A stretch of 56,848 nucleotides of DNA from Minisyncoccota bacterium (GTDB lineage Bacteria > Patescibacteriota > Minisyncoccia > UBA6257 > 02-FULL-45-10c), in contig JAQUPE010000004.1 in the NCBI GenBank assembly GCA_028716745.1, forward strand, positions 1-56,848. The letters are read 5' to 3'. Under the pieces are notes generated by a model. It was not told the DNA's origin. It searched no databases and saw only the letters and a list, made by a program, of their open reading frames with translations. Below are positions 1 to 56,848 of the stretch, in pieces. Both the position numbers and the translations under genes were made by a program. Position 1 is the stretch's first letter; every line of letters begins with the position of its first letter.

Positions 1-1011
1 GCCCTATCTGCAGGCATAGAGTCAGCTAAATTCCTCGCAGACAACGCCACCAACGACGGAGGCGCAACCACCACCAGATTCGAGATTGGAGGAGGCGGAG
101 ACTTAGTCCTCAATGGAGCTTGGACTGAGCCACCAGATCCAACTTGTTCTGACAGTACAAAAAATCAGGATGAAACAGATGTTGATTGCGGAGGAGACAT
201 CTGCGATCCATGCGCCGAAGGGCTAGCTTGTTCGGTGAATGCGGATTGCGAAACAGTTAATTGTTCCGGCGGAACATGCGGAGCGGCATTAACTGCGTGT
301 GGATCTGGAGACACAGCGAGTATGCAAGGCTATTGGAAATTAGATGAAGCGGTAGCTGGGCCAGTTGATGATGCAATGGGCTTGCATGATGGAACTAATA
401 ATAATGCGACGATAAATCAGGATGGACAAGTTGGACAGGCTTATACTTTTAACGGAACTACCGCCTATGTTGATACCGGCAATCCTTTTGAAATGACAAG
501 CGAAGTAACTATAGAGGCATGGGTGAAAATGAATAGCTGTCCGGGCACAGGCAATAATCCGCCGATCGCAGGAAAGCAAAGTCTTGATGGAAAAGGTTAC
601 ACCCTTTTTATTGATGGTTCATGCAATGTTTATATGCTTGCTTATACGACAGCAGGAGCTGGTTATGCGATGAGAAACGCCGCATTACCCATAGGTTCCT
701 GGGTTCATGTTGTGGGAACTTATAAAAATGGCGATGCATCAAATTTGTATATTAATGGAGTTAAAGACACTGATGCGCCTATCGGAGCCGGATCAGGAAC
801 AATAGTTCCAAATAGCAGGAATTTTATAATAGGCGGAAGCTCAATTAATAATCAGTGGTTCCCCGGAATAATAGACGAGGTTGCTGTATACAATACGGCC
901 TTTACCGGTCCTGCTGCCAGCTGTGCCGCAAACGATCCTGGCGGAACGATTTATGATGTTTGCAAACATTACATAAGAAGCAGCGCGGAAGACGCTTATT
1001 GTCCTTATTAA
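1..1011 (+). CDS. Cys-rich repeat + LamG (concanavalin A-like) domain surface protein, 5'-partial
   Basis: Frame 1 is open from base 1 (ALSAGIESAKF...TCSDSTKNQDETDVDCGGDICDPC...) into the 235..1011 ORF. LamG hallmarks: GYWKLDE, GQAYTFNG, TIEAWVK, WVHVVGTY, LYINGV, GIIDEVAVYN. Confidence 0.85.
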   Translation, partial: ALSAGIESAKFLADNATNDGGATTTRFEIGGGGDLVLNGAWTEPPDPTCSDSTKNQDETDVDCGGDICDPCAEGLACSVNADCETVNCSGGTCGAALTACGSGDTASMQGYWKLDEAVAGPVDDAMGLHDGTNNNATINQDGQVGQAYTFNGTTAYVDTGNPFEMTSEVTIEAWVKMNSCPGTGNNPPIAGKQSLDGKGYTLFIDGSCNVYMLAYTTAGAGYAMRNAALPIGSWVHVVGTYKNGDASNLYINGVKDTDAPIGAGSGTIVPNSRNFIIGGSSINNQWFPGIIDEVAVYNTAFTGPAASCAANDPGGTIYDVCKHYIRSSAEDAYCPY

Positions 1012-1030
1012 ATAAATTAAAATAATCAAG

Positions 1031-1058
1031 AAAACACTACTATATATAGTGTTTTTTT
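1031..1058 (+). terminator. Putative intrinsic terminator
   Basis: AAAACACTA-ctatata-TAGTGTTTT followed by a T run, after the stop at 1011. Confidence 0.5.
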
Positions 1059-1083
1059 GTTAATATAAGTACAATTTAACTCT

Positions 1084-2877
1084 ATGAAAAATATCCGCAA
1101 TTTTTGCATTATTGCTCACGTTGATCACGGAAAATCCACTTTAGCGGACAGGCTTTTGGAAATTACCGGAACTGTGGAAAAGAGAAGAATGAAGGAGCAA
1201 TATTTGGATCAATTGGAGCTGGAAAGAGAGCGTGGAATAACCATTAAAATGACGCCGGTCAGGATGAAATATTCTTATGGCGGAGAGGATTATGTTCTTA
1301 ATTTAATAGACACTCCAGGGCATAGCGATTTTCAATACGAAGTTTCCCGTGCTTTAGAGGCGGTGGAAGGAGCGATTCTTTTGGTGGATGCGACGCAGGG
1401 AATTCAGGCGCAGACGCTGGCAAATTTTCACAATGCGAAAAAAGCCGGCCTGAAAATAATCGGCGCGGTCAATAAAATTGATTTAAATATTTCAGGCATA
1501 GAAGAAATTATAAAAAGCACAGCAGATTTAATCGGAGTTTCTGAAAATGAAATTTTTAAAGTTTCCGGAAAAAGCGGAATTGGCGTAAAAGAACTATTGG
1601 AAGCGGTTATCAAGCAGGTTCCTCATCCGGCCAGCGGTCCGAACGAAAAAGTATTTCAGGCTTTAGTTTTTGATTCTTTTTATCATGAGCATAAAGGAAT
1701 AGTTGCGGAGGTCAGAGTATTCGGCGGAGAAGTTGAAGAATATGAAGAGGCGGTTTTTATCGCTTCGGGTGCTAAATTCAAAATAAAAGAACTTGGACAT
1801 TTTTCTCCCGAACTGAAAGTTGATAAAACTTTAGGAAACGGACAGATTGGATATATTGCTACCGGTTTAAAAAATCCTGAAGTTTTGAAAATAGGCGACA
1901 CGATTGCGTCTGTAAAAGATTTTGATAAAAATCTTGCCTTGCCGGGATACAAAGACGCTCAGCCGGTGGTTTTCGTTTCTTTTTATCCGGAAGAAGCCGA
2001 TGATTATGAAACGTTGAAAAGCGCTATGGAAAAATTGAGGCTTAACGATTGGGCGCTGAAATTTGAACCGGATACAAATGAATTTTTGGGCAGGGGCGTG
2101 AAGGCTGGATTTTTGGGCAGGCTCCATTTCGAAATTACCGCCGAGCGCTTGGAAAAAGAATTCAATATCCGAACGGTTCACAGCTTCCCGTCGGTTTCTT
2201 ATAAAGTGAAGAAGAGAAATGGAGATTGGGTTATGATTACCAATCCGAAAGATTTCCCCGATGATTATCTGGAGGCGATGGAGCCGATTGCTCAGGCGGA
2301 GATTTTGGTGCCGTCGCAGTATCTGGGCGCGGTTATGAGCCTTCAAAATACTTTTTATCTGAGAGATTTAACAACGCAGAGCATCGGCAAGACAGTTCTT
2401 ATCTCTGCATCTTTGCCGCTGGCGGACTTAATAAGAGATTTTGACGACAGATTGAAGTCAATTTCTGCAGGCTATGCGTCTTTAAGCTACGAAATTTCCG
2501 GTTTCAAAAAGGCCGAAGTTTCCAAGCTGGGAGTTTTGGTTGCCGAGCATGATGTCGGCGGATTAACTAGGATTGTTCATAGAGAAGATGTGGAACACGA
2601 AGCGAGGAAAACAGTTGAAAGGCTGAAAGACTTATTGCCTAAACAGCAATTTACTCAGGCTATTCAGGCGGTTAGCGGCGGAAGAATTATCGCCAGAGAA
2701 ACGATTCCGGCGATGAAAAAATTGCTCGGTAATTTTGGAAAAACCGGCGGCGATGTAACCAGGAAAATGAAGCTTTGGAAAAAACAGAAGAGAGGCAAGG
2801 AAAGGCTTGAAGAAAGAGGCATTAAGACAAAAATTGATATTCCGGCCAGGGTTTTCAAAGAGCTTCTCAAGAAGTAA
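1084..2877 (+). CDS. lepA: Elongation factor 4 (LepA)
   Basis: NIRNFCIIAHVDHGKSTLADR, ERERGITIK, LNLIDTPGH, NKID, GFLGRLH, LepA-type C-terminus. Confidence 0.97.
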   Translation: MKNIRNFCIIAHVDHGKSTLADRLLEITGTVEKRRMKEQYLDQLELERERGITIKMTPVRMKYSYGGEDYVLNLIDTPGHSDFQYEVSRALEAVEGAILLVDATQGIQAQTLANFHNAKKAGLKIIGAVNKIDLNISGIEEIIKSTADLIGVSENEIFKVSGKSGIGVKELLEAVIKQVPHPASGPNEKVFQALVFDSFYHEHKGIVAEVRVFGGEVEEYEEAVFIASGAKFKIKELGHFSPELKVDKTLGNGQIGYIATGLKNPEVLKIGDTIASVKDFDKNLALPGYKDAQPVVFVSFYPEEADDYETLKSAMEKLRLNDWALKFEPDTNEFLGRGVKAGFLGRLHFEITAERLEKEFNIRTVHSFPSVSYKVKKRNGDWVMITNPKDFPDDYLEAMEPIAQAEILVPSQYLGAVMSLQNTFYLRDLTTQSIGKTVLISASLPLADLIRDFDDRLKSISAGYASLSYEISGFKKAEVSKLGVLVAEHDVGGLTRIVHREDVEHEARKTVERLKDLLPKQQFTQAIQAVSGGRIIARETIPAMKKLLGNFGKTGGDVTRKMKLWKKQKRGKERLEERGIKTKIDIPARVFKELLKK

Positions 2878-2886
2878 TATATAGAA

Positions 2887-3168
2887 ATGAGAACAGTGGG
2901 AATAATAATTTCAATGTTGATAATAGGAGTGGTCAGCACTCAGATTTTCAGGCTTTATACTCAAAATATTGATTTGAAAAAGACTGCCGATAAATTAGGG
3001 ACTGACATAGAAAATATATCAAAAGAAAATCAGCAGTTATTATCCGATTTGAATTATTTTAACAATACGGAAAATTTGGAAAAGGAATTAAGGGAAAAAT
3101 TAAATCTTAAAAACCCGGGCGAACAGCTTTTAATAATTGTTCCGTCTAAGGCAACATCCACTCAATAA
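2887..3168 (+). CDS. Septum formation initiator (FtsL/DivIC-like) bitopic coiled-coil protein
   Basis: N-terminal TM, coiled coil, C-terminal EKELREKLNLKNPGE.LLII typical of DivIC/FtsB. Confidence 0.6.
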   Translation: MRTVGIIISMLIIGVVSTQIFRLYTQNIDLKKTADKLGTDIENISKENQQLLSDLNYFNNTENLEKELREKLNLKNPGEQLLIIVPSKATSTQ

Positions 3169-3170
3169 TT

Positions 3171-3749
3171 ATGAAATACCTTATTTCTATAGCGGTTTTT
3201 TTAACGATGATGGCGGCCGGAGTAGGCCTTTATTTTTTCATTTACCAGGGTTATTATCCCGTGGCGGCTATTGGAACTAATTTAATAAGCGCTAAAGATT
3301 TTAATAAAAATTATCTGGCCTCCGTAAATTATAGCCGCGCCGTTTTGTCCGCTTACGGCAAGGATCTTAAGGATTTTGACGGAGAGGCGTCTATTAAAGA
3401 AATAAAGAAGGGAGTTTTGAGCAAATTGATAGAAAATGAATTGATCTATGCCGAAGCTGACAAGCAAATAGGAAAAGATTTGAATCGGCTGGCAGTTGAA
3501 AGAATAGATAAGCTTCTTGCTTCTTCCAGCATAGATGAAGCTGTTACAGAAAAGATTTACGGGCTAAAAATGGATGATTTTATGGAGGTAGTTATGTATC
3601 CGGAGGCATACAGGGAAATATTGGAAGAAAAATTTGTATCCGACGGTAAAAATTTTGACGAATGGTTTTCCGGAATAAAAGAGAAGGCCAAGATATTTGT
3701 TCTGATGAGCGGTTTTTCCTGGAAAAATGGAGAGATTGTTCTTAAATAG
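3171..3749 (+). CDS. SurA N-terminal-like membrane-anchored chaperone domain protein
   Basis: N-terminal TM; VLSKLIENELIYAEA helix pattern of SurA_N/PrsA; no PPIase motif seen. Confidence 0.55.
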   Translation: MKYLISIAVFLTMMAAGVGLYFFIYQGYYPVAAIGTNLISAKDFNKNYLASVNYSRAVLSAYGKDLKDFDGEASIKEIKKGVLSKLIENELIYAEADKQIGKDLNRLAVERIDKLLASSSIDEAVTEKIYGLKMDDFMEVVMYPEAYREILEEKFVSDGKNFDEWFSGIKEKAKIFVLMSGFSWKNGEIVLK

Positions 3750-3753
3750 TTTT

Positions 3754-3824
3754 GCGGGTATCGTATAGTGGTAGTACGCAACCTTCCCAAGGTTGAGACA
3801 CGAGTCCGATTCTCGTTACCCGCT
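3754..3824 (+). tRNA. tRNA-Gly(CCC)
   Basis: GCGGGTA/TACCCGC acceptor stem; anticodon arm CAACC-TTCCCAA-GGTTG; T arm ACGAG-TCCGATT-CTCGT; no encoded CCA. Confidence 0.93.
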
Positions 3825-3825
3825 C

Positions 3826-3897
3826 GCCGGAGTAGCTCAGTGGTAGAGCAGTCCCTTCGTAAGGGAAAGGTCGGGGGTTCAAATCCCTTCTCCGGCT
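3826..3897 (+). tRNA. tRNA-Thr(CGT)
   Basis: GCCGGAG/CTCCGGC acceptor; anticodon loop TTCGTAA; T loop TTCAAAT; 1 nt after tRNA-Gly. Confidence 0.93.
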
Positions 3898-3899
3898 CA

Positions 3900-3992
3900 A
3901 TGAAGAAATCAAAGATTATAGTTTTCGTTTTGATTATATTAATTTCCGTTTTTTATTTGGTGATTTTAAAATATATAACAGGGCTTCATTAA
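3900..3992 (+). CDS. Possible 30-aa single-TM peptide (MKKSKIIVFVLIILISVFYLVILKYITGLH)
   Basis: In-frame ATG inside the 3768..3992 ORF call, just after tRNA-Thr; basic N-terminus plus hydrophobic stretch; stop 2 nt before prfB. Confidence 0.4.
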   Translation: MKKSKIIVFVLIILISVFYLVILKYITGLH

Positions 3993-3994
3993 TT

Positions 3995-4723
3995 ATGTTC
4001 AAATCTTTAACCGGAAAATATGACAAGGAGTCTGCGCATTTGAGTATTTATCCCGGCGTGGGCGGGGAAGATGCCAAGGATTGGGCGCGGATGCTTTTTG
4101 AAATGTATATAAAATATTCCTCCAAGCGTGGATGGAAAGTTTCTGTTGTTGATAATTTAGCGATGGAAATTCGGGGTGAATATGCTTATGGAATTTTAAA
4201 AAAAGAAGCAGGCGTTCATCGCTTGGTTAGGATTTCTCCTTTTGACGCAAAGAAGTTAAGGCATACATCTTTTGCTTTGATTGAAGTTGTGCCGATTTTG
4301 CCGGATTTGGAGCATAAGAAATTTGTGATTCCGGAAAAAGATTTAAAAACAGAAACTTTCCGTTCCAGCGGTCCGGGCGGACAGAACGTCCAGAAGGTTG
4401 AATCTGCTGTAAGAATTGTTCATTTGCCTACGGGCATTACGGGCGCCAGTCAAACAGAGCGTTCTCAAATGCAGAATAAGGAAAATGCCTTAAAGATATT
4501 AAAATCAAAGCTAGTTAATTTAATGGAGGCGAACCAAAAGAAGGAATTATCGGAATTGCGGGTAAAAGTTAAGCCGGAATGGGGAAGCCAGATCCGTTCT
4601 TATGTTTTGCATCCGTATAAAATGGTAAAAGATCATCGCACTAAGGCTGAAAGCAGCCAGCCGGACAAAGTTTTGGGGGGAGATCTTGATAAGTTTATTG
4701 AAGCGGAGCTGGAATTGAGTTAA
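3995..4723 (+). CDS. prfB: Peptide chain release factor 2, lacking N-terminal domain 1
   Basis: SPF tripeptide (RISPFDA), GGQ (SGPGGQNV), WGSQIRSYVLHPYKMVKDHRT; only 242 aa. Confidence 0.9.
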   Translation: MFKSLTGKYDKESAHLSIYPGVGGEDAKDWARMLFEMYIKYSSKRGWKVSVVDNLAMEIRGEYAYGILKKEAGVHRLVRISPFDAKKLRHTSFALIEVVPILPDLEHKKFVIPEKDLKTETFRSSGPGGQNVQKVESAVRIVHLPTGITGASQTERSQMQNKENALKILKSKLVNLMEANQKKELSELRVKVKPEWGSQIRSYVLHPYKMVKDHRTKAESSQPDKVLGGDLDKFIEAELELS

Positions 4724-4763
4724 TATAGTGTTACGAGGCGGAAAAATCCGCACGTTGTTAAAA

Positions 4764-5447
4764 ATGATTGTATTTCAAAATGTAAGCAAAGTTTATAATG
4801 GCGGTTCAGTAGCCCTGGAAAACACCAGTTTTGAGATAAAGGCGGGAGAATTTGTTTGTCTGGTGGGAAAGAACGGCGCCGGAAAATCAACGATTGTTAA
4901 GCTGTTGATTGGAGAGGAAAAGCCTACCAAGGGCCGTATTTTTTTCGGTCCGACCGAAGTTAATAAGTTGAGCTATCACGAATTGCCGGCATTAAGAAGG
5001 CAGATAGGAATTGTTTTTCAGGATTTCCGTTTGTTGCCGATGAAAAATGCCTATGAAAATATTGCTTACGCCTTGGAGGTAGAGGGCAGGCCCCAGGCGG
5101 AAATAGAAGAATTCGTGCCTCAGGTTTTGGACATGGTTGGCTTGGCCAATAGAGCTTATAATTTTCCGCATGAGCTTTCCGGCGGCGAGAAACAGAGAGT
5201 AGCGATAGCTCGCGCTTTGATTCATAGGCCGGCGGTTTTGGTGGCGGACGAACCTACGGGAAACCTAGATCCTATAAATTCATCGGAAATTATAAAGCTT
5301 ATAGAAAAAATTAATGAAAGGGGTACCACCGTGATCTTGGTAACTCACAATAAAGAAGTTGTTAACGGCTTGCATAAAAGAGTTGTTAGTATGGATAGTG
5401 GTAAAATTATAAGAGACGAAGAAGACGGAAAATATACATTGGAATAA
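4764..5447 (+). CDS. ftsE: Cell division ATP-binding protein FtsE
   Basis: Walker A GKNGAGKS, LSGGEKQRVAIARA, ADEPTGNLD; start moved to ATG 4764 (MIVFQNVSK); followed by ftsX. Confidence 0.93.
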   Translation: MIVFQNVSKVYNGGSVALENTSFEIKAGEFVCLVGKNGAGKSTIVKLLIGEEKPTKGRIFFGPTEVNKLSYHELPALRRQIGIVFQDFRLLPMKNAYENIAYALEVEGRPQAEIEEFVPQVLDMVGLANRAYNFPHELSGGEKQRVAIARALIHRPAVLVADEPTGNLDPINSSEIIKLIEKINERGTTVILVTHNKEVVNGLHKRVVSMDSGKIIRDEEDGKYTLE

Positions 5448-5454
5448 ATAATTT

Positions 5455-6363
5455 ATGGCTACTACTTTATATAGAATAATTAAATATGGCCTGCAGGGCT
5501 TTTGGAGAAATGGCTGGATTTCATTTGGAGCGACTGCCGTAATGGTTTTGGTTCTTTTTATTTTTGCTGGTCTTATTGTTTTTGGAGTATTCAGCGAGCA
5601 GGCCATTAATTCGTTGGCTGATAAAATTGATATTAGCGTTTATTTTAAAACAACCGCTCCCGAAGACGAAATTTTAAAAATGAAAAGATCTTTGGAAAAT
5701 TTGGCTGAAGTAAAAAGCGCTGATTATGTTTCCCGCGAACAAGCTTTAGAAATCTTTAAAGAAAGGCATAAGGACGACCCGACAATTACCGAGGCCGTTG
5801 CGATTTTGGAGGGCAATCCTCTTTCGGCTTCGTTGAATATAAAAGCAAAAAATCCCAAAGATTATCCGATTATCGCTACTTATTTAAATACGCAAAGTCT
5901 AAATGGATTAGTAGAACAGGTTACTTATAATCAAAATCAATTAGTAATTAAAAGATTAACTGCGATGGTGGACACCGCCGAAAGAGGAGGCGTTGCCTTG
6001 ATAGTTATCCTATCAATAGTGGCAATTTTAGTGGTTTTGAACACTATTATGCTTTCAATTCACTCTACCCATGAAGAAATAAGCATAATGAGGCTAGTTG
6101 GAGCGTCCAATATATTTATCCGAGGGCCTTATATAGTTCAGGGAATACTCTATGGATTTGCCGCGGCGGTTTTAAGCCTGATTTTAATTGCTCCGCTTTT
6201 GTCCGTGGCATCCCCTTATGTAAAGATTTTAATACCGGAGGTAGAAATTACATCCTATTTTTATAGCAATTTATTTGTCTTATTCGGATATCAGCTTATC
6301 TTCGGAATCGGACTCGGCGCTATTTCCAGCTATATTGCCGTTAGGAGATATTTAAGAGTTTAA
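5455..6363 (+). CDS. ftsX: Cell division permease FtsX
   Basis: Four TM segments, EEISIMRLVGASNIFIRGPY FtsX motif. Confidence 0.93.
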   Translation: MATTLYRIIKYGLQGFWRNGWISFGATAVMVLVLFIFAGLIVFGVFSEQAINSLADKIDISVYFKTTAPEDEILKMKRSLENLAEVKSADYVSREQALEIFKERHKDDPTITEAVAILEGNPLSASLNIKAKNPKDYPIIATYLNTQSLNGLVEQVTYNQNQLVIKRLTAMVDTAERGGVALIVILSIVAILVVLNTIMLSIHSTHEEISIMRLVGASNIFIRGPYIVQGILYGFAAAVLSLILIAPLLSVASPYVKILIPEVEITSYFYSNLFVLFGYQLIFGIGLGAISSYIAVRRYLRV

Positions 6364-6364
6364 G

Positions 6365-8002
6365 TTATTTTTCCAAGCCCCGATTTATTTCTTCAATAGC
6401 CGATAGAATTTCTTTATTGTCCGGATAAATTGTCCGGATTTTTTCTAAATAAATCAAAGCGTTTTTATAATCTTTGTTTTTTAAATAAATATTTATCAGG
6501 TTGAAATAAGGATAAACAAAATTTTGATTTAAATTTATTGCGGATTTATAATTTTCTTCCGCAAGATTATCTTTGCCCATCGTCAAGTACAGGTTTCCAA
6601 GGTTGTGATATGCCACATAGCCGGAAGGATTTAGCGCAATTGCTTTTTTATAGGTTCGTTCCGCATCTTCATATTTTTTATTTTCTGCATAAACCATGCC
6701 TAGGTTGTTTGTAACCCTATAGCTGGTTGGAGAATATTTCAAAATTTGATTATAAAAAACAATCGGATCGCGCCAATCCTTATTTCTATTGATTGTCAGC
6801 ACGGAAAGAAAGGCTATAAAAATAGAAAGCCAAACTAAGACTATTTTTTGAATGCCAAATTTTTCGGCGGCAATTTTTCCGAGCCAAATAAAGATTAAAA
6901 ATATTCCAATTAGCGAATGATACAGCCAATGCTCGTAAAGAAGGCCATTGATAGGAATTAAAATGTTTGATGTCGGCGCCAGTCCGATGAAAAACCAAAA
7001 AATTCCAAAGCTTAAAATCGGATGACGTTTAATTTGGGTTATTGCCAGTATAATAAGGCCGATAAAAATTGTTCCGCCGAAAATTACTTGTAAGGAAAAT
7101 GGCGAAGTTGCCAGCTCGATACTTCTTTCCATATGAAGGCCGATTGGCCAGAAAAGAAGTCCGAAATAAACGGTTAAAATCTTGAAAAAGGTCAGTAGGC
7201 GAACGCCCATATTTGTGGCAAATAAGCCGCCGTCTCTGTAAAAATTAAAAGTATTTATGAAGTTAAGGGCGGTGGCGCGGAGTAAGACATAGGCGCCTGC
7301 CAGGATTATAAACGGCCAAATAATTTTTAATATTTTTTTAAGCCTTTCTTTTATAGATAGCTTTTGGTCCAGGAAAATAAGGTCAATTATGAATAAAAAG
7401 GCCGGCAGCATAAATCCTATTTCCTTGGCCATTATGGCAAGAATAAACATTAAAATTGTCAGAAAGTAGGGAATGCTTTTTATTGCAGAAGCGCCGGAAT
7501 CGCGGAATTTCAGATAGAATATTATCCCTAAAAACATGAAAAATACCGCCAGTGGATCAACTAGTCCGGCAGCATAAGTTACGGCTTCGGTTTGAAGGGG
7601 GTGGATTAAAAATATCAGCGAGGGCAAAATAGACAGCCAAAAGCTTTTAACTAGCCGAGAAAGTATAAAAAATATAAGGATGGCATTGGCAACGTGAAAA
7701 AGCGTATTGACTATATGATATCCGGGCGCCCAATTTCCCCAAAGATGCCATTCCAGCGAAAAAGCCATCAGCGACATAGGCCGCCAATAGTTGCTCATGA
7801 GTCCGGCGCCGGCAATGATATTCTCTGAAAAATAATTAGGTATATATTTCCAGTCTTTTATGTACTGATTATTTAAAATGTAGTCGTTGTCATCCCAAAA
7901 CATCTTATTCTGGAAAGAGTTGGAATACAGAACAATGCCGATAAAAATTAGCATTAAGACGGCGAGATATTCTCGGGAGAAATTTTTCAAGACAAATTTC
8001 AT
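6365..8002 (-). CDS. TMTC-like GT-C glycosyltransferase with C-terminal TPRs
   Basis: FWDDNDYILNN, YWRPMS, GYHIVNTLFH, IHPLQTEAV motifs; many TMs; TPRs (NNLGMVY, HNLGNLY). Confidence 0.8.
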   Translation of the reverse strand: MKFVLKNFSREYLAVLMLIFIGIVLYSNSFQNKMFWDDNDYILNNQYIKDWKYIPNYFSENIIAGAGLMSNYWRPMSLMAFSLEWHLWGNWAPGYHIVNTLFHVANAILIFFILSRLVKSFWLSILPSLIFLIHPLQTEAVTYAAGLVDPLAVFFMFLGIIFYLKFRDSGASAIKSIPYFLTILMFILAIMAKEIGFMLPAFLFIIDLIFLDQKLSIKERLKKILKIIWPFIILAGAYVLLRATALNFINTFNFYRDGGLFATNMGVRLLTFFKILTVYFGLLFWPIGLHMERSIELATSPFSLQVIFGGTIFIGLIILAITQIKRHPILSFGIFWFFIGLAPTSNILIPINGLLYEHWLYHSLIGIFLIFIWLGKIAAEKFGIQKIVLVWLSIFIAFLSVLTINRNKDWRDPIVFYNQILKYSPTSYRVTNNLGMVYAENKKYEDAERTYKKAIALNPSGYVAYHNLGNLYLTMGKDNLAEENYKSAINLNQNFVYPYFNLINIYLKNKDYKNALIYLEKIRTIYPDNKEILSAIEEINRGLEK

Positions 8003-8641
8003 TTATTTTTTAATTTCTTTTCTATAAGAAAAATAGGAATGAACTAATAAATAAAGAGTGGATGAAATAACGGAAATTATTACAACCCAGAAAGAATATT
8101 TTGGAACTAAAAGGCTGGATAAGGAAATGATTGCAACGAGACGAAATAATTTTCCTCCTAAGGCGTGGGTTACTCTCCAGACATTTTCGTTGCTTAGCGT
8201 CCACGGAGTTCGGATGCCTATGGACCAGTTTGGTTCTGCTTTCTCAACCAGGGTTCCTATCATATAAAACAGAGCGGCGAATGCCGGAACAATAAAGGCA
8301 GTGAAATTAAATCTTATATCAAGATTCCAGAGTATGGTAAGAATAAATATATAGAAAAAAAAGGCGAAAATAGTCGCTATAAAATTATCAAAATTTCCCC
8401 GGAATTTTTTAATATTTTCTGCTTTTGGATCCAGCTCGGGAATTATCAGGAATAGTAGATACATAAATACGGAAAGAAGAGGCATTAAAAACATTCCCCA
8501 AAACTTGGACATATATCCGTTTACTTGTCCTTGGGTGTTCCAATGAGAGGCGACTTGATCGGGCATTTGCGGATAAAAGTAGATTCCGACCGCAAAAGAC
8601 GCAACGATTATTAATAACGGAACAATTTTTATTATTTTCAT
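8003..8641 (-). CDS. SdpI/DUF1648 family membrane immunity protein
   Basis: VASHWNTQGQVNGY (DUF1648) and PNWSIGIRTPWTLSNENVWRVTH (SdpI). Confidence 0.88.
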   Translation of the reverse strand: MKIIKIVPLLIIVASFAVGIYFYPQMPDQVASHWNTQGQVNGYMSKFWGMFLMPLLSVFMYLLFLIIPELDPKAENIKKFRGNFDNFIATIFAFFFYIFILTILWNLDIRFNFTAFIVPAFAALFYMIGTLVEKAEPNWSIGIRTPWTLSNENVWRVTHALGGKLFRLVAIISLSSLLVPKYSFWVVIISVISSTLYLLVHSYFSYRKEIKK

Positions 8642-8712
8642 ACCGGGTAGTAGAAATTCGATTAATTACGTTTATTTGCCGTGCAGCAATTGAATTTTCA
8701 CTACCCGGCATA
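8639..8712 (-). repeat. TATG-flanked inverted-repeat element, copy 1 (66-bp core 8643-8708)
   Basis: Minus strand TATG-CCGGGTAGT GAAAATTCAATT gctgcacggcaaataaacgtaatt AATCGAATTTCT ACTACCCGG-TATG; the right-hand ATG is the SdpI start codon. Confidence 0.9.
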
Positions 8713-8717
8713 GCTTC

Positions 8718-8746
8718 ATTATATGAAAAAAGACCGAAAATAACAA
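8718..8746 (-). promoter_or_regulatory. sigma70 promoter, leaderless geometry
   Basis: TTGTTA-17 bp-TATAAT, 6 nt before the upstream ATG of the TATG duplication. Confidence 0.6.
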
Positions 8747-8796
8747 AGGGATTTACGGCTGGAAATTTTAGTAAAACAGCTTTATTATATAGAAAT

Positions 8797-8867
8797 TGCC
8801 AGGTCATCTAATGGTAGGATAGCGGACTCTGAATCCGCTCATCTTGGTTCGAGTCCAAGCCTGGCAG
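8797..8867 (+). tRNA. tRNA-Gln(CTG)
   Basis: TGCCAGG/CCTGGCA acceptor; GCGGA-CTCTGAA-TCCGC; CTTGG-TTCGAGT-CCAAG. Confidence 0.95.
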
Positions 8868-8945
8868 CCGCGAAAAGCGGCTTCGCCGCCTCGCGGCAAG
8901 CCGATTAAGCGAGTCCCGCGATGAGCGAAGCGAATTTTGCGGGAC
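8868..8945. other. GC-rich multi-hairpin element between tRNA-Gln and the GIY-YIG gene
   Basis: CGGCTT/AAGCCG stem enclosing GCCGC-ctc-GCGGC; GTCCCGCG...TGCGGGAC stem with a GAGCGAAGCGAA loop. Confidence 0.6.
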
Positions 8946-8974
8946 CAACTTAAACGAAGCCTAAAAATGAAAGT

Positions 8975-9247
8975 ATGTACTACGTTTATTTAATTCAATG
9001 TAAGGATAGGAGTATCTATACCGGCATCACAACTGATTTAAAAAGGCGTTTTCAAGAACATATTAATAAAATAGGCAGCCGCTATATTCGTGCGCATAAG
9101 GTAGATAAAATTTTATATTCCGAAAAGCATTCTACACGTAGTGGCGCCCTAAAAAGAGAGGCAGAGATAAAGAGCTGGCCTCGCGAAAAGAAGCTGAAGC
9201 TGGTGAATTCAAGCGGTTTGACTAGCCGTTCCAAATCTCTGATATAA
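8975..9247 (+). CDS. Small GIY-YIG nuclease (UPF0213/YazA-like)
   Basis: YYVYLIQC..SIYTGITTDLKRRFQEH; ALKREAEIKSWPREKK. Confidence 0.92.
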   Translation: MYYVYLIQCKDRSIYTGITTDLKRRFQEHINKIGSRYIRAHKVDKILYSEKHSTRSGALKREAEIKSWPREKKLKLVNSSGLTSRSKSLI

Positions 9248-9255
9248 TAATATTT

Positions 9256-10146
9256 ATGAAATATATAAAACTAATATTGGTTATATGTGCAGTCGGTTTT
9301 TCAGGTCTGGCTTTTTTGCCTGCCAAATCGGAAATAGTAGATACGCGTTCGGAAATTCATGTAACCAAAGACGGAAAAGTGACGGTGGAAAATGCGAAAA
9401 TAACCCATCTTATTGGTACCACATATTTTGCCAAGCCGGTTTGGGGAGGAGTATCTATTCGTTTGATAATCAAAACAAACGAAAATACTAAAATTATTAA
9501 TGCTTATGGAGAAAAATTAAGTTTGGCCGATTTGAAAGTAGACGATTATTTGAGGGTTGAGGGAGAGCTGGAATCTTCCGAAACTAACTTCATGGTGATA
9601 GCAAAGGAAATAAAGAATTTATCCATAAGAAAGAAAACAATAACTTTTTCCGGCAGGGTTGGCGGATTTGCGACTTCTACCGGCAATACTTTTTTTCTTA
9701 CTACTCCTAAAGACGGCACTGTTGCGGTAAATGCTTCTTTTGCGGAGGAATTTAAAAAAGGATCATTAAGTATTACAACCTCCCGATTAAATATAGGAGA
9801 TAAGGTTACAAGCGTTAGCGGTACGATGGATTACCCGACCAATACCCTGATGGCACAAAAAATAAAAGTTTATGCCGATATGAATGTTTTTAAACCGAAA
9901 AACTTTCAAGGAATTCTAAAAGAAATTTCAGGAAATAGTTTGCCATTAACCATGGTATTGGAAATAAGCGGCAAAACTTATACGGTCAAAGTGCCGGAAA
10001 CAGCTAAAATTTTGAATAACAAAAGAGGAGCTGCTCAGCTTGGACGTTTTGTGGTCGGCGATACAGTACGCGTTTACGGGGCTATTCAAGAAATAGATCC
10101 TTCAGTAATAGACGGCGTAACGGTGGTAAGAAATACAAGCATTTAA
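9256..10146 (+). CDS. Exported protein with repeated OB-fold-like (DUF5666-like) units
   Basis: Signal peptide; three repeats of L..GD.V.V.G type (LKVDDYLRVEG, LNIGDKVTSVSG, FVVGDTVRVYG). Confidence 0.55.
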   Translation: MKYIKLILVICAVGFSGLAFLPAKSEIVDTRSEIHVTKDGKVTVENAKITHLIGTTYFAKPVWGGVSIRLIIKTNENTKIINAYGEKLSLADLKVDDYLRVEGELESSETNFMVIAKEIKNLSIRKKTITFSGRVGGFATSTGNTFFLTTPKDGTVAVNASFAEEFKKGSLSITTSRLNIGDKVTSVSGTMDYPTNTLMAQKIKVYADMNVFKPKNFQGILKEISGNSLPLTMVLEISGKTYTVKVPETAKILNNKRGAAQLGRFVVGDTVRVYGAIQEIDPSVIDGVTVVRNTSI

Positions 10147-10614
10147 ATGGAGGGACCAAGAAAAGATTTTATATCCTGGGACGAATGCTTTATGCGCATG
10201 GCATATCTTATCGCTGAGCGTTCCAAGGATCCTTCCACGCAAAACGGCGCTGTCATTGTTGATGAGAGCAATGTTGTTTTAGGAATGGGCTACAATGGAT
10301 TTCCGCGCGGAATAGATAACGATAAATTTCCTTGGGATAGAGAAGGGGATTTTTTGAATGTTAAATACTCTTACGTCTGCCATGCGGAGGAAAATGCGAT
10401 TTATAATGCCAGCAAAGAAATAAAAGGATGCAAATTATATACAGGGCTTTTTCCGTGCAACGAATGCGCTAAAGCGATAATCCAAAAAGGAATAGTTGAG
10501 GTGATTTATGATAGTGATAAATATCACGACCTTGATTTAGCTGTGGCTGCCAGAAAATTATTTGATGCTGCCGGAATAAAGTGCAGGCAATACAGCGTTA
10601 AAAATTCTAAATAA
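10147..10614 (+). CDS. dCMP deaminase
   Basis: SWDECFM, RSKDPSTQNGA, GYNGFPRG, HAEENA, PCNEC zinc motifs. Confidence 0.93.
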   Translation: MEGPRKDFISWDECFMRMAYLIAERSKDPSTQNGAVIVDESNVVLGMGYNGFPRGIDNDKFPWDREGDFLNVKYSYVCHAEENAIYNASKEIKGCKLYTGLFPCNECAKAIIQKGIVEVIYDSDKYHDLDLAVAARKLFDAAGIKCRQYSVKNSK

Positions 10615-10751
10615 AAATCCTCCGCAAATCGGAGATTTTTTTGCAGTTATTATTGACCTTTGTGCTTGCTTGTTATAGATTAATAGCGTTCTTTTTGACA
10701 TTAATAAATAGAAGATGGAAAAAATCTCAATATTTCCAAAAGGAGGCAGTT

Positions 10752-11660
10752 ATGAGAGGGGGAAACATTCCCGTACTTATGGTGCAGGGGAGAACCTTGC
10801 CGGAAGTGTGGGAAAAGTCGTTGACGGAGACGTGGAATAAGGGCGTGCCGGTGAAAACCCAGTACGACCAGCCCACTGATCCGCCGAGCAGAGACGTGAG
10901 CATGGTGCTCGTGATCGAGGAGCCGTTCGCAGAGCCGAGAATTCACAAGAGCTTTCCGGGAGGACTGGAAAATCTTGAGATCTATCGGCAAGAAGTCGTT
11001 GAGGGCGTGCATGACTACTGGATTAATCCCGAAGAGGGAAAGTGGACATACACCTACCATCAGCGGCTGTTCAACTACCTGGCGTCCATCCGGGGCGACA
11101 AAAACAAAGTTCTGAATTTGCTCACTCCGGAAAAAACTCCCGTGAATGCCGTGAACCAGATCCAGTTCATCATCGACAGCCTGGCGAAGTCTCCGTTTTC
11201 CCGCCGCGCGCAGGGCATAACCTATATGCCTTCGTACGATCAGGGAACGGAAGATCCGCCTTGCCTGCAGAGAGTATGGTGCCGGATAGTTTACGGAGAG
11301 AACGGCGAGTGGGTGCTGAACATGAACACGCACTGGCGTTCACGCGACGCTTTCAAAGCGGCGTTCATGAACATCTTCGCGCTGACTGATCTCCAGAGAT
11401 ACATCGCGGAAGAAGTTTCCAAAAAAGCGGGCAGGCCGGTGAAAATCGGCAGGTACGCGGATATGATAGATTCCTATCATGTCTACGGAAGCTACTTCAA
11501 GGATTTCGAGGGTTTTCTCGAGTCCGTGGCGAAAAGATCTTTCGAGAGCAGGCTGTGGGATTCAAACGAAGAGATGGTCCAGGGCGCCTTCGAGGAAGGC
11601 AAGGCGATTCTCGCTAACGAGAAAGCCACTGGCCAAAAAGGAATGGCCAGTTCCAAATAG
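10752..11660 (+). CDS. thyA: Thymidylate synthase, short archaeal-like ThyA type
   Basis: YTYHQRL, SRRAQ, PPCL catalytic Cys, WRSRD, AAFMN, SYHVYG; start reset to ATG 10752 after AGGAGG (10741); GC-richer than flanks. Confidence 0.8.
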   Translation: MRGGNIPVLMVQGRTLPEVWEKSLTETWNKGVPVKTQYDQPTDPPSRDVSMVLVIEEPFAEPRIHKSFPGGLENLEIYRQEVVEGVHDYWINPEEGKWTYTYHQRLFNYLASIRGDKNKVLNLLTPEKTPVNAVNQIQFIIDSLAKSPFSRRAQGITYMPSYDQGTEDPPCLQRVWCRIVYGENGEWVLNMNTHWRSRDAFKAAFMNIFALTDLQRYIAEEVSKKAGRPVKIGRYADMIDSYHVYGSYFKDFEGFLESVAKRSFESRLWDSNEEMVQGAFEEGKAILANEKATGQKGMASSK

Positions 11661-11691
11661 CAGATAACATAAGCACATAGCCCAACCGGGC

Positions 11692-11716
11692 AACCCGATG
11701 AAAGTCGGGTTTTTTT
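11692..11716 (+). terminator. Intrinsic terminator
   Basis: AACCCGA-tgaaag-TCGGGTT plus T run. Confidence 0.75.
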
Positions 11717-11776
11717 ATACAAAAATAAAAATAAATTTTTCTTGCTCCGAATTCGTTGCGGGAGTAATATTTCAAT

Positions 11777-12772
11777 ATGGATTTTATACAGTTTAAGAAA
11801 TTTTTTGAGACAGAGCCGAAATACCGTTTAGGGCAGGCCCAGACAGGCCTTTTTAGGGAGTTAATAGGAGATTGGCAGGAAACAAAATCTTTACCGGCGG
11901 TTCTTAAGGAAGAATTGAATAAAAAATTTCCGATTGGAATATTGGCGGAAACTTTTGAGTCTAAAGACGACAATACGCTAAAGGCTCTTATAACTTTGGA
12001 AGACGGCCTGAAAATTGAAACGGTTTTGATGCGCCACAGCGACAAAAGAAATACCATCTGCGTTTCTTCCCAGTTTGGATGTGCCATGAATTGCGCTTTT
12101 TGTGCTACGGGGAAAATGGGATTTAAAAGAAATCTTACGGTTTGGGAAATAGTTGAGCAGGTTTTATTTTTTGCCCGCCATCTTAAAAAGTTTGAAGAAA
12201 GAGTTTCGGGCATTGTTTTTATGGGAATGGGCGAGCCATTTTTAAATTACGAAAATGTAATGGGAGCGATAAGGGTTTTAAACGACAAGGATGGATTTAA
12301 TTTGGGGGCAAGACATATCTCAATTTCAACAGCCGGAATTATTGAAGGAATTGAAAAATTGGCCGAAGAAAAATTGCAGGTAAATTTAGCTATTTCTCTC
12401 CACGCGCCGGACAATGAACTTCGTTCAAAATTAATGCCAATCAACAAAAATTATTCATTAGAAAAAGTTTTAAAAGCGGTAAATGATTACGTTCAAAAAA
12501 CCAAGCGAAAAGTAATGTTTGAATATGTAATGATACGGGATGTAAATGATTCCGAGGAGCAGGCCGAGGCATTGGCAAAACTTATGAAAAATTATTTATA
12601 TTTTATTAATTTAATTTCCTATAATCCTACGGGAATATTTAAACCGTCTTCTTCGGAGCAGATAAAAATATTTAAGGAGATTTTAGAAAAAAGAGGAGTG
12701 GCGGTTACCCAAAGGCATCGTTTCGGCCAGGATATTGAAGGCGCTTGCGGCCAGCTGGCGGGCAAAGAATAG
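11777..12772 (+). CDS. rlmN: 23S rRNA m2A2503 / tRNA methyltransferase RlmN
   Basis: CVSSQFGCAMNCAFC, FMGMGEP, SLHAP, GACGQL. Confidence 0.95.
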   Translation: MDFIQFKKFFETEPKYRLGQAQTGLFRELIGDWQETKSLPAVLKEELNKKFPIGILAETFESKDDNTLKALITLEDGLKIETVLMRHSDKRNTICVSSQFGCAMNCAFCATGKMGFKRNLTVWEIVEQVLFFARHLKKFEERVSGIVFMGMGEPFLNYENVMGAIRVLNDKDGFNLGARHISISTAGIIEGIEKLAEEKLQVNLAISLHAPDNELRSKLMPINKNYSLEKVLKAVNDYVQKTKRKVMFEYVMIRDVNDSEEQAEALAKLMKNYLYFINLISYNPTGIFKPSSSEQIKIFKEILEKRGVAVTQRHRFGQDIEGACGQLAGKE

Positions 12773-12819
12773 ATATAAAAATCTCTCTAAATAAGAGATT
12801 TTTTGTTATAAAAAATGTT

Positions 12820-12848
12820 TTGACAAAACGTGAAAAATCTGTTATTAT
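12820..12848 (+). promoter_or_regulatory. sigma70 promoter (extended -10) of the RNAP-like gene
   Basis: TTGACA-17 bp-TATTAT with TGn; SD AGGAGG at 12918-12923. Confidence 0.7.
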
Positions 12849-12927
12849 ATTAACAGTTTTTTGTAATAAATCTCTGGGAAACCAGAGCCAATAAAATTAA
12901 ATCCTGCGAAGGCAGGTAGGAGGCAGT

Positions 12928-15360
12928 ATGAAGTTAGATTCAAGGGCAAAACTGTTTGTTGCCCGAGCAAACGCGGAATTGCTAAAGCGATATCCCGTGC
13001 TCGTGGGCGACGCAGTGGTAGTTTCCAGTGCGCTGGTTAAAAGCGACTGGTTAACATCGGTTTCGGTGGAACAATTTGAGGTAACGTTTTGCGATTTAAA
13101 AAACGGAACCGAAGAATTGGGTCTGCCGGACGGCATCCCGTTCGAAGAATTTGCGCAGTTGAAAGACTGTGTTATTCCGGCGGGCGCGTCTGTAAAACAG
13201 GGAGATATCCTTGTTGCGAGAGTTGTCCCCAACTCCAATCACTTAATGAATATGGAGGAGAGGCTGCTGGTCGCGATTTTCGGGAAGAAGGCGGAGTCAA
13301 TGAGGGATGGATCGCTGGTTTATCCCTTGCGGGATCCGGGAGTTGTGACGCGAGTAAAAGTGATGGCGAGATATAACTATCACTGCTCTGGCTGCAACGG
13401 AAATTTTCTTTCCGCAAGTCCTCAGACGAAATGCAAGCTATGCGGAAACAAAAAAATCCGCGACGAAAGAGGGAAAAACGAGCTGGCCATCACCGAAAAC
13501 CTGAAGATTCAGGTAGAAGTTCTCGTCAGAAGGGAACTGAAAATCGGCGATGTGCTATCGGACGACTACGGACACAAGTTCGTTGTCGCGTGCATTGAAG
13601 ACGAGTACAAGATGCCGCGCTTTAACGGGAAAGAAGTTTCCGTAATTGCGCGCCTCGACACTCTGAACTTCATGATGCATGAGAACGGATTTTTCTCGGC
13701 AATGTCCGATTCTGGACGGCGAAAGAAGCTGGCGGGAAAATCCTGCGGCGATTTTGTAAAGCTGCAGAAAAATACCCGCAGGTCCGAAGAAAAGTTCATC
13801 GCTCGCGGCACGGGGGCAAGCAATATTTTTGATATGCCCTTGGCAGTGGAAGAAGCCAGGCCGCCTCAGAAGTTAAATCTTGCGAAAGTCCTGGCGATGT
13901 TCAAGCTGGGCTATCGTCAGAATTTGCGGGAAGCGCTTTTTCACAAGGCAGATGACGGCGTAAGCAGAAAACAGTCTTACGAGAATCTGATAAGGGGAAA
14001 TGCCGTTTCCGGCAAGACGAACGAGGCGCTGAGCGTTCTCCGTTTATTTTCGCTTTTGAAATCTTGCTGCATGAATGCAAAAGCCGAAAATGGCGAAATC
14101 AAATTTTCCCTCGCAAGGACAGACCAGATTTTAAAATGGTCTTATGGCGAGGTGAAAAATCCTGACACGCTGGACTACCGCACCTACAAGCCGGAACGCC
14201 ATGGCTTGCTGTGCGAAAGTATTTTCGGTCCGATGCGTGATATGGAATGCAGCTGCGGCAGGTACAAATTCGCGCGCCACAAAGGGATCGTTTGCGATCG
14301 GTGCGGCGTCGAAATCGTCGAATCAAAAGTTCGGCGCGAACGTTTTGGGCATATAGTATTGCCCAAGCCGATCGTTCATCCGTGGCTCGCTGAAGAACTG
14401 GCCAAAAGGCTGGGAATAGCCGAGGAACGTTTTCTCTCGCTGATGATTTTGGAGCAGGGAGACACATTGATGAAAATATTGAAGGAGCAGAAGATTAATC
14501 CTTCAGAATATTTTATCGATGTTCTGCCCGTGCTTCCAGCCGATCTTCGCCCGTTATTTCCGATCGAGGGTGGCAGGTTTGCCACAGCCGATCTGAATGA
14601 TTTATACAGGCGAGTGATTAACAGAGTGTTGGTATTGAAGCGTTGCGTGGATTTGAAGGCGCCTATGATCATGAAGGAAAACGAATATAGGCTGCTTTAT
14701 AATTGCGTTGCGCATCTTTTCGACAATTCTGGCGAGGGCTGTGTTACAGGAGAGGGAAATCGCCGGCTGAAAAGCATCACTGACGAACTGGCCGACATTA
14801 CGGAGACCATGTTTTCAAAGCGAGTGAATTTTTCGGCAAGGGGAATTGCAATTCCGGATCCGACGGTGGAAAAAGGCAAAGTTAAACTGCCTTACCGTAT
14901 GGCTCTGGAGTTGTTTGCCCCAAAGGTCATAGCTCAGTCAGTTTTTCTCGGTTCAACCATTACGAAGGTAAAGCAGGCCATTCTGCGGAAACCTTTTGAT
15001 GAGAAAATCGTGAAGGCTGCAGAGCAGGCGATCGACGGACATCCCGTGCTTTTAATCACGGACCAGAACAATATCGGCGGTTTTCTGCCTGTAATTTCTG
15101 ACAACAAGGAAGATGAAGCAATTCGTCTGCATCCCGAAGATGCGGCGAAGCTGAAAATCAACTTTGTCGGTCAGAAACCGGTGCAGATCCACGTGCCGTT
15201 ATCCGAGGAGGCTAAAAAGGAGGCAATAAATCCTCTCGGAGCGGAACAGAAAGACATGATGCCCTTCTCCTTGGACAGGAAAGGGATAGTAGAGCATTTA
15301 TTGGCTCGGACATCGGTCAAGCTGACCGACCTGGACAAGATCGCGCTGGGTATATCCTAA
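12928..15360 (+). CDS. Fused, truncated RNA polymerase beta(C-term)-beta'(N-term) homolog, predicted catalytically dead
   Basis: RpoB-like: GDILVARV, EERLLVAIFGKK, RRELKIGD, HKADD..SRKQSYENLIRG. RpoC-like: WSYGEVK, KPERHGLLCESIFGP, CSCGRYK..VCDRCGVE, RRERFGHI, GGRFATADLNDLYRRVINR, KRVNFSAR, HPVLL, HVPLSEEA. NADFDGD position reads KINFVGQ. Confidence 0.92.
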   Translation: MKLDSRAKLFVARANAELLKRYPVLVGDAVVVSSALVKSDWLTSVSVEQFEVTFCDLKNGTEELGLPDGIPFEEFAQLKDCVIPAGASVKQGDILVARVVPNSNHLMNMEERLLVAIFGKKAESMRDGSLVYPLRDPGVVTRVKVMARYNYHCSGCNGNFLSASPQTKCKLCGNKKIRDERGKNELAITENLKIQVEVLVRRELKIGDVLSDDYGHKFVVACIEDEYKMPRFNGKEVSVIARLDTLNFMMHENGFFSAMSDSGRRKKLAGKSCGDFVKLQKNTRRSEEKFIARGTGASNIFDMPLAVEEARPPQKLNLAKVLAMFKLGYRQNLREALFHKADDGVSRKQSYENLIRGNAVSGKTNEALSVLRLFSLLKSCCMNAKAENGEIKFSLARTDQILKWSYGEVKNPDTLDYRTYKPERHGLLCESIFGPMRDMECSCGRYKFARHKGIVCDRCGVEIVESKVRRERFGHIVLPKPIVHPWLAEELAKRLGIAEERFLSLMILEQGDTLMKILKEQKINPSEYFIDVLPVLPADLRPLFPIEGGRFATADLNDLYRRVINRVLVLKRCVDLKAPMIMKENEYRLLYNCVAHLFDNSGEGCVTGEGNRRLKSITDELADITETMFSKRVNFSARGIAIPDPTVEKGKVKLPYRMALELFAPKVIAQSVFLGSTITKVKQAILRKPFDEKIVKAAEQAIDGHPVLLITDQNNIGGFLPVISDNKEDEAIRLHPEDAAKLKINFVGQKPVQIHVPLSEEAKKEAINPLGAEQKDMMPFSLDRKGIVEHLLARTSVKLTDLDKIALGIS

Positions 15361-15365
15361 GCGTT

Positions 15366-15408
15366 GCCGGTTGGAGGAGGGAGTAATCTCTTCCAGCCGG
15401 CTTTTTTT
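15366..15408 (+). terminator. Intrinsic terminator
   Basis: GCCGGTTGGA...TCCAGCCGGC long stem plus T7. Confidence 0.8.
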
Positions 15409-15435
15409 ATTTAACTAATATGATAGAGTTTATTT

Positions 15436-15888
15436 ATGAGTTTAAGATTTATTTGGAATAATAGTTATAGCGTTAATGTAAAAATTATTGATGAACAGCA
15501 CGTGGCTTTTTTAGATATCGTCAATCATATATTTGATTTACTGGATACGGAAAGTTTATTGTCGGCAGAGCAGACAGAGGAAGCTCAAAAAGAAAAATTA
15601 TTAGCAGCTATTTCTGAGTTGCACAATTATTCTTTTTTTCACCTTACTACCGAAGAAGGATTTTTTCAGCAATTTAACTATGAAAATACAAAGGAACATA
15701 TGGAGGCGCATGATCTTTTCAGAAAAAGAGTTTCAAATTATATGGAGGCCTCAAAAAGGCCGGATATAGATATTAAGGTAGTGGCTAATGATATGGCTAA
15801 TTTTTCCCGAGAATGGCTGACTAATCATATTCTTACGGAAGACAAAAAATATACCAAGTGCTTCAACGATCACGGATTGAATTATTAA
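15436..15888 (+). CDS. Bacteriohemerythrin
   Basis: WNNSYSVNV.IIDEQH, HLTTEE, HMEAH, WLTNHILTEDKKY: full iron-ligand set. Confidence 0.92.
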   Translation: MSLRFIWNNSYSVNVKIIDEQHVAFLDIVNHIFDLLDTESLLSAEQTEEAQKEKLLAAISELHNYSFFHLTTEEGFFQQFNYENTKEHMEAHDLFRKRVSNYMEASKRPDIDIKVVANDMANFSREWLTNHILTEDKKYTKCFNDHGLNY

Positions 15889-15913
15889 AAAATCGCTCTA
15901 GGAGCGATTTTTT
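15887..15913. terminator. Bidirectional terminator
   Basis: AAAAAATCGCTC-tag-GAGCGATTTTTT between convergent genes. Confidence 0.75.
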
Positions 15914-18008
15914 ATTCCAAATGTATTTCCTTTTCAAATTTTTTGAAGCGGGAGGAAAGAAGAGGATAATTTTTCAAATCCGGATCGTTTGAGAAAATTT
16001 CTTCGGCTGCGGAACGAGCCGATTTTACGAGTTCGGCGTTTTGTAATGCGCTCATGGCAATATCGGGCAGGCCGGTCTGGCTTCCGCCTAAAAATTGTCC
16101 CGGTCCGCGGAATTGCAAGTCTTTTTCTGCCAGCTCAAATCCGTTTTTTGCCGTGATTAAAGAATCCAATCTGCGTTGAACTGTTATAGAAGATGAGTCC
16201 GTAAATAACAAACAAAAGGATTGGTGTTCGCCGCGGCCTACGCGTCCGCGGAATTGATAGAGCTGCGCCAGTCCGAAACGCTCCGCGCCCTCAATCATCA
16301 TAATTGTCGCGTTTGGCACATCCACGCCGACTTCAATAACAGATGTGGATACAAGAAGATGATATTTCTTGTCTTTGAAATCCTTCATAATTTTCCCTTT
16401 TTCTACGGCTTTCATTTTTCCGTGAAGCATCGCTATTTTGAAGTGAGGAAAAATTTTAGTTGATAATTTTTCAAATTCTTCTTTGACGGATTTTAATTCC
16501 AGGGCGCGTTTTTGCGCTTCGGTTATAAATTTTCCTTCCTCTTTTTGTCCCGGTTCTATCCGCGGGCAGATGACGAATGCCTGCCGGCCCTTTTTAATCT
16601 GTTCTTCAATAAAGCCATAAGCTTTCGGGCGGTTTTCCGGCGCCACGACTTTAGTGGTAATCGGTTTTCTGTTTGCCGGAAGCTCCGTAATCAAAGAAAT
16701 ATCCAAATCTCCGAAGACAGTCATCATTAAAGTCCTTGGAATCGGTGTTGCGGACATGCTTAAAAAATGAGGAATAATTTTATGGCCTCGGAGCAGGGCG
16801 GCTCGCTGTTCAACTCCGAATCTGTGTTGTTCATCAACGACTGCCAAGGCCAGCTCTTTAAACTTCACGCCTTTTTGTATGACGGCATGCGTGCCGATTA
16901 TTATTTTAAAAGCTCCATTTTCAATATCTCTTAACAGTTCTTTCTTTTTTGCCGAGGCGGCTGTTAATAAACAGACGTCATGATCAAATTCCGGGAATAA
17001 TTTTGTAACTGTTTGAAAATGCTGTTGTGCTAGAACTTCGGTCGGCGCCAAGAAGGCGGCCTGTTTATCATTTTTCAAAGCCATAATTGCCGCCAGGGCC
17101 GCGATTACTGTTTTACCTGAGCCGACATCGCCTTGAAGCAGGCGGTTCATCGGACGGGGTCTTTGGATGTCAGAAATTATTTCTTGCAGGCTTTGTTTTT
17201 GCGAGGCGGTCAGCGCGAAAGGCAATTTCTCGGTCAATTTCCGCAAATAGTCGGAATCTATATTTAAAGAAAATCCTTTTTCCTGGGCTAGGCGGGATTT
17301 TATTTTTAAATTATTAAGCTGGAGCAAAAAGAGCTCTTCAAAAGAAAATCTTTTCCGCGCGTTTTCGGCTTCAGCGTGGGAAAGAGGGAAGTGTATTTTT
17401 TTAATGGCAATATTCAGTTCCGGCAGATTATATTTTTTCAGGATTTCCAAAGGAACGAAATCTTCAATATGATCAATTTCCTTAAGAATCGGTTTTAAAA
17501 TAAACCGGATGCCCTTTGAAGTAACGCCTCTAGTCTCCGGATATATAGGAATAATTCCGGCGGTGTGTTTCGGACCGCTCATTGTTCCGGCCGAGCTCCG
17601 GCTGGAAGTTATTTCATAGGTTGGGTTAGAGAGGTGGACTTCATTTTTATATTGGACCACTTTTCCGGCGAAGTTGGCATAGGTTCCAACTTTTAATATT
17701 TTTGCTACATACGGCTGGTTGAACCAAACCGCTTTTATGCCTCCGCTATCATCTACAATAAGAACTTCAATAATAGAAATCCTTTTTTGCCAGCTCCAGC
17801 GGACGCTTATTTTATTTACGTATCCCTGGACGGTGGCGGGCTGATTAATGACAAGCTCTCCGATTGGTACGATTTTAGAAAAATCATCGTAGCGGAAAGG
17901 AAAATACCAAAGCAAATCCCGGACTGTTTTTATTTTAAGCTTTTCAAACTGTTTTATGAATTTCGGACCGACGCCGTTTATTTTTGAGAGATCGGTGGAA
18001 AGTTCCAT
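15912..18008 (-). CDS. recG: ATP-dependent DNA helicase RecG
   Basis: RLLQGDVGSGKT, VVDEQHRFGV, MSATPIPRT, QFRGRVGRG, DLQFRGPG. Confidence 0.97.
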   Translation of the reverse strand: MELSTDLSKINGVGPKFIKQFEKLKIKTVRDLLWYFPFRYDDFSKIVPIGELVINQPATVQGYVNKISVRWSWQKRISIIEVLIVDDSGGIKAVWFNQPYVAKILKVGTYANFAGKVVQYKNEVHLSNPTYEITSSRSSAGTMSGPKHTAGIIPIYPETRGVTSKGIRFILKPILKEIDHIEDFVPLEILKKYNLPELNIAIKKIHFPLSHAEAENARKRFSFEELFLLQLNNLKIKSRLAQEKGFSLNIDSDYLRKLTEKLPFALTASQKQSLQEIISDIQRPRPMNRLLQGDVGSGKTVIAALAAIMALKNDKQAAFLAPTEVLAQQHFQTVTKLFPEFDHDVCLLTAASAKKKELLRDIENGAFKIIIGTHAVIQKGVKFKELALAVVDEQHRFGVEQRAALLRGHKIIPHFLSMSATPIPRTLMMTVFGDLDISLITELPANRKPITTKVVAPENRPKAYGFIEEQIKKGRQAFVICPRIEPGQKEEGKFITEAQKRALELKSVKEEFEKLSTKIFPHFKIAMLHGKMKAVEKGKIMKDFKDKKYHLLVSTSVIEVGVDVPNATIMMIEGAERFGLAQLYQFRGRVGRGEHQSFCLLFTDSSSITVQRRLDSLITAKNGFELAEKDLQFRGPGQFLGGSQTGLPDIAMSALQNAELVKSARSAAEEIFSNDPDLKNYPLLSSRFKKFEKEIHLE

Positions 18009-18088
18009 GTTTTGAAAAATCGTATATATTATATCAAAAAAAGAAGTTTGTAAAAAGCGATTTTTTTTGATAACTTAGTTAAAGATAT

Positions 18089-18161
18089 GCGCCTATAGCT
18101 CAGTTGGTAGAGCAGCTCCCTCTTAAGGAGACGGTCGTAGGTTCGAATCCTACTGGGCGCA
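18089..18161 (+). tRNA. tRNA-Lys(CTT)
   Basis: GCGCCTA/TGGGCGC acceptor; loop CTCTTAA; GTAGG-TTCGAAT-CCTAC. Confidence 0.95.
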
Positions 18162-18207
18162 CAAAATAAAAATCGCCATCTGGGCGGTTTTTTGTTAAAC
18201 TATATAT

Positions 18208-18933
18208 ATGAAGGAATCAATTCTGTCGGTTAAAAATCTGACAGTTAAAATAGGAAAAGGAAGAATTGTTGACGACTTGAGTTTTGATGTTGAAAAGGGC
18301 GATGTGTTGGCGATTATCGGACCGAACGGCGCCGGGAAAACTACTTTGTTTAAGGCGTTGCTCGGAATAATCCCTTATGAAGGAGAGGCAAAATGGCGTC
18401 CCGGAATAAAAATAGGCTATGTCCCACAGAGGATGGAAATTGAAACAGATATTCCTCTTACGGTTTTTGAATTTTTAAAATTGCGAGAAAGCAAAAATTT
18501 CTCAAAAGAAAGGGCAGTCGAAGAACTAAAAAAAGTTTCTTTGCCGGAAGGTATTCTAAAAGCCGGTTTGGGAGAAATATCTGTCGGCCAAAGACAGAGG
18601 ATTTTGATTGCTTGGGCGCTTTTGGGGGATCCGGATGTTTTACTTTTTGACGAACCGACCGCGGATATAGACGTTCATGGACAGGAATCAATTTATCAGC
18701 TCTTATATCATTTGCAGGATAAGTTTGAATTAACCATTATTTTAATTTCCCATGACCTTAGCATTGTTTATAAATATGCGGAAAAGGTTTTATGCTTGAA
18801 TCACAAGCAGATTTGTTTTGGTTTGCCCGACGAGGCAATGAAGCCAGAGCAGATTAATAAACTATATGCCAGCGAACGTGGATTTTATCATCACAATCAT
18901 GATGAGCATAATCACGATGAACACCATCATTAA
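18208..18933 (+). CDS. Zn/Mn ABC transporter ATP-binding protein with His-rich tail
   Basis: GPNGAGKT, IGYVPQ, ISVGQRQR, DEPTADID; C-terminus HHNHDEHNHDEHHH. Confidence 0.9.
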   Translation: MKESILSVKNLTVKIGKGRIVDDLSFDVEKGDVLAIIGPNGAGKTTLFKALLGIIPYEGEAKWRPGIKIGYVPQRMEIETDIPLTVFEFLKLRESKNFSKERAVEELKKVSLPEGILKAGLGEISVGQRQRILIAWALLGDPDVLLFDEPTADIDVHGQESIYQLLYHLQDKFELTIILISHDLSIVYKYAEKVLCLNHKQICFGLPDEAMKPEQINKLYASERGFYHHNHDEHNHDEHHH

Positions 18934-18942
18934 TATAAGTAT

Positions 18943-19713
18943 ATGGAAAACGTAATTTATCAATTTATAGTGGGGATATTCATATCGGCGGCGGCCAGCT
19001 TGCTTGGAGTTTTTGCGATTTTGAAAAGAATGGCGCTGGTAGGTGACGCGCTTTCGCATGTTGCTTTGCCGGGATTGGCTTTGGCAATGGTTTTTAAAAT
19101 AAATCCTTTTATCGGCGCCGCGGCATTTCTGGCAATCTCTGTAATCGGTATTTGGCTTTTGGAATATAAAAGCACTCTATCTATAGAAACTCTCACGGGC
19201 GTGTTTTTTACGGCAGCACTTGCTTTGGGGGCGCTCTTAATTCCCGAATTGGAATTATTGGAAGCTTTATTTGGAGATATTTCTAAATTAACCGCGGTAG
19301 ATGTTGCCTTATCGGTAGTTTTTTCTCTTATTTTAATAATTGTTCTTTTGGCAATTCACAAAAAATTGGCGATCCATATGGTCTCTCAGGAAATGGCTCA
19401 TTCAATCGGCATTAAATCCAGGCAGTTGGAATTTATTTATCTGATGCTTTTCGCGCTTGGCGTGGCCTTGGGAATTAAGTTTATCGGCGCATTGCTGATG
19501 GGCGCCCTAATAATCATTCCGGCTGCCGCTGCTAAAAACATCGCCCGCGGATTAAATGAGTTTATGATTTTGAGCGTTTTATTTGGAGTTATTTCAGCAA
19601 TTGCGGGAGTTTATATATCTGATATAACCGGCCATTCGCCCGGTCCCGTATTTATCCTGGTTGGGGCAGTTATATTCGTAGCCTCTCTTATTTGGAGAAT
19701 GTTCAGAAAATAG
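18943..19713 (+). CDS. Zn/Mn ABC transporter permease (ZnuB/MntB type)
   Basis: RMALVGDALSHVALPG, GALLMGALIIIPAAAA, GPVFIL. Confidence 0.92.
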   Translation: MENVIYQFIVGIFISAAASLLGVFAILKRMALVGDALSHVALPGLALAMVFKINPFIGAAAFLAISVIGIWLLEYKSTLSIETLTGVFFTAALALGALLIPELELLEALFGDISKLTAVDVALSVVFSLILIIVLLAIHKKLAIHMVSQEMAHSIGIKSRQLEFIYLMLFALGVALGIKFIGALLMGALIIIPAAAAKNIARGLNEFMILSVLFGVISAIAGVYISDITGHSPGPVFILVGAVIFVASLIWRMFRK

Positions 19714-19805
19714 GGCATTGCGCCGCTTTTGGAGAGCTATATAATAGTATTTATGGGGTCGTTTAAAAATTAAAATTTATAGCTTTTTTAAAGCTAATAT
19801 AATAA

Positions 19806-20078
19806 ATGAAAAAATTTATTTTAATATTAATCGTGGCCGTAGTAATAATTATTTTAGGGGCGGGCGGATATTACTACTGGAATAAAATGAAAACAGTTTC
19901 TCCGGAGAGCGCGGTGATTGATAATGCCGGCGATGTTGCCGGGCAAATAACTGACAGCGCAACCCAAGGGGTATTGCCGGAATTAGGAAATACAAATCCG
20001 TTGGAAAATAAGGCGGACGTCAGTCCAACTGCTAAAACAAATCCTTTTTCGGATATAAAAACTAATCCGTTTAAATAA
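19806..20078 (+). CDS. Hypothetical small membrane-anchored protein
   Basis: N-terminal TM; C-terminal NP(L/F) repeats; directly upstream of the Cys-repeat gene. Confidence 0.65.
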   Translation: MKKFILILIVAVVIIILGAGGYYYWNKMKTVSPESAVIDNAGDVAGQITDSATQGVLPELGNTNPLENKADVSPTAKTNPFSDIKTNPFK

Positions 20079-20081
20079 AAT

Positions 20082-22226
20082 ATGAAAAAATATTTATTAA
20101 GTTTGAGTATTTTAAGCTTTGGGATTATTTGTTCAATTGTTTTGATTGGACAGGCTGCTGCCCAAACAGCAACCACAACCCTTCAGCCGCAGGAACAGAA
20201 AATGCCTGGCGACATTCAATATCCTATTCCGGATTTGGGCAATTGCCAAAGCAAGGAAGATTGTAAAGTTTATTGCGATAATTCTAAAAACGTAGGGCCT
20301 TGTCTGGCTTTTGCGGAAAAACACAATTTGTTAAGCGAAGAAGAATTGGCCGCAGCTAAAAAGTTTAAATCGGCTGGAATGGTTGGCCCTGGCGGGTGCA
20401 AGGGGCAGGAGGCGTGTGATGAATATTGTGGCAATCCGGATAATATGGAAGCCTGCATTGCTTTTGCCGAGAAAAATAATATGATGCCGGCAGAAAAAAT
20501 GGCTGAAGCTAAAAAAGTTTTGGCAGCTATTAAAAAAGGCGTGAAGCCGCCTGCGTGCAAAGGACAAAAAGAATGCGATGCTTATTGCGAGGATTCGGTT
20601 CATATGGAAGAGTGCATTAATTTTGGCGTTGAGGCCGGATTTATGCAGGGCAAAGAATTAGAAGACGCTCAAAAAATGCTTGCTGCGCTTAAGAAAGGCG
20701 TTAAGCCTCTTCCGTGCAAGGGAAAGGCTGCTTGCGATGCATATTGCCAGACTCCTGATAATATGGAGACCTGCATGAATTTTGCCATAGAAGCCGGAAT
20801 GATGAATGAAGAAGAAAAGGCGAATTCTCAAAAAATGCTGCAGGCGATTAGGAAGGGTGTAAAGCCGCCGGCGTGCAAAGGACAAGCGGAATGCGATGCA
20901 TATTGCCAGAGCGAAGAGCATATGGAAGAGTGCATAAATTTTTCCGTAGCTGCCGGAATGATGGATGAAAAACAAGCCGAGATGGCGAAGAAGACAAAAG
21001 GAAAGGGGCCCGGAGGATGCAAAAATAAAGAAGAGTGCGAAGCATTTTGCAATAATCCGGACAATCAGGAAACTTGTTTCCAATTTGGAAAAGACAACGG
21101 AATGATTCCGGAGGAAGAATTGAAAAAAATGGAAGAAGGAAAGGCGCAGTTTAAAGAAACGATGAGCAATATGCCGCAAGAAGTTAAAGATTGTTTAAGC
21201 ACCGTGGTCGGAAGCGAAAAAGTGGAGAAATTTATATCCGGAGCAGCGATGCCTTCAAAAGAATTCGGAGATCAGATGAAAAATTGTTTTGATCAATTTA
21301 TGCCGAAGCGCGGCCAGGGCGGGCCGGGTGAGGGCGGGGATATGCCTCCGGGACAGGAGTGTAAAGGAGAAAACTGTCCGCCTTCTGGACAGAAATGCGA
21401 AGGAGAAAATTGCTCTCAGGGACAATTTCAGCCAAATCCGGGAATGACTAATCCGGGCGGACAAATGATGCCGGAGCAGGCAGGTCCGGGGGGATGTAAA
21501 GGACCAGAGGATTGTAAAGCATTTTGTGAAAAAAATCCCGAGCAGTGTAAAAATGTTCAAGGCAGTCTTCAAGGACAGGGTCAGCCCGGAATGATGGTGC
21601 CAAAATGCGAAGGAGAAGATTGCGTGCAAAAAATGCTCCAGTCTGGTCCGGAGAATCAGCAATTGCCAGGCGGAGAAGCTTTTAAAAATATAATAAATAG
21701 ATTTGCTCCCCAGGGGCAGCAACAGATGATGCAGGGATTTGAAAGCGAGTGTAAAGACGGATGCGATCAAGAATGTCCCGGAGCGTCGGGGACTAATTGC
21801 ATAAATGGAAAATGTGTTTGTTATCATGAACAAAAACAATCAATGCAGATGCAGCCAGGAACGCAGGGCCAGCAAATGGTGGGACAGCCTGGGCAACCGG
21901 GACAGCAAGTTGAAAACATGATGGCTCCTGGTACGGGCCTGCCCGGCCAGGGCGCGGGAATGGGTGCCGGATCTGGACAGTCTCCAGTAGTTACAGAGCA
22001 GCAGCAACAAATGATGCAACAGATACAGCAACAGGTAGATCAGCATGTACAACAACAAATGTTACAGGTACCAACAACTGAACAAATACAGCAGCAAATT
22101 CAGCAGGCTCCGCCGCCTCCTAGCGGTTTGCCATCGGAAGGCGAATCGACCCAGCCAAGCGGAAGCAATCAAAAGCAATCATTGTTGGGAACTGTTATGA
22201 GCGCATTTATATCGTTGTTCAAATAA
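20082..22226 (+). CDS. Exported Cys-rich repeat protein with Q/G/P-rich tail
   Basis: Signal peptide; six ~53-aa repeats with C-x5-C-x3-C-x8-C plus a shorter seventh; polyQ-like C-terminus. Confidence 0.85.
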   Translation: MKKYLLSLSILSFGIICSIVLIGQAAAQTATTTLQPQEQKMPGDIQYPIPDLGNCQSKEDCKVYCDNSKNVGPCLAFAEKHNLLSEEELAAAKKFKSAGMVGPGGCKGQEACDEYCGNPDNMEACIAFAEKNNMMPAEKMAEAKKVLAAIKKGVKPPACKGQKECDAYCEDSVHMEECINFGVEAGFMQGKELEDAQKMLAALKKGVKPLPCKGKAACDAYCQTPDNMETCMNFAIEAGMMNEEEKANSQKMLQAIRKGVKPPACKGQAECDAYCQSEEHMEECINFSVAAGMMDEKQAEMAKKTKGKGPGGCKNKEECEAFCNNPDNQETCFQFGKDNGMIPEEELKKMEEGKAQFKETMSNMPQEVKDCLSTVVGSEKVEKFISGAAMPSKEFGDQMKNCFDQFMPKRGQGGPGEGGDMPPGQECKGENCPPSGQKCEGENCSQGQFQPNPGMTNPGGQMMPEQAGPGGCKGPEDCKAFCEKNPEQCKNVQGSLQGQGQPGMMVPKCEGEDCVQKMLQSGPENQQLPGGEAFKNIINRFAPQGQQQMMQGFESECKDGCDQECPGASGTNCINGKCVCYHEQKQSMQMQPGTQGQQMVGQPGQPGQQVENMMAPGTGLPGQGAGMGAGSGQSPVVTEQQQQMMQQIQQQVDQHVQQQMLQVPTTEQIQQQIQQAPPPPSGLPSEGESTQPSGSNQKQSLLGTVMSAFISLFK

Positions 22227-22228
22227 AT

Positions 22229-22259
22229 AAAAAAACCGTCCCATTAGGGGCGGTTTTTT
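22229..22259. terminator. Bidirectional terminator
   Basis: A-run-CCGTCCC-atta-GGGGCGG-T-run between convergent CDS and tRNA-Arg. Confidence 0.75.
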
Positions 22260-22264
22260 ATTAT

Positions 22265-22339
22265 TGGTGCCCTCGTGAGGAATCGAACCTCAATCTCCTG
22301 GTTCGAAGCCAGGCATTCTATCCGTTATACTACGAGGGC
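22265..22339 (-). tRNA. tRNA-Arg(TCG), CCA encoded
   Basis: Reverse complement GCCCTCG...CCTGG-CTTCGAA-CCAGG...TGAGG-TTCGATT-CCTCA CGAGGGC A CCA. Confidence 0.93.
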
Positions 22340-22418
22340 TTAGACTTTTATTATATAACAGATAACTATTATATTTTCCAATAGTTGCAAATTACGGTAT
22401 ATTTTTATTGAGAATCTT

Positions 22419-23912
22419 ATGGAAAACTTGGATAAAAAAGAAATAAGAGATATCGCCGCAGTCTTGGAAAAAGCCGGATTTGAAGCATATTTGGTGGGCG
22501 GATGCTTGCGCGATATTTTAATAGGCCAAAAGCCGAAAGATTGGGACATAACGACCAATGCTAAGCCGGAAGACATTCAAAGGATTTTTGCCGATTTTGC
22601 CGGCGCTACGGCGGATAAGCCGGCCACTGTTTATGAGAATGATTTCGGAACTGTTGGAATAAAGACCGGTTCCGAAGATGAAACCTTAAAGATTGTCGAG
22701 GTTACTACATATAGATTAGAAGGGAAATATACGGATAAGCGCCATCCTGACGAAATAAAGTTTGCTAAAACTGTGGAGGAGGATTTGGGACGCCGTGATT
22801 TTACCGTTAATGCGCTTGCCTTAAGCTTATTCGGAAAAGAAGGAAAAATAATCGATCCATTCAACGGCCAGGAGGATTTGAAAAATAAAATCATCCGCGC
22901 CGTAGGAGATCCGAACAAGCGTTTTGAAGAAGATGCTCTTCGTCTTTTGCGCGCAGTTCGTTTTGCGGCTCAGCTTAATTTCACCATTGAAGAAAAAACC
23001 GAGCAGGCGGTTAAAAAGAACGCCGGACTTTTGGAATTTATTTCCAAGGAAAGGATTCGCGATGAATTTTCAAAATTATTGATGACTGACGGCGCAATTT
23101 TTGGAATAAGAAAAATGGAAGAAACCGGACTATTAAAATATGTTATTCCGGAATTAGAAGAGGGAATAGATATGGCACAAAACAAGCATCATATTTATTC
23201 AATTTATGAACACAATGTCCGTTCTTTGGAATACGCGGTTAAAAATAATTTTTCGTTGGAATTGCGCTTGTCCGCTTTATTGCATGATGTTGGAAAACCG
23301 AAATCAAAAAGAGGCGAAGGCCCGGATGCGACATTTTATGGGCATCAGGTTGTTGGCGAAAGAATGGCGATTCAGATTTTAGACAGATTGCGTTATCCGA
23401 AAGAAATGATTGAAAGGGTCGCCTTGTTAATAAGAGAGCACATGTTTGTTTATGACCCGGAAACAGTAACCGATGCCGGCGCACGCCGTCTTTTGAGGAG
23501 GGTAGGTTCCGAAAATATAAATGATTTGTTATTGCTCCGCGAAGCCGACAGAATTGGTTCCGGCGTACCTAAGGCCCAGCCGTATCGTTTGCGCCATTTA
23601 AAGTTCCGTTTGGAAAAAGTAAGCAAGGATCCGGTAAGCGCCAAGATGCTGAAAATAAATGGCGAAGATATCATGAGCGAATTGAAAATTTTGCCTGGGC
23701 CAAAAGTAGGCTTTATTTTGTCTGTTATTTTAGAGGAGGTTTTGGACGACCCATCTTTAAATGAAGAAGGGTCCTTAATTGCGCGTGCTAAGTTTTTAGG
23801 CCAGATGGAAGATAAAAAATTGGCGGAAATGGCTAAATTTGCTAAGAAGTCTGCCGATGAAGCTCAAACAAGAATTGAAGAGGAAATAAAACAAAAGTAT
23901 TTTGTGGAATAA
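22419..23912 (+). CDS. cca: CCA tRNA nucleotidyltransferase with HD domain
   Basis: YLVGGCLRD, KDWDITT, DLGRRDFTVNA, EDALRLLRAVRF, SKERIRDE, LLHDVGK. Confidence 0.93.
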   Translation: MENLDKKEIRDIAAVLEKAGFEAYLVGGCLRDILIGQKPKDWDITTNAKPEDIQRIFADFAGATADKPATVYENDFGTVGIKTGSEDETLKIVEVTTYRLEGKYTDKRHPDEIKFAKTVEEDLGRRDFTVNALALSLFGKEGKIIDPFNGQEDLKNKIIRAVGDPNKRFEEDALRLLRAVRFAAQLNFTIEEKTEQAVKKNAGLLEFISKERIRDEFSKLLMTDGAIFGIRKMEETGLLKYVIPELEEGIDMAQNKHHIYSIYEHNVRSLEYAVKNNFSLELRLSALLHDVGKPKSKRGEGPDATFYGHQVVGERMAIQILDRLRYPKEMIERVALLIREHMFVYDPETVTDAGARRLLRRVGSENINDLLLLREADRIGSGVPKAQPYRLRHLKFRLEKVSKDPVSAKMLKINGEDIMSELKILPGPKVGFILSVILEEVLDDPSLNEEGSLIARAKFLGQMEDKKLAEMAKFAKKSADEAQTRIEEEIKQKYFVE

Positions 23913-25009
23913 TGGAAAACCGTAAAGTTAGCTATTTCATTTATTTAACCGCCGCAGTTGGCGCGGCTTCGGCGTTTTTTCACGGGCTTTTTTTCGCCAA
24001 GATTTTGCACTGGAACATTATATATAGCGATATAGTCGGTTTTTATCAAAAGGCAATTTCTTCTTTTTCGTCCGCTCAAATACAAATAGAATACCCCGCG
24101 CTTACAAGTTTATTTATACGCTTAACCGGCGCTATTGGCGGTTCGCAATTCGGTTATTATTTAATTAATGCGTTTTTTCTTATTTTATTTGCTGTAGTTG
24201 CTACATATCTTTTATATAAAATAGCGCCGGACAAAAAGAATTTATTAAATTATTGGATTTTTGCGCCGTCCATGTTTATTTTTGCGGTTTATAATTGGGA
24301 CTTGCTGGCGATTTTATTTGTTGTGGCGGCGCTTTATTTTGCCTATAAAGGAAATTATTATATTGCCGCGGTTTTTATAGCGCTTGGATTTTGCAGCAAG
24401 CTTTTTCCGGTTTTATATCTGGTGCCGATTTTATTGAAACAGAAAAATTGGAAAGAATGGCTGAAAATTATAGGTATATTTTTAGGAACTGCAGTTTTAG
24501 TAAATCTTTATTTTATATTTACTAATTTTGACGCCTGGATGTATTTTTATAAATTAAATAATCTGCGCAATTCCAATCCGGATTCTATCTGGACCATTAT
24601 CAGATTCTTTTTTAGAAATTTGAATGTATCAGGAATCAATACAATTTCGTTTTTGCTGTTCGGCTCCAGCTTTGCATATTTAATGTATAAATATCGCCGG
24701 GCTTCAATTTTTGTTTTGTGTTTTATAGCTACAGTTCTGTTTTTATTATTCAACAAGGTTTTTTCCCCTCAGTATGTATTATGGCTTTTGTCGTTTATGG
24801 CTTTAATTCCGCTGAACGCCAAGAAATGGTTCTATATTTTTGAGTTTTCAAATCTGGCGGTTCTGTTTATAATTTTGCCGTGGTTCCTAATTGATAGGAA
24901 TATAGCTTATTTTTATTGGGCGGCGCCGTTTGTTTTGTTGAGGCACGCAGTATTGGTTGTTTATTTGCTAAAGGCGGTAAGGCTGGCAAAAACCGAAAAA
25001 ATAAGCTAA
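23912..25009 (+). CDS. GT87/DUF2029-like GT-C glycosyltransferase
   Basis: YSDI, IEYPALT, NWDLLA, KLFP, NKVFSPQYVLWL; multi-TM. Confidence 0.78.
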   Translation: MENRKVSYFIYLTAAVGAASAFFHGLFFAKILHWNIIYSDIVGFYQKAISSFSSAQIQIEYPALTSLFIRLTGAIGGSQFGYYLINAFFLILFAVVATYLLYKIAPDKKNLLNYWIFAPSMFIFAVYNWDLLAILFVVAALYFAYKGNYYIAAVFIALGFCSKLFPVLYLVPILLKQKNWKEWLKIIGIFLGTAVLVNLYFIFTNFDAWMYFYKLNNLRNSNPDSIWTIIRFFFRNLNVSGINTISFLLFGSSFAYLMYKYRRASIFVLCFIATVLFLLFNKVFSPQYVLWLLSFMALIPLNAKKWFYIFEFSNLAVLFIILPWFLIDRNIAYFYWAAPFVLLRHAVLVVYLLKAVRLAKTEKIS

Positions 25010-25021
25010 TATTTCGTTTAT

Positions 25022-25092
25022 CGGAGTGTAGTATACCGGTAGTACGTGCGCTTCGGGTGCGTAAAGACTGGGTTCGATTCCCAGCACTCCGA
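25022..25092 (+). tRNA. tRNA-Pro(CGG)
   Basis: CGGAGTG/CACTCCG acceptor; TGCGC-TTCGGGT-GCGTA; CTGGG-TTCGATT-CCCAG. Confidence 0.94.
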
Positions 25093-25250
25093 CAATTAAG
25101 ACTTTGACTTTTTGTAGGCAATAAGATTAAATATTATAATAAAATAGTAAGCTTCTGGTTTGTTTTCTCTTGCATAGGTTTATGCGGGTTAAGAGATAAA
25201 TTAAGATAGGTCGGCTTATGTAATTAATTAATTTATGCAAGAACAATATT

Positions 25251-25547
25251 ATGGCAAAGAAATTGTACGTAGGTGGATTAGCTTATAGCACCACCCAGGA
25301 TGGTTTGAAAGATGCGTTTGCGCAAGCAGGAACTGTTGAAACAGCCACTATCATTATTGATAGAGAATCTGGCCGTTCAAAAGGATTCGGTTTTGTGGAA
25401 ATGGCTACTGATGAAGAAGCTCAGAAAGCGATTGAAATGTTTAACGGCAAGGAACTTGATGGACGCAGCCTTACAGTAAATGAGGCCCGCCCGATGGAAC
25501 CTCGCAAGCAGGGAGGATTTGGTGGAGGACGCAGAGAACGCTATTAA
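25251..25547 (+). CDS. RRM (RNP-1) RNA-binding protein
   Basis: KLYVGGL (RNP2), SKGFGFVEM (RNP1), Gly/Arg tail. Confidence 0.95.
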   Translation: MAKKLYVGGLAYSTTQDGLKDAFAQAGTVETATIIIDRESGRSKGFGFVEMATDEEAQKAIEMFNGKELDGRSLTVNEARPMEPRKQGGFGGGRRERY

Positions 25548-25556
25548 ACTTCAAAT

Positions 25557-25592
25557 AAAAAAAGAGAGCGCTGAAACATGCGCTCTTTTTTT
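25557..25592. terminator. Bidirectional terminator
   Basis: A-run GAGCGC-tgaaacat-GCGCTC T-run. Confidence 0.7.
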
Positions 25593-25612
25593 ATTTGTCC
25601 CGCCACCTCCTT

Positions 25613-26416
25613 TTATTTCTGGCGGTATCTCACGGTTACCCATAAGACGTCGTCTTTTTCGAAGATCCCCAGCCCCAGATATCGGGAATTTAAATTTGTG
25701 TAATCCGATTCGGGATTGGTGGACTTTACTTCCTCGCACTTCTGTATCTTGGAGAAAATCTCTTCCGCAATCTGTTCGTGTCCTTTCTTTGACGCGTCTT
25801 TTATGAACATGGTGGTTTCGGAACAGCAGTCGGCTAAAAAAACCGACGGGGCATTTTGCAACTCTTTGAATATTGTTGCCATCGCCCAGCTGTGCCCGAT
25901 TGCCCTCATGCTTTCGGACGTGTGAGGATACATTTCTATATCCTCTTTGGACACGGACTCGCTCCTGAACTTCTTGAATCTCATGGCGTTCATCTTTGAC
26001 CTTAACAAGTCGAGGATTAATATCATCCTCTGGTGGTTCTTGTCGCCTCCTTTCATTTTTAGGCCCTTGTTGGTCACATAGTCTCTCCAGTACTTTGCCA
26101 TGTTTGTGCCTGCGCCTGTGAAGAGGTAGGCGGCGTTGTTCAGATCGATCAGTTCGCTGTTGACCAGATAGGCCATCATCAGCGTCTGAATGTTCAGATC
26201 GTTCATGTCGCCGTGTTCCTCGCAGATCCTGTCGAAGAAAAGCTTGATAGCTTCTTCGATAAGAGGCTTGTCCTTGAGGTACAAAATTGGATAGCAAACC
26301 AATATGACCTCAATGGCTTCTTCGAGGAAAATCTCTTTCTTTTTGAGCAGGCAGATAAGATCCTCTGTCATTTTCTGCGCATGAATTTGCAGCTTATCAA
26401 TGTCTTTGCTGAACAT
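25613..26416 (-). CDS. Hypothetical accessory protein; C-terminal half weakly CAP/SCP-like
   Basis: Start reset to ATG 26416 after SD AGGAG; GC-richer; AIGHSWAMA and RYLGLGIFEKDDVLWVT resemble CAP domain motifs. Confidence 0.6.
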   Translation of the reverse strand: MFSKDIDKLQIHAQKMTEDLICLLKKKEIFLEEAIEVILVCYPILYLKDKPLIEEAIKLFFDRICEEHGDMNDLNIQTLMMAYLVNSELIDLNNAAYLFTGAGTNMAKYWRDYVTNKGLKMKGGDKNHQRMILILDLLRSKMNAMRFKKFRSESVSKEDIEMYPHTSESMRAIGHSWAMATIFKELQNAPSVFLADCCSETTMFIKDASKKGHEQIAEEIFSKIQKCEEVKSTNPESDYTNLNSRYLGLGIFEKDDVLWVTVRYRQK

Positions 26417-26480
26417 GATTTTCTCCTTTTGCATATTTAGTTTTCGAACAGCTTCGCTTCTATTTCCCGTACTTATACTA

Positions 26481-26509
26481 ATAATACCACTGATTTGCTG
26501 TTTTGTCAA
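26481..26509 (-). promoter_or_regulatory. sigma70 promoter (extended -10)
   Basis: Minus strand TTGACA-17 bp-TATTAT with TGn. Confidence 0.7.
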
Positions 26510-26584
26510 TGTAAATTAGGCGGGCATTTGCCTTATGCCTGGTCATTTATGATTGTCGAATCAAATGGTAGTATATTTAATATT

Positions 26585-27337
26585 ATGGGAAAACAAACAA
26601 CTTCTTGGAGCAACTCTGCTGAATGGTATGACAAGCTTTTATCGGAAGAGGGAACTTATCAGAAAGATTTAATTTTGCCTAATTTGCTCCGGCTTATGGA
26701 AATAAAGAAGGGAGAAATAGTTTTGGATTTGGCTTGTGGCCAGGGATTTTTTTCGCGCGAATTTTATAAGAAAGGTGCGCATGTTATTGGCGCGGATATA
26801 TCAAAAAAGCTCATTGATATTGCCAGAAACAAATCTCCCAAGGAAATAAGGTTTGAGGCGGCGCCGGCGGATAATTTGAAATTTTTGCCCAATAAAAGCG
26901 CAAATAAAATTACAGTTGTTTTAGCGATACAGAATATGGAAAATATTACCGGAGTTTTTTCAGAATGCCGGCGCGTTTTAAAGACGGAAGGAAAATTATT
27001 CATTGTAATGAATCACCCGGCTTTCAGGGTTTTGAAAAAGAGCAGCTGGGAATATGACGAAAAAAATAAAGTTCAATATCGCCGTATTGACGAATATATT
27101 TCGGAGTCTAAGGAAAAAATATTGATGCATCCCGGAGAATCGGATGAGAGCACCATATCTTTCCATCGGCCGCTGCAATTTTATTTTAAAGCTCTAAATA
27201 AGGGCGGTTTTTGCGTTTCTCGGCTGGAAGAATGGACTTCCAATAAAAAGAGCCAGCCTGGCCCGCGTTCTGTGGCGGAAAATAAAGCCCGCAAAGAAAT
27301 TCCTTTGTTTTTGTTTATTGAGGCGGTTTCAATATAA
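26585..27337 (+). CDS. Class I SAM-dependent methyltransferase
   Basis: VLDLACGQG, VIGADIS; start reset to ATG 26585. Confidence 0.88.
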   Translation: MGKQTTSWSNSAEWYDKLLSEEGTYQKDLILPNLLRLMEIKKGEIVLDLACGQGFFSREFYKKGAHVIGADISKKLIDIARNKSPKEIRFEAAPADNLKFLPNKSANKITVVLAIQNMENITGVFSECRRVLKTEGKLFIVMNHPAFRVLKKSSWEYDEKNKVQYRRIDEYISESKEKILMHPGESDESTISFHRPLQFYFKALNKGGFCVSRLEEWTSNKKSQPGPRSVAENKARKEIPLFLFIEAVSI

Positions 27338-27344
27338 TAAATTT

Positions 27345-27875
27345 ATGACAATAAAAGGCGAGAAGGTTATTTTGAGATCGTTTAGGCTTAGCGATGCGCC
27401 AAGTTTTGTGCGCTGGCTTAATGATCCTGAAGTGGATAGGTTTTTAAGAGCGGGGGCGAAAAAGATTACGCTGAAAGAGGAAATAAAATGGATTAAGAAT
27501 CTTTCTAAAAAAATAAAAACAGAAAAACATTTTGCCATCGATACTATTCAGGGCAACCTTGTCGGAAGCTGCGGGCTTAGTCTTAGCTTAAAAAATAAAA
27601 ATGCGGTTTTGGGAATTGGAATTGACGATAAAAGATATTGGAATCAGGGCTTGGGCACAGAGGCCACCAAGATGCTTATTGATTATGGATTTAAAAAATT
27701 GAAGCTTCATCGCATAGATTTAAAAGTTTATTCATATAATGGAAGAGCTATTAAAGTTTATAAAAAACTTGGTTTTAAATTTGAAGGAATGCAGCGCGAA
27801 GAAGTTTTTTATAAAGGAAAATATTACGATTTAATTCAAATGGGCCTTTTAAGCAGAGAATGGAAAAGAAAATAA
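27345..27875 (+). CDS. GNAT acetyltransferase, RimJ/RimL family
   Basis: VILRSF, YWNQGLGTEA, LKLHRIDL, N.RAIKVYKKLGFKFEG; start ATG 27345. Confidence 0.9.
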   Translation: MTIKGEKVILRSFRLSDAPSFVRWLNDPEVDRFLRAGAKKITLKEEIKWIKNLSKKIKTEKHFAIDTIQGNLVGSCGLSLSLKNKNAVLGIGIDDKRYWNQGLGTEATKMLIDYGFKKLKLHRIDLKVYSYNGRAIKVYKKLGFKFEGMQREEVFYKGKYYDLIQMGLLSREWKRK

Positions 27876-29509
27876 AATATTTATTGATTGCGATTTTAAT
27901 TGTCGCCGCTTTTTTGCGAATCGGCTGGCTTTCGCAGGGCGATACATTAAACGATGAAGTTTTTTACGCTTTTCGCGCTGTTGGGTTAGTTGATTTTGAT
28001 GAAGCGCAAGTGCAGACAACGCCGCTGGAATGGTTTGATCCGAATATTCCGTCTTGGACCAAGCTTTCTTTTCATGACGCTCCGCCGCTGGTTTTTTGGA
28101 TACAGCACTTTTCGATGAAAATTTTCGGAGAATCCAATTTTGGATTTAGGATTTCTTCGGCTCTGTTTGGGATAGCCTCGGTTTATCTGGTTTATCTAAT
28201 AGGTTTAATGCTTTTTTCCAAGCGCGCCGGTTTGCTGGCTGCGGCGGTTTCCGCCGTAACTATAAGCAGTGTTTATATTTCCCGCGTGGGCATGCTGGAA
28301 TCTTATCTGATATTTTTTATGTTGTTGGCGGTTTATTTTTTCATACGCTCATTGAAAGAGGATAAATATTTGATATGGACCGGAGCGGCAATAGGGCTTG
28401 GTCTTCTTGCAAAATACAATATGTTTATTATGGTTCCGGCGTTTTTCACTTATCTCGCATTTTATAAACGCGGATATTTTTTAAATAAAAAATTATGGCT
28501 TGGCGCCTTGCTTGCGCTGGTTATTTTCAGCCCGGTAATAATCTATAATATCCAGCTTTATCGGACAGTCGGACATTTTGATTTTCAGATTTCGTCTATA
28601 GTGGGCCAAAATCCGCCGGAGTGGCAAAATATGCCCGGAAAACAGATCGGCACATTATGGGAGAGAGTTTTTAATTTAATTCCGCGGGCAATTGCGTCTT
28701 TTTCTTGGATATTTTTGGCGTTGTTCGCCCTGTCAAAGATTTCAATTCTTATTTCCGTTGTTAAAAATTTCAAAGAAATTTTTAAAAAATATGCGCTTCT
28801 GTTTTTTATAATTTTCTGGCTTTTTATTTTATTAATATTTTTCATCGGAACATTTTACAGATTTTTGATAATGTTTTCTCCGTTTATGGCGTTGGCTATT
28901 GCCGCTGTTTTGGATTCAGTAGGCGATAAAGTCCCGAAAAAAATCGGCTATGCTTTCCTTGCGGTATTTTTAGCATTTGAAATGTTTTATTCAATAAATA
29001 ATCAGATTTTATATTATCCAATCGGTCCGACGCCGTGGGTTGCCAATGATATTCGCAATGAAAATTATAATTTGGGATATAACCAGCTCGGCGATTATTT
29101 TAATAATGAACTGAAAGGGAAAGTTCCGGCGCTGTCTTTTGATATGAAATATAAGTTTTTGAATGACTTGCGCGACAAAGCTTTGGCTGATGGAGAAAAT
29201 AAAGGATCGGAATTATATCCGGCATTGATTGTTTTTAGCGACAATCTTCAACGCGGAGCGCGGCTTTGGGCGCTGGATAGGCTTCATATATATCATGCGT
29301 GGCCGATTATCAGCACAGAAACCTACAAGCAGTATTTGAAAGAAAGCGGAGCTGATTTTTATAATAAGGCGGGATTTAAGAACTTTTACTTTATTACAAA
29401 AGCTGGCGCGGTTCCTGACGCCGAGCTCTCTGATTTAATGAAGGGAAAAACTGAAACAATTTATAATCTTGGGGGAGAGCAAGCCTTTTTGATTTATAAA
29501 TTTCAATAA
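27860..29509 (+). CDS. ArnT/PMT-like (GT83/GT39) GT-C glycosyltransferase
   Basis: NDEVFYA, FHDAPPLVFW, FRISSALFG, SRVGMLES, LLAKYN; multi-TM. Confidence 0.85.
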   Translation: MEKKIKYLLIAILIVAAFLRIGWLSQGDTLNDEVFYAFRAVGLVDFDEAQVQTTPLEWFDPNIPSWTKLSFHDAPPLVFWIQHFSMKIFGESNFGFRISSALFGIASVYLVYLIGLMLFSKRAGLLAAAVSAVTISSVYISRVGMLESYLIFFMLLAVYFFIRSLKEDKYLIWTGAAIGLGLLAKYNMFIMVPAFFTYLAFYKRGYFLNKKLWLGALLALVIFSPVIIYNIQLYRTVGHFDFQISSIVGQNPPEWQNMPGKQIGTLWERVFNLIPRAIASFSWIFLALFALSKISILISVVKNFKEIFKKYALLFFIIFWLFILLIFFIGTFYRFLIMFSPFMALAIAAVLDSVGDKVPKKIGYAFLAVFLAFEMFYSINNQILYYPIGPTPWVANDIRNENYNLGYNQLGDYFNNELKGKVPALSFDMKYKFLNDLRDKALADGENKGSELYPALIVFSDNLQRGARLWALDRLHIYHAWPIISTETYKQYLKESGADFYNKAGFKNFYFITKAGAVPDAELSDLMKGKTETIYNLGGEQAFLIYKFQ

Positions 29510-29539
29510 AAATAAAAAATAGAGTTTTAGTCCGGCAAA

Positions 29540-29568
29540 TTGACAATGAGGTAGCGGCGTTCTACCAT
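29540..29568 (+). promoter_or_regulatory. sigma70 promoter
   Basis: TTGACA-17 bp-TACCAT upstream of 29603. Confidence 0.6.
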
Positions 29569-29602
29569 TCTCTTAGTATTTTAATAATAAGGGGGTATCT
29601 AA

Positions 29603-29803
29603 ATGATGAGATTGTTGAGGGGAACCATAAATTTTCTGGACGTTTCTTTAACGATTGCTGTAGCGATCGTTTCGATAGTGGTTCTGGCGGCATGGTATAC
29701 ATTCGCGATAATCACTGTGGCCGTTAAATTGCCGATCATATCTGTTTTGACGGTGCTGTTTTTAATTTTTCTTTACCAGAGGGGGCACGTGATGCTTCAT
29801 TAA
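29603..29803 (+). CDS. Small hydrophobic membrane protein
   Basis: SD AAGGGGG, two hydrophobic segments. Confidence 0.55.
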   Translation: MMRLLRGTINFLDVSLTIAVAIVSIVVLAAWYTFAIITVAVKLPIISVLTVLFLIFLYQRGHVMLH

Positions 29804-29814
29804 ATGGAGGGCGG

Positions 29815-30123
29815 ATGAAAAGAGGAGGAAAGAAAACTTCCTGGGTACGTATGGCGCTGATTGGATTAATCATCCTCGCGTCTCTTACCTATAAGGCTCC
29901 GGGGGTTTGGCTAGCCTGGTTTGTCACCCACAAGATAATCTGGACAATCTTGGTGACTGCGGGAGAGATAATTCTGGCGATTGTTTTTTATAATCGCGCG
30001 GTTAAATTTCTCGGGAAATTCTCGCATTTCATCAGAATTCAGAGTTTTTTCCGGCGGAGAATGTTTGGGATTATCAAGTCCGTCTGGAGATTTAAAATCT
30101 TGATTAAGCGAAAGTTTGTTTGA
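29815..30123 (+). CDS. Small membrane protein
   Basis: SD GGAGGG, two TMs, basic tail; followed by a terminator. Confidence 0.55.
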   Translation: MKRGGKKTSWVRMALIGLIILASLTYKAPGVWLAWFVTHKIIWTILVTAGEIILAIVFYNRAVKFLGKFSHFIRIQSFFRRRMFGIIKSVWRFKILIKRKFV

Positions 30124-30157
30124 GAGCTCTTGTGTGCGAAACACAGAGCTCTTTTTT
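30124..30157 (+). terminator. Intrinsic terminator
   Basis: GAGCTCT..TGTG-cgaaa-CAC..AGAGCTC plus T run. Confidence 0.7.
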
Positions 30158-30194
30158 ATTTTGTTAAGTCGGTAAAAGCTGGTAAGATATATTT

Positions 30195-30953
30195 ATGTCT
30201 AAATATTATACAGTGCCAAAAACAAGAGGAATTTTTGACCCGAAGTCCAGCGAGCCTTTTAAAGTCAGCCGTTCTAAAATAGATTTATTTTTAAACTGCC
30301 CGCGTTGTTTTTATATGGACAGGCGTCTTGGCGTTGGTCAGCCGCCCGGATATCCTTTTAGTTTAAATTCGGCTGTAGATGCTTTGCTCAAAAAAGAATT
30401 TGATATTCATCGCGCAAATGGAACGGCTCATCCGTTTATGAAAACTTATGGAATTGATGCGGTTCCTTTTCAGCACGAAAAGATGGATGAGTGGCGGGAC
30501 GCGCTCGGAGGTGGAATAAGATTTTTGCACGAGCCGACTAATTTGCTGATTACCGGAGGCGTTGATGACATCTGGGTTAATCCAAAAGGAGAATTAATAA
30601 TTGTTGATTACAAAGCAACTTCAAAAAAAGATGAAGTTAGTTTGGATGCGGAGTGGCAAATCGGATATAAAAGGCAAGTAGAGGTTTATCAGTGGCTTTT
30701 CAGGCAGAACGGATTTAAAGTTTTTGATACGGCATATTTTGTTTATTGCAACGGCGATGCGGATAAAGAAGCTTTTGACGGTAAATTAGAGTTTGATGTT
30801 TCTGTTTTGCCGTATAAAGGCGATGATAGCTGGATTGAGAAAACAATTTTAGATATGAAAGAGTGCTTAATAAGCGAAGAAATTCCAAATTCAGGAAATG
30901 ATTGCGATTATTGCAAATATCGCGAAGCAGCGAGGTTAGTTGAGAAAAAATAA
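30195..30953 (+). CDS. PD-(D/E)XK nuclease family protein
   Basis: SRSKIDLFLNCPRCFY, GGVDD, IIVDYK, QVEVYQW, CDYC. Confidence 0.88.
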   Translation: MSKYYTVPKTRGIFDPKSSEPFKVSRSKIDLFLNCPRCFYMDRRLGVGQPPGYPFSLNSAVDALLKKEFDIHRANGTAHPFMKTYGIDAVPFQHEKMDEWRDALGGGIRFLHEPTNLLITGGVDDIWVNPKGELIIVDYKATSKKDEVSLDAEWQIGYKRQVEVYQWLFRQNGFKVFDTAYFVYCNGDADKEAFDGKLEFDVSVLPYKGDDSWIEKTILDMKECLISEEIPNSGNDCDYCKYREAARLVEKK

Positions 30954-31011
30954 TTTTTGAAAAAATTTTTAAAAAATTCCGCCATTGGCGGATTTTTTAA
31001 TTTTTTTGAAG

Positions 31012-31020
31012 TTATCCACA
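31012..31020 (+). promoter_or_regulatory. Single perfect DnaA box
   Basis: TTATCCACA, intergenic. Confidence 0.45.
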
Positions 31021-31117
31021 GAAAAGACATAGACAGTTGAGTTAAATTGATTGAGAATTAAAGTAGAGATTAAGTTTTTTAGATAAAGGTCGCAAAATTT
31101 TTTTAAAAAATAAAAAA

Positions 31118-31186
31118 ATGGCGAAGAAAAAAGCGAAAAAAAAGGCGAAGAAAGCGAAAAAATCCAAAAAATCCAGAAGAAGATAA
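31118..31186 (+). CDS. 22-aa Lys/Ala/Arg-rich peptide MAKKKAKKKAKKAKKSKKSRRR
   Basis: ATG 31118 to TAA 31186, absent from the ORF track; followed by hairpin GACCCC-aatgt-GGGGTT plus T run. Confidence 0.55.
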   Translation: MAKKKAKKKAKKAKKSKKSRRR

Positions 31187-31293
31187 GCTTTCTCGATGAA
31201 AATCTCCAAAGACCCCAATGTGGGGTTTTTGGTTCAAATAGCCCCTATAAGCGGGGCGTTTATTTTTTAAGGGAGATGGGGTAAAATTTAGCC

Positions 31294-31635
31294 ATGATAA
31301 ATTACGATGAATTTTCAAAAGTTGATTTAAGAACTGGGAAAATACTTGAGGCGGAGAGGGTTGAGGGATCGGATAAGCTTATTAAAATGAAAGTTGATTT
31401 TGGAAGTGCCGAAATTGATGAGCCTAAGATCCGCCAGATAATTGCCGGTATCGGAAAAGCCTACGAGCCGGAAAATTTAATCGGTAGGCAGGCAATTTTT
31501 GTTGTTAATTTAGAACCAAGAAGTTTAATGGGCCTAGAAAGCCAGGGGATGATTTTGGCGGCGACAAACGAAGATGGTTTGCCGGTTATTTTAATGCCGG
31601 AGAAAGAAGTTGGAACAGGGAGCAAAATAAAGTAA
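31294..31635 (+). CDS. Stand-alone tRNA-binding OB domain (MetG C-terminal/CsaA/Trbp111-like)
   Basis: FSKVDLRTGKI, GSDKLI, RQIIAGI, VNLEPRSLMGLESQGMILAA. Confidence 0.9.
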   Translation: MINYDEFSKVDLRTGKILEAERVEGSDKLIKMKVDFGSAEIDEPKIRQIIAGIGKAYEPENLIGRQAIFVVNLEPRSLMGLESQGMILAATNEDGLPVILMPEKEVGTGSKIK

Positions 31636-31643
31636 GATAATAA

Positions 31644-31718
31644 TATGCCAGGCAGTGAAAATTCGATTGCTGCCGCGGCAGATAAATATAATTAATCGAA
31701 TTTCTACTGCCTGGTATG
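31644..31718 (+). repeat. TATG-flanked inverted-repeat element, copy 2 (67-bp core 31648-31714)
   Basis: TATG-CCAGGCAGT GAAAATTCGATT gctgccgcggcagataaatataatt AATCGAATTTCT ACTGCCTGG-TATG; the right-hand ATG is the dut start. Confidence 0.9.
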
Positions 31719-32141
31719 AAAATCAAAATTAAAAAACTTCATCCGGATGCGAAAGTTCCGAAATTCGCCAAAAAAAGCGATGCCGGAATGGATTTATTTT
31801 CATTGAATGAACATATAATACAGCCCGATCAAATTGTTTTAATAAATACTGGTATTGCCATGGAAATTCCCGAGGGTCATGTCGGTTTGATTTGGGACAA
31901 GAGCGGACTTTCCACTAAGGCTGGAGTTAAAACATTGGCAGGAGTTATTGATGCGGGATATCGCGGAGATGTTACAGTTTGTCTAATCAATCTTTCAAAA
32001 GAAGAATGCCATATCGAAAAAGGAGTTAAGGTGGCGCAGATTTTAATTCAAAAAATAGAACAGCCGGAAATAGAAGAGGCCGAAGAATTATCGGAAACAG
32101 ACAGAGGCGCGGGGGGATTTGGTTCAACTGGGCATAAATAA
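31716..32141 (+). CDS. dut: dUTP diphosphatase
   Basis: DAGMD, DKSGL, GVIDAGYRG, VAQ, RGAGGFGSTG. Confidence 0.95.
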   Translation: MKIKIKKLHPDAKVPKFAKKSDAGMDLFSLNEHIIQPDQIVLINTGIAMEIPEGHVGLIWDKSGLSTKAGVKTLAGVIDAGYRGDVTVCLINLSKEECHIEKGVKVAQILIQKIEQPEIEEAEELSETDRGAGGFGSTGHK

Positions 32142-32143
32142 TT

Positions 32144-32169
32144 AAAACGGGCATAAAAAGCCCGTTTTT
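32144..32169 (+). terminator. Intrinsic terminator
   Basis: AAAACGGGC-ataaaaa-GCCCGTTTT. Confidence 0.7.
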
Positions 32170-32183
32170 GTTATATTAGAATT

Positions 32184-33323
32184 ATGCTCGAATTTAAAAT
32201 CCTCAAAAAATCAAAAAAGAGCAAAGCCCGCGTGGGTATTCTTAAGACCGAACATGGCCTCGTTGAAACTCCTACATTAGTACCGGTTGCGACGCAGGGA
32301 ACGGTTAAGGCTTTAACTAACGAGGAAGTTTTGGGAACCAAGACGCAGATTTTAATTGCGAACACATATCATCTCCATTTAAAGCCCGGAGAAGATATTG
32401 TGAAAAAAGGAGGAGGACTGCATAAATTTATGAATTGGCAGGCGCCGCTTATGACCGATTCGGGCGGTTTTCAGGTTTTCAGTTTGGGATTTGGACAGGA
32501 TTACGGAATGGGTAAATTATTGAAGGAAAAATCCGATGCCGAAGTGGTTATCGGCCAGCAGCCGAAGCTTTTGAAAATTACTCCGGACGGAGTTTGGTTC
32601 CGTTCAATTGTTGATGGCAGAAAGATTTTTATGGGCCCGAAAGAGTCAATGAAGATACAGGAAACATTGGGCGCTGATATAATTTTTGCTTTTGACGAAT
32701 GCACTCCGCCTATTGCCGATCATGAATATACGAAGAAATCTCTTCTTAAAACCCATCGCTGGGCGGAAATTTGCCTTAAAGAGAAAAAGAATAAAAAACA
32801 GGCGCTATTTGGCATAGTACAGGGAGGGAAGTTTAAGGACTTGCGTATAGAGAGCGCTAAGTTTATTGGTTCGTTGCCGTTTGATGGCTTTGGAATTGGC
32901 GGAGAATTCGGCGACGACAAGAAGATAATGGAAAAAATGATTGGCTGGGTAAATAGCGAATTACCGGAAGAAAAACCCCGTCATCTTTTAGGCATCGGCC
33001 ATCCGGAAGATATTATTCCTATTATAAAAGCCGGTGTTGATACTTTTGATTGTACTGCACCAACACATTATGCCCGTCGTGGAATTGCCTTCACCTCAAA
33101 AGGCAGAGTAGATTTGAGAAAATCGGCATTTGCCAAAGATCAGAAGCCGGTTGATAAAAATTGCGATTGCCCGGTTTGCCGGGACTATACTCGTTCTTAT
33201 ATCCATCATCTTTTGAAGGCTAGAGAAATAACTCCTTTGAGATTGCTTTCTTTTCACAATTTATATTTCTTCAATTCCTTTATTGAAAAAGTAAGAGAAG
33301 ATATTAAAAATGGAAAAATTTAG
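32184..33323 (+). CDS. tgt: tRNA-guanine transglycosylase
   Basis: ANTYHLHL, MTDSGGFQVFSL, FDEC, FGIVQGG, PRHLLGIG, CDCPVC..H zinc site. Confidence 0.95.
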   Translation: MLEFKILKKSKKSKARVGILKTEHGLVETPTLVPVATQGTVKALTNEEVLGTKTQILIANTYHLHLKPGEDIVKKGGGLHKFMNWQAPLMTDSGGFQVFSLGFGQDYGMGKLLKEKSDAEVVIGQQPKLLKITPDGVWFRSIVDGRKIFMGPKESMKIQETLGADIIFAFDECTPPIADHEYTKKSLLKTHRWAEICLKEKKNKKQALFGIVQGGKFKDLRIESAKFIGSLPFDGFGIGGEFGDDKKIMEKMIGWVNSELPEEKPRHLLGIGHPEDIIPIIKAGVDTFDCTAPTHYARRGIAFTSKGRVDLRKSAFAKDQKPVDKNCDCPVCRDYTRSYIHHLLKAREITPLRLLSFHNLYFFNSFIEKVREDIKNGKI

Positions 33324-34407
33324 TAGAGTTTTACACGATTATAATTATGAAGTTTCCCCGGAGCTGATAGCTCAAAAGCCGGCATCGCCTCGGGATAGCG
33401 CCAAGCTTTTGATTTTTCATAAAAAAACCGGAAAGGTTAATTACGATATTTTTCGCAACATTATTAAATATTTGCCGCCTAAAGCGGTTTTAGTTTTTAA
33501 TCAGACAAAAGTTATTCCGGCTCGTTTAGAAGTTACAAAGCAAATTACTGGCGGAAAAGCGCGGATTTTATATTTGGAAACAATTGGAGATAAAATAAAA
33601 GTTATGACAGACAGATTCTTGCCTATCGGAATAAAAGTTTTTGTAGATCAAAAATTATTTTTTACCGTTGAGGGCCAGCAAGAGAAATATTATTTTTTGA
33701 AGCCATCGTTTCCGTTGAAGAATATTTATAATGTTTTGGAAAAATACGGAAAGACTCCGATTCCGCCATATATAAAGAATTCTCCTCTTTCGGAAAATCA
33801 ATTAAGAAAAGAATATCAGGCGATTTTTGCCAAAACAAAAGGATCTGTCGCTGCGCCTACTGCCTCGCTTCATTTTACGAAACAGCTTCTGAAAAAAATA
33901 AAAAAGGCGGGAATTGATATAAAATTTTCCACTTTACATGTAGGGCTTGGAACATTTGCGCCTCTTACTGAAGAAAATATCGAAAGCGGGAAATTGCATA
34001 ACGAATATTATGAAATAGACAAAAAGACTGCGGGTTTTTTGAATAAGGCCAAGAAGCAGGGGAGGCCGGTTATCGCCGTCGGCACCACTGTTGTTCGTAC
34101 ACTTGAATCGTCTGTCTCGGGAAATAGCCTTAAAAGGCTGTCCGGCGGAACTGATTTATTCATAAAAGACGGCTATAAATTTGGGTTTATAGACGGCATT
34201 ATTACCAACTTTCATGTCCCTCAATCCAGCTTATTAATGCTAATCTCTGCATTTATGGGTTTTCGTCCCAAGTCTTTATCTTTGGGCCGGACAAGCGGTC
34301 AGGCGAAAAAATATTCTGGCAGAAAGAAATTGCTGGAGCTCTATAAAAAAGCCGCCGCCAAAAAGTTCAGATTCTTTTCTTTCGGCGACGGAATGCTAAT
34401 TTACTAA
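33310..34407 (+). CDS. queA: SAM:tRNA ribosyltransferase-isomerase QueA
   Basis: IAQKPA, VFNQTKVIPARL, PIPPYI, GSVAAPTASLHF, TLHVGLGTF, AVGTTVVRTLES, TNFHVP, FRFFSFGDGM. Confidence 0.96.
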   Translation: MEKFSRVLHDYNYEVSPELIAQKPASPRDSAKLLIFHKKTGKVNYDIFRNIIKYLPPKAVLVFNQTKVIPARLEVTKQITGGKARILYLETIGDKIKVMTDRFLPIGIKVFVDQKLFFTVEGQQEKYYFLKPSFPLKNIYNVLEKYGKTPIPPYIKNSPLSENQLRKEYQAIFAKTKGSVAAPTASLHFTKQLLKKIKKAGIDIKFSTLHVGLGTFAPLTEENIESGKLHNEYYEIDKKTAGFLNKAKKQGRPVIAVGTTVVRTLESSVSGNSLKRLSGGTDLFIKDGYKFGFIDGIITNFHVPQSSLLMLISAFMGFRPKSLSLGRTSGQAKKYSGRKKLLELYKKAAAKKFRFFSFGDGMLIY

Positions 34408-34437
34408 ATTTTTACCAAAAATCCCCAGCCCTAAACC

Positions 34438-34473
34438 TGTATATTATATGTTACAATTATCATATACTATACA
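34438..34473 (-). repeat. 36-bp palindromic site A
   Basis: Minus strand TGTATAGTATATG-ATAATTGTAA-CATATAATATACA; just beyond the stop of the PaaX-like gene. Confidence 0.9.
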
Positions 34474-34475
34474 AC

Positions 34476-35048
34476 TTATATATTGAAGAATTTTCTAGCT
34501 TCTTTTTCGCGGGGAATGTCGCTTGCCTTGAAATAACAAATATTGTCGTCAATATCGATATTAAAAATCGCGCATAAAAATTCTATTTCTGGAATTATAT
34601 CGTAAGGATATACCCAAACGCTTTTTTGTAATTGATAAAGTCCGAGAGATCTTATTTTTCGGCTTAACGCCATGGATGCTTGCCGTTGCGATCCCGGTAT
34701 ATCATAAGTCATTATTCTCCAAAGTCCGTCCCAGTGTTTAGGCTTTTTAAGCATCATGTCTTGCAGATTATATTGTCTAACTAAATCTTTTCCATTTTGG
34801 GAAAGCGTCACGCGCACAGAACCGTTGTCCATTTCTTTTATCTCAATCAGCTTTCTTCTTTGCAGCTCCCTCAATTTTCTTGCTCTTTTGGCGGCCAATT
34901 TTCCATTTGGGTCTTTAAAATAAGTTTTTATTAAATTACTCAAGAAAAATGGGGAAGTTGAAGCAGCTAAAGTCATTAGCCCGTAAGAAGCGATTTTCAA
35001 AAGTGTGTCTTTTGTTAAATTATCTTTTAAAATAAATCCTTTAGCCAT
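34476..35048 (-). CDS. PaaX-like protein (winged helix + Cas2-like central domain)
   Basis: LRELQRRKLIEI...VTLSQNGK wHTH pattern; WDGLWRIMTYDIP and LGLYQLQKSVW PaaX/Cas2-like motifs. Confidence 0.8.
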   Translation of the reverse strand: MAKGFILKDNLTKDTLLKIASYGLMTLAASTSPFFLSNLIKTYFKDPNGKLAAKRARKLRELQRRKLIEIKEMDNGSVRVTLSQNGKDLVRQYNLQDMMLKKPKHWDGLWRIMTYDIPGSQRQASMALSRKIRSLGLYQLQKSVWVYPYDIIPEIEFLCAIFNIDIDDNICYFKASDIPREKEARKFFNI

Positions 35049-35056
35049 AAATTACT

Positions 35057-35092
35057 TGTATATTATATGATAATTGTATCATATAGTATACA
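35057..35092 (+). repeat. 36-bp palindromic site B
   Basis: TGTATATTATATG-ATAATTGTAT-CATATAGTATACA, 8 nt upstream of the PaaX-like start. Confidence 0.9.
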
Positions 35093-35206
35093 ACTCTAAG
35101 TTATGCACATACGGTCGTAATTGAGGTTGTTGTATAATATTTGTAAGCCTTGTGAGGGGGTGGCGCGAGCCATCTTTTTTATTTTTATAAATTAACAATT
35201 AAATAT

Positions 35207-35749
35207 ATGGATAATCAAAATAATATGAATCAGACAAATGAGGCCGGCGCGATGAGAAAAAGTTACTTGAAGCACGTCATTATCTTTTTGGCGATTGTTT
35301 TGGTCGCGGGGGGATTATATTGGGCGTGGAAGAATTATTGGAGTCCGGATGCGAAGTTGCAGAAAAATGTTGAGTTATATCAAAATGCTGTAAACACATA
35401 TGAAGAAGCCATGCGTAATGATACTTATGGAGGAAAAACTCCACAGGAAACTTTGGATATGTTTATTGAGGCTCTAAAGAAGGGAGATGTTGATTTGGCG
35501 AGTAAATATTTTGTGTTGGAAAGCACTGGAAGTCCGGATCCGCAATGGCTTATCGGTCTTCAGGAGACAGAAAAAGCAGGAAAATTGAATGACGTGGTAG
35601 GGCTTTTGCAGGGAGCAACACCAGACCTAGAAGGACGTACATCGGCCGATGATTTTAAGTTCAGAACTTATGAAAATGGCCAACTAAAAGCTTATATTAA
35701 TATGCAATTAAATGATGTGTCTAATATATGGAAGATAGAAAGTTTGTAA
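35207..35749 (+). CDS. Hypothetical membrane-anchored protein
   Basis: Single TM; DTYGGKTPQETLDMFIEALKKGDVDLASKYF motif. Confidence 0.75.
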   Translation: MDNQNNMNQTNEAGAMRKSYLKHVIIFLAIVLVAGGLYWAWKNYWSPDAKLQKNVELYQNAVNTYEEAMRNDTYGGKTPQETLDMFIEALKKGDVDLASKYFVLESTGSPDPQWLIGLQETEKAGKLNDVVGLLQGATPDLEGRTSADDFKFRTYENGQLKAYINMQLNDVSNIWKIESL

Positions 35750-38700
35750 AATTATTATTGATAATTTTGGTATTTGGAATTTTTGGTAGCAATGATGTTT
35801 TTGCCTATGGAGTTAAGACTCATGCTTTTTTAACGAACGAAATTTTTAATTTATATAATAAAAATTTTTCGAATAATCAATTGGTAAAAGATTATAAAAA
35901 TTTTCTTATAGATGGATCCATGAATGAAGATAGTGGAATTGTTCGTTCTTCAAATCATTTTTATGACCCCGTTTATGATCGTGGCTTATCTTACGACCCA
36001 GTTATTGACCCAATCAATTATGGAAATTGGCAAGAGTCTAAAAATTGGGCACAAGACGACAATAATCAAAATAAAATTCTTTACAAGGTACCAGGAACAA
36101 TAGCATCAATTTTAACGGCCATTCAACAAAGAAAAATATCAGTTATTTCTACAGAAACAAGTTTTGTTTGGCAAAAGGCCATAAGATATTGGATTGATGG
36201 AGACAAAGAAAAATCTATGTATGTATTGGGACACATTTTGCATTTAATAGAAGATGCGGCCGTACCAGATCATACGAGAAATGATGCGCATTTAACGGGT
36301 AGTATTTATGAAAAATACACTGAAAAATATACCGATTCTAATCCAGATAAAGAATTGAGTACAAAAATAATAAGTTTAAAGCCAATTATTTTATCAGACT
36401 TAGATATTTATTTTAATGATTTATCAAAATATTCTAATAATAATTTTTATAGTGAAGATACAATAGGAGTACAAAGTGGTTATAATTTTCCAGAACCAAT
36501 AAATTATGAAAATATTAATGATTTACGATATGGTTTAAATAAAGATAGTGAGGGATCATTTAAAATATCTTCACAACCAGTTATTTCTAGTATTTTAATA
36601 AGTGCTAAGGGGAATATAACTACTGATAACCCAAAGGTGCTTGATGATTATTGGTCCAGACTTTCTGTAAAGGCCGTCCAATATAGCGCCGGAGTTATAG
36701 ATTTATTCTTTAAAGAAGTTGAAAAAGCGAAAAATGATCCGAATTTTTTGAAAGATGAACAAAAGAGTTTTGTAGCGCAGGCAGTAGAAACAGTGGGAAA
36801 TTTTGTTTCGGGGGCGGTTGATAAAACAGCAGAGTTTTTCGGGCTAAATAAGGAAAATGGCTTTCAGCAAGTTACGGAGGTTGATTTAAATAATCAAGAA
36901 CAAAAACAAACTAAAAACAAGTTGGTAGAACCGGAAACAATATCCAAGGATATTCAGGAAAAGAGTAGCGAACAAGGTAGTGCCGAGGAGATTGAAAAAG
37001 AGCAGAATAAATCAATTGTTGATGAACAAGATGAAGATGCAATTGAGGCCGCAAAGCTAAAAGCTAAGTCGTTTGTGGCAACGAGCACTCCTACACCCAT
37101 TAAGCCAATAGAAACAGCAACGAATGTTAACTCTTCAATATCACTTCAAATACCGCAGATCTGTACTTTTAACACATCAAAGAGCCCCACTCATCAAGGC
37201 CTTTTAATTAATGAGGTTGCGTGGATGGGCGGGCCGGTAAGCGCTAATGATGAATGGTTTGAATTAAAAAATATTTCCGGCAAGGAATTGGATCTTTCTG
37301 ACTGGCAGATTTTAGACAAAGATGAAAATATAAAAATTACTTTTTCTAAAAACACAAAAATAAAAAAAGAAGGATTTTTAATTTTAGAGAGAACCGACGA
37401 CGAATCAGTTCCAGGAACTAAGGCAGATTTTATTTATTCCGGTGCTTTGTCTAATTCAGATGAAGGATTGAGATTATTTGATAAAAATTGTGATTTAATC
37501 GATGAGGTTTTGGCAGCGCCCGAATGGCCAGCCGGCAACTCAGAGGAGAGAAGAACAATGGAAAGAGATAATGATTTAAGTTGGCATAATTATAGCGCTG
37601 GCGGAGAAGTTATTTCTAATATTGTAATAAAAGGAACTCCGCGCCAAGAAAATAGCCCGAAAGTTTCTGCTTTTTTAGGAACAGGTGGTTCTGCTACGGT
37701 AGCCGTGCAGCAATCAGAGCAAGTTTCCCAGGCACAACAAACACAAGCCAATATTTCTATTACAGAAATAATGTATGATCTAGAAGGATCAGATGACGGA
37801 AGAGAATGGATAGAAATATTTAATGGAGGAAATGAGGCAGTTGACTTAACGAGTTGGAAATTTTTTGAAAATAATACAAATCATAATTTGTCCGTTTCAC
37901 AAGGTTCGGCAAATATTGTTGCGGGTGGTTATGCAATTATAGCGGACGACCCCGTTAAGTTTTTAGCAGACAACCCCTCTTTTATTGGAACAATATTAAA
38001 AAGCTCTTTTTCTCTAAGTAATACAGGAGAATTAATTGCAATTAAAAATGGAGATACTATTGTTGATGAAGTTACTTATTCATCCAGCATGGGCACAACT
38101 GGTGATGGAAAGTCATTACAAAAAATAAGCGATCAATGGCAAGCCGCTAATCCTACTCCAGGCGCTGAAAATAAAATTGTAGCCCAATCAAATCAAGCGC
38201 CAAACGCTTTTTTTGATTATGCAACGACGAGCTTATTTATCAATCAAGAAATTATTTTTAATGCAGCTTCATCAACTGATCCGGATGGACAAATAGCTCT
38301 ATATAATTGGGATTTTGGTGATAATGCAACAACCTCTAGTGCTTTTGCGACAACGACTCATATATTTAATGCTGCGGGAAATTATTCGGTGCAATTATCT
38401 GTAGTTGATAATATGGGTGATTCGGCAACTACCAGCTCTATAGTTGTTATTACCGAGGCAGTTTCCTCAACGCCCGCTGTAATTTTTGAAGAAATTAGCC
38501 ATGACGAAAGATTGGCAGTTCAATATGGCAATTATCGTACAGATCCAGCGAATGATTTACTTATGGGTCAAGGATCTTATACCCAAAAAATAACATCTCC
38601 AACAAATAATTTCGTTCATTCAATTGATGCAATGTTTGTTTATCCTTATGGGGAATATGTTGGTTCTTATATTAGTAGATTGACTATTAAAAATGATAAT

Positions 38701-39744
38701 AATGGACAGCCAGGAGAAGTTATTTCTTATGCGGAAATATCAACATATATTAATAGTGGCTGTTCAGCCAAGTTTTATACTTTTGTTTTTTCAGATAACC
38801 CATATCTCAAAGAAGGATCATCTTATTGGTTAGAACTTCAACGCATGGGGGACAGTCCTAACATTTTGATAACGGGAAATGAAGATGGTCTTTATACGAG
38901 CATCATAGGTTTTAGAGGAGATTTACAAATTATTGCACCAGAACAAGATAATGTTTTTTCTTCAAATTTTGTATTGAATGGAGGAGCGAAATCAACCACA
39001 GAATCTTTATTAGAAATAACTTATGGTCCTAGTCGTGCTAGAAGCGGAGAAAATATTATAACAACAATATCTTTAGCATCGGCAGAAAACTATCAGGACT
39101 GGAGCTGGGATACAAATATACAACCTGGTTCATGGGTTGTGTGCGCGCGTTTAAAAAATAGCAACGAAACATTGTTGGAAGAGGATTTTCTTTATGTAGG
39201 AGTAAATAGTTCTTCGGGGACAGAGCAGCCAACAAATTTTTCTGGAGAAAAAATTGTTTTAATTTCACAAAATGATGAATCGATAACGTCTTGTAGTGGT
39301 AATGCCGATTTATGCGGACAGCAAATCTTTTCTTTGCAGAGCGGATTTTTAGAAAGTATTAAATTAAAAATTAATTATCCTTTTGGTCAGTATGAGGCGG
39401 GAGATTTTATAAGTCGTCTTATTCTAAAAGGAGATAATAATGGCCAGCCAGGGGAAGAAATTAAAACATCAGAAAATTTTAGTATTTATTTAAACCCCTC
39501 TTCTTTGCCTGGAACATTCGAGGCAAATTATATTTTTTCTACATCAACGCCGGTATTTTTAGAAAGCCAAAAATTCTACTGGCTTTTCTTTGAAGATCTT
39601 AACGATATTAATGGAATAACTATAGTCGGAAGCAGCTTAGATGAAAGCATTACGGGCAATCTTTGGAATAACGGCATCGTTCACGAAAAAGGAGATTGGT
39701 ATATGGAAATCTCGGGGGACAAGGGAACAACTCCTCTGCAATAA
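35728..39744 (+). CDS. Large exported protein: Zn-dependent phospholipase C/P1-like domain, two lamin-tail domains, PKD domain, C-terminal repeats
   Basis: Signal peptide; YGVKTH, NHFYDP, LGHILHLIEDAAVPDH, YEKY; LINEVAW..DEWFELKN and ITEIMYD..EWIEIFN; DPDGQIALYNWDFGD; two DNNGQPGE repeats. Confidence 0.8.
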   Translation: MEDRKFVKLLLIILVFGIFGSNDVFAYGVKTHAFLTNEIFNLYNKNFSNNQLVKDYKNFLIDGSMNEDSGIVRSSNHFYDPVYDRGLSYDPVIDPINYGNWQESKNWAQDDNNQNKILYKVPGTIASILTAIQQRKISVISTETSFVWQKAIRYWIDGDKEKSMYVLGHILHLIEDAAVPDHTRNDAHLTGSIYEKYTEKYTDSNPDKELSTKIISLKPIILSDLDIYFNDLSKYSNNNFYSEDTIGVQSGYNFPEPINYENINDLRYGLNKDSEGSFKISSQPVISSILISAKGNITTDNPKVLDDYWSRLSVKAVQYSAGVIDLFFKEVEKAKNDPNFLKDEQKSFVAQAVETVGNFVSGAVDKTAEFFGLNKENGFQQVTEVDLNNQEQKQTKNKLVEPETISKDIQEKSSEQGSAEEIEKEQNKSIVDEQDEDAIEAAKLKAKSFVATSTPTPIKPIETATNVNSSISLQIPQICTFNTSKSPTHQGLLINEVAWMGGPVSANDEWFELKNISGKELDLSDWQILDKDENIKITFSKNTKIKKEGFLILERTDDESVPGTKADFIYSGALSNSDEGLRLFDKNCDLIDEVLAAPEWPAGNSEERRTMERDNDLSWHNYSAGGEVISNIVIKGTPRQENSPKVSAFLGTGGSATVAVQQSEQVSQAQQTQANISITEIMYDLEGSDDGREWIEIFNGGNEAVDLTSWKFFENNTNHNLSVSQGSANIVAGGYAIIADDPVKFLADNPSFIGTILKSSFSLSNTGELIAIKNGDTIVDEVTYSSSMGTTGDGKSLQKISDQWQAANPTPGAENKIVAQSNQAPNAFFDYATTSLFINQEIIFNAASSTDPDGQIALYNWDFGDNATTSSAFATTTHIFNAAGNYSVQLSVVDNMGDSATTSSIVVITEAVSSTPAVIFEEISHDERLAVQYGNYRTDPANDLLMGQGSYTQKITSPTNNFVHSIDAMFVYPYGEYVGSYISRLTIKNDNNGQPGEVISYAEISTYINSGCSAKFYTFVFSDNPYLKEGSSYWLELQRMGDSPNILITGNEDGLYTSIIGFRGDLQIIAPEQDNVFSSNFVLNGGAKSTTESLLEITYGPSRARSGENIITTISLASAENYQDWSWDTNIQPGSWVVCARLKNSNETLLEEDFLYVGVNSSSGTEQPTNFSGEKIVLISQNDESITSCSGNADLCGQQIFSLQSGFLESIKLKINYPFGQYEAGDFISRLILKGDNNGQPGEEIKTSENFSIYLNPSSLPGTFEANYIFSTSTPVFLESQKFYWLFFEDLNDINGITIVGSSLDESITGNLWNNGIVHEKGDWYMEISGDKGTTPLQ

Positions 39745-39766
39745 TTAAAATCAGCTAATTTCAAGT

Positions 39767-39802
39767 TGTATATTATATGATAATTGTAACATATAGTATA
39801 CA
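39767..39802 (+). repeat. 36-bp palindromic site C
   Basis: TGTATATTATATG-ATAATTGTAA-CATATAGTATACA, between convergent genes. Confidence 0.9.
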
Positions 39803-39863
39803 GGTTTTAGATATAAAAAAACCGTCACCTTGCGAGCGACGGTACATCCAGAGAATAACTGTG

Positions 39864-40085
39864 TTAAGGAGATGATGTTTTCTCCTTTTCTCTTTTCTTC
39901 TTGAGGGCTTCCTGGTATTCCTGGTAATTAAGTTGCTGAACAGTGATGACTGTGACGGCGCCGACTTCGAATGTCATTATCTCGTCGCATTTCCTGCAGC
40001 CGTGCCATATCTTGTCATCGTTTGGCGGACTGTCCAGGCTATCCAGAAGCTCCAGCTCTCCTCCGCAGGCGTAGCAATGAAACAT
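39864..40085 (-). CDS. Small CxxC...CxxC zinc-ribbon protein
   Basis: CYAC and CRKC; SD-like GGGGGTG; GC-richer. Confidence 0.6.
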   Translation of the reverse strand: MFHCYACGGELELLDSLDSPPNDDKIWHGCRKCDEIMTFEVGAVTVITVQQLNYQEYQEALKKKREKEKTSSP

Positions 40086-40089
40086 GCTC

Positions 40090-40563
40090 TCACCCCCCTT
40101 CTTCGATCTTTTCGGCGATGTCCCAGCTGTCCACGATTTCGAAATCCAGCCGGCTCCATTTCTTTTTGCCGAACATAATGGATTTCTTTTTCAGTCCTTC
40201 AATCGTGCGGTCTGGGGCGCGCAGGGCGACTACAAAATAATCGCCAACCGGACACATCGCGTCTAGGATGGATTGGTAGGCTTTCGCGTCGATTATTTCT
40301 TCAATCGCCGCGACCCTTCCATATCCCGCTTGCATGCCTTCATTAAAGCTTTTTCTTTCTACGGCTTTGATGATATGGATAGCGCAGAGCGCCCCGACAA
40401 TAATTAATATCAATCCCATAAAAAATCCTTTGAGATTGATATTCGTCGTGTCGAAAGCGTAACGAAACATCGAGACACTGCTTGCGAGCAGGAGAGTTCC
40501 CATGCCCGGAAGAATAATCCCAATGCTGAAAATAAAAGCATTTAGCATTCCCAGATTTTCCAT
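40090..40563 (-). CDS. Hypothetical two-TM membrane protein
   Basis: SD AAGGAG; two hydrophobic segments. Confidence 0.65.
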   Translation of the reverse strand: MENLGMLNAFIFSIGIILPGMGTLLLASSVSMFRYAFDTTNINLKGFFMGLILIIVGALCAIHIIKAVERKSFNEGMQAGYGRVAAIEEIIDAKAYQSILDAMCPVGDYFVVALRAPDRTIEGLKKKSIMFGKKKWSRLDFEIVDSWDIAEKIEEGG

Positions 40564-40576
40564 TCCTTTTTCTCCT

Positions 40577-40975
40577 TTATCCGCTGGTATGCGGTTTTTT
40601 GTGGTGCAGCGTCTTTTCGTAAATCTGCACGGCGAGATCGGTAGAATTTTCCACCTTGAGAAAATCTATCTGCACCGTTTCCTTGTCGGGAACATGGGCC
40701 AAGAATTCATAAAGAAACTTGTCCATTATTTCCTTGTCGAACCTGTCGTTGTAGACAGACCCCCGGTCCAGTAGGATTCGTTCTTTCCTGCCCGGATCGA
40801 GATGTGCTATCAGGGAATATCCCGAACTGGAGAGACTGCGAGACTTTACAATAAATAGTCTCACAATCTTGTGCTTCTTGAGAATGGGAATGACTCCGTG
40901 ATCCATGTCCTGTAAAAGGAAAAGGACCTTTGCTTCTTCGAGCGTGCTCTTGCCGGCTAAAATCTTTTTCAGCAT
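40577..40975 (-). CDS. Hypothetical protein
   Basis: Start reset to ATG 40975 after SD GAGAGGG; TTGACA at 41052-41047 upstream. Confidence 0.6.
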   Translation of the reverse strand: MLKKILAGKSTLEEAKVLFLLQDMDHGVIPILKKHKIVRLFIVKSRSLSSSGYSLIAHLDPGRKERILLDRGSVYNDRFDKEIMDKFLYEFLAHVPDKETVQIDFLKVENSTDLAVQIYEKTLHHKKPHTSG

Positions 40976-41083
40976 TTTATCTACCCTCTCTTTTTTTGAA
41001 GATGTGTAAAAATAACTGGTTATATTTAAGCAATTTTTAGGTAATTTGTCAAGAAAATTTACTAAATCTCGCAAATTAAAACC

Positions 41084-41119
41084 TGTATAGTATATGATAA
41101 TTGTATCTTATAATATACA
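41084..41119 (+). repeat. 36-bp palindromic site D
   Basis: TGTATAGTATATG-ATAATTGTAT-CTTATAATATACA, 6 nt beyond the pilin-LamG stop. Confidence 0.88.
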
Positions 41120-41125
41120 AGTTTT

Positions 41126-42409
41126 TTATTTGGTGGCGTTATAGATTGCCATAACTTCCGAAACGGTGAGGGCGCGATTATAAATGCGAACATCATCCAT
41201 GTAGCCTTTCATAAATCCGGAGAACCAGCCGTTGCCGGATGCGTGGCCGATTTCAAACTTAACGCTTGTGTTCACAACTGTTTTGAGCGGATAAGTGAGC
41301 GCACTGCTGGCATACAAAACTCCATTTTTATAAAAATAAATATTTGCATCTGTAATTACCCAAGTTACAAAGGCCCATTCATTAAAAGAAGTCCAAGCTG
41401 CTCCAGATAAATCCCAATGCCAGACAGGGGCTCCTTGGGGAGCAGCAAAAAACATATTGCTTCCTTCGGCAGAGCTTCTAAGAAAATCGTAATAGCCTGT
41501 GCTGTTATCGCTTAAGCAAATAAATCCTCTGTGTGTATTATTGTCTACAATATAAACCCAGGCGCTGGTTGTAAAATTTGTTGTTAAGTTTAGGGGAGCG
41601 GCATAATTTACTCTTACTTCGTCGTCCGTTCCATTATATTGTCCCGCATAAGAACCAACTTTGCCCGCGACGTAGTGAGTGCCTGTGCCTGCCCATGTTC
41701 CGGAATAATTGCTTCCCGATGTGTCATATACTGTCGCTCCGGCGCCTTCTTCAAAATCCCACTGGCCTATCATTCCTAAATCCCTTAGCGAAGGAGTTAA
41801 ATCCAAATGAGTTCCTACTTGATAAACTCCCGGGAACATTCCTCCGTCGTTTATGGCGACATCATGCTTGTCTTCAGATTCCAATTTAGCGGTAAGTTCC
41901 CAAGAACCGCCTGTTACATATGTATAGTAAAGTCCGTTGGTCGCCGTGTTTGTCGGATCTACCGGTAATGAGGCGATTTTGGCGCCGTAAGTAGAAGCTG
42001 TAGTGAAATCTACCGGCACCCAGCCTGTGCCGTCTACTCTTCTATAATTAACGGCCGTTTTGCATGAATAGGTCCAGCCCGCCGGAAGCGTTGGCAGGGA
42101 ATAGCCGGCGCAAGTTGCGGAGTTGTCAGGCAGGGAAGTATAAACAATATTTGCGGTGCCGAGCGAAGCGCTTCCGAAAGATTGGGTTAAGGAAACTAAT
42201 TGATTAACAGTTTGCATATCCGATAAGCGTTGGCTGTCTCGTGATTGTTTGAATAATTGATCGGGTCTTAAAACAATAACTGCAACAGTTGTCAGTATTG
42301 CCAAAATTCCTAAGACAACAACAAGTTCCACTAAAGTGAAACTTGCCCGCCCGCCGGCATGGGATGCCCGCGGGTCGTTAATAAAATTTATTTTTTTATT
42401 TTGTTGCAT
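41126..42409 (-). CDS. Type IV prepilin N-terminus fused to LamG domain (paralog 1)
   Basis: S/FTLVELVVVLGILAIL, RDSQRLSD, LPVDP; LamG GQWDFEE...GYMDDVRIYNRAL. Confidence 0.88.
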   Translation of the reverse strand: MQQNKKINFINDPRASHAGGRASFTLVELVVVLGILAILTTVAVIVLRPDQLFKQSRDSQRLSDMQTVNQLVSLTQSFGSASLGTANIVYTSLPDNSATCAGYSLPTLPAGWTYSCKTAVNYRRVDGTGWVPVDFTTASTYGAKIASLPVDPTNTATNGLYYTYVTGGSWELTAKLESEDKHDVAINDGGMFPGVYQVGTHLDLTPSLRDLGMIGQWDFEEGAGATVYDTSGSNYSGTWAGTGTHYVAGKVGSYAGQYNGTDDEVRVNYAAPLNLTTNFTTSAWVYIVDNNTHRGFICLSDNSTGYYDFLRSSAEGSNMFFAAPQGAPVWHWDLSGAAWTSFNEWAFVTWVITDANIYFYKNGVLYASSALTYPLKTVVNTSVKFEIGHASGNGWFSGFMKGYMDDVRIYNRALTVSEVMAIYNATK

Positions 42410-43703
42410 TGTATAAAGCTAAAATTTCAGCGGCGGTGAGAGCGCGGCTATAAATTCTAAGATCGTCGATATACCCATACCAATATTCTCCTCCGGCGGC
42501 ATAAGCTCCAATGCCCAAAGTGTTTGAGCCGACTTCGCTTATAGCTCCGCTTTTACTAGCCGTAGATTGCAGAGCTCCATTTAAATAAGATTTTGAATTA
42601 TTTGAGCTGACATTATTATCATATGTATAAGCCACAAATTGCCAGATATCTTGAGTGAGAGAAACGCTGCTCATGGTTTGTTCAGTTGGAATTTTTAAAG
42701 TTAAATTTAAATTGCTGCTTCCATTTGCATGGCGCAAATACCAATTGTAAGGAGTATCTCCGGTTTTCATTAATATGTGCTGGTAGGCTCCTGTTTGACT
42801 AAAGTTTCCAGGATTAACCCACGCAATAATAGTTATTGCATTAACCAGCCTGAGGCTTTCTCCGGTCGCAACGCTTATCTTATCATTTGTTCCATTAAAT
42901 TGTCCGGAATAATTTCCAACTTTTGCTCCGGCATAATGAGTTCCGCTTCCGGCCCATGTTCCAGTATTATTATTTCCGCTTGCGTCGTAAGTAGTCGCAG
43001 AGCTTCCTCCTTCTTCAAAATTCCAATATCCGACAAGAGAAGATTCTCCATAATCTACCGGCAAAAGAGTCATGTCATTTCCTATTTCATAAAGTTCCGG
43101 GAAACTTCCTCCGTCATCAGATGTGGAATCGCTGGAACCGCCCATTTTATATTTTTCAGATTCAAGCGCTGTAGCAAGATGCCAAGAGCCGCCGGGTATA
43201 TATGAAAGGAAAAGATTGCCGGTTGTGGTATTTGATGGATCAATTGGCAGAGTTGCAAACATTGAGCCCACTAGGGATGCGAAAGAAGCGAAATCTAAAG
43301 GTAGCCAGCCTGTGCCGTCTATATCTCTATATGTTCCTTCCGGGGCGCAATGGTATGAATATCCTGCGGGAAGATCCGGGAGAGAAGAGTATTCGTCGCA
43401 GTCGGTATCTCCATCCGTTGCAGGCAGGGAAATATAAACAACATTGGCTGTGCCCATAGATGTCCCTCCGGCGGCTTGAAATAAGGATAATGCCGTATTT
43501 ATTGATTGGAGGTCGGATAATCTCTGGGAATCCCTGGCTTGTTTAAAGAGCTGATCGGGTCTTATAACAATTACTGTTACTGTCGCTAATATAGCCAGGA
43601 TGCCCAGGACGACCACAAGTTCAATGAGAGTAAAACTTGCCCGCCCGCTGGCGCGGGAAGCTAAAGATAAGTTTGAATTTGAGCGGGCTTTATAAGGTTT
43701 CAT
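42396..43703 (-). CDS. Type IV prepilin N-terminus fused to LamG domain (paralog 2)
   Basis: S/FTLIELVVVLGILAIL, RDSQRLSD, LPIDP; LamG GYWNFEE...GYIDDLRIYSRAL. Confidence 0.88.
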   Translation of the reverse strand: MKPYKARSNSNLSLASRASGRASFTLIELVVVLGILAILATVTVIVIRPDQLFKQARDSQRLSDLQSINTALSLFQAAGGTSMGTANVVYISLPATDGDTDCDEYSSLPDLPAGYSYHCAPEGTYRDIDGTGWLPLDFASFASLVGSMFATLPIDPSNTTTGNLFLSYIPGGSWHLATALESEKYKMGGSSDSTSDDGGSFPELYEIGNDMTLLPVDYGESSLVGYWNFEEGGSSATTYDASGNNNTGTWAGSGTHYAGAKVGNYSGQFNGTNDKISVATGESLRLVNAITIIAWVNPGNFSQTGAYQHILMKTGDTPYNWYLRHANGSSNLNLTLKIPTEQTMSSVSLTQDIWQFVAYTYDNNVSSNNSKSYLNGALQSTASKSGAISEVGSNTLGIGAYAAGGEYWYGYIDDLRIYSRALTAAEILALYNATK

Positions 43704-43724
43704 TTATATTCTAAAATTAGGTCT

Positions 43725-43794
43725 TATGCCGGGTAGTGAAAATTCGATTGCTGCACGGCAGGTATAATTAATCGAATTTCTACTACCCAGTATG
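43725..43794 (+). repeat. TATG-flanked inverted-repeat element, copy 3 (62-bp core 43729-43790)
   Basis: TATG-CCGGGTAGT GAAAATTCGATT gctgcacggcaggtataatt AATCGAATTTCT ACTACCCAG-TATG; the right-hand ATG is the TrmH-family start. Confidence 0.9.
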
Positions 43795-44286
43795 ATATTA
43801 ATTTTACACAATATTCGCAGTTTATATAATGTAGGCTCTATTTTTAGAACGGCCGATGCGGCAGGGGCGGAAAAGATATATTTATGCGGGATTACGCCTG
43901 AGCCGACGGATAGATTCGGAAAATATCGCCAGCAATTAACCAAGGTTTCCCTTGGGGCGGAAAAAACAGTAAAATGGGAGAAGGCAGTTTCGGCTGCGCG
44001 AATTATTGATAAATTAAAAAAGGAAGGCTTTGAAATTTTAGCGGTAGAGCAGGATAAAAAATCAATTCCATATTATCAGTGGAAACCTGCTGCTAAAGTT
44101 ACAGATAAAAATAAGTTCGCGCTTATTTTGGGAAATGAAGTTGAGGGGATTTCAAAATCAATTATTAAAAAAGCTGACAAAATTTTAGAAATTCCAATGC
44201 ACGGGAAGAAAGAATCCCTAAATGTTTCCGTTTCTGCAGGAATAATAATGTTCGCGCTGAAACAGCAATCAAAATGTCAAAAATAA
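43792..44286 (+). CDS. TrmH/SpoU family RNA methyltransferase
   Basis: HNIRSLYNVGSIFRTADAAG, ILGNEVEGIS, IPMHGKKESLNVSV. Confidence 0.93.
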   Translation: MILILHNIRSLYNVGSIFRTADAAGAEKIYLCGITPEPTDRFGKYRQQLTKVSLGAEKTVKWEKAVSAARIIDKLKKEGFEILAVEQDKKSIPYYQWKPAAKVTDKNKFALILGNEVEGISKSIIKKADKILEIPMHGKKESLNVSVSAGIIMFALKQQSKCQK

Positions 44287-44750
44287 AAAAAATGATAACA
44301 ATAGCAGCTTTATTTTTTATAGTGGCCGTTCTGGGGCTGGTATATTTTTCTTTTGTGCTTCAGCGAAACCATGAAGCTGTAAAAAAATCCGTTTCAATTA
44401 ATGGGCATATTATAGAAACGGAAATTTCTAAATCATTTGCGCAATTGTCCAAAGGGCTTTCAGGACGTACAAGCCTGGACGAAGGCAAAGGAATGCTTTT
44501 TATTTTTAATTTTCCGGCTAAGTATGGATTTTGGATGAAAGACATGAAATTTCCGCTGGACATGATTTGGATAAAAAACGGCAAAATTACGGGAATAGAA
44601 AAAAATGTTTTGCCGCCGCCGCAAACGGGCGGTTTGAAAATCTATTATCCGCCGGGAGCAATAGACAGGGTTTTGGAAGTGAATGCCGGAGAATCGGATA
44701 AGATAGGGATCAAAACCGGCGACCAGATAGAATATTTGAGTATTAATTAA
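44274..44750 (+). CDS. DUF192 family protein
   Basis: KGLSGR, GMLFIF, FWMKDMKFPLDMIW, VLEVNAG. Confidence 0.92.
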   Translation: MSKIKKMITIAALFFIVAVLGLVYFSFVLQRNHEAVKKSVSINGHIIETEISKSFAQLSKGLSGRTSLDEGKGMLFIFNFPAKYGFWMKDMKFPLDMIWIKNGKITGIEKNVLPPPQTGGLKIYYPPGAIDRVLEVNAGESDKIGIKTGDQIEYLSIN

Positions 44751-44792
44751 AAAGATTTATAATAAGTATTAAATAAAATAAAATATAAAAAT

Positions 44793-45833
44793 ATGAAAAC
44801 AACACGCATTGCAATTAACGGACTAGGACGCATCGGAAGATTATTTTTAAGGCAGATCATCGACGATTCCAGAGTGGAAATCGTCGTTATAAATGATTTG
44901 GGCGATTTGGAAAATTTGGCCTATTTGGTCAAATACGACTCTGTTTATAGGGGTTTTCCCGGAGAAGTTTCTTCCAAAAAAGAAGGCGATAAAAATTACT
45001 TGGTTATAAACGGAAAGAATATTTTGATGATTCAGGAAAAAGACCCGGCCAAGCTGCCGTGGGGAGCTTTAAATATTGATTTGGTTGTGGAATCAACAGG
45101 AGTTTATGAGTCTTTTGAAAAGGCTAATGCCCATATTTTGGCTGGAGCCAAAAGAGTTGTGATTTCCGCGCCGGCAAAAGACGCCGAAGGAACCGCCGGA
45201 GGAAAAAGCATTTTGATGGGAATTAATGATAAGGAATTGGCAGGAGTTGTTTTGTCTTCAAACGTTTCTTGCACTACTAACGCCACTTCGCCGTTGATTG
45301 CGATTATGAATGAGAGCATTGGAGTTGAAAAAGCCGTGCTGAATACAATTCATGCATATACGAATACTCAGACGATGGTGGATACGCCGGTAAAGGGAAG
45401 CGATTTTCGCCGCGGCAGAGCCGGAGCGCAAAATCTTATTCCATCAACGACCGGAGCCGCTACTGCCGTAACAAGAATTTTGAAAGACCTGACCGGAAAG
45501 TTTGACGGCATTGCCGTCCGCGTGCCGGTAGTTACGGGTTCCCTTATAGATTTAACTTTTATTTCCAAAAAGAATACTTCGGTTGAAGAAGTAGTGAGTA
45601 TTTTCAAAAAAGCCGCGGCCGATCCGCGCTGGCAGGGAATTCTGCAGGTAAGCGAAGAGCAGTTAGTTTCTTCCGATATTATCGGATCTTGTTGTGGAAC
45701 TGTTGTGGATTTGAAATTTACAAAAGTTATCGACGGAAATTTGGTGAAAATTTTATCTTGGTACGACAATGAGTGGGGATATGTAACGACTTTAATCAGC
45801 CATGTTTTGAAAGCGGCTGAAAACATAAAATAA
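44793..45833 (+). CDS. gap: Glyceraldehyde-3-phosphate dehydrogenase
   Basis: INGLGRIGR, VVESTG, SCTTN, NLIPSTTGAA, RVPV, WYDNEWGY. Confidence 0.97.
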   Translation: MKTTRIAINGLGRIGRLFLRQIIDDSRVEIVVINDLGDLENLAYLVKYDSVYRGFPGEVSSKKEGDKNYLVINGKNILMIQEKDPAKLPWGALNIDLVVESTGVYESFEKANAHILAGAKRVVISAPAKDAEGTAGGKSILMGINDKELAGVVLSSNVSCTTNATSPLIAIMNESIGVEKAVLNTIHAYTNTQTMVDTPVKGSDFRRGRAGAQNLIPSTTGAATAVTRILKDLTGKFDGIAVRVPVVTGSLIDLTFISKKNTSVEEVVSIFKKAAADPRWQGILQVSEEQLVSSDIIGSCCGTVVDLKFTKVIDGNLVKILSWYDNEWGYVTTLISHVLKAAENIK

Positions 45834-45835
45834 AA

Positions 45836-46300
45836 ATGTTATTTTATATTGCCGCGGATCATCGCGGATTCAAGTTAAAAGAATCTTTGAAAGAATACCT
45901 TAAAAAAGGGGGTTATCAAGTTTGGGATTATGGAAATGAAATATATGATGAAAATGATGATTTTCCGATTTTTGTGAAAAAAGTTGCCGAAAAAATAAGC
46001 ATGGATCCGCAGGGTTCTCGCGGAATTGTAATTTGCGGTTCGGGAGCCGGCGCCGATATAGTGGCAAATAAGTTTCCCAAAGTCCGATCAGTTGTGGCAA
46101 TTAATGCTGAACAAGTTGCTTCTACCAGGAGCGATGACGATACGAATGTTTTAACTTTTGCGTCTAATTATATTGAAGAAGAAGAGGCAAAAAGGATACT
46201 TGGAGTATGGATGGCGACACCTTTTTCGGAAGAAGGGAAGTATAAAAGGAGATTGGGAGAGATAGAAATCATAGAATGGGAAAAATTTAAGCAAGAATAA
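45836..46300 (+). CDS. rpiB: Ribose-5-phosphate isomerase B
   Basis: AADHRGFKLK, GIVICGSGAG, ANKFPKVR, DTNVL. Confidence 0.9.
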   Translation: MLFYIAADHRGFKLKESLKEYLKKGGYQVWDYGNEIYDENDDFPIFVKKVAEKISMDPQGSRGIVICGSGAGADIVANKFPKVRSVVAINAEQVASTRSDDDTNVLTFASNYIEEEEAKRILGVWMATPFSEEGKYKRRLGEIEIIEWEKFKQE

Positions 46301-46301
46301 C

Positions 46302-46326
46302 AAGGCCCCGAAAACGGGGCTTTTTT
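46302..46326 (+). terminator. Intrinsic terminator
   Basis: GCCCCG-aaaa-CGGGGC plus T6. Confidence 0.7.
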
Positions 46327-46345
46327 ATTCTGCTATAATTAATGA

Positions 46346-46984
46346 ATGGAAGTTATTCCCTCAATTAATGTCCCGGCGATTGATGAAGTAAAAAATAAAA
46401 TAGAGCAGGCGAAGAAATTCGGAGCCCAAAAGGTGCACATAGACGTTTCCGACGGCCTTTTTACGGACCATCATTTATCATGGAATAACCCCTTAGAATT
46501 GAAATTGTTCGGACTTAATAAGGAATTAGAAATCGGCATACATCTTATGGTCAATGAGCCGGAGGATGTTTTTGAAAATTGGCTGGAAGCGGGCATCAAA
46601 GAGCTTATTGTTCATGTAGAAAAAATAGGAAATATCGGAATGATTAAAAGGCAGTGTGAAAAAGCCGGAACCAAGTTGATTTTAGCGGCCAATCCCGAAA
46701 CTACGGCCGAAGGATTATTTGCTTACAGGGATTTAGTGGATAGTTTTTTGATTTTAACGGTTAAGCCTGGCTTATCAGGGCAGAATTTTGACGAAAGCCA
46801 GCTGGAGAAAATAAAAATTTTGCGGGCAAGTTTTCCGAGTGCTAAAATAGAAGTTGATGGCGGTATTTATCCGTCAATAGCCAAGAAAGTTAAAGAGGCA
46901 GGAGCCGACGCTATAATTTCCGGATCATATATTTGGAATAGTTCCGATCCGCAGACGGCTTACGAAGAATTAAAAAATATATAA
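46346..46984 (+). CDS. rpe: Ribulose-phosphate 3-epimerase
   Basis: HIDVSDG, IHLMV, VKPGLSGQ, EVDGGI, SGSYI. Confidence 0.93.
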   Translation: MEVIPSINVPAIDEVKNKIEQAKKFGAQKVHIDVSDGLFTDHHLSWNNPLELKLFGLNKELEIGIHLMVNEPEDVFENWLEAGIKELIVHVEKIGNIGMIKRQCEKAGTKLILAANPETTAEGLFAYRDLVDSFLILTVKPGLSGQNFDESQLEKIKILRASFPSAKIEVDGGIYPSIAKKVKEAGADAIISGSYIWNSSDPQTAYEELKNI

Positions 46985-47850
46985 TGGAAGCTCTACACGA
47001 TAAAAAATTGAAATTTTTGGAAGAGATGGCGAATAAAATCCGCCGGGAGATTATTGAGATGCTTGTTGAGGCCGGCTCCGGACACTCTGCCGGACCGCTC
47101 GGCATGGCTGATATTTTTTCAGCTATGTATTTTCACGTTTTAAAACACGACCCCCAAAAGCCTAATTGGAAGGATCGCGATAGATTGGTTTTATCAAACG
47201 GACATATTTGTCCTGTGTTGTATGCTTCGCTTGCTAATGCCGGATATTTTTCTGTGGAAAAGCTGGCGACTTTGAGAAAAATAAATTCTCGTTTGCAGGG
47301 GCATCCCCACCGCGGATCTTTGCCGGGAATTGAAACGACTTCCGGGCCGCTTGGAAGCGGATTGTCTCAGGCAATTGGTATGGCTTTGGCGGCGCGTTTG
47401 GATAATAAGAAATACAGAGTTTATTGTTTGGCGTCCGACGGAGAGCACCAGGAGGGAAATTTTTGGGAGGCGGTAATGTTTGCCGGGAAACAAGGATCAA
47501 ATTTAAATAATCTTACGGTTATTGTTGATAGAAATAATATTCAGATAGACGGATTTACGGAAAAAATCATGCCTCTTGAATCGCTAAAAGATAAATATGA
47601 GGCGTTTAAATGGCATGTATTGGATGTAAATGGCCATGACATAGAAGAGTTTGTTGCGGCCGTAAATGAAGCTCGTGCAATCTATGAAAGGCCGACAGTA
47701 ATAATAGCGCACACTATTCCTGGCAAAGGAGTGAGCTTTATGGAAAAAGATTTCAGGTGGCATGGCAAGCCGCCGACGCAGGAAGAAGGAGAAAGAGCAT
47801 TAAAGGAGCTGAGAACTTTAGGCGGAGAAATTAAAAGCGAACACGAATAA
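46984..47850 (+). CDS. Transketolase N-terminal (TPP-binding) subunit
   Basis: GSGH, RDRLVLSNGH, LQGHP, TSGPLGSG, SDGEHQEG..WEA, HTIPGKG. Confidence 0.94.
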   Translation: MEALHDKKLKFLEEMANKIRREIIEMLVEAGSGHSAGPLGMADIFSAMYFHVLKHDPQKPNWKDRDRLVLSNGHICPVLYASLANAGYFSVEKLATLRKINSRLQGHPHRGSLPGIETTSGPLGSGLSQAIGMALAARLDNKKYRVYCLASDGEHQEGNFWEAVMFAGKQGSNLNNLTVIVDRNNIQIDGFTEKIMPLESLKDKYEAFKWHVLDVNGHDIEEFVAAVNEARAIYERPTVIIAHTIPGKGVSFMEKDFRWHGKPPTQEEGERALKELRTLGGEIKSEHE

Positions 47851-47869
47851 TAATTAATAAATTAAAACT

Positions 47870-48409
47870 ATGAAAACAATAATAAATTTAATTTTAGGAT
47901 TAGGAACGGCAATTATACTAAGTTCGTTGATTGTTTTAGGAATTAAGGCGTTTCACGCCGAGCCGGTTTCTCCGGAATACGACAATTTTTCCGTTAAAGC
48001 CATGCCGTCTATGTATGTGGCTTGTGAAAAAACAGACGTTAAGTGTACGGCCGAGCAAGTTAAATATTATGAAGAACAAAGAATTTATCAGGAAAAATTT
48101 GATAAAGAAAATAAGATTTATCAGGACAAGATGAAAGTTTATAACCGCGATGTGTTTATAATTGCTAACATTGTTGGAATATTGGTTTTTGTTGCCGGAT
48201 TTTTGATTTTGTTCAATACGGCAATTGTCAGCCAGAGCGTGCCGGTAGGCATTATGATTTCCGGATTATACGGAATTATTTACGGATATGCACGGGGCTG
48301 GAACAGCACCAATGATCAATTAAAGTTTTTCATCGGTTTGGTTATAGCAGTTTTGGTTATTGGCGGAAGCATGTGGCTGATGCAGAGGTTCTATAAAAAA
48401 AATAATTAA
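47870..48409 (+). CDS. Hypothetical membrane protein
   Basis: N-terminal TM plus three C-terminal TMs; lies between the transketolase halves. Confidence 0.75.
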   Translation: MKTIINLILGLGTAIILSSLIVLGIKAFHAEPVSPEYDNFSVKAMPSMYVACEKTDVKCTAEQVKYYEEQRIYQEKFDKENKIYQDKMKVYNRDVFIIANIVGILVFVAGFLILFNTAIVSQSVPVGIMISGLYGIIYGYARGWNSTNDQLKFFIGLVIAVLVIGGSMWLMQRFYKKNN

Positions 48410-48411
48410 AA

Positions 48412-49401
48412 ATGATTAATCCGGACGTAAAACTGAATAAAAAACTTTTTGATAAGCGCGCAGACCAAAAGGCTACGCGCGATGGTTTTGGCGAGGGATT
48501 AGTTGAGGCCGGTAAAATTGATCCTGCGGTTGTTGCGTTATGTGCGGACGTCACGGAATCAACGCGAACGGAGGAGTTTTCCAAAAAATTTCCGGAAAGG
48601 TTTTTTGAAATGGGAGTTGCCGAGCAGAATATGGCGTCGGTTGCCGCGGGCCTGGGCGTGAGCGGAAAGATTCCATATATTTCTTCTTATGCGGTTTTTT
48701 CTCCCGGAAGAAATTATGAACAGATTAGAACTACTATTGCCTATAACGATTCAAATGTAAAAATTGCCGGACATCATGCCGGAATTTCTACTGGTCCGGA
48801 CGGTGCCACTCATCAGGCGACCGAAGACATTGCGATTATGAGGGCTATGCCCAATATGAAAGTTTTTGTTCCGTGCGATGCTATTGAGGCCAAAAAGGCG
48901 ACTATGGCTGCGGCGAAGATATGGGGACCGGTTTATCTGAGATTTCAAAGAGAAAAAACGCCGATATTTACCACGGAAGACACGCCTTTTAGTCCCGGCA
49001 ATGCGGAGATTTTTTGGCAGTCCAGAAGTCCGCAGGTTTTGATTATCGGATGCGGTCCGATTCTTTATGACGCAATTGTAGCGGCAAAAGAATTGGATGA
49101 AAACGGAATTGGTTCCATAGTTTTAAATTGCCACACCATTAAGCCTTTAGATGAAGATAAAATTGCCGAACTGGCGAAAAAATGCGGAGCCGTTGTTACA
49201 GTTGAAGAGCATCAGATAACGGGTGGTCTCGGCGGGGCGGTTGCCGAAGCGCTGGCAAAAAATTATCCGGCGCCGGTTGAATTTGTTGGCATGCAGGATG
49301 TTTTCGGAGAATCGGGAACGGCCAAAGAATTAATGGATAAATTTAATTTGGAAGCAAAAGATATTAAAACAGCGGTAAAAAAAGTTATAAAAAGAAAATA
49401 A
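48412..49401 (+). CDS. Transketolase C-terminal subunit
   Basis: EMGVAEQNM, HAGISTGPDGATHQ, GPVYLRF, VEEHQ..GGLG. Confidence 0.94.
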   Translation: MINPDVKLNKKLFDKRADQKATRDGFGEGLVEAGKIDPAVVALCADVTESTRTEEFSKKFPERFFEMGVAEQNMASVAAGLGVSGKIPYISSYAVFSPGRNYEQIRTTIAYNDSNVKIAGHHAGISTGPDGATHQATEDIAIMRAMPNMKVFVPCDAIEAKKATMAAAKIWGPVYLRFQREKTPIFTTEDTPFSPGNAEIFWQSRSPQVLIIGCGPILYDAIVAAKELDENGIGSIVLNCHTIKPLDEDKIAELAKKCGAVVTVEEHQITGGLGGAVAEALAKNYPAPVEFVGMQDVFGESGTAKELMDKFNLEAKDIKTAVKKVIKRK

Positions 49402-49403
49402 TT

Positions 49404-50384
49404 ATGTACGACATCATTACAATCGGTTCAATAACAAGAGATAATTTTTTGGAATCGGATTACAAAATAATTCCGTGGCCGAAAACGCCGGAAAAAAAGG
49501 CTATTGCTTTGCCTTTCGGAGAAAAATTGGAAGTTGAAAAATTGTACTCGACTATCGGGGGAAATTCGGCGAATGCCAGCGTAACTTTTGCGAGGCAGGG
49601 ATTTAAAACCGCTTGTTTCGGGAAAGTCGGAAATGATGTTGCCGGAAAAGAAATAGCCGAAAAATTAAAAAAAGAAGGGGTGGCTCCGCTTTTAGCGGTC
49701 TCTGAAAAAGAACCCAGCGCTTATTCGGTTTTATTATTAAAAAATGGAGAGCGAACAATTTTAGGTTATCATGGAGCATCTAATACTATTAAAAAGGCAG
49801 ATATTCAATGGGAAAATTTGAAAAGCAAATGGTGGTATTTATCTTTAGCCGGCGAATCAATACATTTATTTGGAGCGTTTTTGGATTTTGCAAAAAAGAA
49901 TGATATAAAAGTAGCTTTTAATCCGAGCGGATATCATTTAAAAAACGGAAAGAAAGAAATTTTAGCTAGATTGAATGATTTATCATTTTTGGTTTTGAAC
50001 GAAGGCGAGGCAGCCGAACTGACGGGGATTCCTTTTAGCAAAGAAAGGGAAGTATTTAAAAAATTGGACAGGCTTATGCCGGGAATAATAGCGGTAACCA
50101 ACGGCCCGAAAGGAGTTACGGTTTCTGATGGCAGGAGGATTTATAAGGCAGGAATTTTCAAGGAAAAAGAGCTAATTGATCGTACCGGAGCCGGAGATGC
50201 GTTCGGGTCTGGGTTTGTAGCTGGAATAATGAGAACAAACGATATTGAATATGCAATTCAATTAGCTACGGCCAATTCCACTTCGGTTGTGGAAAAAATA
50301 GGGGCAACGGAGGGAGTTTTAACAAAGAAAGAATCAGAATCTTCTCTGCGCTGGAAAAATTTGGCAATAAAAAGCTTAAATTAA
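49404..50384 (+). CDS. PfkB family carbohydrate kinase
   Basis: GGNSAN, VLNEGE, VTNGPKG, DRTGAGDAFGSG. Confidence 0.92.
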   Translation: MYDIITIGSITRDNFLESDYKIIPWPKTPEKKAIALPFGEKLEVEKLYSTIGGNSANASVTFARQGFKTACFGKVGNDVAGKEIAEKLKKEGVAPLLAVSEKEPSAYSVLLLKNGERTILGYHGASNTIKKADIQWENLKSKWWYLSLAGESIHLFGAFLDFAKKNDIKVAFNPSGYHLKNGKKEILARLNDLSFLVLNEGEAAELTGIPFSKEREVFKKLDRLMPGIIAVTNGPKGVTVSDGRRIYKAGIFKEKELIDRTGAGDAFGSGFVAGIMRTNDIEYAIQLATANSTSVVEKIGATEGVLTKKESESSLRWKNLAIKSLN

Positions 50385-51619
50385 TGGAAAATTATTCTAT
50401 TTTAGGAAAAATCTTGGGCGTTGGAGCGGAAGTTATTGAGAGATTGGACAGGATAATGTCCGCAAAAACCGGCAAAAAAGGCGTGATTGATAAAGTTGCG
50501 AAAGAAAACGAGAAAACAATAAATGTCGCTTTAAATCTTTTAAATTCCGCAAATCGTTCTACGGAACATGTTTATAGCATATTGAGACAAACGATTCTTA
50601 ATCACGAGAAGGAACTCATTGATTTTTTGAAGGTTGTAGAGGGAAAAGATGAATTTGAAAAAGCCGCCAAATTGGCGAAAGAAATGTCTTCGGTAAAAAA
50701 AGGATTTTTTTTGAAGAAAAAATTTGCCGAAGAAATTTTAAGAAAGAGGCCGTCGGGCAATTTGCTTAAATATTTAAAGCTTAAAAATATCGAAGAAGTT
50801 TTATCCAAATATGATATAAGCGAGGTTTTTTCGGTACTGCGTTTTATAGAAACAGACGAATGGATGCACAAAACTTTTGAAGTTGCCTACAGCGGTCTTA
50901 AAGCGGAAGATTTTGAGGAAAGAGAAGTTGAAATAAAAGTTTTAGGCCCGGAGTGGAAAAGCGTAGCCGAAAAATTTGTAGCCAAAAAACACCATAACGT
51001 CAGCCATTTAAAAGAATTCGGAGTAATATTTTTGAATCCTATAAAAGAAAATATTCCAGGAAAGTTTTTGAGGGACTTTGCGTTGATTTTCCATTATTTT
51101 CACGAAATCGAATTTTATTCAAAGCTTTTTAGAAAATATTCCACGGCGCCGGATTTTGCGGAGCACTTAAAGGCTTTTCTCAGAGGCGATGTTAAAGAGG
51201 TTTATGAGGCAAAAGATGGGGAATGGTTGATAGTCCAGAGATATTTAGCCAAAGAAAATCCAAACGACGCGAGATTGCTTTTGCCAAGAATCAACCCTGA
51301 GTCATTGCATTGGATGAGAGGCGAGAGGGATTTAACATTGTTTGTGTCTCAGGAAGCTAAAATGAATCTTCGCCTTTGGAATGATTTGGATTGGGTGGGA
51401 GGAATTTTTAAGGATGGAAAGGAAGACGTAGTGAGTTTTGATTTAGAAGATAACGCAATGTCTTTGGTTTCATTTATGGAGGGAAAGAAGGATGAATTTT
51501 TCAATTATCACCAGAGGGAAGCGATGTGGACGAAAATTTTCAGCGAATATGTCGGCGGAGAAGAAAAAATGGAAAAATTGCTGTTAGATAACTTTGATAA
51601 GGGCGTCATTAAGTTCTAG
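50384..51619 (+). CDS. Hypothetical soluble protein coupled to pfkB
   Basis: 411-aa ORF overlapping the pfkB stop; KHHNVSHLKEFG, HYFHE motifs; no family recognised. Confidence 0.75.
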   Translation: MENYSILGKILGVGAEVIERLDRIMSAKTGKKGVIDKVAKENEKTINVALNLLNSANRSTEHVYSILRQTILNHEKELIDFLKVVEGKDEFEKAAKLAKEMSSVKKGFFLKKKFAEEILRKRPSGNLLKYLKLKNIEEVLSKYDISEVFSVLRFIETDEWMHKTFEVAYSGLKAEDFEEREVEIKVLGPEWKSVAEKFVAKKHHNVSHLKEFGVIFLNPIKENIPGKFLRDFALIFHYFHEIEFYSKLFRKYSTAPDFAEHLKAFLRGDVKEVYEAKDGEWLIVQRYLAKENPNDARLLLPRINPESLHWMRGERDLTLFVSQEAKMNLRLWNDLDWVGGIFKDGKEDVVSFDLEDNAMSLVSFMEGKKDEFFNYHQREAMWTKIFSEYVGGEEKMEKLLLDNFDKGVIKF

Positions 51620-51630
51620 TATAAGAGTGT

Positions 51631-53805
51631 ATGAGCATTAATAAAAGAAACCTTATTTTACCGAGAATTTTATCTTGGGGCAGCTTAATTTTGTTTTTAT
51701 CGGCTTCTGTTGTTTCTTCAATAATGATTAAAAATAATTTAGAAGAGCAGGGCAGATTGGCGTTGGAAAATAAGGCTCAGCTAATTCAACAAATGATTAA
51801 TGATAGTTTTGATACTTATACAGTTAGACAGCCTGTAGCTACCAGGGCATTGTTTGATTCAAGCGACTATGTATCGGCTAAAGAATTTCACGACTTTTAT
51901 AGCTCTATAGACGTTAAGAAAAATTTCCCGGGAATTTCTTACGTTGGTTTTTCAAGGTATGTAAAAAATAGCGAAGAGGGTAATTTAATTAAAGAAATGA
52001 GGCTTGAAGAGGGACACGACTTGGAGAATTTTAATATTTTCCCAGGAACAAATAACAATTTTATTGCTCCGATTGTTTATTTAGAGCCGGATGACAATAG
52101 AATCAATACGGCTATTGGTTTTGATGTGCTTAGCGAGCCTAATCGTAGCGAAGCAATTGGCGAATCTATTGACTCCGGAAAGTTTATTTTGTCTGAAAAA
52201 GTAACAGTTTATCCATCGGAAAAACTCGGATTTATAGGATATTTGCCGGTTTACAATAAAAAAATTAACGCCTCTTCTACGGTTGAAGAAAAACGATCTA
52301 ATGTTTATGGAATTATTTCTACTGTTTTTGAAATAGACAGCTTGTTTGGAAATTTTAGTGAAGCCTTAAACTCTTTAGTATTGGAATATTTGGATATCGA
52401 AGTTTTTGAAGACTCAGACATAAGCGATAATGGATTGTTGTACGATTATTTTCCGACTAAAGGCAAAATAACTAATTCGGAAAATTTTTCAGCGGAAGTA
52501 AAAAAATCTTTATCATTGGGCAGGAAGGAATTTACATTAGTGGTTAGTTCTACCGCAGGATTAATTTCGCCTTCTTTTAAAATAATGCCTTATATATTAT
52601 TGGCAGTAGGCTGTATATTTGGCCTGTTTCTATTTTTAATTTTTAATTTGGCGGGATCCGTATATATCCGTGCTTATAAATTAGCTGATACTATGACGAA
52701 AAATTTTCGTGAAAGCGAAGAGAAATACCGATTGATATTTATGGATTCTAAAGACGCCATTATGACTTCGTCGCCAGAAGAAGGTTTTCTTTCCGGAAAT
52801 CCGGCAACAATTAAGCTATTTGGCTGTCGTGACGAAAAGGAATTCATATCGATGGCGCCGTATGATTTATCTCCTGAATATCAGCCGGATGGCACTCCTT
52901 CAAAACAGAAAGCTTTAAAAATGATGAATTTGGCTATGGATAAAGGATCGGCTTTTTTTGAGTGGACTCATAAAAAAGTGAATGGAACAGAATTTCCTGC
53001 TACGGTATTATTGTCACGAATAGAAATTGGCGGAAAGAAATTTTTACAGGCCACAGTTCGTGACATAACCAAAGAAAAAGAAGCTGAGAACGCAAAGTCC
53101 GAATTTGTTTCTTTAGCTTCTCATCAGCTAAGAACTCCTCTTACTGCAACTAAATGGCTGATAGAGCTTTTATTGGAAGAAAAGAGAGGAAAATTAACAG
53201 AAGGGCAGAGGGATTTATTAAAAGAAGTTCATGGTAGCAATGAAGGGTTGATTAGTCTGGTAAATGATTTGCTGAGCGTTAATAAAATGGAGATGGGCAA
53301 ATTAGTTGTTTCCCCTAAAAATTTGGATTTGATTGATTTAAGCAAAAAAATAGTTAAAGAAAATGAAATATTTTGCTCACAAAGTCAAAAGATAATTTTC
53401 AGCAGCCAAAAAGAATTCCTAAACGTTTTTATTGATTCGTTGCTCTATACGCAAGCTCTTCAAAATTTGATTGCTAACGCCATAATTTATGGAGGGAAAG
53501 AAACAGATATAATTGTTTCAATTAAAAATAATGATAAGGAGGCCGAGGTTTCGGTGAAAAATTTTGGGCCAAGCATACCCAAGGAAGATCAGGCTAAAAT
53601 GTTTGAGAAGTTTTTCAGGGGAGAAAGGGCTAAAAAGGAAAATGTTCGCGGTACTGGCCTTGGTCTTTACATGGTTAAGGAGTCGGTGGAAGCGAATAAG
53701 GGGAGGGTATGGATGGAATCAAATGAAAAAGAGACGACTTTTTACTTTACGGTGCCAATTAACGGATCAAATAGCGTTATTAAGGATAAAATAGCGTCAA
53801 AATAG
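51631..53805 (+). CDS. Sensor histidine kinase (CHASE + PAS + HisKA + HATPase)
   Basis: Two TMs around a CHASE-like region (IVYLEP..GFDVLSEPNR); PAS; ASHQLRTPL; NLIANAI; GTGLGL. Confidence 0.92.
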   Translation: MSINKRNLILPRILSWGSLILFLSASVVSSIMIKNNLEEQGRLALENKAQLIQQMINDSFDTYTVRQPVATRALFDSSDYVSAKEFHDFYSSIDVKKNFPGISYVGFSRYVKNSEEGNLIKEMRLEEGHDLENFNIFPGTNNNFIAPIVYLEPDDNRINTAIGFDVLSEPNRSEAIGESIDSGKFILSEKVTVYPSEKLGFIGYLPVYNKKINASSTVEEKRSNVYGIISTVFEIDSLFGNFSEALNSLVLEYLDIEVFEDSDISDNGLLYDYFPTKGKITNSENFSAEVKKSLSLGRKEFTLVVSSTAGLISPSFKIMPYILLAVGCIFGLFLFLIFNLAGSVYIRAYKLADTMTKNFRESEEKYRLIFMDSKDAIMTSSPEEGFLSGNPATIKLFGCRDEKEFISMAPYDLSPEYQPDGTPSKQKALKMMNLAMDKGSAFFEWTHKKVNGTEFPATVLLSRIEIGGKKFLQATVRDITKEKEAENAKSEFVSLASHQLRTPLTATKWLIELLLEEKRGKLTEGQRDLLKEVHGSNEGLISLVNDLLSVNKMEMGKLVVSPKNLDLIDLSKKIVKENEIFCSQSQKIIFSSQKEFLNVFIDSLLYTQALQNLIANAIIYGGKETDIIVSIKNNDKEAEVSVKNFGPSIPKEDQAKMFEKFFRGERAKKENVRGTGLGLYMVKESVEANKGRVWMESNEKETTFYFTVPINGSNSVIKDKIASK

Positions 53806-53853
53806 ATAATTTTGTAGTAATTTTTAGCAGTATATTATGTTAATATAATATAT

Positions 53854-54267
53854 ATGAAGGTTTTAATTGTGGAAGATGAGGAGATTTTATTGAGAGTTCT
53901 CGAGGAGGAGTTTAAAGATGAAGGTTTTGATGTTGAAACTGCCAGAAATGGAGAACAGGCAATAAAAGCTTTGAAATCAGGATCAAAATTTGATGTTGCT
54001 CTTTTAGATTTAATTTTGCCGATAAGGGATGGGTTTGAAGTTTTGGATGAAATGAAAAATGATCATTCAAACAAATATATTACGCCAATAATTGTTTTAT
54101 CCAATTTAGGAAATGATGAAGATATAAAAAAGGCGTTTAGCTTGGGAGCAGTGGATTATTTTGTAAAATCTCAGCATCCGATTGCCGAAGTAGTTGAAAA
54201 AGTAAGAGAATTTTTAAATAAGGGGTCTATACAACCAAGGAAGAAAAAAACAATGCATGCCAAATAA
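53854..54267 (+). CDS. Single-domain response regulator
   Basis: VLIVEDE, LLDLILP, IIVLSN, DYFVK. Confidence 0.93.
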   Translation: MKVLIVEDEEILLRVLEEEFKDEGFDVETARNGEQAIKALKSGSKFDVALLDLILPIRDGFEVLDEMKNDHSNKYITPIIVLSNLGNDEDIKKAFSLGAVDYFVKSQHPIAEVVEKVREFLNKGSIQPRKKKTMHAK

Positions 54268-56848
54268 AAAAATATTATCCACGTTCATTATAGGAGCGTT
54301 TGTATTATTGCCATTGTTTGTAATTTTTGCGGTTGATGGTTCTGGAACTAATACGGTTAGTCCTAATTTTACCGACCCTGGTTCAACTGGAGGAACTTAT
54401 GATTTTATTTATACCGCTTCTGAAACAATGGATAGCGGAGAAATTAAAATCACTGTGCCTTCGGGTTGGAGCGCTCCGCAAGGGACTAACGGCGTGTCTG
54501 GATATACGACAGTTTTTTCTACTGGCACAATTGCAGATGTGGAGAATAGTCTTAATTCAGCGACTGACTGGGCTACAACAACTCACATGGCATTGTCGGT
54601 TGATACTTCTGACAAGCAGGAAGGAACCGGATCTTTGTTAAATACAATTAATTATTTGGCGGCGGCAAATGAGCAGTGGTATTTTAATTATTCGGCAGCA
54701 AAAAGTTGGGGAGCGGCCGCTAATAGCACTAATGGCCAGAGAGTTGGAATGTGGATTAAGTCTAGCGTGAATACGGCGAGCGGAGATTTATCTTGGCAAG
54801 ATGATAATACGGCGAGTTTAGCGAGTCCTGAGGATACTTTAGCTATTCCTGCTCTTACGGCAAATACTTGGACATATACATCGGTAACTTTAGGGGCAGC
54901 AAGAACTTCTCAGCGTTCTTATGGTTTGAGATATACGACAGATATCGGAGCAGCTACGATTAAATTGGATTCCGCATCTGTTCTTTTTGATGCGGCTGAT
55001 GTTACAACTAATTGGGTTGGTGATACAAATATTACTGTTGGCGCTGTCGGAAGCGGACAGGAAGGATCCAATTCAATTCGCTGTACTTATGCGGCAGCAG
55101 CCGGTACGGGAACTAGCGGAGAATGTTATCGAACATCCGCTGCACTGACTGTTCTTCCGGGAACAACAGTAAGTTTCTGGGTTCGTTCCAGTATTGCTCT
55201 TAACGCAAATGATTTTGCTTGGGTGGATGATGATTCGGCCGCCCTTGCTTCTCCGACGGATGTCATTAATATGCCGGCAATTTCGGCTAATACTTGGACT
55301 TATGTGACGCTTGCCATTCCAGGATTAGGAACAAAAACAATCAGATCTTATGGATTAAGGCAGGTCGTTGATAAGGGCGCAATGACTATTGATATAGATG
55401 CTATTGGATCGATTATTGATGCTGGCGATGCTATAACTGGCTGGTCAGCTCCCTCTAGCGGTGTTCAAGCCGTTTCGACTGACACGACAGTTTTTCATGA
55501 AGGAGCAGCATCGATTAAAAATATTATTTCAGCTAGCGCTGCCTCAGGAGATAAATGGTATTTGCCGCTTGGTTCTACTGAAAATTGGTCTGGCTATACG
55601 ACTGTAGGTTTTTGGATTCGTTCGACTGTGGCAACGGCAGCGGGAAATTTAAAATTTGAATATAGTTCGGCATCCGACTTAAGCAGTCCGATTGCTTCTA
55701 TTAATATAGGAGCGTTAGCTGCGAATACATGGACATATCAAAAATTAACTTTAACCGGCACAAGAACTTCTATTAATAGTTATGGAATAAATTATTCAAC
55801 AGATATCGGCGCGACAACAATAAATTTAGACGATATTTTACTTGGTCCAGGATCTTTAACTTTTCCCGGCGGAGGAGTAATTGATGCAAGAATTTTTTCT
55901 TTAGCCAATACGCAAACAATAACGGTTGCCTACGGTTCGGGAGGAGGATCAAGCGGGGTAACGGCGCCATCAACAGCTCAGATAAGCACATTTACTACTC
56001 AATCCAGAATTTCTGATTCTGGAATTTTAACTAATATTGGAATCTCTCCAACTATTTCGGTTAATAATCCGGCCCCAACCACTACGGATATATTTCCAGC
56101 CTCTAAAACAATAGGCGATTCTCAATTTGTAATAACTGTCGATGGAACAAATTTTGTTTCTAGTTCCACAGTCAGATTCAACGGCTCAAACAGAGCAACA
56201 ACATTTGTAAACTCAACTCAGCTTACAGCCACTATATTATCAACGGATTTATTGAACGCTACCTCTAGCGCATATATAACAGTATTCAGCCCAACGCCAG
56301 GAGGGGGAGTAAGCAATGCACAAACATTTACTATATATAATCCCACTCCGACAACAACTTCCATATCTCCGACATCCAAGAACACTGGCGATTCTCAGTT
56401 TACATTGACGGTTAATGGAACTAATTTTGTGAGTGGGGCAGTTGTTAAATTTAATGGATTAAATAGAACAACAACATTTGTAAATTCTACTCAGTTGACC
56501 GCAATTATTCCTGCTTCGGATATTATTACAGCCGGAAATTATTTTATAACAGTTGCCAACCCATCGCCTGTGTTGGCCGAATCTAATGCGCAGACTTTAA
56601 CTGTTTATCAATTGGATGGTACTGGAACCAATACGGTAAGCCCAAGTACTACTAATGTAAATTCAACGGGGGATACTTTTACTTTCACATTTACGTCTGC
56701 CAACCAGATGGATACGGGAGCTATCACCCTCACCGCCCCCTCCGGCTTCAGCGCCCCTCAAGGTAATTCCGGAACAGCCGGCTACACAACAATAACCTCC
56801 TCGTCCGGCACAATAGCTGATGTTGAAGACAATATGAATTCAGTCACC
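54257..56848 (+). CDS. Large exported repeat protein with IPT/TIG domains, 3'-partial
   Basis: ATG 54257 (MPNKKILSTFIIGAFVLLPLFVIFA...); frame read as open to the window end; three ...W(I/V)(K/R)S...ANTWTY repeats, two IPT/TIG-like units (GTNFV, TTFVNSTQLTA), and a second copy of the N-terminal DG(S/T)GTNTVSP module. Confidence 0.85.
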   Translation, partial: MPNKKILSTFIIGAFVLLPLFVIFAVDGSGTNTVSPNFTDPGSTGGTYDFIYTASETMDSGEIKITVPSGWSAPQGTNGVSGYTTVFSTGTIADVENSLNSATDWATTTHMALSVDTSDKQEGTGSLLNTINYLAAANEQWYFNYSAAKSWGAAANSTNGQRVGMWIKSSVNTASGDLSWQDDNTASLASPEDTLAIPALTANTWTYTSVTLGAARTSQRSYGLRYTTDIGAATIKLDSASVLFDAADVTTNWVGDTNITVGAVGSGQEGSNSIRCTYAAAAGTGTSGECYRTSAALTVLPGTTVSFWVRSSIALNANDFAWVDDDSAALASPTDVINMPAISANTWTYVTLAIPGLGTKTIRSYGLRQVVDKGAMTIDIDAIGSIIDAGDAITGWSAPSSGVQAVSTDTTVFHEGAASIKNIISASAASGDKWYLPLGSTENWSGYTTVGFWIRSTVATAAGNLKFEYSSASDLSSPIASINIGALAANTWTYQKLTLTGTRTSINSYGINYSTDIGATTINLDDILLGPGSLTFPGGGVIDARIFSLANTQTITVAYGSGGGSSGVTAPSTAQISTFTTQSRISDSGILTNIGISPTISVNNPAPTTTDIFPASKTIGDSQFVITVDGTNFVSSSTVRFNGSNRATTFVNSTQLTATILSTDLLNATSSAYITVFSPTPGGGVSNAQTFTIYNPTPTTTSISPTSKNTGDSQFTLTVNGTNFVSGAVVKFNGLNRTTTFVNSTQLTAIIPASDIITAGNYFITVANPSPVLAESNAQTLTVYQLDGTGTNTVSPSTTNVNSTGDTFTFTFTSANQMDTGAITLTAPSGFSAPQGNSGTAGYTTITSSSGTIADVEDNMNSVT

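Follow-up and report, generated by a model that had tools for sequence, protein, structure and literature searches.

Short palindromic elements at start codons in Patescibacteria and a parent element carrying a GIY-YIG nuclease gene

Three short palindromic elements (c1, c2 and c3) are located in the window, that is, the whole 56,848-nt stretch of DNA from a Minisyncoccota bacterium that was analysed here. All three are MITEs: non-autonomous derivatives, shortened by deletion, of a tiny mobile element with a wide but patchy distribution in Patescibacteria. In the reading we favour, with a probability of roughly 0.78, the parent is a GIY-YIG element of about 320 bp that captures the ATG of a host gene, and the copies were moved via its nuclease. 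That the GIY-YIG protein moves the element is inferred; there is no biochemical or genetic evidence for it.

Three MITE copies in the window

Copy c1 (66 bp, 8643–8708, minus strand) has 20-bp arms, CCGGGTAGTGAAAATTCAAT and ATCGAATTTCTACTACCCGG, which enclose a small inner hairpin and an A/T-rich spacer beside the right arm. The left, promoter-side TATG of its target duplication lies at 8709–8712 and the right TATG at 8639–8642 (both minus strand); the ATG of the latter (8641–8639) is the start of an SdpI-like gene (8003–8641). A host promoter of a leaderless gene is predicted at 8718–8746 on the minus strand (TTGTTA at 8746–8741, 17 nt, TATAAT at 8723–8718), with its TATAAT 6 nt from the A of the left ATG. 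Copy c2 (67 bp, 31648–31714, plus strand; CCAGGCAGTGAAAATTCGAT ... ATCGAATTTCTACTGCCTGG) is located between a left TATG at 31644–31647 and a right TATG at 31715–31718 (both plus strand). The left ATG opens a relic mini-ORF at 31645–31695 (MPGSENSIAAAADKYN, then a stop). The stop codon of this mini-ORF is that of the parent element and lies 20 nt upstream of the right ATG (31716), the start of dut (31716–32141). The predicted promoter of c2 (31610–31638, plus strand) is composed of TTGGAA (31610–31615), 17 nt and TAAGAT (31633–31638), again 6 nt from the A of the left ATG. Copy c3 (62 bp, 43729–43790, plus strand; CCGGGTAGTGAAAATTCGAT ... ATCGAATTTCTACTACCCAG) has a single outer-stem mismatch. 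Its left TATG (43725–43728, plus strand) opens a mini-ORF at 43726–43767 (MPGSENSIAARQV, then a stop) and has a -10-like TAAAAT upstream at 43712–43717, and the ATG at 43792 in its right TATG (43791–43794, plus strand) is the start of a SpoU/TrmH-like methylase gene (43792–44286). The promoters at c1 and c2 were read from the sequence, the general leaderless pattern and a family-wide peak of -10-like hexamers described below.

The first-pass annotation had described three copies of 62–67 bp with TATG on both sides, and all of its coordinates and features were reproduced. The right-hand ATG, which it took as a gene start, is a true start at all three copies, as protein-domain matches begin near or at the N-terminus: DUF1648 and SdpI domains start at residue 10 of the ORF at 8003–8641, the dUTPase domain covers residues 12–139 of the 141-aa dut product, and the SpoU_methylase profile match starts at residue 1. 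The arm motifs occur exactly three times in the window, against 0.01 and 0.09 expected from shuffles. There is no full-length element in the 57-kb window. A free-standing gene for a 90-aa GIY-YIG protein (8975–9247, plus strand) stands behind a tRNA, at a distance of 270 bp from c1. No arms are recognisable beside it, and its product is only 34% identical to the element-borne nuclease. It is possible that this gene supplies the nuclease in trans, but its membership of the system is uncertain.

Insertion sites of the family

More than 180 distinct copies were found in Patescibacteria genomes and metagenomes, and the short copies are true insertions. Of 180 distinct copies, 129 are flanked by perfect 4-bp direct repeats. 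Relatives have orthologous sites that are empty and hold only one TATG or CATG, which had been proposed beforehand as a check (L178 and L210 versus L258, L157 versus L044, L225 versus L095). Some copies have inserted into the arm of another, with duplication of AAAA (L053, L075, L085, L088, L095, L107, L134), and others form tandem arrays with a common TATG (L253, L194, L370). The internal deletion junction is identical in c1, c2 and c3, although these lie at three unrelated genes, and thus the short form itself moved. The earlier proposal of a MITE with a 4-bp TATG duplication is therefore right as to the MITE and the length of the duplication but not as to TATG specificity: the repeat is Y-N-N-R, with TATG the commonest, the first base never G and the last never C, and the TTG of -35 boxes is a second hot spot.

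About 47% of family copies are on a start codon and about 17% on the TTG of a -35 box. Among copies with a YATR repeat, 60 of 72 (83%) lie where an ORF of 50 aa or more begins, whereas 24–39% would be expected from the non-coding YATR sites of the window (p = 1e-14 and 4e-26). This bears out the expectation that other copies would also be duplicated and on start codons, and it excludes survivorship, suggested earlier, as the sole cause of the bias. Among copies with TTGA, CTTG or TTTG repeats, a -10-like hexamer follows at a spacing of 16–18 nt in 20 of 28, at exactly 17 nt in 15 of these; other spacings, taken as background, have 0–4, mostly 1–3. The flanking repeats are symmetric (TTGA 5 versus TCAA 5; CTTG 5 versus CAAG 6). 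Relative to the gene, copies at start codons are oriented 68 forward and 8 reverse by the core and 73 and 3 by the interior, whereas orientation at -35 sites is about random (11 forward, 16 reverse).

Family-wide, -10-like hexamers peak 6–8 nt upstream of the left ATG. Window genes are mostly without a Shine-Dalgarno sequence and have TATAAT 5–8 nt ahead of the ATG. Judging from these sequence signals, leaders would be largely absent in the window genome and the start codon would often be the transcription start as well. Start codons within operons are also occupied (L344, L354), some copies adjoin tRNA 3' ends, and one adjoins a tmRNA 5' end. Neither reading frame nor stop is conserved among the mini-ORFs of the MITEs: 44 end within the element, 17 run on into the host gene and 7 are fused to it in frame. 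If translated, 9 of the 76 start-codon MITEs would give an in-frame N-terminal extension; most would not.

Parent element, nuclease gene and hairpin

The full element is 305–331 bp long and has 20-bp inverted arms (CCNGGTAGTGAAAATTCGAY ... RTCGAATTTCTACTACCNGG) and TATG flanks as in the MITEs. The one gene in it codes for a GIY-YIG nuclease of 88 aa, from the Slx1/UPF0213 branch of structure-specific endonucleases. An autonomous partner with the same termini had been anticipated; the gene-carrying partner exists, but it encodes this Slx1-like nuclease and not a classical transposase. The order TATG, arm, GIY-YIG ORF, arm, TATG and host ATG is found in L194 (8557–8900), L088 (186–583), L344, L354, L364, L370 and L376. 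With L194, the window copies have 23 nt in common on the left and 25 nt on the right, including the L194 stop codon. The great majority of insertions are at the ATG of a host gene, with the element co-oriented with that gene; insertion leaves one ATG before the element and regenerates one behind it. The called host gene begins 21–22 nt past the end of the nuclease gene in four of five look-ups, the exception, P0094, being called further downstream.

In the subfamily of the window copies, the nuclease ORF lacks recognisable start signals for its translation. The ORF can be read in frame without interruption from the captured host ATG, with its N-terminus, MPGSENS.., encoded by the left arm, as far as a stop at the right arm's edge, exactly 20 nt ahead of the regenerated host ATG. 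MPGSENS or a close variant is the N-terminus in 36 of 45 fetched sequences and stands behind extra upstream residues in 5 more; of the 120 closest homologues, 111 have a length of 96 aa or more; linker indels are of whole codons; and the internal Met has given way to Ile or Val in 4 of 36 aligned sequences. Of 41 full-length elements sampled more broadly, 29 have a flanking ATG and only 13 of these 29 are in frame and open from it, so in-frame capture characterises one subfamily and does not extend to the family as a whole.

Homologues of the nuclease number 767 proteins, with 412 loci in species-representative genomes across Patescibacteria classes. The nuclease matches Pfam GIY-YIG (E = 1e-16), and the catalytic residues are invariant in 36 sequences of 70–88% identity. 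The best match of its AlphaFold model (pLDDT 82) is Slx1 (E = 2.4e-4), followed by UPF0213 BH0048; I-TevI and UvrC match only at E of about 1. On the basis of sequence and model, the nuclease is predicted to be intact and of Slx1 type. Arms of six further families were seen in the fetched loci, in each case on either side of a related GIY-YIG ORF. For three of these families gene-less derivatives exist elsewhere, and four copies of these families likewise abut start codons. The pairing of seven arm families each with a related GIY-YIG ORF is the signature of the element's own mobility gene.

The arm covariation noticed at first sight (CCAGGC/GCCTGG versus CCGGGT/ACCCGG) is real and holds across 173 distinct members: at stem positions 1, 3, 4, 6, 18, 19 and 20 both sides vary while 90–99% Watson-Crick pairing is kept. 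The interruption of the stem, also described earlier, exists and could be refined to an invariant tandem G.T and A.C mismatch at positions 10–11. The foot of the hairpin has a GTAG motif, as in REPs.

Alternative origins and proposed mechanism

It remains possible, though unlikely, that the copies are ordinary MITEs of a classical (e.g. DDE-type) IS whose transposase lies undiscovered elsewhere, the GIY-YIG gene being a passenger or a late acquisition. A symmetric 4-bp duplication is a typical product of DDE transposases, and the symmetric Y...R rule and the near-random orientation at -35 sites suit a dimeric enzyme of this type and a classical IS, respectively. The IS1380 family is listed with 'CC' ends and 4–5 bp repeats, and we know of no GIY-YIG transposase. 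However, the roughly 1.5 Mb of sequence around 229 element loci yielded no classical transposase, and no transposase-like family is enriched or adjacent there. Solo arms bracket nothing but GIY-YIG genes or nested copies, parsed full-length elements uniformly have the length given above and this single ORF, and each arm family has its GIY-YIG partner. The covariation of the terminal bases, which are not fixed, would also be unusual for sequence-specific end binding.

Much less tenable is a free-standing GIY-YIG homing endonuclease gene that spreads only by double-strand-break repair between alleles, with the short copies decayed in place and not transposing. GIY-YIG is a classic fold of homing endonucleases, and each of the nuclease proteins that recur unchanged in many samples occupies a single genomic locus; among these loci no full-length copy was caught in very recent transposition. 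A 16S rRNA gene (L186) contains a related GIY-YIG ORF flanked by TIRs, and rRNA-gene insertions are known in CPR bacteria (PMC11270868). Like these insertions and the homing genes for I-TevI and phage T4 Seg, the present element is a compact selfish gene whose sole product is a GIY-YIG nuclease. Homing, however, yields neither target duplications nor hundreds of occupied, unrelated start codons, nor does it account for nested and tandem insertions or the shared deletion junction. Homing enzymes use DNA-binding domains to recognise one long cognate site without inverted repeats, whereas the present protein is a bare Slx1/UPF0213-type catalytic domain bracketed by inverted repeats, nearest in fold to Slx1 and not I-TevI. 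A 2006 phylogenomic survey placed selfish GIY-YIG enzymes in the UvrC lineage and regarded the Slx1-like proteins of prokaryotes as repair factors passed on by vertical inheritance (PMC1564403).

As RNA, c1–c3 have folding energies of -29 to -37 kcal/mol (z = -6.4 to -8.3; 0 of 200 shuffles as stable), UAUG/UAUG pairing also sequesters both AUGs, and UUCG- and GNRA-like loops are found in the inner hairpins. Although these features and the strong orientation bias would suit a vertically inherited leader that controls translation or stability of a regulon, as the first-pass annotation had considered, this origin is the least credible of all and is rejected, being contradicted by the empty sites, the varied duplications, the nested and tandem copies and those upstream of -35 boxes or beside tRNA and tmRNA genes, by the absence of copies in 523 kb from 80 other Patescibacteria genomes, by the dut of the closest relative, which has no element, by host genes without functional coherence, and by an Rfam search in which no family reached threshold.

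Neisseria Correia/NEMIS and enterobacterial ERIC are bacterial MITEs that fold into RNA hairpins. Like the present family, they are small, gene-less, palindromic and multi-copy, with terminal inverted repeats and a short target duplication, and they lie near genes, are co-transcribed and have orientation-dependent effects. They differ in that TA is duplicated and in that they derive from or are moved by DDE-type enzymes, whereas the present family has a Y-N-N-R repeat, sites at the start codon/+1 and the -35 hexamer, arms covarying round an invariant mismatch and a nuclease-encoding parent. Rickettsia palindromic elements insert in frame, and mycobacterial MIRUs have small ORFs overlapping neighbouring stop and start codons; both are palindromic or short repeats of reduced or compact genomes, kept only where compatible with translation. 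No nuclease-encoding parent is known for either, and the present element sits exactly on the ATG, which it duplicates, with few in-frame extensions. Yeast Ty3 offers an analogy only: this mobile element integrates where Pol III starts transcription of host genes, at a distance of no more than one or two bases. It is, however, a eukaryotic LTR retrotransposon tethered by transcription factors, whereas no tethering has been shown for the present element, which also uses operon-internal start codons. In IS200/IS605 with their PATE derivatives and in REP/REPIN-RAYT systems (REPIN, PMC3116915; RAYT, PMC3333891), HUH Y1 enzymes act on DNA hairpins. Both groups resemble the present element in very small size, ends that matter as imperfect hairpins more than as sequence, tetranucleotide-level target choice and miniatures moved in trans. 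They have, however, two unlike ends and insert in one orientation 3' of a fixed tetranucleotide without duplication, whereas the present element is one hairpin over its whole length with a symmetric repeat, and its enzyme is GIY-YIG, not HUH.

In the mechanism we propose for the GIY-YIG element, the nuclease would recognise the arms as an extruded hairpin or cruciform, which may be why they covary to stay paired while the mismatch is invariant. The nuclease would cut, host repair or ligation would complete the movement, and arm-only MITEs would be moved in trans. To our knowledge, GIY-YIG enzymes are hydrolytic nucleases without known strand-transfer activity. The element would take over the promoter, +1 and start codon of the host gene; most genes of the window genome appear leaderless, so that +1 would be the A of the ATG. 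The host gene would then be translated either by reinitiation after termination or through unfolding of the hairpin by ribosomes. RNA data for element-bearing genes were looked for but none were found, so transcription from the host promoter and the mode of translation after insertion are inferred.

No earlier description of the element was found in the literature searched, and it is apparently undescribed. Most probably, c1–c3 are parasites of nearly neutral effect, which give the dut, SpoU and SdpI-like mRNAs a stable hairpin at the 5' end. Through duplication of the ATG, the parasite and the host gene each keep a start codon.

Window copies and their family

The three inverted-repeat copies reported by the first-pass annotation are present at 8643-8708 (minus strand; c1), 31648-31714 (c2) and 43729-43790 (c3). 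They are 66, 67 and 62 bp long and, as had been described, each is flanked on both sides by TATG. That annotation also took the right-hand ATG, behind each element, for the start of an unrelated gene, and Pfam domain positions bear this out: a DUF1648 plus SdpI gene follows c1 (8003-8641, minus strand), the dUTPase gene dut follows c2 (31716-32141), and a SpoU methylase gene, whose Pfam profile starts at residue 1, follows c3 (43792-44286). Two arm motifs each occur three times in the window, against 0.01 and 0.09 occurrences expected in shuffles. On folding, the single-stranded copies form one long hairpin of -29 to -37 kcal/mol (z -6.4 to -8.3), to which the UAUG/UAUG flanks contribute four extra pairs. 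A TATAAT-like box lies 6-8 nt upstream of the left ATG, before the element, in all three copies, and a -35-like hexamer at 17 nt has 4/6 matches in two copies and 3/6 in the third. Matches to Rfam 15 at the gathering score in the window were tRNAs only; at the element there were only sub-threshold generic hairpin matches to miRNA models.

The exact two-arm pattern was found in at least 114 stretches of species-representative genomes, nearly all Patescibacteria, and in at least 120 stretches of metagenomes. The matches listed come from Paceibacteria/Parcubacteria groups, Saccharibacteria, Gottesman-, Doudna- and Berkelbacteria and others, and the window genome belongs to Paceibacterota. After removal of duplicates, 180 distinct copies remained among the matches listed from genomes and metagenomes. 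They form a large family of MITEs, gene-less derivatives of a longer element, confined to Patescibacteria in nearly all of these matches. The family is patchy: 523 kb of sequence from 80 other Patescibacteria genomes, retrieved by way of an unrelated gene, contained no copy even when up to two substitutions were allowed in each arm.

MITE length is 62-67 bp in the window and 40-81 bp family-wide. Outermost in each copy is a 4-nt direct repeat, followed inwards by an outer stem of 6 bp, CCNGG(T/A/C), then a core and a variable interior; the core AGTGAAAATTC(G)... pairs with ...(C)GAATTTCTACT. The arms, which are 20-bp terminal inverted repeats, are 90-100% paired except for fixed mismatches at positions 10 and 11, invariably G.T and A.C. 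The covariation of the arms first noticed between the window copies is real and general: in 173 distinct sequences, stem positions 1, 3, 4, 6, 18, 19 and 20 vary on both sides while remaining 90-99% Watson-Crick (position 3 is A-T in 70, C-G in 62 and G-C in 31), and compensated core variants such as AAATTTC/GAAATTC also occur. A scan permitting a perfect palindrome gave 101 asymmetric members and no perfect true member; the 12 perfect-palindrome variants that it matched were rejected, as none belongs to the family. Since the arms covary and yet one mismatch is fixed, pairing is selected together with one specific pairing defect. This suggests that what is recognised is a folded strand and not a pair of duplex ends.

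Several other repeats were encountered. Another family carries the 11-mer AGTGAAAATTC in perfectly palindromic form (..GAGATTC AGTGAAAATTCACTGAA..) without CCNGG ends (L174, L187, L198, L202, L205, L243 and L247, loci of metagenome Ga0058701 and others). In the window, a second, unrelated palindromic repeat, TTGTATATTATATGATAATTGTATCATATAGTATACAA, has four copies (34437-34497, 35056-35116, 39766-39826 and 41083-41143) around a block containing, among other things, an ORF of 1338 aa (35728-39744). In one contig from the source metagenome, 34476 is linked directly to 41123 at full depth (12.1) and 6646 bp are missing, so the population varies in whether it has this block. Inside a 714-aa ORF (20082-22226), the stretch 20385-20975 comprises four to five coding repeats of 159 bp in tandem, with Cys-rich units that are 60-77% identical. 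The adjacent genes 41126-42409 and 42396-43703 (minus strand) are paralogues whose 3' regions, the sole stretch compared, show 72% identity over 85 nt; a domain scan of one of them gave a pilin-like N-terminal methylation motif and a Laminin_G_3 domain.

Insertion and choice of site

A TATG target duplication had been proposed from the window copies. Its fixed length of 4 bp holds, but it is not specific for TATG. Among the matches listed, a perfect 4-bp flanking repeat is present in 129 of the 180 distinct copies, the repeats being TATG (58), AAAA (11), CATA (8), CAAG (6), TTGA, TTTG, CTTG and TCAA (5 each) and others. In these matches no repeat begins with G or ends with C, which gives a symmetric Y-N-N-R rule. 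Empty sites, which had been suggested as a check, were sought with 'excised' queries against all fetched DNA. Three clean orthologous filled/empty pairs were obtained, alignable on both flanks and with a single TATG or CATG when empty: L178 and L210 versus L258, L157 versus L044 before an rpsT-like gene, and L225 versus L095 before an mraZ-like gene. Nested copies, one lying inside another's arm with an AAAA duplication, were also found, and copies in tandem arrays have their repeat in common. The closest relative of the window genome, L262 (Tgt 84% and Dut 96% identical), was rejected as a clean empty site; it lacks the element before dut but has a different 53-nt spacer there. The empty-site joint was not found in the source landfill metagenome (DNA contigs only), and no polymorphism was seen in the window's population. 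'Target memory' by cohesive ends is unlikely in its strict form, as close non-ATG relatives differ in repeat (TTTG in L049, CAAG in L137).

About 47% of the copies among the matches listed have an NATG repeat and lie on a start codon, and 60 of the 72 with a YATR repeat (83%) open an ORF of at least 50 aa. The first-pass annotation suggested that this bias may be mere survivorship. No coding sequence clearly interrupted by a copy was found. The window is 94% coding, with 3031 of 54407 nt (5.6%) non-coding, and of its non-coding YATR sites 29 coincide with start codons, 46 lie no more than 45 nt upstream of a start and the other 46 lie elsewhere. The start-codon share expected from these sites is 24-39% against the 83% observed (p = 1e-14); survival in non-coding DNA is therefore insufficient to explain the bias. 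A second class (about 17% of the matches listed) has the repeats TTGA, CTTG and TTTG or their complements, lying on the first bases of the -35 hexamer; in 20 of 28 such copies a -10-like hexamer follows at 16-18 nt, in 15 of these at exactly 17 nt. Single copies abut tRNA 3' ends in L079 (about 3555-3700) and L046 (about 6320-6850) and the mature 5' end of the tmRNA gene in L039 (1-430). In L079 the element's own first bases, CCA, come right behind the tRNA end.

Most window genes have no Shine-Dalgarno sequence and carry a TATAAT-like box 5-8 nt upstream of the ATG, which suggests that the mRNAs would be mostly leaderless. A few genes have GGAGG, e.g. those that start at 12928 and 29815. Across the family, -10-like hexamers are most frequent 6-8 nt upstream of the left ATG, so that the insertion point may in many cases also be the transcription start, though no RNA-seq data are available for the window or for three other loci. 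Start codons inside operons are hit as well, the upstream gene's stop codon lying 3 nt before TATG in L344 and L354. Orientation is about random at -35 sites (11 versus 16) and biased at start codons, 68 versus 8 by core asymmetry and 73 versus 3 by interior among the matches listed. In the favoured interior orientation the small hairpin comes first and the A/T-rich spacer lies beside the gene. This is because the spacer derives from the 3' end of the parent element's ORF, which is co-oriented with the host gene.

Two full-length elements, in L442 and L457, lie within a Shine-Dalgarno sequence, 3-4 nt before the host ATG and not on it, with repeats GAGG and AGGA/GGAG. A right flank AAAGGTCGA(G/A)G is common to five copies from different genomes (L020, L057, L105, L114 at 5335-5400, and L129); L114 and L129 have a GGAGG-rich left flank ahead of the copy, and the L114 site lies behind a release-factor gene. 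The conserved flank of these five loci, AAAGGTCGAGG, matched neither RNase P RNA nor another Rfam family, and no ORF start fits it. It may be an unrecognised structured RNA or mark an old, vertically inherited insertion.

The full-length element and its nuclease

An autonomous transposase with the same termini had been listed as something to look for. A gene-carrying partner does exist; what it encodes is a GIY-YIG nuclease and not a classical transposase. Its first trace was the 'nested' locus L088 (186-583), an ORF-containing host element of about 400 bp. Clean full-length copies were then recognised in L194 (8557-8900), L344, L354, L364, L370 and L376, and 41 further full-length elements were parsed among loci L382-L461. 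Clean copies consist of TATG, the left arm, a linker of 2-4 codons, an ORF of 88 aa whose stop abuts the right arm, the right arm, and TATG with the host gene. The element is co-oriented with that gene, and the distance from stop codon to host ATG is always 20 nt. The window MITEs retain the first 23 and last 25 nt of the L194-type element, including the AAT TAA stop codon, so their A/T-rich spacer is what is left of the ORF's Lys/Asn-rich 3' end. One deletion junction is common to c1, c2 and c3 at three unrelated genes, which indicates that the short form itself has moved. MITEs contain only relic mini-ORFs without a conserved frame and have no coding capacity for a mobility protein. The criteria for a MITE are thus met: a small, gene-less unit, terminal inverted repeats, a duplication of fixed length, empty sites and a gene-carrying element with the same termini. 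The window copies are MITEs, a known kind of element, of a parent that is a new variant.

The sole ORF matches Pfam GIY-YIG (PF01541; E = 1e-16), with T5orf172 as a weaker second match. The residues Y16, Y27, G29, R37, H41, N42 and E73 of the catalytic site are invariant in 36 sequences that are 70-88% identical. By sequence, the UPF0213 proteins BH0048 and EF2693 are the closest relatives of solved structure, followed by Slx1 (phmmer against PDB: 1zg2 at 4e-4, 1ywl at 2e-3). A single-sequence structure model was unusable (pLDDT 49); with the AlphaFold model built from the alignment (pLDDT 82), the best Foldseek hit was Slx1 (7cq2_A, E = 2.4e-4, probability 1.0), and I-TevI and UvrC reached only E of about 1. 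In sequence and predicted fold, the nuclease is closest to Slx1/UPF0213 (COG2827-type) and not to UvrC or I-TevI; cleavage of branched, hairpin or cruciform DNA is inferred from this likeness.

No transposase of DDE, DEDD, HUH, serine or tyrosine type is encoded, the GIY-YIG gene being the single ORF. The element might instead belong with IS200/IS605-PATE or REP/REPIN-RAYT systems, which are characterised by absence of a duplication, unlike ends, one orientation and an HUH Y1 gene. These criteria are not met: the element has symmetric repeats, both orientations at -35 sites and a single hairpin spanning it, and the fetched loci showed no HUH gene. This does not rule out a single-strand mechanism as such. 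A homing endonuclease would share the intact GIY-YIG active site, but a single long target, an extra DNA-binding domain and duplication-free homing are lacking. The nuclease is only the catalytic domain of 88 aa, elements lie at hundreds of unrelated sites with 4-bp repeats, and the score against the NCBIfam group I intron endonuclease model, 26.7 bits, falls far short of the 56 bits required. A transposase acting from elsewhere found no support by guilt of association, since among clustered ORFs of 229 element loci only housekeeping families and the GIY-YIG cluster recur. Phage or viral carriers were represented by two chance matches only.

In the fetched loci, related small GIY-YIG ORFs are also enclosed by six more inverted-repeat families (CCCGTTAGAGA, CCCCGCACCTTTT, CCCACACATAAC, CCAGCATTAACTTTT, CCAGCACTTTCTTTGCGCTA and AAATTTTTGACTCG); five of the six begin with CC, and three have gene-less derivatives in other genomes. 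Four copies of these families adjoin ATG start codons (e.g. dnaJ in L105), three copies have an AT duplication in common, and one in L115 lies on a -35 box with a TTGA duplication. In L186 (about 11100-11410), a small GIY-YIG ORF between 20-bp inverted repeats CCAGCACTTTCTTTGCGCTA is located inside a 16S rRNA gene, which links the class to the rRNA-gene insertions known in CPR bacteria. ORF and arms thus co-evolve, which is what one would expect of a nuclease that moves its own element; mobilisation itself is inferred. In the window, a free-standing GIY-YIG gene for 90 aa (8975-9247) lies behind a tRNA gene (8797-8867). No inverted repeats are recognisable around it, and its 3' end overlaps the -10 box of the next leaderless gene (start 9256).

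Start-codon capture and a possible mode of movement

The left arm, read from the flanking ATG, encodes the peptide MPGSENS. The N-terminus is MPGSENS or a close variant (MPGSRNS, MSGSENS) in 36 of 45 fetched sequences, with the motif behind extra upstream residues in five more. Database proteins matching the L194 ORF number 767, and 111 of the best 120 of these have at least 96 aa. Linker length differs by whole codons only (..SIIMF.., ..STAAIMF..). The internal Met is replaced by Ile or Val in 4 of 36 aligned sequences, so that there the captured ATG is the only start codon. In a broader sample of 41 full-length elements, from 412 loci in species-representative genomes, a left-flank ATG is present in 29 and is in frame and open in only 13; in-frame capture is therefore a trait of the subfamily of the window copies and not of all relatives. 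For this subfamily, in-frame start-codon capture is firmly supported at the level of predicted reading frames. The MPGSRNS variants belong to elements with swapped core mismatch order and unchanged ORF direction, and their existence accounts for MITEs with a reverse core and a forward interior. A conserved leader peptide was rejected, as the left-ATG ORF (MPGSENS..) in MITEs lacks a conserved frame or stop and is a relic of the parent's N-terminus. Gene callers already join the arm-encoded MPGSENS to hundreds of database proteins, and starts near such hairpins may be mis-set.

Any mechanism has to accommodate what is observed: elements insert at ATG and -35 sites with a repeat of 4 bp, their hairpin covaries but keeps a fixed mismatch, they carry a single Slx1-like gene, and the ORF has the geometry described above relative to both ATGs. 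We infer that the nuclease would recognise the extruded hairpin or cruciform and then cut, and that excision and insertion would be completed by host ligation or repair. The host promoter would drive transcription of the element, and in the main subfamily translation would begin at the captured ATG, although RNA data are lacking. The ribosome would terminate 20 nt before the regenerated host ATG and then reinitiate, or may simply unfold the hairpin. Since the element must be expressed and the host gene must survive, selection on both would favour exactly the start-codon site. Such two-sided selection could turn a modest preference for Y-A-T-R targets into the bias that is seen.

In MITEs, neither a conserved mini-ORF nor a convincing internal promoter was found, and a promoter scan inside c2 gave none. 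A candidate outward promoter made of TCGACN in the left arm as -35 and a -10 in the A/T spacer occurs in 35 of 68 copies; shuffled interiors give 16.4 +/- 3.8 and the reverse strand gives 21, and there is no sharp spacing peak. It is weak and is neither adopted nor excluded. TCTACT in the right arm was considered as the -10 box of a new leaderless start and was dropped, as its second position is not the key A. For expression of the host gene, ribosome hopping from one AUG to the other and excision or processing of the RNA (RNase III, P or Z-like) are possibilities only, with no data either way.

In a full-text literature search, no account was found of prokaryotic GIY-YIG genes flanked by inverted repeats, of Patescibacteria MITEs or of elements inserted at leaderless start sites. 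In a 2006 survey of the GIY-YIG superfamily, prokaryotic Slx1-like proteins were regarded as vertically inherited repair factors, and selfish members were derived from the UvrC lineage (PMC1564403). A bolder joint reading, to which we give a probability of about one half, is that of a new prokaryotic transposon superfamily in which a minimal Slx1-like, structure-specific GIY-YIG nuclease, acting on the element's own hairpin or cruciform ends with host ligation or repair, replaces a transposase. The same estimate covers the start-codon capture lifestyle: with no promoter or start codon of its own, the element would be translated from the host ATG and hand the ribosome to the regenerated ATG 20 nt past its stop.

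Should the nuclease turn out to be what mobilises the element, the parent would represent a new transposon superfamily, and a hydrolytic GIY-YIG nuclease would join the short list of enzymes that move prokaryotic transposons. Stand-alone Slx1/UPF0213-like GIY-YIG proteins are widespread in prokaryotes and are regarded as repair factors. Their appearance here as a selfish element's mobility gene offers a possible function for this orphan family. The arms and the 88-aa protein would be among the smallest candidate DNA-insertion systems and may become a tool; genetics is scarce in Patescibacteria. The dut, SpoU and SdpI-like genes sit behind a hairpin of about -30 kcal/mol, and such hairpins at the 5' end of leaderless mRNAs are a natural experiment bearing on how leaderless translation copes with structure. 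The parasitic strategy fits a streamlined genome with little non-coding DNA: the element sits on the start codon or transcription start and regenerates it, so that host gene and parasite share their expression signals.
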